DNA of 53,093 nucleotides, filler included, from Malassezia furfur (lineage: Eukaryota): assembly GCA_052055015.1 (NCBI GenBank). It is 2 parts of 2 records of this genome, joined end to end, with 100 filler letters (N's around TTAATTAATTAA, not from the genome) between each part and the next. Parts side by side here need not be neighbours in the genome. Positions count along the whole stretch, not along the records: positions 26,620 to 53,093 come from JBQJIT010000125.1; 1 more part is not named here. The stretch is one strand, 5' to 3'. Both the position numbers and the translations under genes were made by a program. How positions within the stretch are numbered: position 1 is the stretch's first letter; the number at the start of each line of letters is the position of its first letter. This document shows, piece by piece, positions 1 through 53,093 of the stretch. The notes below the pieces were generated by a model. The model did not search any database, was not told the DNA's origin, and saw only the letters and a list, made by a program, of their open reading frames with translations.

Positions 1-1167
1 CAGGCAGCACATCGGTCGTGACGTTCACGCCGAGCCCGCCCGCGACCTCGCCCGAGATGTCAAACACCCACTCGGACACGCTGCTCGCGTCGGGCAGGGA
101 GTTGTCGAGAGCGTCGCTCGGCAGTGTTTCGCGCGTGTCGTCGGACGCGTCGCGGCGCTCGCCCAGCAGCGCGCGCACGAGGTCCAGGCCGCCCGCATGC
201 TCGAGGAACGCCGTGTTGCGCAACGCATGCGCCGTCGCACGGTCCTCGGGGCGCTTGGCCAGGCACATCTCGACGAAGCGCGCAAATGCCACCGAGTGCT
301 TTCCGTCGCTGGTATCGACCTGCGGCGCATTCGCCTTGGGGATGAGAAATAGCGCGCGCATCGGGTGGTAAGACGAAAGCGGCGGGTGTCCATTGACGAG
401 CTCGAGCGCAGTGATGCCAAGCGACCAAATATCGGCGCGCGCGTCGTAGTGCGACTGCTTGATCACTTCGGGCGCCATCCAGTACGGCGTGCCCACGAGG
501 GTATTGCGCCGCGATCCGCGGTGCAGGAGCTGCGCTGCGACACCAAAGTCGGCTAAAGGTTAGCGTGCAACGTACCAAGCTTGACCTGCCCGCGATGCGA
601 CAGGAGCACATTGGCCGCCTTGATGTCGCGGTGGATGATGCCGTGGTCGTGCAAGTACTCCAGGCCCAGCACGAGCTCGCGGCAGATCACCGCGACCACG
701 GGCTCGGCGAGCGGCCCGACACGGCGCAGCAGCGCCAAGCACGAGCCGGCATCCATGAGCTCCATCACGACCCACAACGTGTACTGCTTCACAAAGCTGC
801 CATAGTAGCGTGTCACGCGCTCGCACGATGCACACTGGGCAAGGCTCGTAATTTCGCGCTGGATTTCAGAGAGGTCCTGCGCCTGCGTGGAATGTGCATC
901 GTCGTCCATGCACGACTCGAGGTGGATCTGTTTCACGGCGACGACCGTCGCGCTCGGGACGTGCATCGCTTCGTACACCTGCCCGAAACTCCCGCGGCCC
1001 AGGCGCCGCACGAGCGTGTACTGCTCCCACGGGCGCGGTGTGCCATGCGCCGGGAAGGGCACATGCGTATGCGTGCTTGTGTTTTCTGCTGCGTCCCACC
1101 GCGACGCGCTCTCGGTGCGCGAGCGACGACGCCGCGCCGCATCCCCCGCCTCCGGGTAGGCGGGCAT
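1..1167 (-). CDS. Ste20/GCK-family Ser/Thr protein kinase (3' end runs off the window)
   Basis: GRGSFG glycine loop, VAVK, HRDIKAANVLL. A 23-nt intron at 553-575 restores KLADFG, followed by RRNTLVGTPYWMAPEVI, the Ste20 signature. ATG at 1167 is the likely start. Confidence 0.9.
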
Positions 1168-1248
1168 GTGGAGAAGCCCAAGGGAGCAACACGGTGGTGG
1201 AGGTGTGCGAAGCAGGTCGTGTCGTATACTATACAAGGGGGAAAGGGC

Positions 1249-2682
1249 CTACTCGATCGTGACGCCCACCAGCTCGGTGGGCATCGTGGCGTCGCGTCTC
1301 GGCTCAGAGCCGCTCGTCCACTGCGCAATCCAACCGCGCACCGCGCTCCATACGCTGCGCGCCGGCGGCGCAGGCGTCTGCCGCCGCGCCGGCGCCGGCA
1401 CCGACACAGCAGCGTCCGAGTGCGTTGGCGGCGCGCCGTCGGGCACACCTGGTACATACGGCGGCGGGCTTTCGGCGGGGCGGCCGAGCGTATCGAGGCG
1501 GATGCCGTGGGCAGGCCCATGCTGCCACTCGCTGTGTCGGCTCGACGCGCCGACAGACGCTGCATACGACGGGACGCGTGGCAAAGGTGCGGGTGCACCA
1601 GGCACGTCGCCTGCGCGACTCGATCCCGGAATCGCGTTGGGCTCGTGTCGCGGCTCGTACCCCGTCTCGATCAGAATGCTGTCCTTGTCCTGGCCGTAGG
1701 CCGGCGGCGGCGCCAAAGTGCCGACCATCGGTGCAAGGCCCCAGCGCTTAACGTTGGCCTCGATCAGCACGAATCCGGCCTGGCCAAAGTTGACGTGCAC
1801 TTCGGCGGCGCCATCGGCGGCGACGGTCGGGAACACGTTGTGGCCGAGCATCCCAATGTATGCCTCCTCCATGCGCCGTCCGTTGCGTGTAAAGAAGACG
1901 GTGCCTGTGCGTGGGCGGTATCCAACGCCGACGACATCGCCCTGGACGTATGGGGGGCCGTAGGAGTGTGCGTTGAACGGGTGGTTGTAGCACTTAAACC
2001 CGTCCTCGGAAAAGTAGCCAACCGAGTGCTTGCACAGTCCGGGAAAGCGGAACGGCGGATACGGCTTGGTGGCCAGCCCGACGGCGATCGACGTCGATGC
2101 GGGCTTAGAGAACATCTTGGCCTCCCAGTAGTACACCTCGTTCATTTTGGGCACGGGCAGGTTCGTCTGCATCGTGCACGCCCCGCCCTCGCTCGGGGCC
2201 ATCCCCGGACTGTCGGCGAAGAACTGGATTTCGGTGCGCGCCGAGACGATCGCGCCGATATTGGACTCGTACGCGGCATCGAAGCTCCATGCACTCACGC
2301 CCTTTTCTTGGATGCCGAGGAACTGCTGCATGGTGATGTCGGTGTCGCGTGGCGACGCCGGTGGGTGCTGGATCGACCACTGCACGGCGCGCTCGTAGCC
2401 CATGCGCGTCGCGTGGTCGACGTGATCGACCCATCGCTGCTGCGCGGCGATGTGCGCGCCGCGCGACTCACGCTGCTCCTCGTACGCAATGTTCACGGGC
2501 CCGTCGCGATCGGCGAGCGCGATGCTGCCGCGCAGGCGGAACACGATGCAGAAAAGGAACGGCGTGAGCACCATGAGCACGAGCGCACATAGTAGTACAA
2601 GTAGCGGAAGCAGCAGCAGGAGCAAATCGGGCTCATCTGCCGCGCTGGGCGCAGGCGTGGCCATGGCGCTGGGCGGCGGCAT
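1249..2682 (-). CDS. Ssh4/Ear1-like SPRY-domain membrane protein (Rsp5 adaptor)
   Basis: N-terminal hydrophobic TM segment, SPRY motifs (YYWEAKM, VGLATKPYPPFRFPG, GDVVGVGY, VFFTRNG, VNFGQ), and PPAY/PPPY motifs in the tail. Start at 2682 or 2664. Confidence 0.85.
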   Translation of the reverse strand: MPPPSAMATPAPSAADEPDLLLLLLPLLVLLCALVLMVLTPFLFCIVFRLRGSIALADRDGPVNIAYEEQRESRGAHIAAQQRWVDHVDHATRMGYERAVQWSIQHPPASPRDTDITMQQFLGIQEKGVSAWSFDAAYESNIGAIVSARTEIQFFADSPGMAPSEGGACTMQTNLPVPKMNEVYYWEAKMFSKPASTSIAVGLATKPYPPFRFPGLCKHSVGYFSEDGFKCYNHPFNAHSYGPPYVQGDVVGVGYRPRTGTVFFTRNGRRMEEAYIGMLGHNVFPTVAADGAAEVHVNFGQAGFVLIEANVKRWGLAPMVGTLAPPPAYGQDKDSILIETGYEPRHEPNAIPGSSRAGDVPGAPAPLPRVPSYAASVGASSRHSEWQHGPAHGIRLDTLGRPAESPPPYVPGVPDGAPPTHSDAAVSVPAPARRQTPAPPARSVWSAVRGWIAQWTSGSEPRRDATMPTELVGVTIE

Positions 2683-2975
2683 CCATGCAGCTCCCACACA
2701 GCGAGGCGCCCCACGGCGTGTGGCAACCACCTCCACCGGGCCCGCGCACCGTTTCGGCCGTGGATGGCCGCGCGGCGTTCGTCGGCCGACAAAGCGCGCC
2801 GCCGCGCCGGCCCGCCCGCTCTTTCCGTACCACCGCCGAGTTTTGTCATCCTTAGCAAATTGGCCCCCCACGAACGCGTCGAGGTGTGTATTGAGGAACG
2901 CGTGCAACGCGCCGCGCCGCGTGGTGTGCAGGGGCGTGGTGCGCGGCATGTCTGGAACGGCACTAACTCGGCAGT

Positions 2976-4319
2976 ATGGACCAAACTTCGCCTACGCCAC
3001 CCCCTCCTTTGGCCGACGAGGCGCTCGGCGCCGTGATGCAGCTCGCCCAGGCCGCGTCGCGTCACGAGGGCGACATGAACGACTCGCGCGGCGGCGCGCA
3101 CGATGGCTCGCGCCAGGGCAAGACGCGCGGCCGTGACATGGGCGACTCGGGCCGGCCCAACAAGCAGGTCCGCATGGACAACGAGCACGGCCAGCCGGTC
3201 GACGCCCAGGCGCTCTCGTGGCCCACCGCGCCGCCGCCCGCGTATGGCGCCCCGCACGACCCGCACGCGGGCGCGAACCAGCCGTCGCCGTACGGCGCAC
3301 ACGGTCTGGACCAAAACGGCATGCACCTCGGCCACAGTGACTCGCCGTTTGACCCGGCGGCCCACGGTGTCGGAAACTACGGCGAGGGCGTCGTGGACGA
3401 GAACGCGCGCATGGCGCCGCCGCCGCCGCCGCCCGCCGAGAAGCAGATCACCTCGGAGTCCACCGGGCTCGTCGGTGCGCGCGGCAAGACGGGCATGACT
3501 CGCACGCTCAGCACGAGCCGCCGCGCGGAACAGAACCGCAACGCCCAGCGTGTGTTCCGCGAGCGCAAGAACAAGTACATTGCCGACCTCGAGGCGAAGG
3601 CGGCCTCGCTCGAGAACGCGCTGCTCGCTGCTGAGGAGCACCGGCGGCGCCTGAACGATGCGCTGGAGACCATCGAGATTCTCAAGCGCGACAACGACAC
3701 GCTGCGTGTTGCGCTGCGTGCGCTCGGTGGCCACCAGGCGGTGCCGAACGCGCCGGCACTCCCACTGGATCGCACGCCGTCGCACGCGCAGACGCTGCTG
3801 TCGTACGGTGCGCCGGGTGCGCCCGGCCGCGGCCACCAAGACCAGCACGACCCGCAGCACCCGCAGGGCGGCGCGCCGTGGCCGGCAGGCCTGCACGACA
3901 CGCCGGACGGCCAGGACCCGGCGACCGCCGCGGCGGTTGCGGCAGCTGCGTCTGGCAACGCACCGTACTGGCTTATTGAGGCCGTATCGAACGCGAACCA
4001 GCAGCACGGCTTCCCCGTGCCGAGCCACTTCCAGCCGGCGCTTGGCGACAACATGGGCGGCGCGCCACAGCCGCAGCCGCACAACCAAATGCACCGGGGT
4101 GCGCCGGCGCACGGCCAACGGCCCGAGGGCATCATCGACCCGTCGCTCGAGCAGAACCGGCTAGGCGGCCTCGAGGACGACGACCAGCGCCACGGCGCAC
4201 GGGAAGAGGGCAAAGGAAACGAGCAGATCGATTCGTCAGGCAACCCGGACAATCTCGCGTCGCTCAGTGCCGTGGCGGCGGCGGCGGCGGCGGCTTCGTC
4301 CCAGAAGCAGTCGTCTTAA
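2976..4319 (+). CDS. bZIP transcription factor with Yap-type basic region
   Basis: RRAEQNRNAQRVFRERKNKYIADLE followed by a heptad leucine repeat; low-complexity P/Q/G flanks; no cysteine-rich redox domain visible. Confidence 0.88.
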   Translation: MDQTSPTPPPPLADEALGAVMQLAQAASRHEGDMNDSRGGAHDGSRQGKTRGRDMGDSGRPNKQVRMDNEHGQPVDAQALSWPTAPPPAYGAPHDPHAGANQPSPYGAHGLDQNGMHLGHSDSPFDPAAHGVGNYGEGVVDENARMAPPPPPPAEKQITSESTGLVGARGKTGMTRTLSTSRRAEQNRNAQRVFRERKNKYIADLEAKAASLENALLAAEEHRRRLNDALETIEILKRDNDTLRVALRALGGHQAVPNAPALPLDRTPSHAQTLLSYGAPGAPGRGHQDQHDPQHPQGGAPWPAGLHDTPDGQDPATAAAVAAAASGNAPYWLIEAVSNANQQHGFPVPSHFQPALGDNMGGAPQPQPHNQMHRGAPAHGQRPEGIIDPSLEQNRLGGLEDDDQRHGAREEGKGNEQIDSSGNPDNLASLSAVAAAAAAASSQKQSS

Positions 4320-4366
4320 CATATATCCGGGCAAGGCATAGTGGTATCTCTAGTTGTGTTGTTGTT

Positions 4367-5366
4367 CTACGATGCGAGTGTCTCTTGCAACCAGGCAGCG
4401 AACAGCTGCGCAACGTGCTGCTCCGGCGCCGCATGCGTCAGGCCCAGGTCCTGGAACTCAGACTTGCTCGCATACACCCGCACAAACTGTCGGCGCAGCG
4501 TCTGGAGCCGGGCCGGCGTCGGAAACGCGCGGCCGGCCGGCAGCGTGAGCGAGACGGGAGCCAGGCCCGCGACCGCCAGCTGCATCGTGCCCTGCGGCGC
4601 GTTCGCACGCTGCTCCTGCAGTGCGGCCACGACGCGCTGCGTCACGCCATCCAGCAGCTCGAGGCTGTTGTTCGACGTTGCATGTCGCTGCGCCGTGACC
4701 GCCTTGGGCGCTTGGACCTCGGCCTGAGTCACAGCATGCCACAGGTCGTCGAGTGGTGTTGGCGACACATCGATGCCCGCGACGCCCTGCGTGGCCGTCA
4801 CGACAAACAGCGGGCGGTGCCAGCGCGAGGCCGGTGTCGGCTCTTCGAAGCGTGCGATCAGCTCGTCGAGGCTGCGTCAGTGCATCCGACATACCCCGTC
4901 GGTGTGTACGCATCAGCGGCGCCTGAGGCAATTCGCTCAGCATTCCATGTACGGCACAGCTCCGGCTGACACGCCGTGTATACCTGGCGTCAGAGCCCTC
5001 CCACGTACTGTCGCACACCGGATACCCAACTCGCGCGCAGCACACCATAGCTCGTAGCGATACCCCTTGATGTTGAGCCCCGCACCGCCATCCGCAAGTA
5101 CAATTGACTTGTGATCGAGTGCACGCCGCACGGCACTGAGATATGCGGCACGCGCACTCTTTTCGGTGCGTTGCGCTGCATAAGCCTCGTGAGGGGTACG
5201 TACAGTCAAACACCTGCTTCTCAGTATGCACGTCGTCGTCGCTCACGCGCACCACGCGTCCGAGGCTTGGCGACTCGGCGAGACGCGCCTGGAACGCGCG
5301 CTGTATCTCAGTTGAACGCGTTGTTCGGCCAGAACACGGCAGGCCTGTGACGATCACCAGCGCCAT
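4367..5366 (-). CDS. KTI12: Kti12 Elongator-associated P-loop protein
   Basis: MALVIVTGLPCSGRTT P-loop, NIKGYRYELWCAARE, RFEEP, LQTLRRQFV. Introns 5176-5203 (28 nt), 4984-5008 (25 nt) and 4872-4894 (23 nt) join the frames. Confidence 0.9.
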
Positions 5367-5438
5367 CGTGCACGTCGCAGGCAAGATGCCGCACCGTGCA
5401 GCAACCTCCACACCTTTTCTTCGCACGAAATTTTGAGC

Positions 5439-6644
5439 ATGCTGCGCATCGCCGGCGTGTCGCTACGCGCGGTGCCAGGATGGGGACGCTCGCGCCATCC
5501 TGTGCGCCTCTACACGTCGGATGCAAACGAAAAACCGCAGAGTAACCCGTGGGACGAGCTATTTGCCAGTCCCGACGTAGGCGAAACGCCTGACATCACG
5601 CCGCAGGAAGCGCCGCCCATGCTCCGCTCCGTGTTGCACGCGCGCGAGCGCCAAGATCTCGGGCGGAGACCGCGCTCACGTAAAGAATACGATATTTCAC
5701 TCCTAACGCAGGCAGAGTCACACCAGTTCCGGCGCATCTTCCAGCTCCTTGAGGACGAACTGGGCGATGAGGGGAAGAAGGCTACGCCATACGCTGATGA
5801 CGGGCTCGAACTGTTTGCAGCGCGCAATGCGCTAGCGCCGCGTAAAATGACTACACGCGGCGGTGGTGTTGGTGCGCGTTTCCAGATTGTCCAAGAAGGT
5901 GCCGCAGCGTCGGTTGAGCCCGAGGTGTTGGAGCGCGGTGTGGACGCCATTTGGGAAGCGCTCCAGGCACAGCCAGATGCGACCGCAGCATGGGCCTGGG
6001 CTGAGCTCGAGGTGTGGGGCACGCGTGGACAGGAGCCACAGTACGGCCCCCACTCACCGTTCTTTGCACCGGCGCTGCACATGCTCCTTCTCACGCTCCG
6101 CGACCGACTGCATACGCCACACGCGGCGCTGGCCGTCTTGCCGACCACACGCGCGCTTGGGCCAACTGCCTACGTACTGGGATGCACAGCGGCACTCTAT
6201 GCCGAGGTGATCCGCACGCAGTGGCTGTGCCTGCATGACCTCTATGCCGTACTCGCAACAGTGCGCGAGGCGCGCAAGGCCGGTATCCTGCTCGACCTTC
6301 TTGACATGGATACGTCGCTTGCGGCGCGGTCGAAGCGCGAAGATGCGCCGCTGCGTGAGCACATTGACCGAATCCGCAATGAGGCGCGCGGCGAGGTGAT
6401 GCAGCGTGCCGACGGCGGTTCGAATGTGTACGAGCGACTTTCCGATGCCGATCGTGACGTGCTGCGCGTCGTCGACGAGCTTCGGCAGATTGCTGGACAC
6501 ACTTCGCGGTACGGCGCACGCCCCGCAACTCCGCGCACGCCGCGCACGCCGCGCGAGCCCAAGCGCCGCCCGCGGCAGCCGCGCGAGCCCAAGTTTACGC
6601 CCAAAATCATCCCAATGGATATCAAGGCATTGCTGCGCTCGTAA
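5439..6644 (+). CDS. Mtf2-like mitochondrial protein
   Basis: Arg-rich presequence-like N-terminus (MLRIAGVSLRAV); GPTAYVLGCTAALYAEVIRTQW resembles the Mtf2 C-terminal domain. Confidence 0.6.
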   Translation: MLRIAGVSLRAVPGWGRSRHPVRLYTSDANEKPQSNPWDELFASPDVGETPDITPQEAPPMLRSVLHARERQDLGRRPRSRKEYDISLLTQAESHQFRRIFQLLEDELGDEGKKATPYADDGLELFAARNALAPRKMTTRGGGVGARFQIVQEGAAASVEPEVLERGVDAIWEALQAQPDATAAWAWAELEVWGTRGQEPQYGPHSPFFAPALHMLLLTLRDRLHTPHAALAVLPTTRALGPTAYVLGCTAALYAEVIRTQWLCLHDLYAVLATVREARKAGILLDLLDMDTSLAARSKREDAPLREHIDRIRNEARGEVMQRADGGSNVYERLSDADRDVLRVVDELRQIAGHTSRYGARPATPRTPRTPREPKRRPRQPREPKFTPKIIPMDIKALLRS

Positions 6645-6645
6645 T

Positions 6646-9297
6646 CTACACGACTGTATACCTCCCACCCGTCGGTGCGCCGCCAATTTCCATGGATTGC
6701 TGCGCGCCCTCGATGAGCAGGCGCTTGATCTCGCGCACGGCGTCCTCGATGCGGTACTGCTCGTTGGACTCGATGAGCAGCGAGAGTTTGGGCGGATCGC
6801 CCGGCTTGGGCTCCTTCCCGCGGTCGTAGAACGCGCCCTTGCTGGTGATTGACGCACCCGTGGACTGGATGAGCATCGCCATGGTCTCCTTGTTGGTGAC
6901 GTTCCAGCGCGCACGCTGCGGGAAGTCGTTGATGGGCACCACCGCGTGGAAGTGCGTCGCGTCGGGGTCGCGCGCGCGCCGTGCACGCTCCATCGCGTCG
7001 TTCAGCGCGGCCTGTTGCCCCTCGCGTCGCGCGTTCGCCTCGGCATTGATGCGCGAAATCATCTCGCGCAGCTGCGCCGTGTTGGCACCGCCTGCACGCG
7101 CGGCGGCAATGCGTGCCATGTTCGCCTGGTTCTCGTCGCTGAAGTCGTACGAAAGCGGCACTTTGTTTTCGCGCACGGCCTCGGGCACCGCACCGGAGCG
7201 CACCTCGACGTCCAAGTCCATCGCACCGCCGCCCGCCTGGCTCGAGCGCGCGGCTAGCTCCGACATGCTCTGCGTACGGTCGTTGTAGGCCGACGCCTGG
7301 ATGCGCAGCACTTCTTTGCGCTCCGTGTCGAGGCGCGACAGCCCGCGTCCGCCAAACCCTGAGCGGCTACGCTGCGACATACCCCGCGCGACATTCGCCT
7401 TGTGCTGGATTACAAGCTCCTCGAGCTCAGGGGGAATGTCCACGTGGCTGTTTTTGAGCGCGGTCCGAATGTCTTTGGCGTAGCGGTCCTGCTCGGGTGT
7501 GATGAAGGTGATGCACGTCCCCCGGTTGCCTGCACGCCCAGTGCGGCCGGCACGGTGTACATAGTCTTCGAGGTGGCTCGGCACGTCATAGTTTACCACG
7601 AGTTTGAGCTGCTTCACGTCCAGGCCGCGTGCCGCGACTGACGTCGCGGTGAGGATCGGCACAATCCCCGCCTTGAAGTCGGAGATGATCGTGTCGCGAT
7701 CGACTTGGTCCTTGCCGCCGTGCAGCGACATGGTGGGGTATCCGCGGCGCAGCAAGTCGCGCATCAGCTCATCTGCCGCATCCTGCCGCTCCACAAAAAT
7801 GAGCGTGCGAGCATCCTCATCGGCATTGTACATCTGGCCCAGGACCTCGAGTAGCCGCCGGAACTTGGTATCCTGCGGGCGTACTTCAACCACCTGCGTG
7901 ATCTCGGGCGCGACGACGCTCTTTCCGCCGATTGTGATCTCAAGCGGGGCATGCTGGAGCATCTTGCGCGCCAACCCCTCGATTTGCTTGGGGAACGTCG
8001 CAGAAAAAAGCACTGCCTGACGGTCAGGGCGCACGTTCTCGATGATCTTCATCACCTGCGGCTCAAATCCAAGGTCCAGCATGCGGTCGGCCTCGTCGAG
8101 AACAAGGTAGGTGACGCGGCTAACGTTGGTTACCCGACCGCTGTTGGCACTGAGCAGGTCGATCATGCGCCCCGGCGTCGCAATCACTACCTCGGGCGAG
8201 CGCTTCATCTCGGCAATGTGCTCTGAGATCGGCGGGCCACCGTACACACACGTGCCACGGAGCCCAATCGCCTGCAGAAAGGGCTTGGCGTCGCGGAAGA
8301 TTTGCAGCGCCAGCTCGCGCGTCGGGGTCAAGATGAGCGCAATGGGCCCCTCACCGGGGCGCAGCGACCGCTGGTCCTTGACATGCCGGAACATGGGCAG
8401 TAGAAAAGCAATCGTTTTGCCAGAGCCTGTCTTAGCGATGCCGACCAGGTCGTGCCCGCTCATAATCGCCGGTATCGCCTGGCTCTGAATGGGGGTGGGC
8501 GACGCAAACCCGAGCTCTTTGATCACGTCTGCACAACTCACCGGCAGTCCACAATGCGACCACTTGGTGATCGGCTTGGGGCAGTCGACTCCGCGCACCG
8601 AGATGGCGTCCATTTCGTAGCGTACCTGATTCGCTTCCTCGTCCGACATTTTCGCGACCTCCTCCGGCTCATGATAGAACGACTTGCGGAACGGCTCGTA
8701 GTCCATTTTGGAGTGGTCCACGCGGGGGATAAAGTGCTGCTTCGGACGCTTGTTGGCGACGGCGAGGAGTGCGTCGGCATTGAAGTCTTCCCTGTCGTCG
8801 TCGTCGTTACGACGATCGTGGGCCACTGGCCCCTCCTCCTCGTCATCCGAGACCAGCTCACGCACCTCTTTCGATGGCTCGTCCTGCTCGACACGGTGCA
8901 CTTCAGTCTGGACCGACGACATGTATGCATCGAGCGGGTCGACGTCGTCGGTCGCGGCATCGTTGGGCGCCGTGTCGCGGCTCGTCGAGGCCACAGGGAA
9001 GCCCATGGATACGCGCGACTTAGGCTTCGCATCCTCCTCATCCTCATCCCAGCTGGAAAATACGCGCGCAGGCAACTTGGGCGCAGTGCGCGCGGCGGGC
9101 GTACGGAGTCCCAGCTTGGGCGCCTCAGGCGCCGGCGCGCGCGCCTTTTTGGGGGGCGCACCGCCTTCAGCCTCTGCCGCGCGCTTCTTTGCCTCCTGCT
9201 GCTTGCGCCATTCCTCTAGGCGCTGCTTTCGCGCACGCCGTTTTTCTTCTGCATCGGTTAGCGTACGCGCGGCTTCGGGCCCCACGTTGCCTTCCAT
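6646..9297 (-). CDS. PRP5: Pre-mRNA splicing DEAD-box helicase Prp5
   Basis: DPLD motif, Q motif (PTPIQSQA), AKTGSGKT, PTRELA, DEAD, SAT, HRAGRTGR, and C-terminal KH-like region INDFPQRARW. Start taken as MEGNVGP at 9297. Confidence 0.93.
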   Translation of the reverse strand: MEGNVGPEAARTLTDAEEKRRARKQRLEEWRKQQEAKKRAAEAEGGAPPKKARAPAPEAPKLGLRTPAARTAPKLPARVFSSWDEDEEDAKPKSRVSMGFPVASTSRDTAPNDAATDDVDPLDAYMSSVQTEVHRVEQDEPSKEVRELVSDDEEEGPVAHDRRNDDDDREDFNADALLAVANKRPKQHFIPRVDHSKMDYEPFRKSFYHEPEEVAKMSDEEANQVRYEMDAISVRGVDCPKPITKWSHCGLPVSCADVIKELGFASPTPIQSQAIPAIMSGHDLVGIAKTGSGKTIAFLLPMFRHVKDQRSLRPGEGPIALILTPTRELALQIFRDAKPFLQAIGLRGTCVYGGPPISEHIAEMKRSPEVVIATPGRMIDLLSANSGRVTNVSRVTYLVLDEADRMLDLGFEPQVMKIIENVRPDRQAVLFSATFPKQIEGLARKMLQHAPLEITIGGKSVVAPEITQVVEVRPQDTKFRRLLEVLGQMYNADEDARTLIFVERQDAADELMRDLLRRGYPTMSLHGGKDQVDRDTIISDFKAGIVPILTATSVAARGLDVKQLKLVVNYDVPSHLEDYVHRAGRTGRAGNRGTCITFITPEQDRYAKDIRTALKNSHVDIPPELEELVIQHKANVARGMSQRSRSGFGGRGLSRLDTERKEVLRIQASAYNDRTQSMSELAARSSQAGGGAMDLDVEVRSGAVPEAVRENKVPLSYDFSDENQANMARIAAARAGGANTAQLREMISRINAEANARREGQQAALNDAMERARRARDPDATHFHAVVPINDFPQRARWNVTNKETMAMLIQSTGASITSKGAFYDRGKEPKPGDPPKLSLLIESNEQYRIEDAVREIKRLLIEGAQQSMEIGGAPTGGRYTVV

Positions 9298-9366
9298 CCT
9301 CCGGGCGCGACCAGTGTGCGTGTGGAGCGACGAAAACACGCAATCGGGGGATCGGGTCTTTTGACG

Positions 9367-11333
9367 ATGGCCGAGGAGGACGGCGTGGCCGGTGGCTTTG
9401 GCACAGACGATTTTATCGCGTTCGACCTTGGCGAGGGCAGCGATGCAGAGCAGCCGGAAGAGCGCGAGCGCACCGTAAAGACGGTGGATGATGCAGTGCG
9501 TGAGCACGCGTCCGCGCGCAGCACCCCGTGGGCGACGCAGGTCGAGTGGCATCGCTACCGCAACGTCGCGGAAATGTACGTGAGACGCTGACGCAGGCTC
9601 AATGCCGAGGTGCGCACGTATGCGCAGTGGATATGTCCGACGCAAGAGGAGCATGCGTGTCGTATGATGGTCATCGAGTTGCTTCAGCGCGCGCTGTGTT
9701 CGGAATGGCCCGACGCCGAAGTGCGCTCGTTTGGCAGCCAGGACACGCAGCTGTACCTGCCGCAAGGGTACGTCGACTGTGATGGCTAATCCGCAGGGAT
9801 ATCGACCTCGTTGTACTGTCCAAGTCGATGGACCAGCGTCCGCGCGAAGCGACGTTGCGCAGCATCGCTGGCTGCCTACGTGCACATCGGCTTGCGGAGC
9901 AGATCCAGGTGATTGCGCGCGCCAAGGTGCCCATCATCAAGTTTGTGTGTCCCTACGGCCACTTTAACGTGGACATCTCGATCAACCAGGCCAACGGTTT
10001 GCAGGCCGCGCGTCTGGTCAACCGGTGGCTCGCTAAGCTCCCAGGGCTGCGACCGCTGGTGATGGTCGTCAAGCAACTGCTTCAGCAGCGTGCGCTCTCT
10101 GAAGTGTTCACGGGCGGGATCGGAAGCTACAGTGTGACGCTTCTCGTGCTCTCCTTTCTCCAGCTCCACCCCAAGCTGCAGCGCGAGGAAATCGCCGCGG
10201 AGCGCAATTTGGGAACACTGCTTCTCGAGTTCCTCGAGCTGTACGGCAAAAACTTTGGCTACGACGAGTGTGGAATCACCGTGCGTGGGCTCGGTGGTTA
10301 CTTTAGCAAACGTAAGCGCGGGTGGTTCGACGCGCGCAAACCGTTTATGCTGTGCATCGAAGACCCGCACGACGTCGGCAACGACGTCGCGAAAGGCTCG
10401 TTTGCCATCATCAGCGTCCGCTCGGCACTCGGTGGCGCCTTTGACATTCTGCAGGCGGCGCTGTGTGAGCGCGCAAATGATTTGCAATCCTTCCGGGCGC
10501 GACAGCGCGCCCTGCACGACGCGCAACAGCAGAACAAGCACACACACTTTGGTGATGCCGGCGACTCACGCCTGCATATCGCAAGCCAGAACAAGGAGCC
10601 CGAGAGTCTACTTGGCACGGTGCTTGGCGTGTCGCGCGAGATGATCAAGCGTCGGACCGAAATCAAAGAGTTGTACGAGTCGAACACGCTGCAAGAACGG
10701 CTCGCCGAGTACCCACCCGTCCAGCGCCCGAACGACGGTGAGATGCCGAGCGCCGCAGCCGAGTCCAGCGATGACGAGGCGGCGGCCAAGCGAGCCAAGG
10801 CCGAGCGTAAAGCCGAGCGCAAGGCCGAGCGTCGGGCACAGCGCAAAGAGCAAAAAGCGCTGCTGCGCGACCGGCGCGCCCAGGCCGACACGGCGGAGGC
10901 TGCACGCCAGGCGGAGCAGGAAGCCGAGGTGCGGCCGACCGACGAGGATTCGATTACCATCCATACTGCCGAGGAGCCCGTGCGCCGCAAGGCGAAACGG
11001 GGCGACGCCTCATCCGACGAAGACTCCAAGTACGCTGCATCCGCGCCGCCCGCTCGCAAACGCGCGCGCGACATGTATACGGCGCCGCCTGCCGCGGCCT
11101 CGGACGACTCGGATGCGGATTTAATCGCAAGCGATGCGCCGTTCGTTACCGAATCGAGCGACAGCGACGTGGCTGAGGCCCAGTCCGCCCCAGCGGCGCG
11201 CGCCCAAGGTGTGTCGATTGCAGGGCGCGCCAAGCGCGAACGAAACTCGACGCTGAGCAAAAAAGACCGCATGGCATTCTGGCACGCCAAGAGCGGGGCA
11301 GACGCCCCCAACGGCACGCCGAGCAGTCCCTAG
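9367..11333 (+). CDS. TRF4: Non-canonical poly(A) polymerase Trf4/Cid14 (TRAMP)
   Basis: After introns 9576-9596 (21 nt) and 9768-9796 (29 nt): FGSQDTQLYLPQGDIDL nucleotidyltransferase motif, ARAKVPIIKF, EVFTGGIGSYS, and PAP-associated IEDP. Confidence 0.9.
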
Positions 11334-11351
11334 TATGATACCCGTCCATGG

Positions 11352-12673
11352 CTATGAGGATGTCTGTGTTGCTTCGCGCTGCATCTCGGTCCATGCCTTG
11401 TGCAGCGCATGGACCCAATCGAGTGCAGACGGCTGCGTGCAGGATGCGAGGTGTCGCGCATGCGCCAGCACGGGCAGGCGACGCAAGGAGCGGCCAGACG
11501 CGCCGCGGCAAGCGTCGGCGAGGTCGAGCAGGGCCGCCGAGGCGCCCGTTGCCGTGCGCGCCTCTTGGTACGGAGCGAGCGGCTCTGGCTGCGCGAGTCG
11601 CACACGCATCAGCTCGGAAAGGCACGAGGCGAGGATACGGTACACGGCCTCGCTGCCCGGCAACCCAATGTATTGTCGGATATCGGCGCGGTCCAAAAAT
11701 GCAGCGTCGATGGTCTCGGACAGGTTGGACGTCGTCATGACTAGCACATTTTGCTTGTACTTGAGCTTGTCCAGCTCCGTGAGCAGTGCATTCACGACGC
11801 GGATTGAGTCAGATGGCTCGACACCAGCCGCCGCGGACGCGCGCGCCTTGGTCAGCGATTCGATTTCGTCGATGAGCACCACAACAAAGCCAGTCTCGTC
11901 CGCGAGGAGCTCATTGATCAGTTCAAACAGGCGGTGCACGAGTTTTCCTGATTCGGAAAACCACTTGGAAAAGAGGGAATGCGAGTTGATCTCGACGAGC
12001 TTGCCGTGAGTGTACTGCGCGCTGAGGCGGATGGCGAGTTTTTGCGCAAGTGCGCGACTGAGTGTCGTTTTTCCAGTACCCGGTGGGCCATGCAGCAGCA
12101 CCATCCGGTTGCATGTGATGATATTCGCGTCGATTCCGCTTGCTGCGAACTGCATCGTGGTATAGATGTAATGGAGTAGACGTGCCTTGACGTCGTCGTT
12201 GTATACAAGACTGCATGATAAGCGAATTGGCACGTACGTTTCCCAAACGCCGTCCAATGTGCGACTCGGGAGCTCGGTGAGCGTGGCCGCCACGCTGTTG
12301 TCTGTGCCCTGGCTGTCCGCGTCGCCGACGCCAAATTCATCGACGTTGTCGGTTGGGCATGGCCGATAAATGTGGATCTGCACAGGCATGTCTGATGTAA
12401 CGCATTTTGCGCCCTTGTCTTTCCATTAAGCGTGTCGACGTACCACTTTCGGCCACGTAGACGCGCTCGACGTCATCCAGCAGGTCCGTGTTGCTCACAT
12501 CGAGCCCCTGCTCCGTGGGGTAGACGCCTTTTTGCGCAACGAGCTGTGCGACTTCGCGTCGCACGTCCTCCTCATCACGCAGCGAGTCGTAACGCTGGCA
12601 TACCTCGACTGCGTAAGCGGAATGGCATACCATGCACGACGTCCGACGCGTCCGCCAACCCCACCGTGTTCAT
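11352..12673 (-). CDS. PCH2: Pch2/TRIP13 AAA+ ATPase
   Basis: NRMVLLHGPPGTGKT, EINSHSLFSKWFSESGKLV, IDEIESL, EPSDSIRVVNALLT. Introns 12609-12630 (22 nt), 12419-12443 (25 nt), 12211-12237 (27 nt). Confidence 0.92.
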
Positions 12674-12751
12674 CGCTTCTGCCAAGACGCGTAGTGCACG
12701 TGACAACGACACGAAGGTCGAAGGACGCAGACTTGGTATCACTATTCCACA

Positions 12752-13819
12752 CTACTCGTCTTCGTCGGGCACCTCGAATTCGTTCCCGTACGGCTTCGCC
12801 GTGAAGAACGTCGGGTCAAACCAGTTGACGCGGACGTAGCCGTCTTCTCCGCCGCTCGCATAGGCCTTGCCGGTCGGGTGGATGGCGAGCGTGTTGATGG
12901 GACCGAAGTGACCCGGAAGACGTGCGCATTCCTCCTCGAAGATTTTGTGCCAGAACCTGGACTCAAACTTGCCCTGACGTGCGCTGGTCGTCGTGACGCT
13001 CATGGCCTCCTGACCACCGCCGACAATCACGTAGGGCCGCGTCGGGTGCGCGATCGCCGAGTTCAGCGGTGTGTCAGTCATGTATGTCTTCTTCACGTCC
13101 AGGGTAAATGCGTCCAGGAGCTTGGACGACTTGTCCTTGCTGCTCGTAAGTAGGTATGTCTTGTCCCAGCCCAACTGGAGGTCCGTGATGGTTTCAGTGT
13201 GCGCGTCGGTGTGGTTCAGCTCGAGCTCGGCATCGATGCCCGTCTCCGGGTTCTCCGAGTCGTGACTGTACAGCGCCACCTTACCGCTCTCGTGGCCCGT
13301 AATGATATGCTGGTCGAGCGCGTCGAAAGAGGCGACAGTCGCCTTGGACCCCGAGAAGGTGATGGTGCGCATCGGCTCCGTGGACTGCTTGGTCCATGTC
13401 GCGGGGTCGCGGTTGATTTTAAAGACGCGGAGCGCACCGCGGTGGCCACTGCGCTCCTCGGTGATGCTGAGCACCTCAGAGCCGTCGCGGTTGAACTGTA
13501 CGCACTTGACGGCGGTGGGGAACTCCCACGTGTAGAGGCACTGTCCGGTCTGCACGTCCCAAAGACGCATTTGGTTGTCTGCGGAACCGGTGATGAGCAG
13601 TTTGGAGTTGTTGTCGACGTCGACAGACCACACGGTACCGTTGTGTCCGTTGTACGTGCCGAGGCGCTCGCCGTTGTGCGAGAACCACACGTTCACCACA
13701 TTATCCTTAGACACAGAGAACAGAAGATCACCCTCGCGGTTGAATTTGATCTGGTTCAGAGAACGGGTATGACCCGAGAGCACAATAGGACGCTAGGTCA
13801 GCCATGCCATACGCACCAT
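12752..13819 (-). CDS. TIF34: Translation initiation factor eIF3 subunit i (WD40)
   Basis: ATG, 24-nt intron 13793-13816, then RPIVLSGHTRSLNQIKFNREGDLLFS; GGGQEAMSVTTT; GHFGPINT; SGGEDGYVR. Confidence 0.95.
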
Positions 13820-14025
13820 CTTCTCGTCCGTGCTGGAGACGACGCGCTCGCCGTGCAAAACTAAAACGGGTCGTCACGTGCGATCTCGGCCGATGCGCCT
13901 GGCCCCGCTGCGCGCCAAACAGTGCGGTTGGCCCAGACGATTGTCGCACAACGCGGTCCCCTCGTCTTACCCCAGGAAGTGCGCTTGGGTGTCCAGACCG
14001 TTGAGCAAAGCCAATTTTAACCAGC

Positions 14026-15350
14026 ATGGGACAAATTCTTTCTGAGCCCATCACGGAGAAGCGCACTTCCCGTGGTGAGGACGACCGCCATCTGTACTGC
14101 GTGTCCGACATGCAGGGTTGGCGTATTTCGATGGAAGATGCGCACGCCGCCGTGCTCAACCTTCCCGAGGACGCCAACGTGCCCTCGAACGAACGCGTAA
14201 GCTTCTTTGGGGTGTACGACGGTCATGGCGGTAGGTTGCGCACACTGTACTGACCCTAGGCGCCAATGTCGCTCGCTATGCCGGCCGCACGGTGCACAAG
14301 CGTCTCGCCGATCTGACCGAGTTCAAGCAGCACCAATGGGAGGCAGCACTGCGCCGTGCATTTTTGAAGACGGACGAGGACCTGCGTGTTGGTAGGTGGC
14401 CTGACTCACGCAGACCCGGTGTACGCCAACGACACGTCGGGTTGTACGGCGGTGGTTGCCCTGCTGGTGCCCGAGGCGAGCACCCCCCAAGGCCGGAGGA
14501 TCTACTGTGCCAACTCGGGTGACTCGCGCTGTATTTTGGGCCTGGCCGGTGAGGCGAAGCCCATGAGCTACGATCACAAGCCGAGCAACCCGGAGGAGCA
14601 TGCGCGCATTCACAACGCGGGTGGCTTTGTCGAGTTTGACCGTGTGAATGGCAATCTGGCCCTGAGCCGTGCGCTGGGCGACTTTGAGTTCAAGCAAAAC
14701 TCGTCGCTCCCCGCCGAGCAACAGATTGTGACGGCCGATCCGCAGGTGATCTCGCACGATTACACGGGCGAAGAAGAGTTCCTGGTGCTGGCATGCGACG
14801 GCATCTGGGACTGCCTATCGAACCAGCAGGTTGTAGACCTCGTCCGGAGAGGTGTCGCGCAGGGCAAGGAGCTCGACACGATTACAGAGGACATCATTGA
14901 CCGCTGCTTGGCTCCAGATGCGGAAGTCGGCGGCATTGGTTGCGATAATGTACGTCGGCATGCGGTGCTTACCTCCAGATGACACTCCTGATTGTCGCCA
15001 TGCTTGGCAATCGCACCAAAGATGAGTGGTATGCGTGGGTCAAGGAACGCGTGGACAAAAAGGTTGGCTACGACACACCTGAGTCGGTCCCCCCTGTGTT
15101 CCGCACGCAGCTGCAGCAAAACAACGGGTCGCAGTCGCTGTTTGGTGGCAGCAGCGCAGCGCAGCGCAACATGGCGCTGTCGTTTAACGGCCTGGGTTCG
15201 GGTGGCCTGCTTTCGGCGATCCCCCGCGTGCTTGCTGGCCAAAGCGCCGAGGAAGAAGAGGTGGAGGGCGCCGGGGTCGATGCGGCGGTCGCGAGCGTCG
15301 CCTCGGACGTGTCCAACACGGAGCCGACCACGGCGAACAAGAATGCATAA
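14026..15350 (+). CDS. Protein phosphatase 2C, Ptc2/Ptc3 type
   Basis: MGQILSEP, MQGWRISMEDAH, GVYDGHGG, NSGDSR, DHKP, RVNGNLALSRALGDFEFK, LACDGIWD, GCDNMT. Introns 14231-14259, 14392-14413, 14950-14978. Confidence 0.93.
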
Positions 15351-15421
15351 TGCAGATACCGTAGCGGCTCGGGAATCATACTGAGCGGCTCTTTGACTTG
15401 GATTTGTGTGTACGACGTTAT

Positions 15422-17386
15422 CTACAGAGCGCTACCGGCCTTGCCGGCCTGGGGCCAAGCACGCCACCAACCATTCACGTCGGCGCTCCATGGCAGGCTG
15501 CCTGCGAACGAGGGACATGTGCCGTCCACCTGGCTGTAGGTAAAGCGGTCCTTGTGGAAGAGTAGGATGGCGCGGTAGTGCAATGCGATGGCGAGCACGA
15601 TCGCAATGTGCCACATCTGGTGCGAGTGGCCCAGCAAATCGAAGCGCCCGGGCCAGTACTTCTCGGGGAAACGCAGCGCGTACACTACCACCCCGGCAAT
15701 GTACGATGCGATGCTGGGGATAATGGGCGAGAAGAAATAGATCATGTGCTTGAAGCCGTGCAGGTACATCCCGTGCGTAAACGGCACCAGCCCCACGAGC
15801 GCCATGATGACAAACAGCGAGATGCGCAGCGTACGGTTTTTTGGGTCGTCGAACCACGGGTACCACGGCAAGACGCCCATCGTGGTACCTAGCATAAACA
15901 CCCCGACTGAGTACAAGGCAATCAGGTTCGGCTGGCAGTAAAAGCCGTTGTACACGAGCGTGAGCAACGACGCGGCAACGAGCCACGAGATGCCCGTGTA
16001 GTCGATGCACGCAAAGCACTGGAACCAGTTTAAATCTGCACACCCCGCCATGACGTGCCACGACACGGAGCACACGAGGCACTTGGCCGCCGCGAGCAGG
16101 TACAGCGTCTGGATCCAGCGGTCCGTCGTGGTAGTGAGCGAGTCGAGCGAGCCGCTGAACCAGAACAGCGCGCCAATCAACACAAGCCCGCCGAGATGCG
16201 TATGGATGTTGCCGGTCTCGTTGTGGATTTGGAAGATGCTGCCCAGCAGCGTCGTCCAGTTGCGCACGGGAATGAAACGGTAGCCCGTGTGAATGCAGTC
16301 GTTATTGCGCCACAGCGTCGGCAGTGACTGGTACGAGATGAGTACGCGCCCCTCACGAGCCAGCTCGCGAGCCGCCTGGTACAGTGCATCCTCCAAGTCG
16401 TGCACCGCTTGGTTTGCGCGCTGCACCAGATGGGTCGCGCCCGCACGGCCCTGCTCGCTCATCTCGCCGAGTTTTTCCTCGAAGCGGTGGAAGAGCTCTG
16501 AGGCGGGTGTCTCCCATGCCGCGAGGCTTGCGGGCAGCGATGCCTGGCTCAGGCGCATCGGCATGCTGTGCATCTGCTCCATGAAGGTGTGCAGGCGGCG
16601 TTGTACCTCGTCGCTCACTTGTTCGCGGCTCGGCATGTGTACCATCGGCGACCAGTCGCCCTGAATCATGCCGAGCGGCGACGAGTACGACCACGCAGGC
16701 ACACTGGCGTTCGCATCCGGCTCCATCGTTGCATTCCACCCGAGCGACCCGAACGACAACGGACCGGACTGGGGGAAGAGTGCCGGATTCGGCATGTGTG
16801 CGTGCTGCTCCCAGTCCTTCATGAGCGTCTGTAGCTTGTGCGACAAATCGGACTGAGACGGAAGACTGTCGTACAGCGCACTGGGGCCCATCGGCAACCG
16901 CTGCGACAGGTTGCCCAATGCGTGGTACACGACGTCCAGCTGATGCGTCATCATCGAGATTGAAGCTTTGAGTACATTGTCGCTGCTGTCGTGGGACTCG
17001 AGGATGGCGTGCATCCGCTGGTCAATGTCGTGGACATGCCGCGCGGCTTCGGATCGCAGGTACGCCAGCCAGTACGGTAGCGAGAATTGGAGATCGAGCT
17101 GCATCAGTCACACGCCACATACCGCATCCACGGAAGAGTGTGCCGGCGTGTGGGCACCTTCGCTGTGGTCCGAAATGCTCGGTGGCCGCGACGACTGTGA
17201 CGCCCGCAGCGCTGGGCCGCCCTCAATCGAGTCGGACAGCGCCGCAAGCGCCGCCGCAGTCACGGGTGTGTAATGTACATGGTTCGGCGTACTCGGGCAT
17301 GGATTTCTGGGCGGCGTACTGACGTCCGACCCAGACCCGCTCGGTGTCAGATCGCTGCCCATTGTCGCATGAAGCCAAGCATTCAT
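15422..17386 (-). CDS. PAQR/hemolysin-III family membrane protein, Izh3-like
   Basis: GYRF, HNETGNIHTH, SVSWH, DYTGI, FPEKYWPGRFDLLGHSHQMWH with about seven hydrophobic helices; 24-nt intron 17099-17122. Start uncertain (17386 or 17362). Confidence 0.88.
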
Positions 17387-17611
17387 GGGGCGCCACTAGA
17401 CGACGCAATCAACCTCCACTTGGGGCACCCCGGCGCGCGCATTGGGTGGCGGCTTACGCCGAAATCCTGGCTGGCCCCTGCGCATCCTTTGGGGAGGATT
17501 GGGGCGCCCGCAAGCTCCGGAAGTGGGCCGCTTCGTCGGTGCACGCTACATAGCATTGCGGTCTCTTTACTATCCACACCATAGCATACTGAGCACAGGG
17601 TGCCGTGCACC

Positions 17612-18106
17612 TCAGCGCCATGCCCACGCTTCCTCATCCCAATCTGCCACCAGATCGCGCTCGTTCTTGAATTTGGGACCAAAATGCGCAAATCCATCGC
17701 GTAGCACAAAGATGGCCTGTTCCTTGATCGGCATACGGCCTGCGGCCTGCGCAGCGTCGCGTGTCTCGCGATAGATCCGGGCCGATTTGGGGCCGCGCTG
17801 CTGCGAGAGCGAGCAGTGGAATACGACCCGCTCGTAGTCCTGCAGCTCCTTGCCGACCAGCGAGTCGACACGGGTCAGAAACGTGCCCGACGGGGCATGG
17901 ATGGCACCCACAATGTGTCCACCCTCGTAGTCATCGTCCCGGACGTCCACGACCGCGATCGACTTGGGGGTCTGCGTACGCCTCCGTAGCTCGGAGGCGA
18001 GTGTATCTGCGTCCATGTACTGATACGGCGGCGAAAACGACATGATCCCTCGCGATCCCAACCACGTTCCTGCCCGTGCACGTACCGCGGCGGCGGCTCG
18101 AAGCAT
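17612..18106 (-). CDS. Cdc25-like rhodanese-fold phosphatase/arsenate reductase (Ibp1/Ych1/Acr2 type)
   Basis: VVDVRDDDYEGGHIVGA, VVFHCSLSQQRGP (HCx5R), VLRDGF. Two in-frame ATGs at 18106 and 18043. Confidence 0.88.
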   Translation of the reverse strand: MLRAAAAVRARAGTWLGSRGIMSFSPPYQYMDADTLASELRRRTQTPKSIAVVDVRDDDYEGGHIVGAIHAPSGTFLTRVDSLVGKELQDYERVVFHCSLSQQRGPKSARIYRETRDAAQAAGRMPIKEQAIFVLRDGFAHFGPKFKNERDLVADWDEEAWAWR

Positions 18107-18161
18107 CCGGCAACTTCGGCCGAACGCACGCACACGCGCTCCGCCGCCGCCCTCCAGCAGC

Positions 18162-19312
18162 ATGGGAGGGGTCGCGACGTTCCAGCCGCCGGACGTGGCG
18201 CCGCCGGATCTCGGCGCCGACGACATCGAACACGCCGTTCATGAGCTGATCGCCAAGGTCGCTCGGCGGACGGGATACAAGGGCGCGCAGTCGAGCGCCG
18301 TGCGTCGGCTCACCGAGCTCGTGGACGACTGTAGGTCGCGTGCACTCACGCAGTCATGATGACCCTCACACGCAGCACGGCACAGTTTGCTGCACAGTCA
18401 AACCGGCAGTCGCCGACGGTGCACGACGTGCTGCAGACGTTCGCCTATCTCGGGATGGATACGCCGCCGCTCATTGCGTATGCTCAGCAGACGACTGCCG
18501 ACCGTACGCATCGCACGCCGGTCCGCGCGGCGCGGGCACGGCACGGGCCCGAGGCATGGGCGGATCCAACAGCTGACTTCCTTCCGTCGGATGATGAGGG
18601 CAAGAACCGCGATGATGACGAGGAGCCGTCCGTGTGGAAGAAGCTGATGAGCGATATCGTGCCCGACCACCTTCCGCCGCAGCCGCCACGACACTGCTGG
18701 ATGTTTACGCCGATGTATGCAACCCAGATGCTCTCTGAGCTGCCGATGATGCAGCTCGTGAATCGGAAACTGGACAATGCGCGCCTCGTCGAGGCATCGC
18801 TGCGCCGCCTAATCCGTGAGACGGACAAGGCTGCCCTGCCGGAGCTCGAGCCCAAGTCGCGTGCGGATGATGCAGCGATGACCATCGATGCCGAGCCTGC
18901 GAGCATCTCCGCTGAGGCCACCGAGCCTAAGCGCACGGAAAAAGCCGAGAAGACCGAACCTGCAGCGGCTGATGCGCCGCCCCCTGCCGGGACTGAAGTG
19001 GCGCAGCCAGCCGATGCACCGGCAGGGCCCGATGCCGACACGCCCGCCGTGGCCAGCACACCAGCGCAAGTATCTGCGCCGGCCTCAGATGATGTGGTGC
19101 CCGAGCCTAATGAGGCGCACCGCGAGAGTTCGGCCAAGATGCTCGATACCAAGAAACCGCTGCTGCGTGCGGTCAACTACAAACTGAGTTGGTATGCGTC
19201 GCTCGCGTCCAATGACAGCCGTCTTCCCAGTGCGAACTTGTATACGGCGCGACTGCGCGGTGCTGTAGACGAAGGCGGGGTGGCCAAACGACCCCGACGG
19301 TACCTTGTATAG
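18162..19312 (+). CDS. TAF8: TFIID subunit Taf8 (histone-fold/Bromo_TP)
   Basis: Histone-fold-like N-terminus joined by 23-nt intron 18331-18353; RQSPTVHDV; VPDHLPPQPPRH resembles the TAF8 C-terminal motif. Confidence 0.7.
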
Positions 19313-19379
19313 TGCTCCCAAAAAAAAACTGGTATCCCCTAAATCATCTCTACTCTACAATACGCGTCGCTGGCGTGCA

Positions 19380-22300
19380 TTACGCATTATTGTCCCCCTC
19401 CTTCTCATTATACGAGTCTTGCGTCGTGGAAGTGTGCAGGTCAAGACCCTTGTCCTCCTTGCGGGCGCGGCGGCGGAAGTAGACTCGCTTGCCAAACTTC
19501 CACGACTCGACGCCGACAAAGAACAAGAGCGTGCACACGAAGATAATGCCCCACTCCCAGCCATTGGGTCCCTTGTGCAGGAACACAACCTTGTTCAGGC
19601 CGGGGATGTACAAAATCGGGAACACGCTGGTGAAGCCGAGCACCACACAGGCAAACAGGAACTTATTCGTCCAGGTGTCGTAGAACCACTGCGACCAGAT
19701 TGGCTTGTCGTTGTGCATGCGGAAGAAGGAGCGGCGCATGTTGATCACCTCCCAGGCGAGGAACAACGAGAACCAGGTAATCACGGCGAACGTCGCACCA
19801 CGCGCACGGAACACAAGGTCACACGAGTCGTTGTACTTGTTGTTGCAGTCCAGACCGAGGTCGCCGTTGCCCCAACCGTACATCACCAACGAGAACGTAG
19901 CCAAGCACAGCGCCGCCATCCACAGGCCATACACGAGCAGGTCAAACAGCACCTCAAGCGTAAAGATACCAAAGCGCGACGTGCTCGGCTTCTGCTCCAT
20001 CACGTCGGGCGCTGCCTGCTCCATACCCAGACCCATGGCCGGGAAACCACTCGTGACCATAATCACATACAGAATCTCAACCGGGCTCAGGGGGAACACG
20101 GAGAGTTCCGTGTCATCCTTAAAGGCGAGACCAATCAGCAGCACACAGGCTTGCGCCACGTTCTGCGAGAGCAGGTGCAGCACAAACTTTTGAATGTTGT
20201 TGTACATGCGACGGCCCTCCTCGATGGCATTGCCGATCGACGCAAAATTGTCGTCGGTCAGCACAATGTCAGAGGCGTCCTTGGCCACGTCCGAGCCGGC
20301 CTCGCCCATGGCAATACCCACATCGGACAGCTTAAGCGACGGCGAGTCGTTGACACCATCACCGGTCATCGCACAGTAGCGACCGCGGCGGTGGAGCGCC
20401 TCAATCATGCGCACCTTGGTCTGCGGCGCACAGCGCGCAATCACGAGCGGCAGCACGGGCATGCGGTCGATTTGCTCGTCCGACAGGCGGTCAAACTGCG
20501 TCGCTGTCATCACGAGCGAGTCAGACATCTCCTTCGAGTAGCGCTTGGCGATCTGCGAGGCGGGCGCCACAATGCCGACCTGCTCGGCAATCGCGCGCGC
20601 CGTGCCCGGGTGGTCACCCGTGAGCATGTGCACCTCAATGCCAGCACGGTGGCACGTCTCGACGGCGCCCTTGGACTCGGGACGGGGCGGGTCGTAGATA
20701 CCGGCCAGACCGACAAACGTCATGCGCGACTCGACCGTCTCGCGGCTGAGCGAGTCGCCCTTCTTGGCCTCCCCGTCAGACAGCTGGCGATGGCCAAGGG
20801 CGAGCACACGCAGACCTTGTTTGGCAAGCGCTTCCATGTTCTTGAGGATATCGTCCTTCATCTCCTCGTCGAGCGCCTCCTTCTTCGAGTCGAGCTGCAC
20901 TTCGGTGCACGCGTTAAGCACCATCTCGACGGCACCCTTCATCAATGCGCGCGTCTCGCCGGTGCGCGTGTTGTGGAAGGTGACGGCCATGCGCTTGACA
21001 CTGCTGTCAAAGGGGTACTCGGAGACCAGCTTCCACTCGGCAGTGCTCTGCTTCTCCGTGTCATCGTCCTCGTGCGGGATCTTGAGCTGGTCGCCGCCCA
21101 TGCCAAAACGGCACGCAAACGTCTGCAGCGCACATTCCGTCGGGTCACCGAGCGCCTTCCACTCGCCCGTCTCCTTCTCCTTGAAAACCTTGGCGAGGTT
21201 GCAAATCGACGCAATGGTCACATAGTCCACAAGCGGCTTGTACTTGTCCTGGTCGAGGCCCTTGGCTTGCGCATCCGAGGCAACTACATCGCCTTCGATC
21301 TGCGCATGCAGACCCTCCTCTTGGTCGGCAGGGTTGCCGCCCATGTGAGTCACGTCGGCGCTGTGCGGGTTGAATGGCTCATTGCTCTCCGCCACGCCAA
21401 GCTGGCCGATCGAGGGGAGCCATGCCTTCTTGACAATCATCTTGCCCTGAGTCAAGGTGCCGGTCTTATCCGAGCAAATGTCGGTAATCGAACCAAGAGC
21501 CTCGAGAGACTCGAGCTTGCGCACGATCACATGGCGCTGCACCATCGCGCGGCTACCCATCGCCATGGTAATGGTCAACACGGCTGTGAGCGAAGCGGGG
21601 ATCATTGATACACCCGTCGCGACCGCATAGATAATCACCTCCTTGTCGCTCCAGTTGTTGGCGGCGAAACAGATAATGGCAAACACCACCGCAATCACAA
21701 AGAGCAACACCGCGAGCTTAGCCAGGTTGATCTGCAGCGGTGTGCCCTTGGTCAGGCCCAGGAACGCCAATACTTGGTCCCACACGGTCAAGGCACCCGC
21801 ACGCACGTAATCGTGCGGCTTCGCCTTGCCGTACGCGTTGCGCTTCACCGAGCGGATCTTGTTGCCCTTGGAGGCGCCCTGCAGCGCCTCGGCAATGCGG
21901 CCAATCTCGGTGTTCATACCGGTCGCCGTAACCACGAGCGTGGCGCGGCCCTTAGACACGGTCGAAGACGTGTAGGCCATGTTCAAGCGGTCACCGACGC
22001 CCACCTCGTCGCCCTGGTCGCTGGGCGGGAATACTTGCGTGTGGTCCTTGGCCACCGGTAGCGACTCACCAGTAAGCAGTGCCTCGTCCGTCTCAAAGTT
22101 CATCATATCAAGAATACGGCAGTCAGCGGGGACCGTGTCACCGGTCGACAGCTCCAAAATATCGCCAGGGACCACCTCCGAAGCATTGATAGTGGTCGAG
22201 GAGCCCGAACGGACCACCTGGGCGGTAGGCGAGGCGAGCGAGCGCAGCGAGTTCATCGTCTTTTCTGCCGAAAGCTCTTGGAAAAAGCCGACGAATACAT

Positions 22301-22700
22301 TGATACCCACCACACCGGCAATCACACCACCCTCGATCCACGACTGGATGGCCAGCGCCACAATCATAGCAATGATCAGCACAAGGGTCATTGAATTGGC
22401 GATTTGGTTCACGAGGATGCGGGTGATGCTGATGCTGTCGCCCTTGTCCAGCTGATTTTCACCATAGGTATCCAAGCGGCTTTTCGCCTCGTTGTTCGAC
22501 AGGCCCTCGAGCTGGTCGGTGCCCAGCGCCCGCACTACTACGTTGCCGTGGTAGTGGTGCGGGTGCGCGAGGGCCTCTTCGCGGCTGACATCCTTGTTAT
22601 CCTTGGCAGGTTGGCCCTCATGGTTGGACTGAGCAGGTGCTTGGTTGTTGCTGCCTTTCTCGCTTTGGTTGTTTGCTTGGTTGGAGGCGTTCGAACTCAT
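19380..22700 (-). CDS. ENA1: ENA-type Na+/K+-exporting P-type ATPase (P2D)
   Basis: LTGES, MIPASL, ICSDKTGTLTQGKM, KGAVE, DPPR, TGDH, MTGDGVNDSPS; intronless 1106-aa ORF. Confidence 0.92.
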   Translation of the reverse strand: MSSNASNQANNQSEKGSNNQAPAQSNHEGQPAKDNKDVSREEALAHPHHYHGNVVVRALGTDQLEGLSNNEAKSRLDTYGENQLDKGDSISITRILVNQIANSMTLVLIIAMIVALAIQSWIEGGVIAGVVGINVFVGFFQELSAEKTMNSLRSLASPTAQVVRSGSSTTINASEVVPGDILELSTGDTVPADCRILDMMNFETDEALLTGESLPVAKDHTQVFPPSDQGDEVGVGDRLNMAYTSSTVSKGRATLVVTATGMNTEIGRIAEALQGASKGNKIRSVKRNAYGKAKPHDYVRAGALTVWDQVLAFLGLTKGTPLQINLAKLAVLLFVIAVVFAIICFAANNWSDKEVIIYAVATGVSMIPASLTAVLTITMAMGSRAMVQRHVIVRKLESLEALGSITDICSDKTGTLTQGKMIVKKAWLPSIGQLGVAESNEPFNPHSADVTHMGGNPADQEEGLHAQIEGDVVASDAQAKGLDQDKYKPLVDYVTIASICNLAKVFKEKETGEWKALGDPTECALQTFACRFGMGGDQLKIPHEDDDTEKQSTAEWKLVSEYPFDSSVKRMAVTFHNTRTGETRALMKGAVEMVLNACTEVQLDSKKEALDEEMKDDILKNMEALAKQGLRVLALGHRQLSDGEAKKGDSLSRETVESRMTFVGLAGIYDPPRPESKGAVETCHRAGIEVHMLTGDHPGTARAIAEQVGIVAPASQIAKRYSKEMSDSLVMTATQFDRLSDEQIDRMPVLPLVIARCAPQTKVRMIEALHRRGRYCAMTGDGVNDSPSLKLSDVGIAMGEAGSDVAKDASDIVLTDDNFASIGNAIEEGRRMYNNIQKFVLHLLSQNVAQACVLLIGLAFKDDTELSVFPLSPVEILYVIMVTSGFPAMGLGMEQAAPDVMEQKPSTSRFGIFTLEVLFDLLVYGLWMAALCLATFSLVMYGWGNGDLGLDCNNKYNDSCDLVFRARGATFAVITWFSLFLAWEVINMRRSFFRMHNDKPIWSQWFYDTWTNKFLFACVVLGFTSVFPILYIPGLNKVVFLHKGPNGWEWGIIFVCTLLFFVGVESWKFGKRVYFRRRARKEDKGLDLHTSTTQDSYNEKEGDNNA

Positions 22701-23089
22701 ATACTAGTAGTGTTCCGGCTGCTCTGCAAACACAAAACACGCTGAGGAGATCTGCGCGGAATTTAGCCCATACTTATATAACTTTCGTGCCGCCCATCAG
22801 GGAGATAACCCTAGCCATGCGCACGAGATTACCGTTCCCGGATGTGTGCCAAGACCGAGAGATTGCCCAACTTTTCAGGTCGTGGAGCGAACTGCATACG
22901 CCAAGCAATTCAATTTACGCAAACCGTCGCGCGGCATGCATCCTATGTGCCACGGTGGAGAAAATTGTTTATTTTCTCGATTGTGATTGGCTAATGCCAA
23001 TGCGCGCACTCGCAACCGACACTGCCACACAGTCTTGGCAACAAGGGTTTCCGGGCCATTTGACCTAGGAACAACCGGCCTATATCGCC

Positions 23090-24156
23090 ATGCGCCTCGC
23101 GCACGGATGGCTCTGGTGGTGTGTGGGGGCGTGCGCGGTCGTGGCGCAAGATTCGAGCACAAGTAGCTCATCGTCGAGCTCAGGCGCAAGTCGCACATCG
23201 ACACGCTCGTCGTCGGCGTCGTACAATCAGACGCTCGGAGGCAACGTGACCGTGTCCGGCAATGCAACCGCCTCGTCGTCGCGCAATGGAACGAATGCCA
23301 CTGCGACGAGCACGCCACTCCCGCCACTTCCTCCGGGTTTCGTCGACCCCCTCGAGTCGCCGGGCGCAGATATGCTTGGTGTAGGTGACGCAATCTAACT
23401 CCAGCACTTTGATATAAAGAACCCGGTTGGCGAGCCGCTGAATGTGATTGTCTCGAGCGAATCGTCCTCCGATATGCTCCAGCCTGAGGGATTTCTTGTG
23501 TGGGCAACGGCGCTTGGATTCGGCGTGTCGTGCCTTGGACAGGGTGACGACGAAGGATTCATGTACGCCAATCTGGGTCGCGAAAATCCCTACGTACGCC
23601 AGGGGTCCATGTCGGGGAACAATGGCGTGTTACGATGGAACTATGGTCTCCCCTCAGTGGGGACATGCCGCGAGACCATCGAGGGGGGAAATCATTTCCG
23701 CTGGTTTACGCAACATACTCGCAAAGCCGGGACGGCCATCTTTTTGGCGGCGTCCCTGGAGCAGGGTCTAAGCAAGGCCCACAGTGTCGCATCAAATGGC
23801 TACAACCTCGGCCGCGACAATGTCGTGGAGCTCGCAACCCAATCGGGCGGCATCGAATGGGAGGGCAATCGATTTAATGCAACGGTGCGATGGATCGAGG
23901 CGGGACGACTGTTAAATGCCACGTCGCACAACATCAATCACCCCGACGTCGCGCCGCCAAATGGCACGGCGATCGATGGCCGCGTCGCTGTGCTGTATGT
24001 ACACACGATTCAGCGCAACTACGGAGACGAAAGGTAGGTGCTGCCATGTCCACTGACCACTGCAGTGTCGTTTCGCGGGCCACGACGGCTGAGATCGCAT
24101 TCCAAGCCCGCTTAGCACTCGCTGTCGCAATGATGGCCATTGGCTGGACCCTGTAA
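23090..24156 (+). CDS. Secreted, probably GPI-anchored conserved fungal protein of unknown function
   Basis: Signal peptide, Ser/Thr-rich stalk with N-x-S/T sites, GEPLNVIVS...CLG...GTCRETIEGGNHFRW domain; introns 23381-23404 and 24034-24065; hydrophobic C-terminus. Confidence 0.75.
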
Positions 24157-24188
24157 ATTATCGCAAATTGTCCTTCTACGTCCATGCC

Positions 24189-25190
24189 TTACTTTTCCGA
24201 GTGTCCCAACGATTGTGCGGGCGCGATCTTGTCGCGCACGAGCCGTTTCAGCTCAGGGAGCTCGGGGAATCCGCCACGCTGCTTCCGGTCCCATAGAAGA
24301 TACAGAGCAGATACCTCGGCATGCTTCGGACCCGTCGGTTGCATCGAGAGCCACACGCGGAAGCGCCCAGCGGTCTCCGGTGCGGCGCGCGGAATGAGCA
24401 TCGAGCTCGCCAGCGCACCGCCGCCGGAGGCCTTCGAACCAGTACCATCCATTGCTTCCTTAGCAGAGAAGGTGAGGAACAGCTCGGTCTGGAGCCAGCT
24501 CGCGCGGTGCTGCCAGCGGCACCGGTCACAATACTGCGGTGAGTGCGCCAAACCTACCTCGATGATCAAACACGGCTGCACCAGCCCCGCCGCCGCCGTT
24601 GCCGAGATGGGCGGTACGATCGGCGCCGGATCGCCGTTGCACGCCTCCTTTGGAGCGATAGGCGCAGGCGCCGGGGCGCTAGCCGCAGGCACCTGAGCAG
24701 GGCGCGCCTCGGCGGCGGGCGGCGCAGCGCTGCTCGGCGAAACGAGCGAGGTCATCTGCAGCGCTGGCGCTGCATCGGGCACAGTCGCCAGGTCCTCAAC
24801 GGATGACATGGTCGGCGGCTCGGTACGCCAGGGTACCGACGGACGCGGCGGCACCGGCGCTGCGTGGGGCTGCGTCATGCGCGGCGTCGGGCGGCCCGTC
24901 CATGTCGCGCGCGATCCAGCCCCAAGCATACGTCCATCCTCGCCGGTCATGTGCGCACGCGGTGCGAGGTAGAAGCCGCGGCCGAGGTAAGGCGGAGCCG
25001 GATAAGCGTCGGTAGGGGACGTGCGCGTACGCGAGACGTCCGGGACCGACGCGGAGAACTCGCGCGAGGCAGACAAAGGGAGCGGCTGAGGGATCTCCAC
25101 GGGTGGGAGCACGGGCACCGGGAGGTCGGAGTACGAGTGCCGGGCGCGCGCATCCCGCGGGAGCGCGGGCAGCTGCTTCTTGCTCGCCAT
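24189..25190 (-). CDS. Rdx-family (SelT/SelW/SelH-like) thioredoxin-fold protein
   Basis: Removing 24-nt intron 24534-24557 gives IIEYCDRCRWQHRASWLQTELFLTF; C-terminal LWDRKQRGGFPELPELKRLVRDKIAPAQSLGHS. Start uncertain (long Pro-rich N-terminus). Confidence 0.85.
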   Translation of the reverse strand: MASKKQLPALPRDARARHSYSDLPVPVLPPVEIPQPLPLSASREFSASVPDVSRTRTSPTDAYPAPPYLGRGFYLAPRAHMTGEDGRMLGAGSRATWTGRPTPRMTQPHAAPVPPRPSVPWRTEPPTMSSVEDLATVPDAAPALQMTSLVSPSSAAPPAAEARPAQVPAASAPAPAPIAPKEACNGDPAPIVPPISATAAAGLVQPCLIIEVGLAHSPQYCDRCRWQHRASWLQTELFLTFSAKEAMDGTGSKASGGGALASSMLIPRAAPETAGRFRVWLSMQPTGPKHAEVSALYLLWDRKQRGGFPELPELKRLVRDKIAPAQSLGHSEK

Positions 25191-25400
25191 GATGGCCGGA
25201 GCGATTAGGTCACGTGCCCGCGTCTGGGGAAGGAGCGTGCGTTCCACCACAACATGTTGGTGGTGCCGCTCGCGGCGGTGGGCGGCGACGCAGAGCATGC
25301 GAAGCCAGAGGGCAGTGCAGGCATCAAGACTAAGTGCGAGGCGGGAGTGAACGTCAATGCGCCGCATTGTGCGGAGGGTGCAAGCGCGTTGCCGTCATCG

Positions 25401-26744
25401 ATGCCGTCGTATGCACGTGTATCCGCGTCGCTCGAGCACGACCTGGGCCGCGTGTACCTCGCAACGCACCAGGCGCGACGGATTGCGGTAGTGTGTGGTA
25501 CGTGGCACAGCTTATGCAGGCGCGGGAATCTCGGTGTCGTCTCCGGCCAACATCCCCGACTTTCGCAGCGCCTCGGGGCTGTTTACCAAGCTCAAGGAGC
25601 GCTACCCGGACGCGGGCCTGTCGAGCGGCAAAGACTTGTTTGATGCGCGGTTGTTTAATGTGCGTGTGTGGTGCTGATGCAGTCGGAACGCTCGACGGCC
25701 CTGTTTTATACCATGATGGCCGAGCTAAAGGACCTGGCCGATGCGGCGCGGCCGACCTCCTTCCACCAGCTGCTTAAGCGCCTCGACGAAGAGGGGCGTC
25801 TCCAGCGTGTGTACACGCAAAACATCGATGGACTTGAAGCCAAGGCGGGCCTCAGCTTCGGGTTCGACCCCGATGCGCCTGGGCCGGCGCCGTCGGGGAG
25901 TAAGCGCCGGCGCACAGCGTTTGCGCGCTCGCAGTCCGACTCGGTGCTGGTGCAGGGCGCACCGCAGAATAAGCCGCTCTTCCCGCGTGCCATCCCGTTG
26001 CATGGGAGTTTGTCGACGCTGAGCTGTGCGCTCTGCTCACATTCGTTGTCGCTCGCCCACAACACCCAGCCCGCCAAGCATGCGCTCGCACGCATGCGCG
26101 AGGGACAACCGGTGTGGTGCACCCAGTGCGAGGCTGCCGACGAACTACGCGTCGCCGCAGGGCTGCGGTCGCGCGGCATTGGGCGCATGAAGGTCGATGT
26201 GGTGCTGTACAACGGCGAGAATGACACCGCCGAGCGCGTGGGCGCGTGTGTGGAGCGCGACTTGCTGGGCCTGCGCGACCCCAATGAGCCGCAGGTGCCC
26301 GAGACGCCAAGCGAGGCGCGCGCGCGGCAGCGGCGCGAGCGGAGTTTTGCGCAGCGCACGCAGAGTTTGGCGGCGCCGCCGCCGATCAAGGAGGAGGCAC
26401 AGCCCCCAGCTGATGGCTTGAGTGTGCAGCCGAATGCGCAGAGCGCTGATGCGGTGCTCGACGCCTTCTTTGACGACGACCGGCCGGCGGAGGAGGCGAT
26501 GCCGCTCGCCCCCCCGCCCNNNNNNNNNNNNNNNNNNNNNNNNNNNNNNNNNNNNNNNNNNNNTTAATTAATTAANNNNNNNNNNNNNNNNNNNNNNNNN
26601 NNNNNNNNNNNNNNNNNNNTGGGCGGCGCCCCGATACCCACCCCGGCCGACGCGCCCCCGGCGCGCCGCACACGCATCAAGACGGGCCAGACGGCCCTGA
26701 TGAACGGCGGCGCCGCCGGCTCGTCGTTGCTCATCAGCACATAG
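25401..26744 (+). CDS. NAD-dependent deacetylase, Hst3/Hst4-type sirtuin (interrupted by assembly gap)
   Basis: CGAGISVS..IPDFRS, YTQNIDGLE, LHGS, CxxC...CxxC zinc site, DVVLY. Introns 25498-25519 and 25660-25682. The GTS motif is not visible and probably lies in the gap; the 3' end at 26744 is tentative. Confidence 0.85.
26520..26619. other. Assembly gap with artificial six-frame-stop linker
   Basis: 44 N + TTAATTAATTAA (26564-26575) + 44 N = exactly 100 bp. Confidence 0.95.
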
Positions 26745-26768
26745 CCGCATCCCCTATGGCCTCTACAG

Positions 26769-28031
26769 TCACGATTGGTATCCTGGGAACTCGTACTCGA
26801 TCCCTGCGCGCGCAAGCTTCGCGCGGCGCTTTGCCTCGCGCTGCAGCAGCCGCTTGTGCACACGCGCACGCTCCGCGTCGGTGCGCGGCCGCGTGCGGCG
26901 CACACGCTCCACACGGTCCGTCGGCACGCGGCGGAACTTGCGGTTCGCGCCCACCCACAGATGGGGGTCCACGCGGTCCTGGGGGATACTCGCCATCTGG
27001 ATCAGGTGGCCGTCCAGCAGGTAGTTGTTCATCGTGTCGACCACAATCTCGGCCACCTCGCGGCTCTCAAACTCGATAAAGCCATAGTGCTTCGAGTGGC
27101 CCGTCTTCTTGTTGCGCGACACACGCAGACGCCGGATGTCGCCAAACTGCGAAAAGTACGCACGCAGCTGGTCCTCAAAGAACCCGTGCGGCAAGCGGCC
27201 AATGTACACCACACCGGTGTCGTCCTTGCGCCCCGCCTGCGCGTGCCGCTGCTTCGCCTGCTCCAGGCGCTGGCGCACCACCGCGTCGTCGCGGCTGCTC
27301 GGCAGACGCACAACTTCGTCCACACTCGGCGCCGCTCGGCTCGCGAGCGCATCGTCCTCCTCGTCCTCCTCTTCCGAATCCACCTCGTCGTCCTCGTCGT
27401 CGTCACTGAAGCCGGCGAGAAGCGCCGCGTCCTCGTCCTCGTCCGCACTCTCGTCCGCAGCCCCCGGCGCCACAGCGGCCGACGTCGGCGTCTCGTGGAT
27501 GCGCAGCACCTTGGCCTTCTTCGCACCCGGCTTCGCCAGCGCACTCTTGAGCGGCTTCGCAGGCGCACCCGCCGCCTTGGGCGCCGCCTTCGCGCTCACC
27601 TTCACCTTCTTTGCCTCGTCCACCTTCGCACGCTTCGGCGCGGCAGGCGCAGCGTCCTCCGCCGCCTTGGCCTTGCGCACCTTGCTCGGCGCCGGCACAG
27701 CAGCAGCGCTCTTGGCAGACTTGGGCGCCTTGGGCGCCGGAGCCGCCGCCTTCGCCGGCACATCCGCCTTCTTCACCTTAGCGGGCACCTTCTCAGCGTC
27801 ACCCTTGCTCTTCTTGAGCGCCGTCGCAGGCAGCACGGCCTTGACAGGCGCCGGCTTGCTCTTCGGCGCCGGCGCCGGCGCGGCCTTCGCGGCCTTGCTC
27901 GTCTTGGCCGGCGCATCCGCCTTGACCACCTTCTTCACAGGTGCTGCAACGCGCACCTTCTTTTCCTGCGCATCGCCGCGTGCGGCCGGCACGCCCGGCG
28001 TCTTGCGCTTCACGCTCCCTTCGCGCACCAT
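26769..28031 (-). CDS. NOP15: Nucleolar RRM protein Nop15/NIFK
   Basis: GVVYIGRLPHGFFEDQLRAYFSQFG, SRNKKTGHSKHYGFIEF, MNNYLL; Lys/Ala-rich and acidic N-terminus. Confidence 0.9.
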   Translation of the reverse strand: MVREGSVKRKTPGVPAARGDAQEKKVRVAAPVKKVVKADAPAKTSKAAKAAPAPAPKSKPAPVKAVLPATALKKSKGDAEKVPAKVKKADVPAKAAAPAPKAPKSAKSAAAVPAPSKVRKAKAAEDAAPAAPKRAKVDEAKKVKVSAKAAPKAAGAPAKPLKSALAKPGAKKAKVLRIHETPTSAAVAPGAADESADEDEDAALLAGFSDDDEDDEVDSEEEDEEDDALASRAAPSVDEVVRLPSSRDDAVVRQRLEQAKQRHAQAGRKDDTGVVYIGRLPHGFFEDQLRAYFSQFGDIRRLRVSRNKKTGHSKHYGFIEFESREVAEIVVDTMNNYLLDGHLIQMASIPQDRVDPHLWVGANRKFRRVPTDRVERVRRTRPRTDAERARVHKRLLQREAKRRAKLARAGIEYEFPGYQS

Positions 28032-28195
28032 AGCGTACGATGCAGCGTGCCGTCGAAAAAAAATTGCGCACGTGGATCGCACATGGTGCCACGTGCAAGG
28101 CCGATCTATCCTCGCATGTTCTACAGTCTTCGATCCGCGTGCCCCATGCGCTGTTAAAGTGTCCGTGCCGGCTGGCGGCGTCACCCGTCACCATC

Positions 28196-28692
28196 ATGTC
28201 TGGCACAACAGCTCCTGAAGTTCTGTGGGCGCAGCGCAGCTCTAAGGACGACCCCGAGAAGGTACGTTTACCCACGCGCGCACGCGGACGCTAACCGCAG
28301 AACCTCCTCTTCCTCACGTTCAACGTCCCCAACCTCCAAGAGGGCGACAAGACCAAGCTGGAGATCACCCCCACGCACCTGCACTTCTCGGCCACCGTCC
28401 CGGATGACGCGGCCAAGGGTATCCAGGGTAACAACTACACCTTCGACATTGACTTCTACGACGAGGTCAAGGCCGGCGAGGAGAAGAAGCACCTCACCGC
28501 CAAGAGCCTGTTTGTCGTGCTGCCCAAGGCCAAGGCCGCGGAAGAGTACTGGCCGCGCCTGACCAAGGACAAGGTCCGCCTGCACAACGTCAAGACCGAC
28601 TTCCAGAGGTGGGTCGATGAAGACGAGCAGGACGAGCAGCCCGACATGCCCGACGCCGGCTTCCCTGGCATGGGCGCTGGCGGCATGCCGGA

Positions 28693-28725
<33 letters not shown>

Positions 28726-28888
28726 AGGCATGGACCTCCAGCAGATGCTCGCGCAGATGGGCGGCGGCGCCGGCAGCGCTGGCTTCCCGGGTACCGACGA
28801 CATGGACGGCGACGAGGGCGACGACGCCGAGGACGCCGACGCCGCTGCGGAGCAGGGCGACGCGGCGAACGCCACGACGAAGGAGTAA
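28196..28888 (+). CDS. SBA1: Hsp90 co-chaperone p23 (Sba1/Wos2)
   Basis: PEVLWAQRS, YWPRLTKDK, KTDFQRWVDEDE, GGM-rich tail; 39-nt intron 28262-28300. Confidence 0.93.
28670..28735 (+). repeat. GGM codon repeat (ATGGGCGGC units) in p23 tail
   Basis: Tandem ATGGGCGGC copies encoding MGGMGGMGGM. Confidence 0.8.
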
Positions 28889-28968
28889 TCCGTCACACCT
28901 ACCACATTCTCTCGCCACGCCAGCCGTCGGTAGGCTTGCGATGTATAGAATTACAATTGATATGCCGT

Positions 28969-31446
28969 CTATGACCTCCGCAGCTGATTGATTTCAGCGA
29001 CAATCTCCTCGGCCATCCGGCGGTCGTCCGCCTCAAAGTCGTAGCGCTTCGTATCGCGTTTCTTCTCGCGGACCACGACCAGCTTAAACAGGTTCGGCAT
29101 GCGCGCGTACTGCTCGCACTGCACCACCGCCGAGATGGGATACGACGTCGACCGCGCGTGGAACATGCGCTTTTCCGCAGGGCGGCTGCGTCAGCAGGGA
29201 CGACAACGTACATAATATGAATCCAGTCGCCGTCGATCGTGAGCACTCGCTCGTGACGGCCCACCGAAATGGGGTGCCGACGGCTGATGGTATAGGCCTG
29301 CACGGTGAGTGCGCACACATACCTTGTAGTTCGAGATCAGATCCATCGCCGTCTTGTACTTCGGCTGCTCGGGCACCTTGGACGACCGGCGCTGCAGCCC
29401 TGTGGCGTCGCTCGGCGCGTCAGGCAGCGACGTCCGCTCCACCAACACCAGGTCCGTGCGCTCGACAAACCCACGCACCGGCCGCTCGCCGGGGACGACC
29501 TCGTCCACGTCGCGGAAGAGCAGGGCGTACGTGCGTGCACTACCGAGCTGGCACTGCTCGCACACCGCATGGATGACGTCCTGCGCTGTCGCGTTCGGGG
29601 AAATACGCACGGTGGTCATACCCCGCGCATGGGGCACCACCATGATCTGGAGAACGACTCGGTTCGCCGACGCACCGGTGCCGAGCTCGTCGGCCGCAGG
29701 CGAAAGCTGGATGGGCTGCGCAGCAACCGGCATCGTGTCGGCCTGTGCCTGACGTGCGGCCTTTGCCGCAGGCGGCAACGCTTTGGGCATATACGGCCGC
29801 GCACACACCGCAAATTCGTTCTCGCCAAAGCGGCCCACGACCAAGGTGCGGTCGATCGCGGGGTAATCCTCGTCGACCAGCCCATCTTCCGTCATGTACA
29901 GAGCCCATGCCTCGGTCTCCAAGAACGCCTCCAGGTCCGTGTCGTCCGCGTCGGGGCGTGGCGGCGGCCTGCCATAGTGGTCCACAAAGCACGACAGGCC
30001 GTACCCAATCAGCTCCTCCATCGTCGCGTCTCGGCGCACACGCACGTCCAATGGTGGCACCGACGCGTCCGAGCCGGGGTGTGGAAAATAGAGCGTGACG
30101 GCGTAGCCGTTTGGATCACGCTCGCACACACCCGCGCGACGGTAGCGCGCCAAGATCATCTGGACGTGCGACTGCCCCGAGCTACTTTTTTGCAGCTTGG
30201 ACGTGAGCAGCGACTTGGTTTGCGGCGCAGCAATGCGTCCCCGACGGAATGCAAGTCCATCCTCGGTCTGCGGCGATGTGCCGAGAGCCGCTGTGCGGCG
30301 GTCGGTGCGCGGCGCGCCTTTGGACTCGTTGGCGCCGGCCGGCCCGGCGACGCGCGACTTGCGCCGCGCACGCGCTGTCCGTTTCGACCCAAACAGCTCG
30401 CGCTCCTCCTCAGGGGGCACAATGAATGAGCCGGGCAGGTAGGGACGCAGCGAGTCGCTCGCGGCCGTCCCGTCGCTCGTCGACGACAGGCTCGAGGGCG
30501 GGCGCGACGGCTCGCTGTCGAGCATCGCGGACGACTGCGACGACTCGGCGGGGAAGAGACCTGGGACGCTGTGCAGCTCCGAGGGAGAGATGTGCACGCT
30601 CGCCAGTGTGGCAGCCAGTCCTGCCTTGGCGTCCGAGTCGACCGACGACGCCAAATCGCTCTCCTCCGCGGCGCCTTGCAAGGGACGCAGCGGCGACTGC
30701 ATCGAGTGCATCACGCCCGGCGAAAGCCGCGTCATGGTCGTGCTTAGGAATGACGCGGCCGGATTGACCATCGTCTCGGCACTGTCGGCCTGCGTGCTCA
30801 GACGAGCCGACGCGTCCTGCAGCTGGATGGTCCGCGAGAGGTAGCCGTGTGCCTCGGCATTGGGGGTCTCGGTATTGAGCGACGCGCCGTTGGTATAGGT
30901 AGCGACACTGCCGACGCCCGAGCGCCGTGTCCCCGAGACGCGCATGCCCATGAGGCTTGACTGGCGCGGGCCATAGATGGTCTGTGTGTAATTGAGCCGT
31001 CGCCGCGGCCCAGGCTGTGCGTCTGCGAAATCGTCCGGTGTGCCCTGCAATGCCCCTGGGACAAAGTTGCTCGACTTCTTCGGGAGCAGCGCCTCGTCCT
31101 CCTCGGCGAGTGGCCAGGGCTCGTGGGGAAAGTGCTGCTGGAAGAGCGCCTTGACCGCGTCCAGATTCACGGGGAGGACGGGCGACTCGGACAGCGATGC
31201 AGACGTTTCCTCTGTGTATGCCTCGTCATGGAACCGGAACGGCAATGCGCCCGCCGCATACTCGGACGCGCTCGGCGACATGGCCGACGAGCTGGGACTT
31301 GCGCGCCGAAGCTCCTCGGCGGCCGACTCGGCCAATACGCGCGCGACGACGGGGTCATCGCTCGCATGCAGGTAGTCCTGCCGTAGTCGCTGGATCGCCT
31401 CGCTGCGTCAGCACGTCACACACCTCCGGCTGCGGGCCAGCGCCAT
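28969..31446 (-). CDS. SIN1: TORC2 subunit Sin1/Avo1
   Basis: N-terminal QRLRQDYL, CRIM-like region (DATMEELIGYGL...EDGLVDEDYPAIDR), C-terminal PH region (HERVLTIDGDWIHI, KRYDFEA). Introns 31403-31423 (21 nt), 29298-29322, 29186-29211. Confidence 0.87.
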
Positions 31447-31648
31447 CGCCCCTGCACGCTGCGTCGTGGAGCCAGGAAGCGGCGCGCGCGCCTCCACACA
31501 CCGCTGCGCCGCCGCCCCGCGCCGGGCCTTTCCACAATTCCAAGTTCCAGACATGCCTCACATCGTAAACGAAACACCTCTGCGCGTGCTATGCAAACAT
31601 GGCTACAAATACGACCCGCGCTCCCTACAACAGGCAGTGTCGACCTGT

Positions 31649-34069
31649 TTAGGCAGAGCCCTCAGCACGCTTGGCAGCCGCCTTGGCCGCCATCAGGTTC
31701 AGGGCGCTGCCGGCCTTGAACCACTCAATCTGGTTCTCGTTGAACGAGTGCTGCAGCGGGATACGGTCCTCCGAACCGTCCTTGTGCTTGCAGACCAGAG
31801 TGATGGTGCTGCCGGGCGCAATCTCGGTCACGCCCTCGAGGTCAACGAGGTCGTCGGGGCGGACGAGGTCGTAGTCCTTGGGGTCCTTGAAGGTCAGGGG
31901 CAGGAGACCCTGCTTCTTGCAGTTCGTCTCGTGGATACGAGCGAACGAGCGCGTGATGATCGCGTAGCCACCCAGGTAGCGCGGCTCCAGCGCGGCGTGC
32001 TCACGCGACGAGCCCTCACCGTAGTTGTCGTCACCAATCACGACCCACGGGCGGCCCTGGTCACGGTACTGCACGGCCGTGCCGGGGACAGTGCCCCACT
32101 CGCCGGTCAGGACGTTCTGCACATTGTTCGTCTCGTTGTTGGCAATGTTCGTGGCACCAATCAGACAGTTGTTCGAGATGTTCTGCAGGTGGCCACGGTA
32201 CTTGAGCCAGGGACCACCGGCCGAGATGTGGTCGGTGGTGCACTTGCCCTTAACCTTGATCAGGACGGGCATGTCCTTGGGGTCCTTGCCGTCCCACTTC
32301 TTGAACGGCTCCAGGAACTGGAGACGGTCCGAGTCGGGGCGCACAATCACCTCGACCTTCGAGCCGTCCTCCGGCGGGGCCTGGAACGTGTTCTCACCCG
32401 GGTCGTAGCCCTTGGCGGGGATCTCCACACCGCTCGGGTCGCTGAACTTGAACTCCTTGCCGTCGGCGCCCTTGAGCGAGTCGGTCATGGGGTTGAAGCG
32501 CAGGTCACCGGCAAAGGCCATCGCCGTGACGAGGTCGGGCGACGCCACAAAGGCGTGGGTGGCAAAGTTGGCGTCGTTACGGCCGCTGAAGTTACGGTTG
32601 TACGACGTGATGATCGAGTTCTTCTCACCCTTCTTCACGTCGGTACGGTGCCACTGACCAATGCAGGGACCGCACGCGTTGGCGAGCACCAGACCACCGG
32701 CCTCGTGCAGCGTCTCAATCTGGCCGTCACGCGCAATCGTGGCACGGATCTGCTCCGAACCGGGGGTAACGGTGAAGCCCGACTTGGTCTTGAGGCCGTG
32801 CGAGAGCGCCTCCGAGGCAATCGAGGCGGCACGCGACATGTCCTCGTACGACGAGTTGGTGCACGAGCCAATCAGCGCCACACGCAGCTCGTGGGGCCAG
32901 CCGTTCTCCTCCACGGCGTCCTTGAACTTGGACAGGGGGGTGGCAAGGTCGGGGGTGAAGGGACCGTTGATGTACGGCTCGAGCTTGTCGAGGTCAATCT
33001 CGAGGTGGCGGTCGTACTCGGCATCACGGTCGGGCAGCAGGTTCGCCTGGTACTTGTAGGCCATGTCGGCAATCTGCTTGCGGCCCGTAGCCTCAAGGAA
33101 CTTGGCCTGGCGCTCGTTGTACGGGAACACCGAGGTGGTGGCACCAATCTCGGCACCCATGTTGCAGATCGTGCCCATACCCGTCGCCGAGAGCGACGAG
33201 ACACCAGGGCCCTTGTACTCCACAATCGCACCAGTGCCACCCTTGACGGTGAGCTCACCAGCAACCTTCAGGATAACGTCCTTGGGCGAGGTCCAGCCGG
33301 ACATCTTACCCTTCAGCTCCACACCAATCACCTTGGGGCACTTGAGCTCCCAGGGAATGTCGGCCATCACATCCACAGCGTCGGCACCACCCACACCGCA
33401 CGCAATCATGTTGAGACCACCAGCGTTGGGGGTGTGCGAGTCCGTACCAATCATCAGACCACCGGGGAAGGCATAGTTCTCGATAATGATCTGGTGGATG
33501 ATACCCGAGCCAGGCTTCCAGAAACCGATGCCGTACTTGGCCGTGCACGTCGCGAGGAAGTCGTACACCTCCTTGTTCTCCTCCTTGGCACGCGCAAGGT
33601 CCGAGGGGCCACCGGTGCTGGCGGCAATCAGGTGGTCACAGTGCACCGTCGTGGGCACCGCAACGTGGGGGAGACCTGCCGACATGAACTGGAGCAGAGC
33701 CATCTGGGCCGTGGCGTCCTGGCATGCCACACGGTCGGGGCGCAGGCGCAGGTAGGAAACGCCACGCTCAATGTCCTGGCCGTGCGGGTCGTCCAGGTGG
33801 CCATAGACGATCTTCTCCGACATCGTCAGAGGGCGCTTGAGACGGTCGCGAACGATCTTGAGGTTCTTCTCAAGCTTTTCGTAGGGCAGGTAGTAGCCCT
33901 TGCCGGCCTCGATGAGGCTCAGCTCGACCTTCTTCTTCAGGTCCTCGGGATTCAGGTTGGGGGCATCCTCCGCAACAGTGGCGAGACCACGAACGGAGGC
34001 CGACGCACGGTTGGCGCGGAGCACAGCCGTGCGAAGGGCAGGAGAGCGCATCGCGCGGGTCGACAGCAT
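31649..34069 (-). CDS. ACO1: Mitochondrial aconitate hydratase
   Basis: Presequence [65 protein letters not shown]. Confidence 0.97.
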
Positions 34070-34284
34070 GTTGTGGGTCGGGAGAAAATCACTGGACGCT
34101 GCAGTGTACTTTATAGGAGCGAAGCTTGGTTTTCTGCCGGGCAAATGCTGGCGCTGTACGCAGCCTGCAAGCGCACCGCGGCACTAACCGGAGGTCGCTA
34201 TTGGTAATCTTTTGAGCCTATGACAAAAAAGCTATAGAAATCGTCTGCCGTTGATACGATAGCATTGTGAATTGCACGGATCTG

Positions 34285-34353
34285 ATTGGCTGTACATACG
34301 GGTCCGCTCGGCGTGCAGGGTCGAATTTCTTACATCCCAATATTCTCACGTGA
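34285..34353. promoter_or_regulatory. Putative CCAAT box and TCACGTGA E-box upstream of ACO1
   Basis: ATTGG at 34285-34289 (CCAAT on the ACO1 strand) and palindromic TCACGTGA at 34346-34353. Function is inferred only. Confidence 0.3.
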
Positions 34354-34527
34354 TACAGTGGCTCCACTGCATCTTGCCACCGGCAATCCGGCCAAGCCCT
34401 GCATGCACCCTAGATGCTCGGCAGCAACACACCGCGTCATCGGGCCCCGATCGAGAGGGACGGCATCTGGGGAAACGGGGCCAGCCCAGGACTGGACAGG
34501 ACGCCAAGATCCAACCCCACGAGTGGC

Positions 34528-35569
34528 TTACTCCGCCTCCTCCTCGGCCAGCAAACGCTCGGCCTCAAGACCCGCAACACAGCCAGTGCCCGCAGAGGTC
34601 ACCGCCTGACGGTACACCTTGTCCTGCACATCACCGGCAGCAAACACGCCGCGCACCGACGTCTGCGCCGTGCCCGGCTTCGTCTTCACATAGCCGTCGT
34701 CGTCCAGGTCCAGCTGGCCCTTGACAATCTCCGTAGCGGGGATGTGGCCAATGGCGTAGAACAGACCATTCACGTGCAGGTCCTTCTCCTCACCCGTCTT
34801 GGTGTCCTTGGTACGCAGGCAGTTCAGCAGCTCGCCATCGCCCTTCGCCTCGGTCGCAACCGTGTTGAACAGCACCTTGCACTTGGGGTGGTTCAGCAGG
34901 CGCTTCTGCATAATGCTGCTCGCACGCAGCTCGTCACGGCGCACCAGTACATACACAATCTCAGCGTACTTGGTGAGGTAGGTCGCCTCCTCACACGCCG
35001 AGTCGCCGCCACCAATCACGGCAAGCGCCTTGTTGCGGAAAATCGGCAGCGCACCATCACACACAGCGCACGCACTAATACCATTCTGCCAGTACGTGTC
35101 CTCACCAGGCAGGTGCATGCGCTTCGCCGACGCACCCGTCGCGAGAATCACCGTCTTGGCCAGAATCGGCGGGTCGTCCTCGGCAAACTGCGGCCACAGC
35201 TTGAACGGACGGCTGGAGAAGTCGACCTTGGCAATCGTCTCCGTGCGGATCTCGGTGCCGAAGCGCTCAGACTGCGCACGCATCTTGTCCATCAGCTCAG
35301 AACCGCCAACCGACTCGGGGAAACCGGGAAAGTTTTCCACCTCGGTCGTCGTGGTCAGCTGGCCACCGGCAGCCACACCGTTCGCGAGCATACCCTCGTA
35401 CATCACGGGCGACAGCTCGGCACGAGCCAAGTAGATTGCGGCCGTGTGGCCGGCAGGACCCGAGCCGATGATCACCTGGAGGGTTAGTACCGCATACAAT
35501 CAAATGAGCACGTACAGCATTCAGGACCTTGTCGTTAGAGGCCTCGTTCTGGTTGGGAACAGGTGCCAT
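34528..35569 (-). CDS. TRR1: Thioredoxin reductase (low-MW type)
   Basis: [54 protein letters not shown]; 22-nt intron 35476-35497; possible upstream in-frame start at 35776. Confidence 0.95.
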
Positions 35570-36118
35570 GGTTGTATACAAGGCAGAGGGGATCAGAAAT
35601 GGCCCTAGCGTTCGATTAAATTTCCGTGGTGGATCCCTGCTAGAGAAGAAGGATCGTCGCGAACAGGTAAAAGGTCGCGGGTAGACGCTTGAATAAAACT
35701 TCGGAGAGCAAGTGTATTTGGGGAAAGCCAAACCAGATGCTCTGTGCCGTAAGTGACTCAAGTACGGTGGAAACATGCGCTTGCCGCAAGTTCCGTGCAC
35801 AAAGTGGCGTGGCGCTATCGGGAATTCTAGAAATTCTTCCTATCTGATCGGCCATCTGGCACGTCCGTGGAGACGCTTACTCATCCCCACGAGCATAGCA
35901 CGACATCGGTTGGTGGCTTGCTGCGCAATCCGCTCCTAAGCATCCATAGTACTCTGAAGTAATGCGAAGAAGCTCACTTGATTCATGATTTACATATTAT
36001 GGACTTCTCTTAGACGGTATCCTGCTTCCTCAAGAAGAGGATGCAATGACTTTTTTGGAAGCCAAAACTGGTATATTGCTAGGCTCATGCGGGGAAAGGA
36101 CCTCGACAGGTGCGGGAA

Positions 36119-37834
36119 TTATTCACCAGGCTCAGGCGCATGTGCTTGTACGAGGCGCCGAGCACGTTCCTCAGCAAGCTCGTCCTCTATCTCCTCTTCC
36201 GGCGTAGGGTGGCGAGACCGCTTTTCAAAAGTGGTCCGAGCCGTGCCATCGGAAAGCGTGTTGCGCACCGGAACGAGGCGGTAGTTGCCAAAGTAGGGCA
36301 AAATACCGTACCAAATCAGCCAGTAACCTGCTCCTCCTGCAAAGAAGCAAGACCCGATAAGAGGGGCAAGGTAGTAGGGGATTTCGCCGCGGTACTGATC
36401 ATATTGCCTTGACACAGGGGGTATCCAGGGAACCACGACCAGGAAAAGAGAGATGAGAGAGAACAGGATCGCAATTGCAAGTGTAGCGCGGAATGGTGGC
36501 CGCCAGCCCTTCAACCAGTTTGGCTTGAACCGCGACGAATCAGGGAGGTAGGTAAAGCAAAGTCCAAATCCCACACAGAAATTCACCACATTCAGGGGGT
36601 AGGAGGACAGATTCAGAACCAGGGTATAGGCTGATCCTTGCGGCGGTGCAATCATGAGGATCAACGTCATGAGTGTGTGCCAACCAATACCGGCCATGGG
36701 GGCGTTGAAGGGCAGGTTGGATGCAAACATCTTGGAGAAAGGAATCAGATTGTCCCGACCAAGAGCCTGGTTGAGACGACCCTGAGAAAAAACGACAGAA
36801 AACACGTTGGCCACCGCGGACAGCGCAACAAAGACGGACAATGCACGCGCGGATTGCTCTCCAAACATGTGTGCGAAGAAGTTGGCAGCAATGATTTGGT
36901 TGCTTTCCAAAATTTCTTCGCGAGGCACCGCTGCAAAGTAGGCCACCTGGGCAAGGACGTAGAGAATTGTCAGCGACACAATGGCCAGTGGACCGGCAAT
37001 CTTGAGTGTTCGTGTCGGGTTGCGTACTTCACCCAGCGCATAAAACAAGTTGGAGTAGCCCACGTAGCTCCACACAGCATTGTAAATGCATGAGGACACA
37101 TTGTAAACGCTGTTGTGCGTTCCAACAAACGCATTCTCGAAATTGTGGGGGTTAGGTCCTTTGTGATGCCCTGCGAGCGCAGCAAAGCCAGCGAAGACAA
37201 TCAGAAGCAAAATGACCACCTTAAAAACGCCCAGGGCATTCTGGAGCCACAGGCCGTACTTCATAAAGCACGAGTGCATAATAAAAGTGAACGCAAGAAT
37301 GCCGATACCAATTCCTTTAGGGTTCCATTCGTTGTCCGAATTCACTCCACCTGCACGCAGGAAGTACTGGCCAGCTGCATTGGCGTTACCAGCTGCTTGG
37401 CCAAGCAGAAGAGCCTGCGCTGCGTACATTGACGCCGTGAGATATTTCGGCTTGCGGAACACATAGGACACGTAATTCAGCTCGCCGCCATTTCGTGGAA
37501 GCGCCGTAGCAAACTCGGCATAGACTGCAAAGCCAATGCCAGCAATGAGACCGCCAACAACCCAGTAAATGAGACTAATGCCGACGCTGCCACCCTGTTG
37601 CAGGATCGTCGAGGTCGTGGAGAACACACCGGTACCGAGCATGCGGTTGACCATCAAAAAGATGGCAGATGCAATACCCACCTGGCGTCCCTGAGGGAGT
37701 TCTTTGTCGCCCACATGCTCGACATCATGGTCGTGGAGTTCGCCAATGCCGAGTTCTTCGCCCTCCAAATCGCTCTCAGCCAAGCTGGAATCGGATGCGC
37801 GTCTCTCAGACGCTGCTTCCCAAGACGTAACCAT
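36119..37834 (-). CDS. MUP1: High-affinity methionine permease (APC/LAT family)
   Basis: NRMLGTGVFST, YAEFATALPRNGGELNY, WSYVGYSN, GEVRNPTRTLK, RLNQALGR; about 12 hydrophobic segments. Confidence 0.8.
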   Translation of the reverse strand: MVTSWEAASERRASDSSLAESDLEGEELGIGELHDHDVEHVGDKELPQGRQVGIASAIFLMVNRMLGTGVFSTTSTILQQGGSVGISLIYWVVGGLIAGIGFAVYAEFATALPRNGGELNYVSYVFRKPKYLTASMYAAQALLLGQAAGNANAAGQYFLRAGGVNSDNEWNPKGIGIGILAFTFIMHSCFMKYGLWLQNALGVFKVVILLLIVFAGFAALAGHHKGPNPHNFENAFVGTHNSVYNVSSCIYNAVWSYVGYSNLFYALGEVRNPTRTLKIAGPLAIVSLTILYVLAQVAYFAAVPREEILESNQIIAANFFAHMFGEQSARALSVFVALSAVANVFSVVFSQGRLNQALGRDNLIPFSKMFASNLPFNAPMAGIGWHTLMTLILMIAPPQGSAYTLVLNLSSYPLNVVNFCVGFGLCFTYLPDSSRFKPNWLKGWRPPFRATLAIAILFSLISLFLVVVPWIPPVSRQYDQYRGEIPYYLAPLIGSCFFAGGAGYWLIWYGILPYFGNYRLVPVRNTLSDGTARTTFEKRSRHPTPEEEIEDELAEERARRLVQAHAPEPGE

Positions 37835-38563
37835 GGCTGCGGGAATATGTCGGGGTGAAGGACTGGCAGAGCCTTCTCAAGGTAATATACGAAGAAGTCC
37901 CGTTAGTTAAAAAGAAGACGACATCTTGCTCTTCTTCGGTGCTCTCACACTTGCGCAAGGGCCCGCAAAATTGTGCCGATGACGCCTACAATCACACCAT
38001 AATGGGTGGGAATTGGTAATTATTTTTGTGAAATTCTTCCAGATGCCAAGATGCCAGGACGGAGAAGCCCTAGAAAAAGATCGTGAAGGCAACGTGCACC
38101 AGTCGCCATATGGCAACATAGTATGGCGCGCAACGGATCTAAGTGAGGCTATATTAGCTGGGTATACAGTGAATAGCTATGGAGAAAGGGTTTCGAAGGG
38201 GAGGAAGGAGTATCGCGAAAGATTGCTCACATTGCAGTGCAAGATGCATTCACACTGTGACGAATGCGGACCGCGCAAAGACGAATTTCGGTACAGACAT
38301 TTCCGTTTCGACACGACGAGGGAGCCGAGTACGACGCCGGGACTGTGTCGGTCGCACGCGCGCGCGTATTTCCCATTAGGCATCAGGCGAGATTCCGCTG
38401 GCCAAATCGGGCGAGATTTTGAACCCGATACATATCACTGCGCAAATGCACGTGTACCCGCGACGCGCATGCCAATGCGCGTCGATCAACAGTGGTCAAT
38501 TCGCGCGGGTTGAACAAACTCACGGGGCCGTCCGCTTTCTTCTGGCGATACGCATCCATCGAT

Positions 38564-40492
38564 ATGAAGGTGTCGACGATTGCGGCGGCGCTCTTTGCGG
38601 GCCTGGTGGCGAGTAGTGAGTATGCTGCTGCGCGTGAGCCGCACATGGCGCACCATGGAATGCTCATGCGCCGCGCGCACAATGAAAGCCGTCATGGCCG
38701 GGAGTTTTGGAGCCACTCGAGCTCCTCGCAGGCGCACAAGACGCATGGCATGACCAAGTCGCATGGCGCGTCGAAGTCGCATGGCGCGTCGAAGTCGCAC
38801 AGCTCTGCCAAGTCGAGCGGCACGAGCTCGCCGCACCACAAGGGCCAGCCCGGCGACGACGTGCTTGTAGTCGAAACGCGTGAGGGCAAGGTGCGCGGCA
38901 CGTACAATGCCACTTCGGAGGTGTATTCGTGGCTCGGTGTGCCGTTCGGTCAGGACACGGGCGGCTCGAACCGGTATCTGGCGCCCAAGCCTGCGCAGAA
39001 ATACGGTGGCATCCGCGATGCGACACACTATGGCTGGAGCTGCCCGCAGCACGGCAGTCCCGAGTCGCGTGTCGCTGCGGGCCTGTTTGGTCTGAGTGTG
39101 GATGTGTTTGACTACTCGACGCAGGACGAAGACTGCCTGAATGTCAACATCCAGGTGGGCAAGAACCTCTGGAAGAAGTTCCAGGCGTCGAACGGCACGT
39201 ACCGGGCGCCCGTTTGGCTCAACTTTTACGGCGGCTCCTACGAGTGGGGCTCGAACCGCATTGAGCTGTACCATGCCGACAACATTGTGAGCAACGACGA
39301 CGTGGTGGTGGTCAGTGCCAACTTCCGCAACTGGATCTTTGGCTACCCCCTCTCGCCGCAGCTGCACCCCGACCGCAACCGGAACAACGACGAGTACACG
39401 GGCGGGAACCCTGGACTGAAGGACATTGATCTGGCGATCGAGTGGGTCCACAAGAACATTGCGCGCTTCGGCGGCAACCCTGACAGTATCACGATTGGCG
39501 GCACGAGCACCGGCGCGTGCAGTGTCGACAACTGGGCGTACGTGCACCACAACAAGCCCACGGCGAACCTGGTCAAGGGCATCATCCTGCAGAGCGGCTC
39601 GATGACCTCGCTCGGCCGCTACTTCCTCGCAAACAGCTCGGACCACTTTACCGAGTCAAGCAGCCCATGGAACCTGGTCGCCAACGAGGTGGGCTGTGGC
39701 ACGAGCAACAACCAGCGCCAATTCCGCTGCATGCAACACAAGCCGTGGCGCCAGATCATGGAGGCGACGTTCACGACGAACGCCAAGTTTATGCTGGCCG
39801 TTGACAACGTCACGACGTATGATGACTACTTTGAGCGCCTCGAGCAGCGCCGCTTTGTCGACATTCCTATGCTGATCGGCAACAACAAGGACGAAGGCAA
39901 TGCGTTCCTGATCCACCAGGCCGACCTCACCGACTTCGTCGGCCCGATCATCACGTCCGAGGTTTGGGTGTGCCCGGCGTCGGTCCAAGCGCACATGCGC
40001 GAGGGCGTGGCACCTACGTGGCGCTACCGCTTCAGCCCGTCGTTCTACATCCCGAATACGCCCAAAAAGTACCAGGAGCTACTCACCTACCACGGTAGTG
40101 ACACGGCGTACGCGTGGGGCTCCTGGCCGCCTCTGCGCTACATTCCGGTGAACGTGTCGAGTAGCGACCCGAACCCGCTGGTGACGTACCCGGTGCCGAC
40201 CGACAACAACTACGTGCGCGGCAAGATCGCCCAGGTGTACCGTGAGGCGAACGTGCAGTTTGTCAAGGACCCGTACAACGGCCTGTACAGCTTCCACGGC
40301 GGCTGGCCGGAGTACAAGAAGGGCACGCGCAGCATCGGTGACATTGGCTACCAGAACGACGTCAACCATCCGTTCCGCCTGACGGGCAGCTGGGACGTCG
40401 ACGGACTGTGCCCGCTCACCAACCAGGAAATCAACGCGAACAACCTCAAGTACAAGCCGGGCTTCGAAAAGGTCCGTTCGTACCTGGTCTAA
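38564..40492 (+). CDS. Secreted type-B carboxylesterase/lipase
   Basis: Signal peptide MKVSTIAAALFAGLVA; WLGVPF, EDCLNVNI, YGGSY, NIARFGGNPDSITIGGTSTG (nucleophile Ser), NNKDEG, YHGSD. Confidence 0.9.
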   Translation: MKVSTIAAALFAGLVASSEYAAAREPHMAHHGMLMRRAHNESRHGREFWSHSSSSQAHKTHGMTKSHGASKSHGASKSHSSAKSSGTSSPHHKGQPGDDVLVVETREGKVRGTYNATSEVYSWLGVPFGQDTGGSNRYLAPKPAQKYGGIRDATHYGWSCPQHGSPESRVAAGLFGLSVDVFDYSTQDEDCLNVNIQVGKNLWKKFQASNGTYRAPVWLNFYGGSYEWGSNRIELYHADNIVSNDDVVVVSANFRNWIFGYPLSPQLHPDRNRNNDEYTGGNPGLKDIDLAIEWVHKNIARFGGNPDSITIGGTSTGACSVDNWAYVHHNKPTANLVKGIILQSGSMTSLGRYFLANSSDHFTESSSPWNLVANEVGCGTSNNQRQFRCMQHKPWRQIMEATFTTNAKFMLAVDNVTTYDDYFERLEQRRFVDIPMLIGNNKDEGNAFLIHQADLTDFVGPIITSEVWVCPASVQAHMREGVAPTWRYRFSPSFYIPNTPKKYQELLTYHGSDTAYAWGSWPPLRYIPVNVSSSDPNPLVTYPVPTDNNYVRGKIAQVYREANVQFVKDPYNGLYSFHGGWPEYKKGTRSIGDIGYQNDVNHPFRLTGSWDVDGLCPLTNQEINANNLKYKPGFEKVRSYLV

Positions 40493-40834
40493 GGCCGCCC
40501 AATCGGGCCGGTCTCCACACTCGTTTCCGGGAGGTGCCCGCTGTATTGCTAATCGCCACACGGTGCGCTTTGTTGCGCAGCGCCCGTTTCGTAGAGCACC
40601 TTATCCCCCAGTCCCCCGCAACCCGTGTAGGAGCAAATCTGTAAGCATTGCAGTTTCTAGTCGCTAGGATCTAGTGCTATCTAACTAGATCAGATACTAG
40701 CAAGCAGTTTTGAGACGAAAGAAGACATCGGCACCAAGCACAAGCGTCACCAACCGACTTGCTTGCAAAAGGGCTACTTCGTACAATCCAGCAGAGAAAC
40801 GCGTAAACATCCCATGTGCAACTGGAGGACCCGT

Positions 40835-42111
40835 TTAGGGAGCGAAGAGCTGCTCGAAGAAGGCAGGCGACGTCGTCGTGCGCGGCGTCTTCGTGTCCTT
40901 CTTGAGCTTGCCGTCGCGGCGCTGAGCCTGCTGGCGCAGCTCGTTGCGGATCGAAGCCTGCGCGTAGGGGTTGAGGCGGAAGAGAACAGCGCGGTTGCGC
41001 AGAGGGTTCTTCTTCTGCGTGAAGGGGCGCTTGGTCTGCTTCGGGCCGGCCGGGCGAACGACGCTCTGGATCTCGTCCGAGTTGATCAGACGCGTCACGT
41101 CGGGCTGGCTGATCTTGGCAGTGGGCAGGCGGAAGCCCGACTTGACCTCCGACGCAGCGTCGTAGGTGCCAAAGATGGTGTCCAGCTGCTTGAACGCATC
41201 CTCGGTCCAGATCACAAAGCGGCCGAGGTGGCCACCGGGGGCGAGCTGGAGGAGGTTAAGGCTGTGCACGCTCGCGACCTCAACACCGGGGATGTTGCGG
41301 AAGGCCTTCACAATGCCGTTGTCCTCGTTGTAGATCACAAGAGGGCCGCGGCGCTGAGTGTGACGGCGGTTGCGCAGCTTGCCAACACCGGCGCGGATCT
41401 TGCGCGAGTTCGAGACCTTGATCACGTCGTTGTACGCGTTCAGGGCCTTGAGCACGGCAACCGCCTCCTTGGTCTTGGTGTACTTCTCGACCTCGCTCGA
41501 GACGATCAGGGGAACCTCCTCGATCTCCTCAATGCGGTGGCCACGAGCGAGCACCAGCGAAGGGAGAGCAGTGGCAGCGAGCGCCGAGGCAGTCGCGTAG
41601 CGGCGCTGGTTCTGGTTAGTCTTGATGAACCAGCGGCGCCAGACCTTGGTGGGGTTGAACATGTGACCGCCACGGGCCATGTTACCGAAGGCAGCCTGGC
41701 CGGAGCGGTGCGTACCACCACCGCCGACACGGGGGATACGGGCCACAGCACGACCGGTACCCCACGACTCAGCCGAGGTCTGGTGACCAGCCTTCGACGA
41801 GACGGCGTAGGGCTGACGCTTGTTCTTAGCGAGGTTAGCTGGAAAAGGTGTCAGTATCGTGTCCTCCAAGACGGCGGCGACATGCGGCACGAGTGTTGCA
41901 AGCGTAGAAATGTGCGTGTACAATCCACGGGTCGCCAAGCACATTTGTGTCACTCATGTGCACTCGCGCCGGCACGTCGATTTCAGTACGTACAGTGGAT
42001 AGCCTCGACGACATCCGGGCGGATAGGGGCAGTGAACACTGCCGGAAGAGGCAGCGAGCCCGTAGCCGCACCGTCAACTCCTCGAACGTTCACAGTAGGA
42101 CGAGCAGCCAT
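40835..42111 (-). CDS. RPL4: 60S ribosomal protein L4
   Basis: MAARPTV...APIRPDVV; 155-nt intron 41839-41993; [39 protein letters not shown]. Possible 32-nt 5'UTR intron at 42132-42163. Confidence 0.97.
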
Positions 42112-42450
42112 TCTGCAGACTTGAGGATGACCTGAGTGTAGGTTGAGGAAAACGTAAACTCACGCTCTCCGCCTAGGGAAGCCCAGCGCACGAGGGCAGA
42201 ACTTCTTAGTTCTCACGAGCACGTGATATGTATGAGTTTTGCGAAAGGGACCACGTGGTGTGGGGCCCAGGTCGGGTGGAGGTCATCGGTCTTCGCAAGA
42301 GCACGCAATAGCTGCAGCTCGGGGCCCAGGTCATGATGAGCAGGCTCGGGTTTAACCAAGCGCCGCGCGCGGCGCAAAGGCACGCCACTAAATTTTAGTT
42401 ATAAAGAACAGAAGCTGAACACCAACCGTCCAGCAAACCAAAAATCCATC

Positions 42451-43341
42451 ATGGCTACACAGATTGCCCACGCTGGAACGCAGCCCTCCGTGTACGCGGC
42501 GGATGGCGCCGATGTGGACACGCAGGTGAAGCGCATCATTGCCGACCTGCCCAACATCAACGAGAAGTTGCAGAACGCAAGCCCTGCTGAAATCTTGGCG
42601 TGGTCGATTGACAACCTGCCGAACCTATACCAGACCACCGCCTTCGGCTTGACGGGCTGTGTCACCCTTGACCTCATCTCGCGCCTGAGTACCGAGCGCG
42701 CCAAGGCCAAGGGCGAGGTGCCGCACCACCTTGTGCCGCTCATCTTTGTGGACACGCTGTACCACTTCCCGCAGACGCTCGACCTCGCCGAGCGTGCGGC
42801 GAAGCACTACAATGCGCCTATGTACGTCTACACCCCGGCCGGCACGCCCAATGTTAAGGAGTTTGAGAACCGATGGGGCGGTCAGCTTTGGGAGCGCGAC
42901 GAGGACACGTACGACTACCTTGTGAAGGTCGAGCCCGCGCGCCGTGCATACGATGAGCTCAAGGTCCGTGCCGTGTTCACAGGCCGCCGCCGCTCGCAGG
43001 GCGCCGACCGTGCTGCGCTGCCGGCAGTCGAGGTGGACGAGACGGGACTCATCAAGGTGAACCCGCTGCTGAACTGGTCGTTTGACGATGTGAACAAGTA
43101 CGTGAAGGAGAATGCCGTGCCGTACAATGAGCTGCTGGATCTCGGCTATAAGTCGGTCGGCGACTGGCACTCGACGTCGCTGCCGGCCAGCAAGGAGGCT
43201 GGTGAGCGCTCGGGTCGCTGGAGCGACAAGGCCGGTAAGACGGAGTGTGGCCTGCACAAGGACTACTTCAAGTTCAAGGTTCTTGCCGAAAAGAAGCTGC
43301 GTGAAGCAGAACTCAGCCGCCGCGACGATGCGCGCGCGTAA
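42451..43341 (+). CDS. MET16: PAPS reductase
   Basis: YQTTAFGLTG, IFVDTLYHF, YDYLVKVEP, TGRRRSQG, GYKSVGDWHST, ERSGRW, KTECGLH. Confidence 0.95.
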   Translation: MATQIAHAGTQPSVYAADGADVDTQVKRIIADLPNINEKLQNASPAEILAWSIDNLPNLYQTTAFGLTGCVTLDLISRLSTERAKAKGEVPHHLVPLIFVDTLYHFPQTLDLAERAAKHYNAPMYVYTPAGTPNVKEFENRWGGQLWERDEDTYDYLVKVEPARRAYDELKVRAVFTGRRRSQGADRAALPAVEVDETGLIKVNPLLNWSFDDVNKYVKENAVPYNELLDLGYKSVGDWHSTSLPASKEAGERSGRWSDKAGKTECGLHKDYFKFKVLAEKKLREAELSRRDDARA

Positions 43342-43558
43342 TGCACGCCTACGTAGGGCGCCCACTGTACTATAGTAATTTAATTTCCACCGATGAAGTA
43401 AATCCGCCCTGGAACGTGAAGTTGGGCCGCCCGGCACGCGCCGAAATTGTGGAGGGCCGCGACTCCGCTCATAGGCTATCTAATCTACGGAGAACATACA
43501 CGCACGGATCGCGCGCACGGTGGAGTGCACACGGCCTAGCGTACATGCTGGTACCACC

Positions 43559-45051
43559 ATGACTCGGCGCGTGTTCGTGGGAGGCATCGTAACGTCCAAG
43601 AGCATTTCAGAGCTCCAGGTCATCGAGCATGGGATCCTAGGCGTGGATGCAAACGGCGTCATTGCCTTTATCGAGGACCTGGAGAAGCTCGCAACCGACG
43701 TTGCGGCTTATCTCAAGACGCACGGTTGGGAACAAGGCACCGAGGTCGTGCAGCTTGAAGATGGGTCGTTTGTGTGCCCTGGATTCATTGATACCCACAC
43801 GGTACGTGCCTCGCCCAGCTGACGCCATGTAGCACGCGCCGCAACTTGTGCGTTCACGAGGCTGACCTTGCAGGCAAACACCGGGCGCGGCATGCAGCTG
43901 CAGCTGCTCGACTGGCTCGAGGAGCTCACGTTCCCCGAAGAGTCCAAGTTCCAGGACGTGGAGTACGCCAAGGCAATGTACGCAAGTGCAGTCGATCGTT
44001 ACTTGCGGTCCGGCACGACGACGGCGTGCATCTATGCGACGTTGCACCTGGAGGGTAGGTGGTGCCTCACTAACGCAACCAGCTACCAAGGTGCTTGCCG
44101 ACATCTGCCATGCGCGCGGCTTCCGAGCGTTTGTCGGCCGGTGCCAAATGGACCGCAATTCGCCGGCCATCTGCGTGGAAGCCAGCGCGAGCGAGTCGTG
44201 TGAGCACACCGTGCAGTTGATCCACCACTGCCGGGAGCTCGCTGGGAAGGACGAAGCGCCGCTCGTACAGCCCATCCTGACCCCGCGCTTCGCCATTAGC
44301 TGCTCGTCGGAACTGCTCGCCGGCATTGGCGAGCTCGCCAAAGCGTACCCCGACAGTGCGTGGCCTACTGCTGACCCTAGTCCCTTTGCAGACGCACATT
44401 TGCGAGAACAAGCGCGAGATTGAGGCGACGCGCAACTTGTTCCCCGAGCGCAGCTCGTACGCGGACGTGTACGACCACTATGGGCTGCTCAACGAGCGCA
44501 TGATCTTGGCGCATGCCATTCATTTGAGCGACGCCGAGATCCGGCTGCTGCTCGAGCGCCGATGTGGGCTGTCGCATTGCCCAACGAGCAACATGAACCT
44601 GAACAGCGGTCTCTTCCGCCTGATGGACCTCGCGAAGCGTGGCATTAAGATCGGGCTCGGCTCCGACATCTCGGGCGGGTACGCCGTGGGCCTGTTGCCA
44701 GTGCTGCGCGAGGCCAGCACCATCACGCGCGTGCTGGCCATGCAGGATCCCGCGCAGGCGCCGGCGCCGCTCGAGGCGCTCTACTTCTTTGCGACACTCG
44801 GCGGCGCACAGGTGTGTGGGCTGGAGAAGCGGGTGGGCATGTTGGCGCCCGGCTACGAGTTCGACGCGCTGGTCGTCCGCACCTCCGCCCGTGCGGGCGA
44901 CGCGCCCGTGAACCCCAACCTGTTTGTGCGCGAGCAAGAACCGCTGGCGTCCCTGTTTGAAAAGTGGCTGTTCTGCGGCGACGACCGCAACATTGCCACG
45001 GTGTATGTCCGCGGCCGCCCGGTGTGTGGTGCGGTGCCAGGACGTGCGTGA
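43559..45051 (+). CDS. GUD1: Guanine deaminase
   Basis: PGFIDTHTHAPQ assembled across a 15-nt exon, LLDWLEELTFPEE, TPRFAISC, QTHICEN, LAHAIHL, HCPTSN, GLGSD, GDDRNI. Introns 43802-43832, 43848-43873, 44055-44082, 44356-44380. Confidence 0.92.
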
Positions 45052-45092
45052 ACATGCAGAGGTCTTACTTTTTTTTTTTTTCTTCTTGTCTT

Positions 45093-47118
45093 CTATGACA
45101 CTTGCTGCGTTCGCAGCGGCATGGCGAGTGCGTCGAGGTCGCCGACACTGACCTCGTGCACATGGCCGCGGAACACGTAGCGTACATACAACGACTTCTT
45201 TTCGCCGATGCATGGGTCGAAGAACCCGACGAGTTTGGACTGGGTCAGTGTGTGTACCTACCTTGGACCGCCCCGCAGGGATCACCAGCTGGCTCTGGCT
45301 CACGAGCATCTGCAGCGGCACACGCACGTCCCACCACAGCGGCTGGTTCTCGGAAAAGACGCCGTGCGGCACATCGATGGGCCGCGCCACGAGCGCTAGC
45401 AGCTCCGTCTTGTTCGTGCACGCCTCCGCAGCGACCGGCGTCGGCGGCGGGAAGTGGTGCTTGGCGCCGTAGCACGCCTGCACAATCACCACGCCCTGCC
45501 GGTCAAACTCGATTTCGGCACGCTTGAGCGCCTGGCCACGCAACAGCTCGCGCGTCTGTTCCGCCGAGACGCGGCGCTGCTCGATCGCGCCGAGATTGTC
45601 GCGGCGCACCTTGGCGACACGCTCGGCATGGATGCGCTGCCGCCGGGGTACAAAGTAGAGGTAGTGCGACAGGGCGATGACCGCCGCCGGCACCATCGTC
45701 GCGGCCGCCACCAGGTCCGCACGGAACGTGGGCGAGAGCGTGATGGGCAGCACGATACGCTGGCCCAGGCGCGACACGCGCACCTTGAACTGCACGCCCG
45801 AGACCAGGCCGCAGTCCATGCCGAGCATCACGCGGATGTTTTCCGTGACGCGGCGCTCGCCGTTGGTGAACACGGAGAAGCCCGTGCCCGTGCCGAGCAC
45901 GATGCCGCTGCGGATCAGGATGCCGCCGAGGATGCGCATGCTCCAGTCGTAGCCGACCGACAAATCCACCTCGGAGAGCGTCGTCTGGAACGTCCAGCCG
46001 GGCTGGTTCGGCTCCTGCTTCGTGACACCGACGATGAGCGCGCCCGTGTCCTGCAGCACGGCCTCGCCGCCGCGGCCAGCGCCCCAGGGGCCGATGGTAT
46101 ATGCGCCCGTCTTGTACGACGAGAAGCCAGTGAGCGTCGACGTGCTCGACAGGCGCTGGCCCCACGTCATCGTCACCGACGGCGGTGCCGCCAGCGTCTG
46201 GGCCACCACCGCATACGTAAAGAACAGGTTGTCGTCCACCGTGTACTGCCCCTTGGACGTGAGGATGTGCGGCTTGAGCAGCGTCGCACTCAGCTCGGAA
46301 AAGAAGTGCGGGCTCCAGTGCGTCTTGACCGTGCCGATCAAGTTGCCGCCGCCCATCCCGCCGCGGCTCATCATCTGGCCCGAGAGCGACACGGCCGTGG
46401 TGTTGGAGGTCTGCATCTCGAAGCTGTGCTTGCCGACGAGCTGCGTGCAGTTCACTCGGTCCAGCCGCTCGCCGAGCGTCAGCGGCCGCACCGGGCGCGG
46501 GCGCAGCGGCGTCACGACCGGCGCAGGCGTCGGCGCGAACAGCGAGCTCGCATCGATCGACGCCACAAACTCGCCGCGCGACTTGACCAGCCCCTCGGCG
46601 TCCGCGGCTTGCCGCAGCCGCGCCTGCCGCTCCATCTCGGCGCGCAAATCGGCAGGAGTTTGGCCAGGCACCGTGAGCGACCAGCTCGACTGCAGGCCCG
46701 CCTCGCCAAAGTGGTCATATACGGCCCGCTGCTCGGTATTGCTCAGCACCTCGTACGCTTTTTGGATGTCGCGGAAGGCGTCTTCGGCCATCGCCTTGTG
46801 CCGCGGGTCCGGATGTTTGTCGGGGTGGAAGGCGACTGCGGTTAGCACACGCGGTACGCACCCGCCAGTGTTTTGTACGCATCGCGGATCTGCTCCTCGG
46901 TCGCATCCTTGTCGACATTCAGCAGTGAGTAGTAACTCCGCGCCTCGGCATGCGTGTCTTCGGGCTCGTCGGTGTGCGCGTCACGGAACGGCGTGCCGCC
47001 AAACAGCGGCTCCTCGTCCGATGGTGGTGCGGCGCGTGCAGTGTCTGTGTGAGCATGAAGAAGCACAGCACGGGGACGTACTGTGCAGACGAAGGTCCGC
47101 GTCCATACGAGCCGACAT
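45093..47118 (-). CDS. DnaJ-domain protein, DNAJC11-like (DUF3395 C-terminus)
   Basis: YYSLLNV...FHPDK J-domain; C-terminal DVRVPLQMLV...GFFDPCIGEKKSLYVRY. Introns 47045-47081, 46836-46861, 45240-45261. Confidence 0.85.
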
Positions 47119-47428
47119 CCCCGGATGGTCCGTGGCGGTCGCAGCCGTAGGTGTGGAGGTGAGCAAAATTGGGCCAAATTGGAGAGGCTCACCGCAAGAT
47201 GCCTGCGGCCAGGTCGGCAGCCCACCTGGCTGTCCACCACACCGCGCCGCGCCGCACACAGACCCGCTCCGCAAGGCCTACTACAGTCCCCATAGATGCC
47301 CTATGTACCCCTTCCGCCACCGCGACGCGTCCGCCGCGCAGACCGCACACACACCGCGCTCGAGCCATTGGGCACATTTGCAATTAATCCAAGCATCGTC
47401 GCCGCCGTCGTCTCCACCGCACTCCAAC

Positions 47429-47829
47429 ATGTCTGAAGCGTCGCCGGCGCAGACCGCTCACGAGCCCACCGAGCAGGCATCGGGCGCGGGCACCGACATC
47501 AAGTCGGGCAGCCCGAACGACTTCCTCAAGGGTACGTACCGCTGCGCACCCTGGGCGGCGTGGCATCGGCACGGATCGTGTACTAACCCACGCAGGTGTG
47601 ACTGGGAAACGGGTCGCTGTGCGGCTCAACTCGGGCATCGACTACCTCGGGACGCTGTCGTGCCTGGACGGCTACATGAACATTGCCATGGAGGAGACGA
47701 CCGAGCACGTGGACGGCCAGCTCAAGAACCATCTCGGGGACGCCTTTATCCGCGGCAACAACGGTACGTCGACGCGCGCGCGCCGCGGTGCTAACGCCAG
47801 TGCTCTACATCACCGCCCTCGAGGGGTAG
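47429..47829 (+). CDS. LSM6: U6 snRNA-associated Sm-like protein Lsm6
   Basis: SPNDFLKGVTGKRVAVRLNSGIDYLGTLSCLDGYMNIAMEET...GDAFIRGNNVLYI; introns 47532-47595 and 47764-47800. Confidence 0.9.
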
Positions 47830-47921
47830 GCACATAGCCACGATCTTTGTGACATAGAGCTGCACACACGTACGGCGCGTCATCCGGCGCGCCGCTGCAT
47901 GCGCCCATGACAACGCGCGCG

Positions 47922-47939
47922 CACACACACACACACACA
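47922..47939. repeat. (CA)9 microsatellite
   Basis: Directly visible between the LSM6 and QCR6 3' ends. Confidence 0.9.
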
Positions 47940-47990
47940 TTTCTACGGTTCATGCAGTTGAGCAGATCGTTCGGGGTAACGCAGACGCCA

Positions 47991-48705
47991 CTATGCCAGC
48001 TTGGGGAACAGCTTCCTGTGGTTAGACCCGGCTTTGGCCGTCGTACGTACGGCGCAGTGCACTCGAGCGCACAGTGAGCAATGTGGACTGATGGTTAGCA
48101 TGCGCGGCGCGGTCTTTCGACATACAGCTGCGGTTAGTACGACGCGCACGGTGGGCGACCTACAATTCTTCCGTGCAGTCCTCGTGAGGGAATTGGACGT
48201 CGCCCTTGGTGACGCGCTCCTGGCACTCCTCAAAGTGGTGACGAGCGCTGGCGCAGGGGGCCGACTTTTCGCACGCTGCGCGTTAGCATCGCGTGCCAAT
48301 GTGCGCCGCGTACCTTCGTAAATCTGGGGCATGATCTAATCCATGCAAGCCAAGCGCGAGCAGCACGCGGCGCGCGAGGTCAGTATCCGGGGCTGCATCA
48401 TGGCGCAGTACGTACGTCCTCCGGCTCCTGTCGGTTAGTACGGGTGCGGTCGCGGCGTTACGTACGTCCTCGTCCTCGTCGTCCTCTTCCTCTTCCTCTT
48501 CCTCCTCGTCTTCGCCCGCCTCGTCGTCACCCGACTTCTCCTCGTCGTCGCCGTCGTCCTGGAGTCAGCATTTCGGCGCGCGCGTCGTGCGTACCTCGGC
48601 GTGCGCCACGGGGAAGAGCGAGGCGAACCAGCTCGTCGGAGCCGACTCCTCAACGGTCGTAGCAGAGCTCGTGCCAAAGTTCGTCAGGGCAGACAGCAGG
48701 GACAT
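47991..48705 (-). CDS. QCR6: Cytochrome b-c1 complex subunit 6 (hinge protein), 8 exons
   Basis: Exons 48705-48595, 48558-48466, 48427-48416, 48335-48314, 48275-48164, 48127-48126, 48087-48051, 48015-47991 total 414 nt (137 aa): acidic tract, then EPEDIMPQIYEACEKSAPCASARHHFEECQERV...DCTEEFFHIAHCALECTAPKLFPKLA. Confidence 0.88.
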
Positions 48706-48898
48706 GGTTTAGAAGCACAATTCGCGGTAGCTGGCGCTGAAGCGATACTCGCTGAGAAATTCACTTTCCCCCCGCTGACGGCCAGACCCCCGAACTGTCC
48801 CGAATTACCAAGCAAATGCACGTGACGTTTGTGGAGGCTCGGGGATTATCAGGCCACGTATCAGTGAGCCGAGCACCGCGTGGCTTCGGCTGGCTGCA

Positions 48899-48904
48899 TA
48901 TAAA
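48899..48904 (+). promoter_or_regulatory. TATA box upstream of Mala f 2
   Basis: TATAAA about 50 nt upstream of the ATG at 48950 in GC-rich context. Confidence 0.55.
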
Positions 48905-48949
48905 GCCGGGTGGGCCGTGCTCACAGCTTCATCTTCCACGACAATCATT

Positions 48950-49559
48950 ATGCCTGGTGTAGGTACCGCGAAGTGACACGCATGCTGACCATCAGGATCC
49001 TACTGCTACTGCCAAGGGTAACGAGATCCCCGACACCCTCATGGGCTACATCCCCTGGACCCCGGAGCTCGACTCGGGTGAGGTGTGTGGTATCCCCACC
49101 ACCTTCAAGACCCGCGACGAGTGGAAGGGCAAGAAGGTTGTGATTGTCTCGATCCCGGGTGCCTACACCCCCATCTGCCACCAGCAGCACATCCCCCCGC
49201 TTGTGAAGCGTGTGGATGAGCTCAAGGCCAAGGGTGTCGACGCCGTGTACGTCATTGCGTCGAACGACCCCTTCGTCATGGGTATGTACTGCTCTGTCAT
49301 TTCTTTATGCTAACCGACAGCTGCCTGGGGCAACTTCAACAACGCCAAGGACAAGGTCGTCTTTGCCACCGACATTGACCTGGCCTTCTCCAAGGCTCTC
49401 GGCGCGACGATCGACCTGAGCGCCAAGCACTTTGGTGAGCGCACGGCCCGCTACGCTCTGATCATTGACGACAACAAGATTGTCGACTTTGCTTCGGACG
49501 AGGGCGACACTGGCAAGCTCCAGAACGCGTCGATCGACACGATCCTCACCAAGGTCTAA
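48950..49559 (+). CDS. Mala f 2: Prx5/Ahp1-type peroxiredoxin, allergen Mala f 2
   Basis: MPGDPTATAKGNEIPDTLMGYIPWTPELDSGEVCGIP...PGAYTPICHQQH...DTILTKV; introns 48959-48995 and 49282-49320. Allergen identity is from recall. Confidence 0.9.
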
Positions 49560-49899
49560 AATGGCGCATGTGCGTTGTGTGACCACTACCTAAAGGGTCC
49601 GTAGAGTTCCAAGTCAAGTCGTATATTTTTTTTTTACAGGATGGTGTGTACTGCCACCTGCCTTTGAGCAAGGCGTGCCAGGGGCTGGGGCGATGCGCAT
49701 CGATGGAGCGCCCCGCCCCATCGGCTCCCGCGCCGCTGGACCGGAGTGTGCACGGGCACGGGACGCCGGCGCGTGGGGTGAAGCATGGAGAAGTTTCGAT
49801 GGCTTAGTCAGCGTGATCAGGCCGGGACGGTGCACGGACGTGGGCCCTGCGCTCAAAAGGGACGGGGCGGCGCACGGAGCGCCGACACCTACGTCCAAC

Positions 49900-50435
49900 A
49901 TGGTATGTGGCGCGCGGCGCTCACACAGTCTGCGGAAATTGGCTCGACGATCCCCAACGCTACGTTTGCATACGTGCCGTACAGCCCCGAGCTCGAGGAC
50001 CACAAAGTGTGTGGCATGCCGACGAGCTTCCAGAGCCACGAGCGCTGGAAGGGCAAGAAGGTGGTGATTGTCGCGGTGCCCGGTGCGTTCACGCCGACGT
50101 GCACCGCGAACCATGTGCCGCCGTACGTGGAAAAGATCCAGGAGCTCAAGAGCAAGGGCGTCGACGAGGTCGTGGTGATCTCGGCGAACGACCCGTTCGT
50201 GCTGAGCGCATGGGGCATCACCGAGCACGCCAAGGACAACCTGACGTTTGCGCAGGACGTCAACTGCGAGTTCTCCAAGCACTTTAACGCGACGCTGGAC
50301 CTGTCGTCGAAGGGCATGGGCCTGCGCACCGCGCGCTACGCGCTGATCGCGAACGACCTCAAGGTCGAGTACTTTGGCATCGACGAGGGCGAGCCGAAGC
50401 AGTCGTCGGCCGCGACGGTGCTGAGCAAGCTGTAG
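49900..50435 (+). CDS. Mala f 3: Peroxisomal Prx5/Ahp1-type peroxiredoxin, allergen Mala f 3
   Basis: ATG, 26-nt intron 49903-49928, then SAEIGSTIPNATFAYVPYSPELEDHKVCGMP...PGAFTPTCTANH...VLSKL (PTS1). Allergen identity is from recall. Confidence 0.9.
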
Positions 50436-50446
50436 TGCCGTTCTAC

Positions 50447-53093
50447 TTAGTCAAACAATCGGGTATAGTCGCGTTGGTCCATGGGGTCCGATTCCGCGAT
50501 CGCGCGCTCCGGGTCGCTGGCGTTGCGCGCCTCGAGCTGCGCCTTGAACCGCTCGACGTGGTGCAAACGCGTGACCCAATCTGTGTGAGTGCAGGGCGGG
50601 ACGTACTGCTCGTGTAGGGCACCATCGATTCGCCCGTATCGAGGTAGATCTGGCTCATGAGGTCGCAGTGCATCGCCAGGTTGCACACGAAGCGGGGGAG
50701 CGCATCGAACGAGACGAGCTTCCCTGCGCCGACCGCGGAAAAGTCGGGCAGCCCGGGCCGCCGCTGGAGTTCGACGAGGACTGCGGTGTGAGTGCGGGGC
50801 GCGCATACGTACAAAACATGTTGTCCGTCACCTCGTACGCCTCGACGCCGTTGCGCAGGATCGAGTGCGGCGAGATGACAATGTTGCAGAAGTTGAACTG
50901 GCTCGCGATCGTCCCAAACTCGTACGGCCGGTTCGACTCGTTGAACACAATGTGCACCCAGTCGTTGCCGATGAGCGCCTTCTTGGCCGCGTGCGTCGGG
51001 TCGTTGGGGCGGTTCGGCATGAGCGTCGCGGTGTGGAAGACGATCTGCTTGATGTTGTCCTTCCAGATGTATGCATACTTCCCGTGCTCGTCCTGCTGCC
51101 GGTCGAGGCCGTCCGTGTACACGTCCTCTTGGCCCCGCAGCGGGATCAAGTCGCCCAGGCGCGACAAAAACTTCATGTACGCCGACGACCCAAACGTGTT
51201 GCTCAGAATCTCGCGCTCCGTCTGCTGGTGGAAGCCGACGTACAGCACACCAATCTTGTGGAAGTCGTACACGGGCGTCAGGTCGATCGCGCGCAGCAGG
51301 CGGTCGGTCGCCGCATTCGACGGCAGCCGCAGCGGCGCCTGGTCGACGAGCATGTCCGGGTACGCGCTGAGCTGCAGCGCCAGGAAGGTGGGGAACGCGT
51401 CGGTGTCGCGCTTGCGGGGCGGCGCAGCGCTGGCCGCTGGCGTCGCGCTGGACGGTGCGGCGCTGGACGGTGCGGCGCTGGACGGCGCTGCGCTGGACGG
51501 CGCTGCGCTCGCAGCCGGCGCTGCACTCGCAGCCGGCGCGTCGGTGGCGCCGGGCGCTGCCGCCGTGGGCAACGTGGGCGCCTCAGCCAGCGCGTCGGTG
51601 GCGTCTTCGCCCGTGTGCGCCGGCACGTCGGCGGCCTGCTCGGCGGTGCGCGGCGCAAGGGCCGCCGCATACGCCTTGCGCTCCGCACTCTGCTTGTCCT
51701 TGTAAAACGCGGGGTGCGTGAGCGGCGACGGCGCGAGGCGCGCGGGCTGTGCAAGCGCGCTGGCACAGCGCGTGCGCGTGAGCGTGAGTGGGAGGAGATC
51801 GGCCATGCGCTCCTCGTCGACGAGCGTGTTGGACGGCTCGTTCTCGATCTTGGACACCATGGACGTGATGCCCGACGGGCGGCGGATGAGGATCTCGACC
51901 CAGCCGTTGCGCTTGAGCGCGGTGAGCGTCACGAGGCCCTTGCCCATGAGCCACGTCTGCGACTCGCTCGCGTGTCCCGGCGCGGCGCGGCGCGGCGCGT
52001 TCGGCTGCGAGTTGGTCACGAGGAAGCGGATGAGCGAGCGCGTGGGCTTCGACTGCGCGTTGCTGTACGTGAAGCGCGCGAGGAAGTCGAGGCACACAAA
52101 CGTCTGGTCGGTGAGCTTGTCGCGCCCCTCGTTGGCGAGCATGAGGCCGCGCGTGATGTGCGGCACGTGCTTGGGCCGCTCGGCGAGGCGCAGCGTGAGG
52201 AACCACTGGGCGATGGTGCTGTACGCGAGCATCATCACGTACTGCGAAAGCGAGAAGCGCGCGGGGCTCGAGCGCATCGCCTCGCGCGAGCTCGCCTCGG
52301 AGCTGTGGTGGTACTGGATGTACTGCAGCGCGATGCCAAACACGCGCTTGTAGTCCGCCTCGGTGAAGTTGGCGTACGTGCCCGGCAGCCCGCTGATCTC
52401 CACGAGCAGCTCGAGGATGTGCACGCTCGCGGCCATCGACGACATGATCGTCGACAGCTTCATCAGGAGCGCCGGCACGAGCCGCGTGAACGACTTCGGC
52501 AGCTCGTAGCACGCGACCACCAGCGCACGCACGCACGGCTGCGCGGTCGTCTGCGACTTGGTCAGGCCCGCCAAAAACGCCTCGAGCAGCGCGTCGTGCT
52601 GCGCACGCGACAGGCACCGCCGGTAGCTCACCAGCACGGTCAGCGTCGCGTACAGCACCGCGTACATGTCGGTGCGCTTCACGTCGTCGGGCAGCAGCAG
52701 GTTGGGGAACTGCCGCTGCTGCAGCAGCAGCGTGCACAGCAGCTCACACAGCGCCGCGACCTGCTCGCGCGCGTGCGGGCCACAGAAGCAGTGCTTGTTC
52801 GTGAGCTGCGCGGGGAGGTGCGTGATGATGTACGACACCACGTCCCAGTCCGCCTCGCTCTGCAGCAGCCCGATCAGCACGCCCAGGTACTCGGACGTGG
52901 GCAGCACGAGCGCCTCGTCCGCACTCGGCGCCGCCTCGGGCACCTCGTCGCCGACGTGGTCGTGCGCATACACGCGCCACAGCATGCTCGGCCACTCTTC
53001 GTCGGGCAGGTCGACCGCGACACGCTCGGGCACGCGCCACAGCGCGCGCGGCTCGGGCGGCGCCGTGGCGGTGCCTGCGCGCGGCTTGGCGCC
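50447..53093 (-). CDS. TSC2: Tuberin/Tsc2 Rheb-GAP (5' end outside the window)
   Basis: DWDVVSYIITHLPAQLTNKH and SVHILELL tuberin domain, IRRPSG, Rap-GAP domain (FHKIGVLYVG..Q, IVFHTATLMP, KKALIGND); intron 50781-50812. Confidence 0.92.
51438..51540 (-). repeat. Coding tandem repeats in TSC2 linker (15-nt APSSA and 18-nt APAASA units)
   Basis: Four near-copies of GCGCTGGACGGYGCN on the + strand plus two CTCGCAGCCGGCGC units. Confidence 0.8.

Follow-up and report, generated by a model that had tools for sequence, protein, structure and literature searches.

Putative ultra-short GT-AG introns and micro-exons in a genomic window of Malassezia furfur

Intron census and splice signals

A 53,093-nt stretch of Malassezia furfur DNA (the window) contains, in about 33 genes, 47 curated segments that are very probably ordinary U2-type GT-AG spliceosomal introns, reduced nearly to bare splicing signals. 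All 47 were called from DNA and homology. Ultra-short introns are already recorded for Malassezia and are no discovery; the new details are a possible hard floor of 21 nt and tandem introns with 15-, 12-, and probably 2-nt exons between them. The source organism is M. furfur, as the thioredoxin reductase (TRR1) of the window is 100% identical to the annotated M. furfur TRR1 (333 aa), and the best protein matches of TRF4 and SIN1 are from Malassezia species. Intron lengths have a median of 28 nt (below 30 nt within this window only) and a mean of 33.8 nt; the shortest length, 21 nt, occurs twice. These statistics are near the ~30 bp published for Malassezia. There are 28 introns of 29 nt or less, 15 of 30–40 nt, and four longer ones (52, 64, 80, and 155 nt). 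An earlier note on this DNA described pervasive introns of 21–29 nt; the introns are real and far above chance, but only 28 of the 47 are 29 nt or shorter.

Every intron starts with GT and ends with AG, which was a selection criterion and hence not independent evidence. The donors follow GTRNGT, an extended sequence with the capacity to pair with U1 and U6: donor position 5 is G in all 47, and position 6 is T in 44 and C in three. The branch motif is CTNAY in 46 introns, in agreement with the branch-point motif near the AG that the earlier note saw in most of its introns, and GTTAC in the remaining one; a pyrimidine (C or T) precedes the AG in all 47. These motif frequencies are partly circular because the motif was used to select the catalogue. 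The distance from the branch A to the 3' end is 5–10 nt in 45 introns, and the branch A always lies at least 15 nt downstream of the donor G. In the smallest form this distance is 15 nt and the 3' end follows 5 nt later, for a total of 21 nt. As previously claimed, the branch A of the 21-nt TRF4 intron is at position 16, and the U1 and U2 pairing regions almost touch, with donor hexamer and branch heptamer ~4 nt apart in both 21-nt introns.

Junctions in individual genes

When Pfam profiles, orthologues, or solved structures are used for comparison, the junctions of 25 of the 47 introns are continuous. Another 14 introns must be removed to give an intact protein from a recognised family, and eight were called from open reading frames (ORFs) and signals only. 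Retention would disrupt 45 of the 47, through a frame shift in 36 and an in-frame stop in nine.

In a STE20-like protein kinase (minus strand), removal of 23 nt at 553–575 joins Pkinase profile positions 1–139 and 139–262 and restores the DFG motif, and retention is a frameshift. KTI12 (minus strand) has introns of 23 nt at 4872–4894, after which the next exon runs from profile position 130 and without which there is no full 307-aa ORF, of 25 nt at 4984–5008, where the preceding exon reaches profile position 100 and the ORF agrees, and of 28 nt at 5176–5203, between profile positions 1–45 and 51–100 with five residues between. An 18-nt option inside this last intron (internal CTCAC..AG) was rejected for a frame mismatch. 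Also rejected was an 18-nt segment with complete signals in the Prp5/DDX46 gene (8017–8034), which is coding and aligns residue for residue with human DDX46. In a TRF4/Cid14-type poly(A) polymerase (plus strand), the 21-nt intron at 9576–9596 contains an in-frame TGA and coincides exactly with a 7-residue gap in nine of nine orthologues; the 29-nt intron at 9768–9796 joins MTPAP-like_central profile positions 55 and 58 and is continuous in seven of nine orthologues, the annotations of the other two lacking a piece here.

The eIF3I gene (minus strand) has a 24-nt intron immediately 3' of the ATG (13793–13816) with an in-frame TAG; EIF3I profile position 2 is the first residue afterwards, and the ORF agrees. 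Three introns interrupt a PP2C gene on the plus strand. Exon 1 stops at PP2C profile position 44 before 14231–14259 (29 nt; also supported by the ORF), exon 3 restarts at position 97 after 14392–14413 (22 nt), with 49 residues between them against 52 profile positions, and 14950–14978 (29 nt) has the signals and is required for the 414-aa ORF. A 23-nt intron at 18331–18353 (plus strand) resolves a frameshift in TAF8 and yields a 415-aa ORF with a weak Bromo_TP match (42–74); human TAF8 residue 72 aligns just past the junction, in a match that is itself weak. In a SIR2-family deacetylase (plus strand), SIR2 profile position 2 is the first residue of the exon that follows the 22-nt intron at 25498–25519, whose removal restores GAGIS, and the 23-nt intron at 25660–25682 separates profile positions 2–37 and 46–95.

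SIN1/Avo1 (minus strand) contains a 26-nt intron at 29186–29211, between SIN1_PH profile positions 6–32 and 44–102 and matching the M. brasiliensis protein, and a 21-nt intron at 31403–31423 that has an in-frame TGA. The annotated M. brasiliensis N-terminus equals the spliced product at the latter, and the conserved N-terminal stretch has no ATG after the intron. The 155-nt intron of the ribosomal protein L4 gene (41839–41993, minus strand) joins an ATG exon to the Ribosomal_L4 ORF. A DNAJC11-like gene (minus strand) has introns of 22 nt at 45240–45261 (DnaJ-like_C11_C profile positions 91/92) and 26 nt at 46836–46861 (DnaJ profile positions 25/28, two residues between). An Sm/LSm protein gene (plus strand) has a 64-nt intron at 47532–47595, with LSM profile position 7 at residue 2 of the next exon, and a 37-nt intron at 47764–47800, with the profile at 60 of 66 by the exon end and support from the ORF. 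A redoxin gene (plus strand) is continuous at Redoxin profile position 79 across a 39-nt intron (49282–49320). A tuberin/Rap-GAP gene (minus strand) has a 26-nt intron supported by the ORF (50581–50606) and a 32-nt intron at Rap_GAP profile position 129 on both sides (50781–50812), the second match being weak (E 0.08).

Seven further introns are weak candidates. Signals and an ORF, or an extension or start of one, suggest a 24-nt intron in a HlyIII/PAQR-family membrane protein (17099–17122, minus strand), a 37-nt intron in the DNAJC11-like gene (47045–47081, minus strand), a 37-nt intron after the third codon of the redoxin gene (48959–48995, plus strand), and a 26-nt intron immediately 3' of the ATG in a second redoxin gene (49903–49928, plus strand). 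The same evidence suggests a 32-nt intron (24034–24065) in a gene for a secreted-type protein of no family; there is an in-frame stop as well in the 24-nt intron of that gene (23381–23404) and in the 39-nt intron of an acidic protein with no Pfam family (28262–28300), all three on the plus strand.

The eleven segments listed in the earlier note, five on the plus and six on the minus strand, all have GT..AG ends, a GTRNG[T/C] donor, and CTNAY 5–8 nt before the 3' end. Profile or orthologue continuity gives strong support to eight of them (553–575, 4872–4894, 9576–9596, 14392–14413, 25498–25519, 25660–25682, 31403–31423, and 45240–45261), and the conserved motifs said to be restored by splicing are found in DFG of the kinase and GAGIS of SIR2. 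Support is moderate for 18331–18353, which has signals and a frameshift but a weak TAF8 match, and for 12609–12630 in TRIP13/Pch2 (22 nt, minus strand), where TRIP13_N profile position 9 is the first residue of the next exon but translation may instead begin, unspliced, at an ATG that overlaps the donor. The segment 35476–35497, listed as a 22-nt intron of TRR1, was mis-delimited: the actual intron has 40 nt (35476–35515, minus strand) and the same acceptor, and this model gives the annotated 333-aa M. furfur protein. The six residues that the 22-nt reading would add are found in none of the 19 relatives inspected.

It is fairly unlikely that some of these segments are not constitutive introns. 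Under such a reading, 12609–12630 would be coding after its ATG, the nested 22-nt donor in 35476–35515 would be a minor site, and two in-frame, stop-free introns would be partly retained: a 27-nt one in TRIP13 (12211–12237, minus strand) and a 24-nt one in an Rdx-family protein (24534–24557, minus strand). The frame does stay open on retention of either, an in-frame ATG is present at the donor of 12609–12630, and nested donors occur at 35476, 29298, and 25491. Opposed to this are a 9-residue gap against solved TRIP13 (6lk0_A) exactly at 12211–12237, the absence of the six extra residues from the TrxR relatives, and the M. brasiliensis SIN1 protein, which fits the 25-nt donor of the SIN1 intron at 29298–29322 (minus strand) and is continuous under that model. 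Donors nested in this intron that would give 19 and 21 nt were accordingly rejected as not used; in four ORF calls from relatives the intron is left unspliced and read through. Removal of the Rdx intron places CxxC beside the preceding strand, and the Rdx profile (5–74) is stretched across 102 residues if it is unspliced. A third TRIP13 intron (12392–12443, 52 nt, minus strand) is required to join frames and is ambiguous, as two in-frame acceptors would give 52 or 25 nt (12419–12443).

Micro-exons in guanine deaminase and QCR6

Four introns were identified in a guanine deaminase gene on the plus strand. The first two (43802–43832, 31 nt; 43848–43873, 26 nt) flank a 15-nt micro-exon (43833–43847) of five codons that would supply the second His of the HxH metal motif. 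Matches to exons 1 and 3 are separated by eight residues in 3e0l_A and 2uz9_A and by seven in 6oh9_A, and the spacing in these three of three solved guanine deaminases is satisfied only if the 15-nt exon is included. Downstream, introns of 28 nt (44055–44082) and 25 nt (44356–44380) lie between Amidohydro_1 profile positions 56 and 73, with 16 residues for 16 positions, and between positions 147 and 150.

In the gene for QCR6, the cytochrome bc1 hinge protein (minus strand), a 36-nt intron at 48559–48594 has an in-frame stop and is spanned without a break by the M. japonica protein P0251. A 38-nt intron (48428–48465, supported by the ORF) and an 80-nt intron (48336–48415) flank a 12-nt micro-exon (48416–48427) that encodes EPED; these four residues recur at the equivalent position of the Sympodiomycopsis protein P0253. 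The branch motif of the 80-nt intron is 44 nt before the first downstream AG, and one 130-nt intron, with the 12-nt exon skipped, could be an alternative to the 80- and 38-nt pair. After another 38-nt intron (48276–48313), UCR_hinge profile position 10 is at the first full codon of the next exon.

A probable 2-nt exon (48126–48127, CT on the minus strand) lies between two complete introns of 36 nt (48128–48163) and 38 nt (48088–48125), both needed for the in-frame solution and compared with the homologue P0256, and a final 35-nt intron (48016–48050) gives a spliced product that aligns to the end of P0256. In a comparison with recursive or ordered splicing over an almost zero-length exon, the acceptor CAG is followed by two nucleotides and then by the donor GTATGT; this is the sole canonical in-frame solution. 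This model supplies 21 residues for UCR_hinge profile positions 45–65 and scores 220, compared with 144 and 127, against P0256. P0256, the product of one contig of a relative, has the joined form, and the two QCR6 introns that are read through in its cluster mates are missing from it, which is the nearest hint of excision in RNA; the read-through products of four relatives (P0250, P0255, P0258, and P0262) have residues compatible with the acceptor-CT-donor arrangement. The NCBI protein for M. japonica QCR6 ends exactly at the would-be 2-nt exon, and this annotation lacks the last third of the hinge domain. If the model is true, the 36- and 38-nt introns would need ordered removal, because one intron's donor overlaps the other's acceptor. 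From sequence and homology, we give even odds to the joint reading of a hard 21-nt floor (donor to branch A 15 nt, branch A to acceptor 5 nt), pure intron definition, introns 2, 12, or 15 nt apart, and a QCR6 2-nt exon conserved in the genus.

Intron recognition, controls, and related systems

The preferred explanation is that splice sites would be recognised across the intron (intron definition), relying on strong and near-invariant signals, and that the acceptor would be the first AG past the branch point, with no polypyrimidine tract. Exons could then be arbitrarily small (15, 12, and probably 2 nt) because the intron and not the exon would be the recognised unit, and neighbouring introns that flank tiny exons would be removed one by one because their signals overlap. 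A special spliceosome would not be required.

The earlier note proposed an adapted assembly route. A structurally adapted spliceosome, with U1, U2, or SF3b parts lost or truncated, for example, would permit donor and branch binding ~4 nt apart and would supplement rather than replace intron definition; we judge it improbable. The ~4-nt gap between donor hexamer and branch heptamer in both 21-nt introns is in its favour, and a steric floor is suggested by the lack of any intron below 21 nt in the window together with the two unused 18-nt decoys. Against it, Prp5/DDX46 is gap-free relative to human DDX46 over the 140 residues compared, and functional, conserved spliceosome parts are reported, in the available part of PMC13644364, for myxozoans (median 22 bp) and Stentor (15–16 bp). 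Prp5/DDX46, the sole U2-associated factor, and the Sm/LSm gene are the only spliceosome-related genes in the window. No snRNA genes were found within it, and our literature search found no paper on Malassezia splicing factors.

Intron definition aside, the introns themselves were compared with chance expectation. A loose motif occurs 55 times, compared with 15.8 ± 4.1 in 200 dinucleotide shuffles (maximum 28), and a strict motif of up to 32 nt occurs 25 times, compared with 1.08 ± 1.01 (maximum 5). In a codon-model frame test, the best frames on both sides were joined by all 11 previously claimed introns and by 41 of the 47 curated ones. For lengths not divisible by three, this was the case for 30 of 36 curated introns and for 385 of 2,297 control GT..AG pairs. 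The six failures all lie next to exons no longer than 15 nt, and there the 75-nt flanks extend into other introns. Unspliced ORF calls from relatives run through the same intron positions. The window has a GC content of 62.5% and holds 429 stop-free stretches of at least 70 codons, so open frames flanking a candidate mean little alone, but it is scarcely conceivable that the segments are chance GT..AG pairs between long spurious ORFs or that the frameshifts are assembly errors, given the shuffle results, the agreement of all 25 continuous junctions with independent profiles or proteins within a few residues, the interruption of relatives from other assemblies at the same places, and the fact that random indels would not each bring a donor, a branch motif, and a YAG.

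Default minimum intron lengths in gene callers and read mappers break Malassezia genes, as in the two TRF4 orthologues (of nine) that lack the piece at the 29-nt intron and in the hinge domain of M. japonica QCR6. M. furfur can be cultured, and T-DNA insertion and CRISPR tools are available for this yeast (10.1101/638429). Because it combines these tools with introns of ~21 nt that have explicit branch sites, it is workable for asking how small donor-branch spacing can be. Beyond Malassezia genomics, awareness of the trait seems low; Malassezia is absent from the exceptions listed in the available portion of a 2026 survey of introns below 30 bp (PMC13644364).

Published values for M. sympodialis and M. 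restricta bear out the earlier statement that short introns are known for Malassezia in general. The 5,350 introns of M. sympodialis average 30 bp, and 99% of them are supported by RNA-seq (PMC5389616, Table 2); for M. restricta the median is 30 bp (PMC9241646, Table 1; PMC6473144). As given in the accessible sections of these papers, annotators lowered the minimum intron length to 10–20 for Malassezia and 15–20 for M. restricta, and a review calls it a genus 'containing very short introns' (PMC7426719). These are introns of the same kind in the same genus, at ~30 bp compared with a median of 28 in the window. The published accounts, in the sections available, are length statistics, to which the window adds signal geometry, a lower limit, and micro-exons.

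Outside the genus, the available text of PMC13644364 lists ultra-short introns in Stentor (15–16 bp), myxozoans (median 22 bp), dicyemids, and microsporidia, and describes these lineages as keeping a canonical spliceosome. As described there, the ciliates, myxozoans, dicyemids, and microsporidia resemble Malassezia in having GT-AG introns below 30 nt with narrow lengths near the physical minimum. As a free-growing basidiomycete yeast, Malassezia differs from them. Its introns retain an explicit and strong branch motif, in contrast to the sites of myxozoans and dicyemids, which are reported there as reduced. The 21-nt minimum of M. furfur is no record in comparison with these lineages. Intron-poor eukaryotes with constrained 3' intron structures, as outlined in the available part of Irimia and Roy 2008 (PMC2483917), are similar in their strong donor and branch signals and short, fixed branch-acceptor distance. 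Plant micro-exons of 1–15 nt, often misannotated according to the accessible portions of PMC8831610 and PMC12409088, are likewise tiny exons missed by annotation pipelines. Unlike the plant exons described there, the M. furfur micro-exons are flanked by introns of only 26–38 nt, so that one intron's donor and the other's acceptor region overlap.

Gene content and curated introns

The window (53,093 nt, 62.5% GC) has 429 stop-free stretches of at least 70 codons, and Pfam scans of the whole set identified ~33 eukaryotic genes on its two strands. These include genes for a kinase, KTI12, Prp5/DDX46, TRF4, TRIP13, eIF3I, PP2C, TAF8, a P-type ATPase, SIR2, SIN1, aconitase, thioredoxin reductase, RPL4, guanine deaminase, DNAJC11, an Sm/LSm protein, QCR6, two redoxins, and tuberin. 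The nearest proteins are from Malassezia, and an annotated Malassezia furfur TRR1 (thioredoxin reductase) is 100% identical, which marks the window as M. furfur nuclear DNA. Scans against Rfam and for tRNAs gave no match, and the window holds no snRNA gene. Metagenomes searched with eIF3I yielded five loci, the best 61–62% identical; none was close enough to count as an orthologous Malassezia locus, and none entered the analysis. The SIR2-family gene has two 44-N runs inside it (26520–26563 and 26576–26619), and its model lacks the C-terminal half.

Spliced ORF models, exon-by-exon profile coordinates, and reading of difficult regions were used to curate 47 introns, a catalogue from which weakly signalled introns and those of untranslated regions may be absent. 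Junction-level homology supports 25 of these, another 14 must be removed to give an intact protein of a recognized family, and eight are based on signals and an open reading frame only. A naive gene finder, which scored codon log-odds and charged a flat penalty for any GT..AG, reproduced 11 curated introns exactly but mis-delimited or missed most others, and was replaced by the exon-by-exon profile coordinates. A criterion of open frames on both sides was too permissive at 62.5% GC.

Introns have a median length of 28 nt and a mean of 33.8 nt (n = 47). The earlier note had described pervasive introns of 21–29 nt; 28 of the 47 are within this range, with lengths of 21 (n = 2), 22 (4), 23 (4), 24 (4), 25 (3), 26 (5), 27 (1), 28 (2), and 29 nt (3), but the other 19 are longer, at 31, 32 (2), 35, 36 (2), 37 (3), 38 (3), 39 (2), 40, 52, 64, 80, and 155 nt. 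Retention would cause a frameshift in 36 introns and an in-frame stop in nine more. Only 12211–12237 and 24534–24557 are in frame and free of stops, and the first is confirmed by a nine-residue gap relative to solved TRIP13. There are two length classes, and 10 of the 12 introns of 35–40 nt occur within 47000–49400, in the DNAJC11, QCR6, Sm/LSm, and redoxin 1 genes. The 155-nt intron (41839–41993, minus strand) is in the gene for ribosomal protein L4 and is by far the longest in the window. Introns directly follow the start codon in eIF3I (13793–13816, minus strand) and redoxin 2 (49903–49928, plus strand), and one follows the third codon of redoxin 1 (48959–48995, plus strand). The two redoxin (peroxiredoxin-like) genes are in tandem (48950–50435, plus strand; 177 and 169 codons) and are presumably similar to the M. 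furfur allergens Mala f 2 and Mala f 3. Cloned cDNAs of these allergens would give direct evidence on three of the introns.

Support for individual introns

All 11 introns cited as examples in the earlier note have GT..AG ends, a GTRNG[T/C] donor, and CTNAY near the 3′ end, always in the orientation of the host gene. Continuity across the junction confirms eight of them. Splicing at 553–575 joins Pkinase profile positions 1–139 to 139–262 and restores the DFG motif, while the KTI12 exon downstream of 4872–4894 begins at profile position 130. The intron at 14392–14413 lies between PP2C profile positions 44 and 97, with an exon of the right size in between. The exon enclosed by 25498–25519 and 25660–25682 matches SIR2 profile positions 2–37, with the next exon matching from 46, and 45240–45261 joins positions 91 and 92 of the DnaJ-like_C11_C profile. 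The two shortest introns each contain an in-frame TGA. For 9576–9596 in TRF4, a MAFFT alignment with nine orthologues (six Malassezia species, Ustilago trichophora, Schizosaccharomyces pombe Cid14, and Saccharomyces cerevisiae Trf4) has a seven-residue gap exactly at the intron in all nine. For 31403–31423 in SIN1, the intron precedes a conserved N-terminal stretch that itself lacks an ATG, and the annotated Malassezia brasiliensis SIN1 protein has a start resembling the spliced product.

Two further examples are moderately supported. The exon after 12609–12630 begins at TRIP13_N profile position 9, but an ATG overlapping the donor permits an unspliced start. Weak TAF8 matches follow 18331–18353, but none precede it, and a comparison of TAF8 exon 1 with solved structures gave no TAF8 match. 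The 22-nt intron proposed at 35476–35497 in the thioredoxin reductase gene was mis-delimited. It would add six residues that are present in none of 19 relatives inspected, and the actual intron is 35476–35515 (40 nt, donor GTACGT), which gives the annotated M. furfur TRR1 (333 aa). Nested donors with a common acceptor occur here (22 or 40 nt), at 29298–29322 (19, 21, or 25 nt), and at 25491–25519 (22 or 29 nt). Homology selects one donor per site, and the others may have minor use. The observation holds as a whole; of the eleven examples, one is wrong and two are soft.

Chance does not account for the abundance of these signals. A loose donor-branch-AG pattern of up to 40 nt was observed 55 times, compared to 15.8 ± 4.1 (maximum 28) in 200 dinucleotide-preserving shuffles, and a strict pattern of up to 32 nt was observed 25 times, compared to 1.08 ± 1.01 (maximum 5) in the same shuffles. 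A codon-usage model constructed from seven intron-free genes in the window was used to score the best frame in 75 nt on each side of a candidate. Best frames were those joined by splicing for all 11 claimed and 41 of the 47 curated introns. For lengths not divisible by three, agreement of the two frames was seen in 30 of 36 curated introns versus 385 of 2297 control GT..AG pairs. All six failures adjoin exons no longer than 15 nt, at which the scored flank extends into the next intron. Splice signals, their spacing, and the restoration of protein sequence are shown here, and reading these segments as real ultra-short introns is right.

Splice signal geometry and micro-exons

Because the catalogue was seeded with the motif, the following frequencies are partly circular: the donor is invariant at G1 and T2, with A (41) or G (6) at position 3, G at position 5 in all 47, and T (44) or C (3) at position 6, and branch motifs are CTGAC (16), CTAAC (14), CTCAC (8), CTTAT (3), CTTAC (2), CTGAT (2), CTAAT (1), and GTTAC (1). 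CTAAC is found in nine of 12 introns of 35–40 nt versus four of 31 introns of up to 32 nt, a difference confounded by gene, since six of the 12 are in QCR6. The branch A is 5 (n = 16), 6 (12), 7 (8), 8 (5), 9 (3), 10 (1), 12 (1), or 44 nt (1) from the 3′ end, and the residue preceding AG is C (41) or T (6). The 44-nt distance belongs to the 80-nt intron of QCR6 (cytochrome bc1 hinge protein), in which the first AG past the motif serves as acceptor.

Among the 31 introns of up to 32 nt, the donor G is 15–23 nt from the branch A. Both 21-nt introns combine exactly the minimum of 15 with 5, so that ~4 nt separate the donor hexamer from the branch heptamer. Candidates of 18 nt, both with complete signals, were rejected at two places: 8017–8034 in the Prp5/DDX46 gene, with a donor, CTGAC, and CAG, is coding and matches human DDX46 residue for residue, and the inner CTCAC..AG of the KTI12 intron 5176–5203 misfits the frame. 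The two minimal introns and these two unused decoys suggest a lower limit near 21 nt, which one 53-kb window is insufficient to establish. The large DEAD-box gene at 6649–9933 (minus strand), an orthologue of the U2 snRNP branch-site helicase Prp5/DDX46, is intronless.

Three exons of 15 nt or less, the shortest of them probable, separate adjacent introns. In the guanine deaminase gene, a 15-nt exon (43833–43847, plus strand) is flanked by 31- and 26-nt introns (43802–43873) and encodes the second histidine of the HxH metal motif. Exon 1 matches end at residue 85 of 3e0l_A, 104 of 2uz9_A, and 100 of 6oh9_A (weak, E 0.03–0.19, yet the top three), and exon 3 matches resume at 94, 113, and 108. 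A model with the micro-exon supplies exactly the 8, 8, and 7 residues in between, whereas a single 72-nt intron would delete five residues relative to all three solved homologues. In QCR6, a 12-nt exon (48416–48427, minus strand) between two short introns (48336–48465) encodes four residues that a Sympodiomycopsis protein has at the equivalent position.

A probable 2-nt exon in QCR6 (48126–48127, minus strand) separates a complete 36-nt intron from a complete 38-nt one (48088–48163). No other canonical solution keeps the frame, and with this exon the conserved C-terminus is restored, its 21 residues matching in number the UCR_hinge profile positions that remain. The product aligns to the last-but-one residue of P0256, a QCR6 homologue from a relative, with a score of 220 compared to 144 and 127 for the alternatives; the 144 is from a single 76-nt intron, which alters the frame. 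Four other members of the 90%-identity cluster of P0256 read through at the same point into non-homologous sequence, and the joined form occurs in P0256 alone. This pattern would be expected if P0256 came from a spliced transcript and the other members from genomic copies. The annotated Malassezia japonica QCR6 (P0251) ends at the point of the 2-nt exon, without the C-terminus, and TRF4 annotations from Malassezia yamatoensis and Malassezia vespertilionis (P0002 and P0009) lack the stretch adjoining the position of a 29-nt intron. These gaps are likely annotation errors caused by tiny introns and exons.

Recognition and comparison with other lineages

Recognition most likely occurs across the intron, based on strong donor and branch signals, and the acceptor would be the first AG past the branch, without a polypyrimidine tract. 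Adjacent introns with overlapping signals would be removed in order. The adapted spliceosome assembly route proposed in the earlier note is a conjecture. Spliceosome parts are reported to be conserved in lineages with sub-30-bp introns, and the exceptions listed at that length are ciliates, microsporidia, and dicyemids, with Malassezia absent from the list (PMC13644364). What merits further work is the tight spacing of the signals, together with the tandem introns bordering exons of 2, 12, and 15 nt. No paper on splice-signal geometry, spliceosome components, or micro-exons in Malassezia was found in a search of literature outside subscription journals.

Very short introns have been stated for Malassezia genes (PMC7426719), and M. 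furfur gene annotation used RNA-seq for introns (10.1101/638429). Annotation of Malassezia restricta used 20 and 15 as minimum intron lengths (PMC6473144), its introns average 37.2 with a median of 30.0 (PMC9241646, Table 1), and the curated annotation of Malassezia sympodialis has 5350 introns with a mean of 30 bp and 99% RNA-seq support (PMC5389616). Given these published lengths, the main finding, ultra-short introns in Malassezia, is already known. Introns in the window (median 28, mean 33.8) compare with the mean of 30 in M. sympodialis and the median of 30.0 in M. restricta.

What the first reader, a model, noticed from the sequence alone, without database searches (positions are those of the whole stretch)
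48088..48163. A 2-nucleotide exon in QCR6
Minus strand reads GAA GAA TT|gtaggt...tactaaccgcag|CT|gtatgt...gctaaccatcag|TC CAC. Two complete introns (36 and 38 nt), each with its own donor, branch point and acceptor, flank only 'CT' (48126-48127). Including it gives the conserved hinge-protein motif EEFFH; skipping it shifts the frame. Such an exon probably needs strictly ordered splicing and would be missed by most gene finders.
Basis: partly seen in the sequence, partly recalled or inferred. Interest (0 to 1): 0.8.

Follow-up and report, generated by a model that had tools for sequence, protein, structure and literature searches.

The report
Two-nucleotide exon in Malassezia QCR6
A respiratory-chain gene of a Malassezia yeast has a real exon only two bases long between two tiny introns; the layout is kept across the genus and public gene models miss it, but such mini-exons are already known in other fungi.

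Summary
On the minus strand, a 36-nt intron (48163-48128) and a 38-nt intron (48125-48088), each with its own donor, branch site and acceptor, flank only 'CT' (48127-48126). The host is an 8-exon, 137-aa cytochrome bc1 hinge-protein (QCR6) gene (Pfam UCR_hinge, E 7e-10).

Under strict splice-signal rules, including CT is the only in-frame, stop-free solution in the window. All 12 of 12 related metagenome loci (M. sympodialis-, M. globosa- and M. restricta-like) keep 'intron | YT | intron' at this spot. Their intron cores have diverged, and a CT/TT variant is synonymous.

Eight of 8 uninterrupted database ORFs from two of these lineages read EEFFH. One maps without mismatch onto genomic loci, and only through the 2-nt exon. 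All 5 NCBI-named Malassezia models that reach the site are wrong after it.

RNA from this organism could not be examined, and splicing order is untested. Two-nucleotide exons are already in print for Coprinopsis (57 exons), so this is a new member of a known kind.

The parts
48595..48705 (-). QCR6 exon 1 (ATG at 48705; 111 nt)
   Evidence: Gene model. The N-terminus matches M. furfur-named P0001 and P0008.
48559..48594 (-). intron 1 (36 nt, GTACGC...CTGAC...CAG)
48466..48558 (-). exon 2 (93 nt, acidic stretch)
48428..48465 (-). intron 2 (38 nt)
48416..48427 (-). exon 3, a 12-nt micro-exon (EPED)
   Evidence: A separate 12-nt exon also appears in the M. globosa-like loci L003 and L005.
48336..48415 (-). 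intron 3 (80 nt; branch-like CTGAC far from the acceptor)
   Evidence: The acceptor was chosen because it keeps the P-x-IYE motif seen in orthologues.
48314..48335 (-). exon 4 (22 nt)
48276..48313 (-). intron 4 (38 nt)
48164..48275 (-). exon 5 (112 nt), core of the hinge domain; ends ...GAAGAATT in phase 2
   Evidence: Pfam UCR_hinge E 7.2e-10
48128..48163 (-). intron A (36 nt): GTAGGT donor, TACTAAC branch site (branch A at 48134), CAG acceptor
48126..48127 (-). the 2-nt exon 'CT': third base of the first Phe codon and first base of the second
   Evidence: Conserved as YT in 12 of 12 related loci.
48088..48125 (-). intron B (38 nt): GTATGT donor, GCTAAC branch site (branch A at 48095), CAG acceptor
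48051..48087 (-). exon 7 (37 nt), starts TCCAC; encodes the H-x-A-H-C...E-C part of the hinge motif
48016..48050 (-). intron 7 (35 nt)
47991..48015 (-). exon 8 (25 nt including stop TAG at 47993-47991)

Best explanation
The window carries the nuclear gene for the acidic hinge subunit of mitochondrial complex III (QCR6) of a Malassezia furfur-like yeast. The gene is split into 8 exons by 7 very short U2-type introns. The sixth exon is a constitutive 2-nt exon, 'CT'. It supplies the last base of one Phe codon and the first base of the next, giving the family motif EEFFH.

Inferred mechanism: each flanking intron is recognised on its own by intron definition, since each has a full donor, branch site and acceptor. 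The branch point of intron A lies only 9 nt from the donor of intron B, and the acceptor AG of A lies within the stretch that U1 would contact at B. Two spliceosomes therefore cannot sit there together. The introns must be removed one after the other, with the first ligation product serving as substrate for the second reaction (resplicing at a fresh junction).

What is shown: the anatomy, its necessity for the frame, its conservation, and the FF-containing spliced product in relatives. What is inferred: sequential removal. The order is unknown.
For: - **Anatomy and frame:**. The 8-exon model gives 414 nt and 137 aa.
- **Family:** exon 5 matches Pfam UCR_hinge at E 7.2e-10, 39.3 bits against a cut-off of 27.2.
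- **Uniqueness in the window:** with strict signals (GT[AG]NG[TC] donor, CT[AGC]A[CT] 4-20 nt before AG) the 36|2|38 solution is the only in-frame, stop-free one.
- **Conservation:** 12 of 12 confirmed metagenome loci have intron A (29-39 nt) | YT | intron B (41-68 nt) between ...GA[AG]GA[AG]TT and TCCA[CT]. Ten loci have CT. L003 and L005 have TT, which still gives Phe-Phe.
- **Divergence pattern:** between lineages the exons are 66-86% identical and the intron cores 28-62% (leaving out the close pair L006-L007). The total interruption is 72-109 nt (including the window's 76), with no multiple-of-3 constraint.
- **Lineage labels:** the neighbouring peroxiredoxin ORF is 100% M. sympodialis (L001, L002), 100% and 99.5% M. 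globosa (L003, L005), and 98-99% M. restricta (L006, L007, L009, L011, L012). The same neighbour lies beside QCR6 in the window.
- **Spliced product in relatives:** 8 of 8 uninterrupted ORFs (P0006, P0049-P0051, P0007, P0052, P0053, P0010) read EEFFHLAHC. P0049 maps with 0 mismatches on L003 and L005 through GT-AG exons of 108, 87, 12, 22, 109, 2, 37 and 22 nt.
- **No other route:** every chain allowing GT-AG, GC-AG or AT-AC introns of 10-300 nt that reproduces the stretch through EEFFHLAHCALEC uses the same 2-nt exon. Counts were 3 of 3, 3 of 3, 4 of 4, 7 of 7 and 4 of 4 chains.
- **Motif in named orthologues:** EEFFH is present in Ustilaginomycotina (P0009, P0011-P0013, P0054) and ascomycetes (P0026, P0027, P0029, P0039).
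- **Intron size:** 36-38 nt is normal here. Window cassettes are 24-74 nt, and the curated M. sympodialis annotation has a mean intron of 30 bp (PMC5389616 Table 2, passage seen).
Against:
- The RNA origin of the uninterrupted ORFs is my inference. It rests on their being uninterrupted while the matching genomic loci have 6-7 introns, and on 0 of 12 loci being intronless. The tools do not state the library type.
- P0007 found no full chain on L009 or L012. The search stopped at residues 68 and 51, in the acidic region, and I did not examine this further. It needed up to 5 mismatches on L006.
- In the M. restricta-like loci other in-frame solutions exist: a 5-nt exon through a CAG|CAG tandem acceptor, in-frame retention of intron A, and a 101-nt single intron. 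Minor isoforms are therefore possible there.
- Sequential splicing and its order are inferred from spacing alone. The fold of the region shows no structure that could set an order (z +2.04; 199 of 200 shuffles fold at least as well).
Confidence: 0.9

Rival explanations
1. The 2-nt exon is real but only partly included. Skipping it (one 76-nt intron) or retaining a flanking intron gives frame-shifted or truncated transcripts, acting as splicing noise or as a regulatory, unproductive isoform.
For: The outer donor and acceptor form a consensus-like 76-nt intron (one search lists 20-96 among consensus-like introns). In the M. restricta-like loci, retention of intron A is in-frame and stop-free, and a tandem CAG|CAG acceptor exists. 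The M. furfur CBS9595 model P0001 removes intron A and keeps B, though this may only be a gene-finder choice.
Against: 8 of 8 uninterrupted ORFs in relatives carry FF and none shows a skipped form. The skipped form loses the conserved H-x-A-H-C...APKLF end.
Confidence: 0.15
2. There is a single intron with non-canonical borders, shifted by one base, giving EEFH with one Phe, and no micro-exon.
For: A 77-nt removal would keep the frame. This is arithmetic.
Against: It needs TG-AG or GT-GT borders. Orthologues have two residues between EE and H. The relatives' uninterrupted ORFs have FF and can only be reproduced through the 2-nt exon. The inner AG|YT|GT is conserved in 12 of 12 loci while the intron cores diverge.
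Confidence: 0.02
3. The gene is a pseudogene, or the dinucleotide layout is an assembly or sequencing artefact.
For: None found. All public models look broken here.
Against: The same layout appears in 12 independent contigs of three other lineages. Exons are conserved and the one variant is synonymous. The scans returned one QCR6 locus per lineage and no intact second copy.
Confidence: 0.01

Closest known systems
[quoted passage not shown]
   Same: It is a basidiomycete. The exons are constitutive-looking, 3 nt or less, flanked by two spliceosomal introns, and their omission breaks the frame. The paper counts 57 exons of 2 nt in 50 genes, 13 of 1 nt and 27 of 3 nt.
   Different: The subphylum and gene differ. 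A search of the paper's 5 held supplementary files found no mention of the hinge protein or QCR6. Here the flanking introns are only 36 and 38 nt, so the whole two-intron unit is 76 nt, and it lies in an intron-poor lineage.
Single-nucleotide exons: Arabidopsis APC11 (PMC4674806, passages read), plant APC11/VPS55 (PMC8831610, passages read), Fusarium CYP621A (PMC12940212, abstract and Discussion read)
   Same: Each is an ultra-short exon inside a conserved motif. Each is needed for phase compatibility, conserved among orthologues and missed by annotation. The Arabidopsis authors propose intron definition plus stepwise (recursive-like) removal, which is the mechanism I infer here.
   Different: Those exons are 1 nt, not 2, and those cases have direct RT-PCR or RNA-seq proof. 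Here the RNA evidence is indirect and from relatives.
Stwintrons (spliceosomal twin introns) of fungi (search listing and abstracts only)
   Same: Two U2-type splicing reactions in succession within one short interval of a fungal gene.
   Different: In a stwintron the internal intron interrupts a splice signal of the external one and nothing stays in the mRNA. Here both introns are complete and side by side, and 2 nt stay in the mRNA.
Zero-nucleotide recursive splice sites (Drosophila Ubx and others; known to me only from the reference list and discussion of PMC4674806, and from recall)
   Same: An acceptor lies directly next to a donor, and a junction that has just been made is spliced again.
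   Different: Those sites subdivide very long introns and leave no nucleotides behind. Here the introns are tiny and 2 nt are retained.

Membership tests
Cytochrome bc1 complex hinge protein (QCR6 / UQCRH; Pfam UCR_hinge PF02320) | Match to the UCR_hinge profile above the gathering score | tested here: met
   Exon 5 alone scores E 7.2e-10, 39.3 bits against a cut-off of 27.2.
Cytochrome bc1 complex hinge protein (QCR6 / UQCRH; Pfam UCR_hinge PF02320) | Long acidic N-terminal stretch and a C-terminal EEFFH...HC...AP[KR]LF end shared with named QCR6 proteins | tested here: met
   Model translation compared with named orthologues P0009, P0011-P0013, P0039 and P0054.
Cytochrome bc1 complex hinge protein (QCR6 / UQCRH; Pfam UCR_hinge PF02320) | Is a subunit of complex III | not testable with these tools
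   Follows only from homology.
Ultra-short (3 nt or less) internal exon between two spliceosomal introns | Acceptor directly upstream and donor directly downstream, each intron with its own branch site and normal length | tested here: met
   Intron sizes are typical of the window and of Malassezia (mean 30 bp; PMC5389616).
Ultra-short (3 nt or less) internal exon between two spliceosomal introns | Inclusion is required for the reading frame and a conserved motif | tested here: met
   It is the only strict-signal in-frame solution in the window.
Ultra-short (3 nt or less) internal exon between two spliceosomal introns | Conserved position in orthologous genes while the introns diverge | tested here: met
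   12 of 12 loci from three other lineages.
Ultra-short (3 nt or less) internal exon between two spliceosomal introns | Junctions seen in mature RNA | tested here: inconclusive
   Not testable for this organism. In relatives the uninterrupted ORFs P0049 and P0007 can only be derived through the 2-nt exon, but their RNA origin is inferred.
Stwintron | An internal intron interrupts the donor, branch site or acceptor of an external intron, and both leave no exon sequence | tested here: not met
   Both introns carry complete signals and CT remains in the product.
Zero-nt recursive splice site | AG|GT juxtaposed, with no nucleotide retained | tested here: not met
   AG|CT|GT: two nucleotides are retained.

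The most novel reading that the evidence does not exclude
The QCR6 twin-intron unit (72-109 nt in all) may be older than the genus Malassezia and present in other Ustilaginomycotina-like fungi. It may also be one of the most compact natural substrates that forces two spliceosomes to act strictly one after the other. If so, a fixed order, or a skipped frame-shifted by-product, could act as a kinetic brake or quality gate on expression of a complex III subunit.

The lead for the wider spread comes from read-through ORFs of unnamed lineages. Four of them (P0022, P0025, P0015, P0035), plus the positive control P0020, each have exactly one site whose codons allow YAG|YT|GTRNGY. P0015 also has a non-Malassezia N-terminus. 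The chance of a site per peptide is 9-27%, so this is weak.
Probability: 0.15. Interest if true: 0.6.

Novelty: new member of a known kind. Interest (0 to 1): 0.42.

Why it matters
**Annotation.** The C-terminus of an essential respiratory-chain subunit is wrong in all 5 NCBI-named Malassezia gene models that reach this site: furfur CBS9595, brasiliensis, japonica, psittaci and pachydermatis. A sixth model, furfur GLX27, stops earlier. No named model from M. sympodialis, M. globosa or M. restricta was among the 48 hits. Gene finders and spliced aligners that cannot place a 2-nt exon will keep repeating this error.

**Biology.** The case adds a genus-wide, conserved 2-nt exon in a genome with very short introns. 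The upstream branch point and the downstream donor are 9 nt apart, which makes a handy natural substrate for asking how small an exon intron-defined splicing can tolerate, and in which order neighbouring introns are removed.

It does not open a new category. Exons of 1-2 nt are already documented in plants, Fusarium and Coprinopsis.

Tried and rejected
- **RNA evidence for this organism:** No whole genome is held, so a genome-wide search for other tandem-intron micro-exons was impossible. In the 53-kb window this is the only tandem pair.
- **Genome-contig scan:** it gave one locus, L013, a Flavobacteriales MAG with a 19-residue match and no such layout. I dropped it as chance.
- **RNA structure that might order the two reactions:** none found. 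The z-score is +2.04.
- **Origin of intron B as a duplicate of intron A:** rejected. A and B are 71% identical, no more than the other short introns of the gene are to each other or to A and B (63-79%).
- **Loose enumeration of splice solutions:** allowing any GT or GC donor gives many in-frame chains. I replaced it with the strict-signal version.
- **First exhaustive chain script:** Extra chains differ only at the last codon and arise because zero-length exons were allowed.
- **Earlier findings of this scan:** three look-ups returned nothing relevant.
- **Literature searches:**
  - 'Malassezia' + 'microexon': 1 paper, irrelevant.
  - 'Malassezia' + 'QCR6': 1 paper, irrelevant by its title and abstract start; not opened.
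  - Phrases for 2-nt, 2-bp and two-nucleotide exons: nothing on fungi.
  - The M. sympodialis proteogenomics paper's main text has no 'nt exon', 'short exon' or 'shortest'. Its supplements were not looked at and may list the gene.
- **Labelling the L006-L012 lineage:** the exact look-up of a neighbouring ORF of L012 failed. tblastn with the named M. restricta protein settled it.

Full report
**1. Observation**

Read on the minus strand, the sequence is exactly as described. Exon sequence ends ...GAAGAATT at 48164. A 36-nt interval (48163-48128) begins GTAGGT, contains TACTAAC and ends CAG. Then come the two bases CT (48127-48126). A 38-nt interval (48125-48088) begins GTATGT, contains GCTAAC and ends CAG. 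The sequence then continues TCCAC from 48087.

A donor/branch/acceptor cassette pattern occurs 22 times on both strands of the window. In 200 first-order Markov random sequences the mean was 4.58 with sd 2.17 and maximum 13. Two cassettes 15 nt or less apart occur once in the window (this pair) and never in the 200 random sequences. The cassettes found are 24-74 nt long, so 36 and 38 nt are ordinary for this genome. The curated M. sympodialis annotation has a mean intron of 30 bp over 5350 introns in 4493 genes (PMC5389616, Table 2, passage seen).

**2. The gene**

Joining exons by coordinates gives an 8-exon, 414-nt reading frame of 137 aa. The exons are 48705-48595, 48558-48466, 48427-48416 (12 nt), 48335-48314, 48275-48164, 48127-48126 (2 nt), 48087-48051 and 48015-47991.

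Exon 5 alone matches Pfam UCR_hinge (PF02320) at E 7.2e-10, above the curated cut-off. The product has the acidic N-terminal stretch and the C-terminal EEFFH...HC...APKLF end of named QCR6 proteins from Sporisorium, Ustilago, Testicularia, Acaromyces, Mycosarcoma maydis, Candida, Sporothrix, Magnaporthiopsis and Saccharomyces. Coemansia has EEFLH.

The closest named proteins are from Malassezia furfur. P0001 is 95% identical over exon 5, and P0008 shares the N-terminus. The window therefore comes from an M. furfur-like yeast.

**3. Is the dinucleotide needed?**

- Skipping CT gives EEF followed by a shifted frame.
- Keeping intron A gives a stop.
- Keeping intron B shifts the frame.

With strict signals (donor GT[AG]NG[TC]; a CT[AGC]A[CT] box 4-20 nt before the AG), the 36|2|38 solution is the only in-frame, stop-free way from EDC... 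to H[LI]AHC in the window. With any GT or GC donor allowed there are 6 solutions (1 single-intron and 5 two-intron). The other 5 use weak donors and delete or alter conserved residues.

**4. Relatives**

A scan of metagenome contigs with an alignment of exon 5 found 102 pattern matches, of which 12 were confirmed by tblastn. All 12 of 12 have the same layout after ...GA[AG]GA[AG]TT: intron A (29-39 nt), a dinucleotide, intron B (41-68 nt), then TCCA[CT].

The dinucleotide is CT in 10 loci and TT in L003 and L005. TT gives TTT TTC, still Phe-Phe. The one variable base is thus a synonymous third position.

Between lineages exon 5 and exon 7 are 66-86% identical, while the intron cores are 28-62% identical (leaving out the close pair L006-L007). 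The total interruption ranges from 72 to 109 nt, including the window's 76, with no multiple-of-three constraint.

The neighbouring peroxiredoxin ORF labels the lineages:

| Loci | Label | Identity to named protein |
|---|---|---|
| L001, L002 | M. sympodialis-like | 100% |
| L003, L005 | M. globosa-like | 100% and 99.5% |
| L006, L007, L009, L011, L012 | M. restricta-like | 98-99% |

L004, L008 and L010 are placed with these groups by their QCR6 sequence. A peroxiredoxin gene lies beside QCR6 in the window too (49005-49556, +), so the loci are syntenic.

The one hit in prokaryote genome contigs (L013) is a chance match and was dropped.

**5. Spliced product**

Eight of 8 uninterrupted database ORFs of the M. 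globosa-like and M. restricta-like lineages read EEFFHLAHC. They are P0006 and P0049-P0051 from Logan contigs of about 0.9-1.1 kb, and P0007, P0052, P0053 and P0010 from the source labelled merc.

- P0049 maps with 0 mismatches over all 133 residues onto L003 and L005 through GT-AG exons of 108, 87, 12, 22, 109, 2, 37 and 22 nt.
- P0006 maps with 2 or fewer mismatches.
- P0007 maps from its third residue, where the chain search was started, on L007 with 2 or fewer mismatches and on L006 with 5 or fewer.
- P0007 found no full chain on L009 and L012. The search stopped at residues 68 and 51, in the acidic region, and I did not pursue this.

Every chain allowing GT-AG, GC-AG or AT-AC introns of 10-300 nt that reproduces the stretch through EEFFHLAHCALEC uses the same exon-5 end, the same 2-nt exon and the same exon-7 start. 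Counts were 3 of 3 (P0049 on L003), 3 of 3 (P0049 on L005), 4 of 4 (P0007 on L007), 7 of 7 (P0007 on L006) and 4 of 4 (P0052 on L007).

That these ORFs come from RNA is my inference. They are uninterrupted, whereas the matching genomic loci carry 6-7 introns, and none of the 12 loci is an intronless copy.

**6. Public models**

All 5 NCBI-named Malassezia models that reach the site go wrong right after DC[TV]EE.

| Model | Species | Error |
|---|---|---|
| P0001 | M. furfur CBS9595 | removes intron A, keeps B, runs out of frame |
| P0002 | M. brasiliensis | jumps from exon 5 to exon 8 |
| P0005 | M. pachydermatis | jumps from exon 5 to exon 8 |
| P0003 | M. japonica | stops a few residues after the site (EELAVI) |
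| P0004 | M. psittaci | reads into intron A and stops |

A sixth model, P0008 (M. furfur GLX27), ends after exon 3. No named model of M. sympodialis, M. globosa or M. restricta was among the 48 hits, although their neighbouring genes are in the collection.

**7. Mechanism (inferred)**

Each intron has all its own signals and a normal length, so each can be recognised by intron definition. The branch adenosine of intron A (48134) is 9 nt from the first base of intron B's donor (48125). In the relatives, branch A of intron A lies 6-8 nt before the acceptor, so the spacing there is 9-11 nt. The AG of intron A also lies within the positions that U1 contacts at a donor; this last point is established knowledge and was not tested here.

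Two spliceosomes therefore cannot plausibly assemble side by side. The introns must be removed one after the other, the second reaction using a junction that was just made. The authors of the Arabidopsis 1-nt exon propose the same (PMC4674806, Discussion passages).

Either order is chemically possible. Nothing in the sequence fixes it, and the region has no unusual RNA structure (z +2.04; 199 of 200 shuffles fold at least as well). 'Strictly ordered' therefore remains untested.

**8. Comparison with what is known**

- The Coprinopsis cinerea long-read annotation reports 57 exons of 2 nt in 50 genes, 13 of 1 nt and 27 of 3 nt (PMC12230235, passage read). Its 5 held supplementary files do not mention the hinge protein.
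- One-nucleotide exons are described for Arabidopsis APC11 (PMC4674806), plant APC11 and VPS55 (PMC8831610, passages) and Fusarium CYP621A (PMC12940212, abstract and Discussion).
- The case is not a stwintron, because both introns are complete and side by side and 2 nt stay in the mRNA. I saw only the stwintron listing and abstracts.
- It is not a zero-nt recursive splice site either.
- I found nothing in print on this exon or on QCR6 in Malassezia (searches; for the M. sympodialis annotation paper, main text only).

**9. Verdict**

I give about 0.9 that CT is a true, mainly constitutive exon in this organism. The finding is a new member of a known kind. It is genus-wide, sits in an essential respiratory gene, is embedded in a two-intron unit of only 76 nt, and is wrongly annotated in public genomes.

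Interest is moderate (0.42). It is useful for annotation and as a compact splicing substrate, but not surprising in kind. The boldest reading still open is that the twin intron predates Malassezia and imposes ordered or gated splicing. That rests only on weak back-translation hints, and I give it 0.15.

Noticed in passing
window 48416-48427 (-): The same gene has a second micro-exon of 12 nt (exon 3). It is also a separate 12-nt exon in the M. globosa-like loci L003 and L005. In the M. restricta-like loci L006 and L007 the chain shows a single 108-nt exon there, so intron 2 is present or absent depending on lineage.
   Followed up: partly
window 47991-48705 (-): The gene has 7 introns in a 414-nt coding sequence, about 17 per kb. 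The clade is reported to have a median of 0.14 introns per kb (Ustilaginomycotina, PMC8476143 table). In Ustilago/Mycosarcoma maydis the gene seems to keep only the first intron: P0017 reads through from an intron-like start and is then identical to P0054 to the end. This is inference only.
   Followed up: partly
window 48336-48415 (-): Intron 3 is 80 nt and its only consensus-like branch box (CTGAC) lies 46 nt before the acceptor, against 6-13 nt in the twin introns A and B of all 13 sequences. The M. furfur CBS9595 model P0001 lacks the four residues IMPQ there, which would fit an acceptor 12 nt further on, and so loses the conserved P-x-IYE context.
   Followed up: partly
L006-L012, intron A acceptor: The M. 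restricta-like loci have a tandem CAG|CAG acceptor that would give a 5-nt exon (EEFSFH). Their 39-nt intron A is in-frame and stop-free if retained. Minor isoforms are possible there.
   Followed up: no
window 49005-49556 (+) and 49908-50432 (+): Two tandem peroxiredoxin genes lie upstream of QCR6. The second matches Pfam Redoxin at E 5.8e-33. By tblastn the first is 74-77% identical to the M. globosa and M. restricta proteins and 54% to the M. sympodialis 'allergen'; the second is 53-58% identical to all three. The first is interrupted: a stop appears in the straight translation, and an intron-like cassette lies at 49247-49320.
   Followed up: partly
window 47388-47837 (+): An LSM-domain (Sm-like) gene converges on the 3' end of QCR6 (Pfam LSM, E 1.2e-14). 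It has two intron-like cassettes at 47532-47595 and 47764-47800. A short (GT)n/(GC)n run lies between the two genes near 47915-47940.
   Followed up: partly
window 13793-13816 (-), 4984-5008 (-), 29186-29211 (-), 46836-46861 (-), 44356-44380 (+): Intron-like cassettes of only 24-26 nt with full donor, branch and acceptor signals. I did not check whether they are real introns.
   Followed up: no
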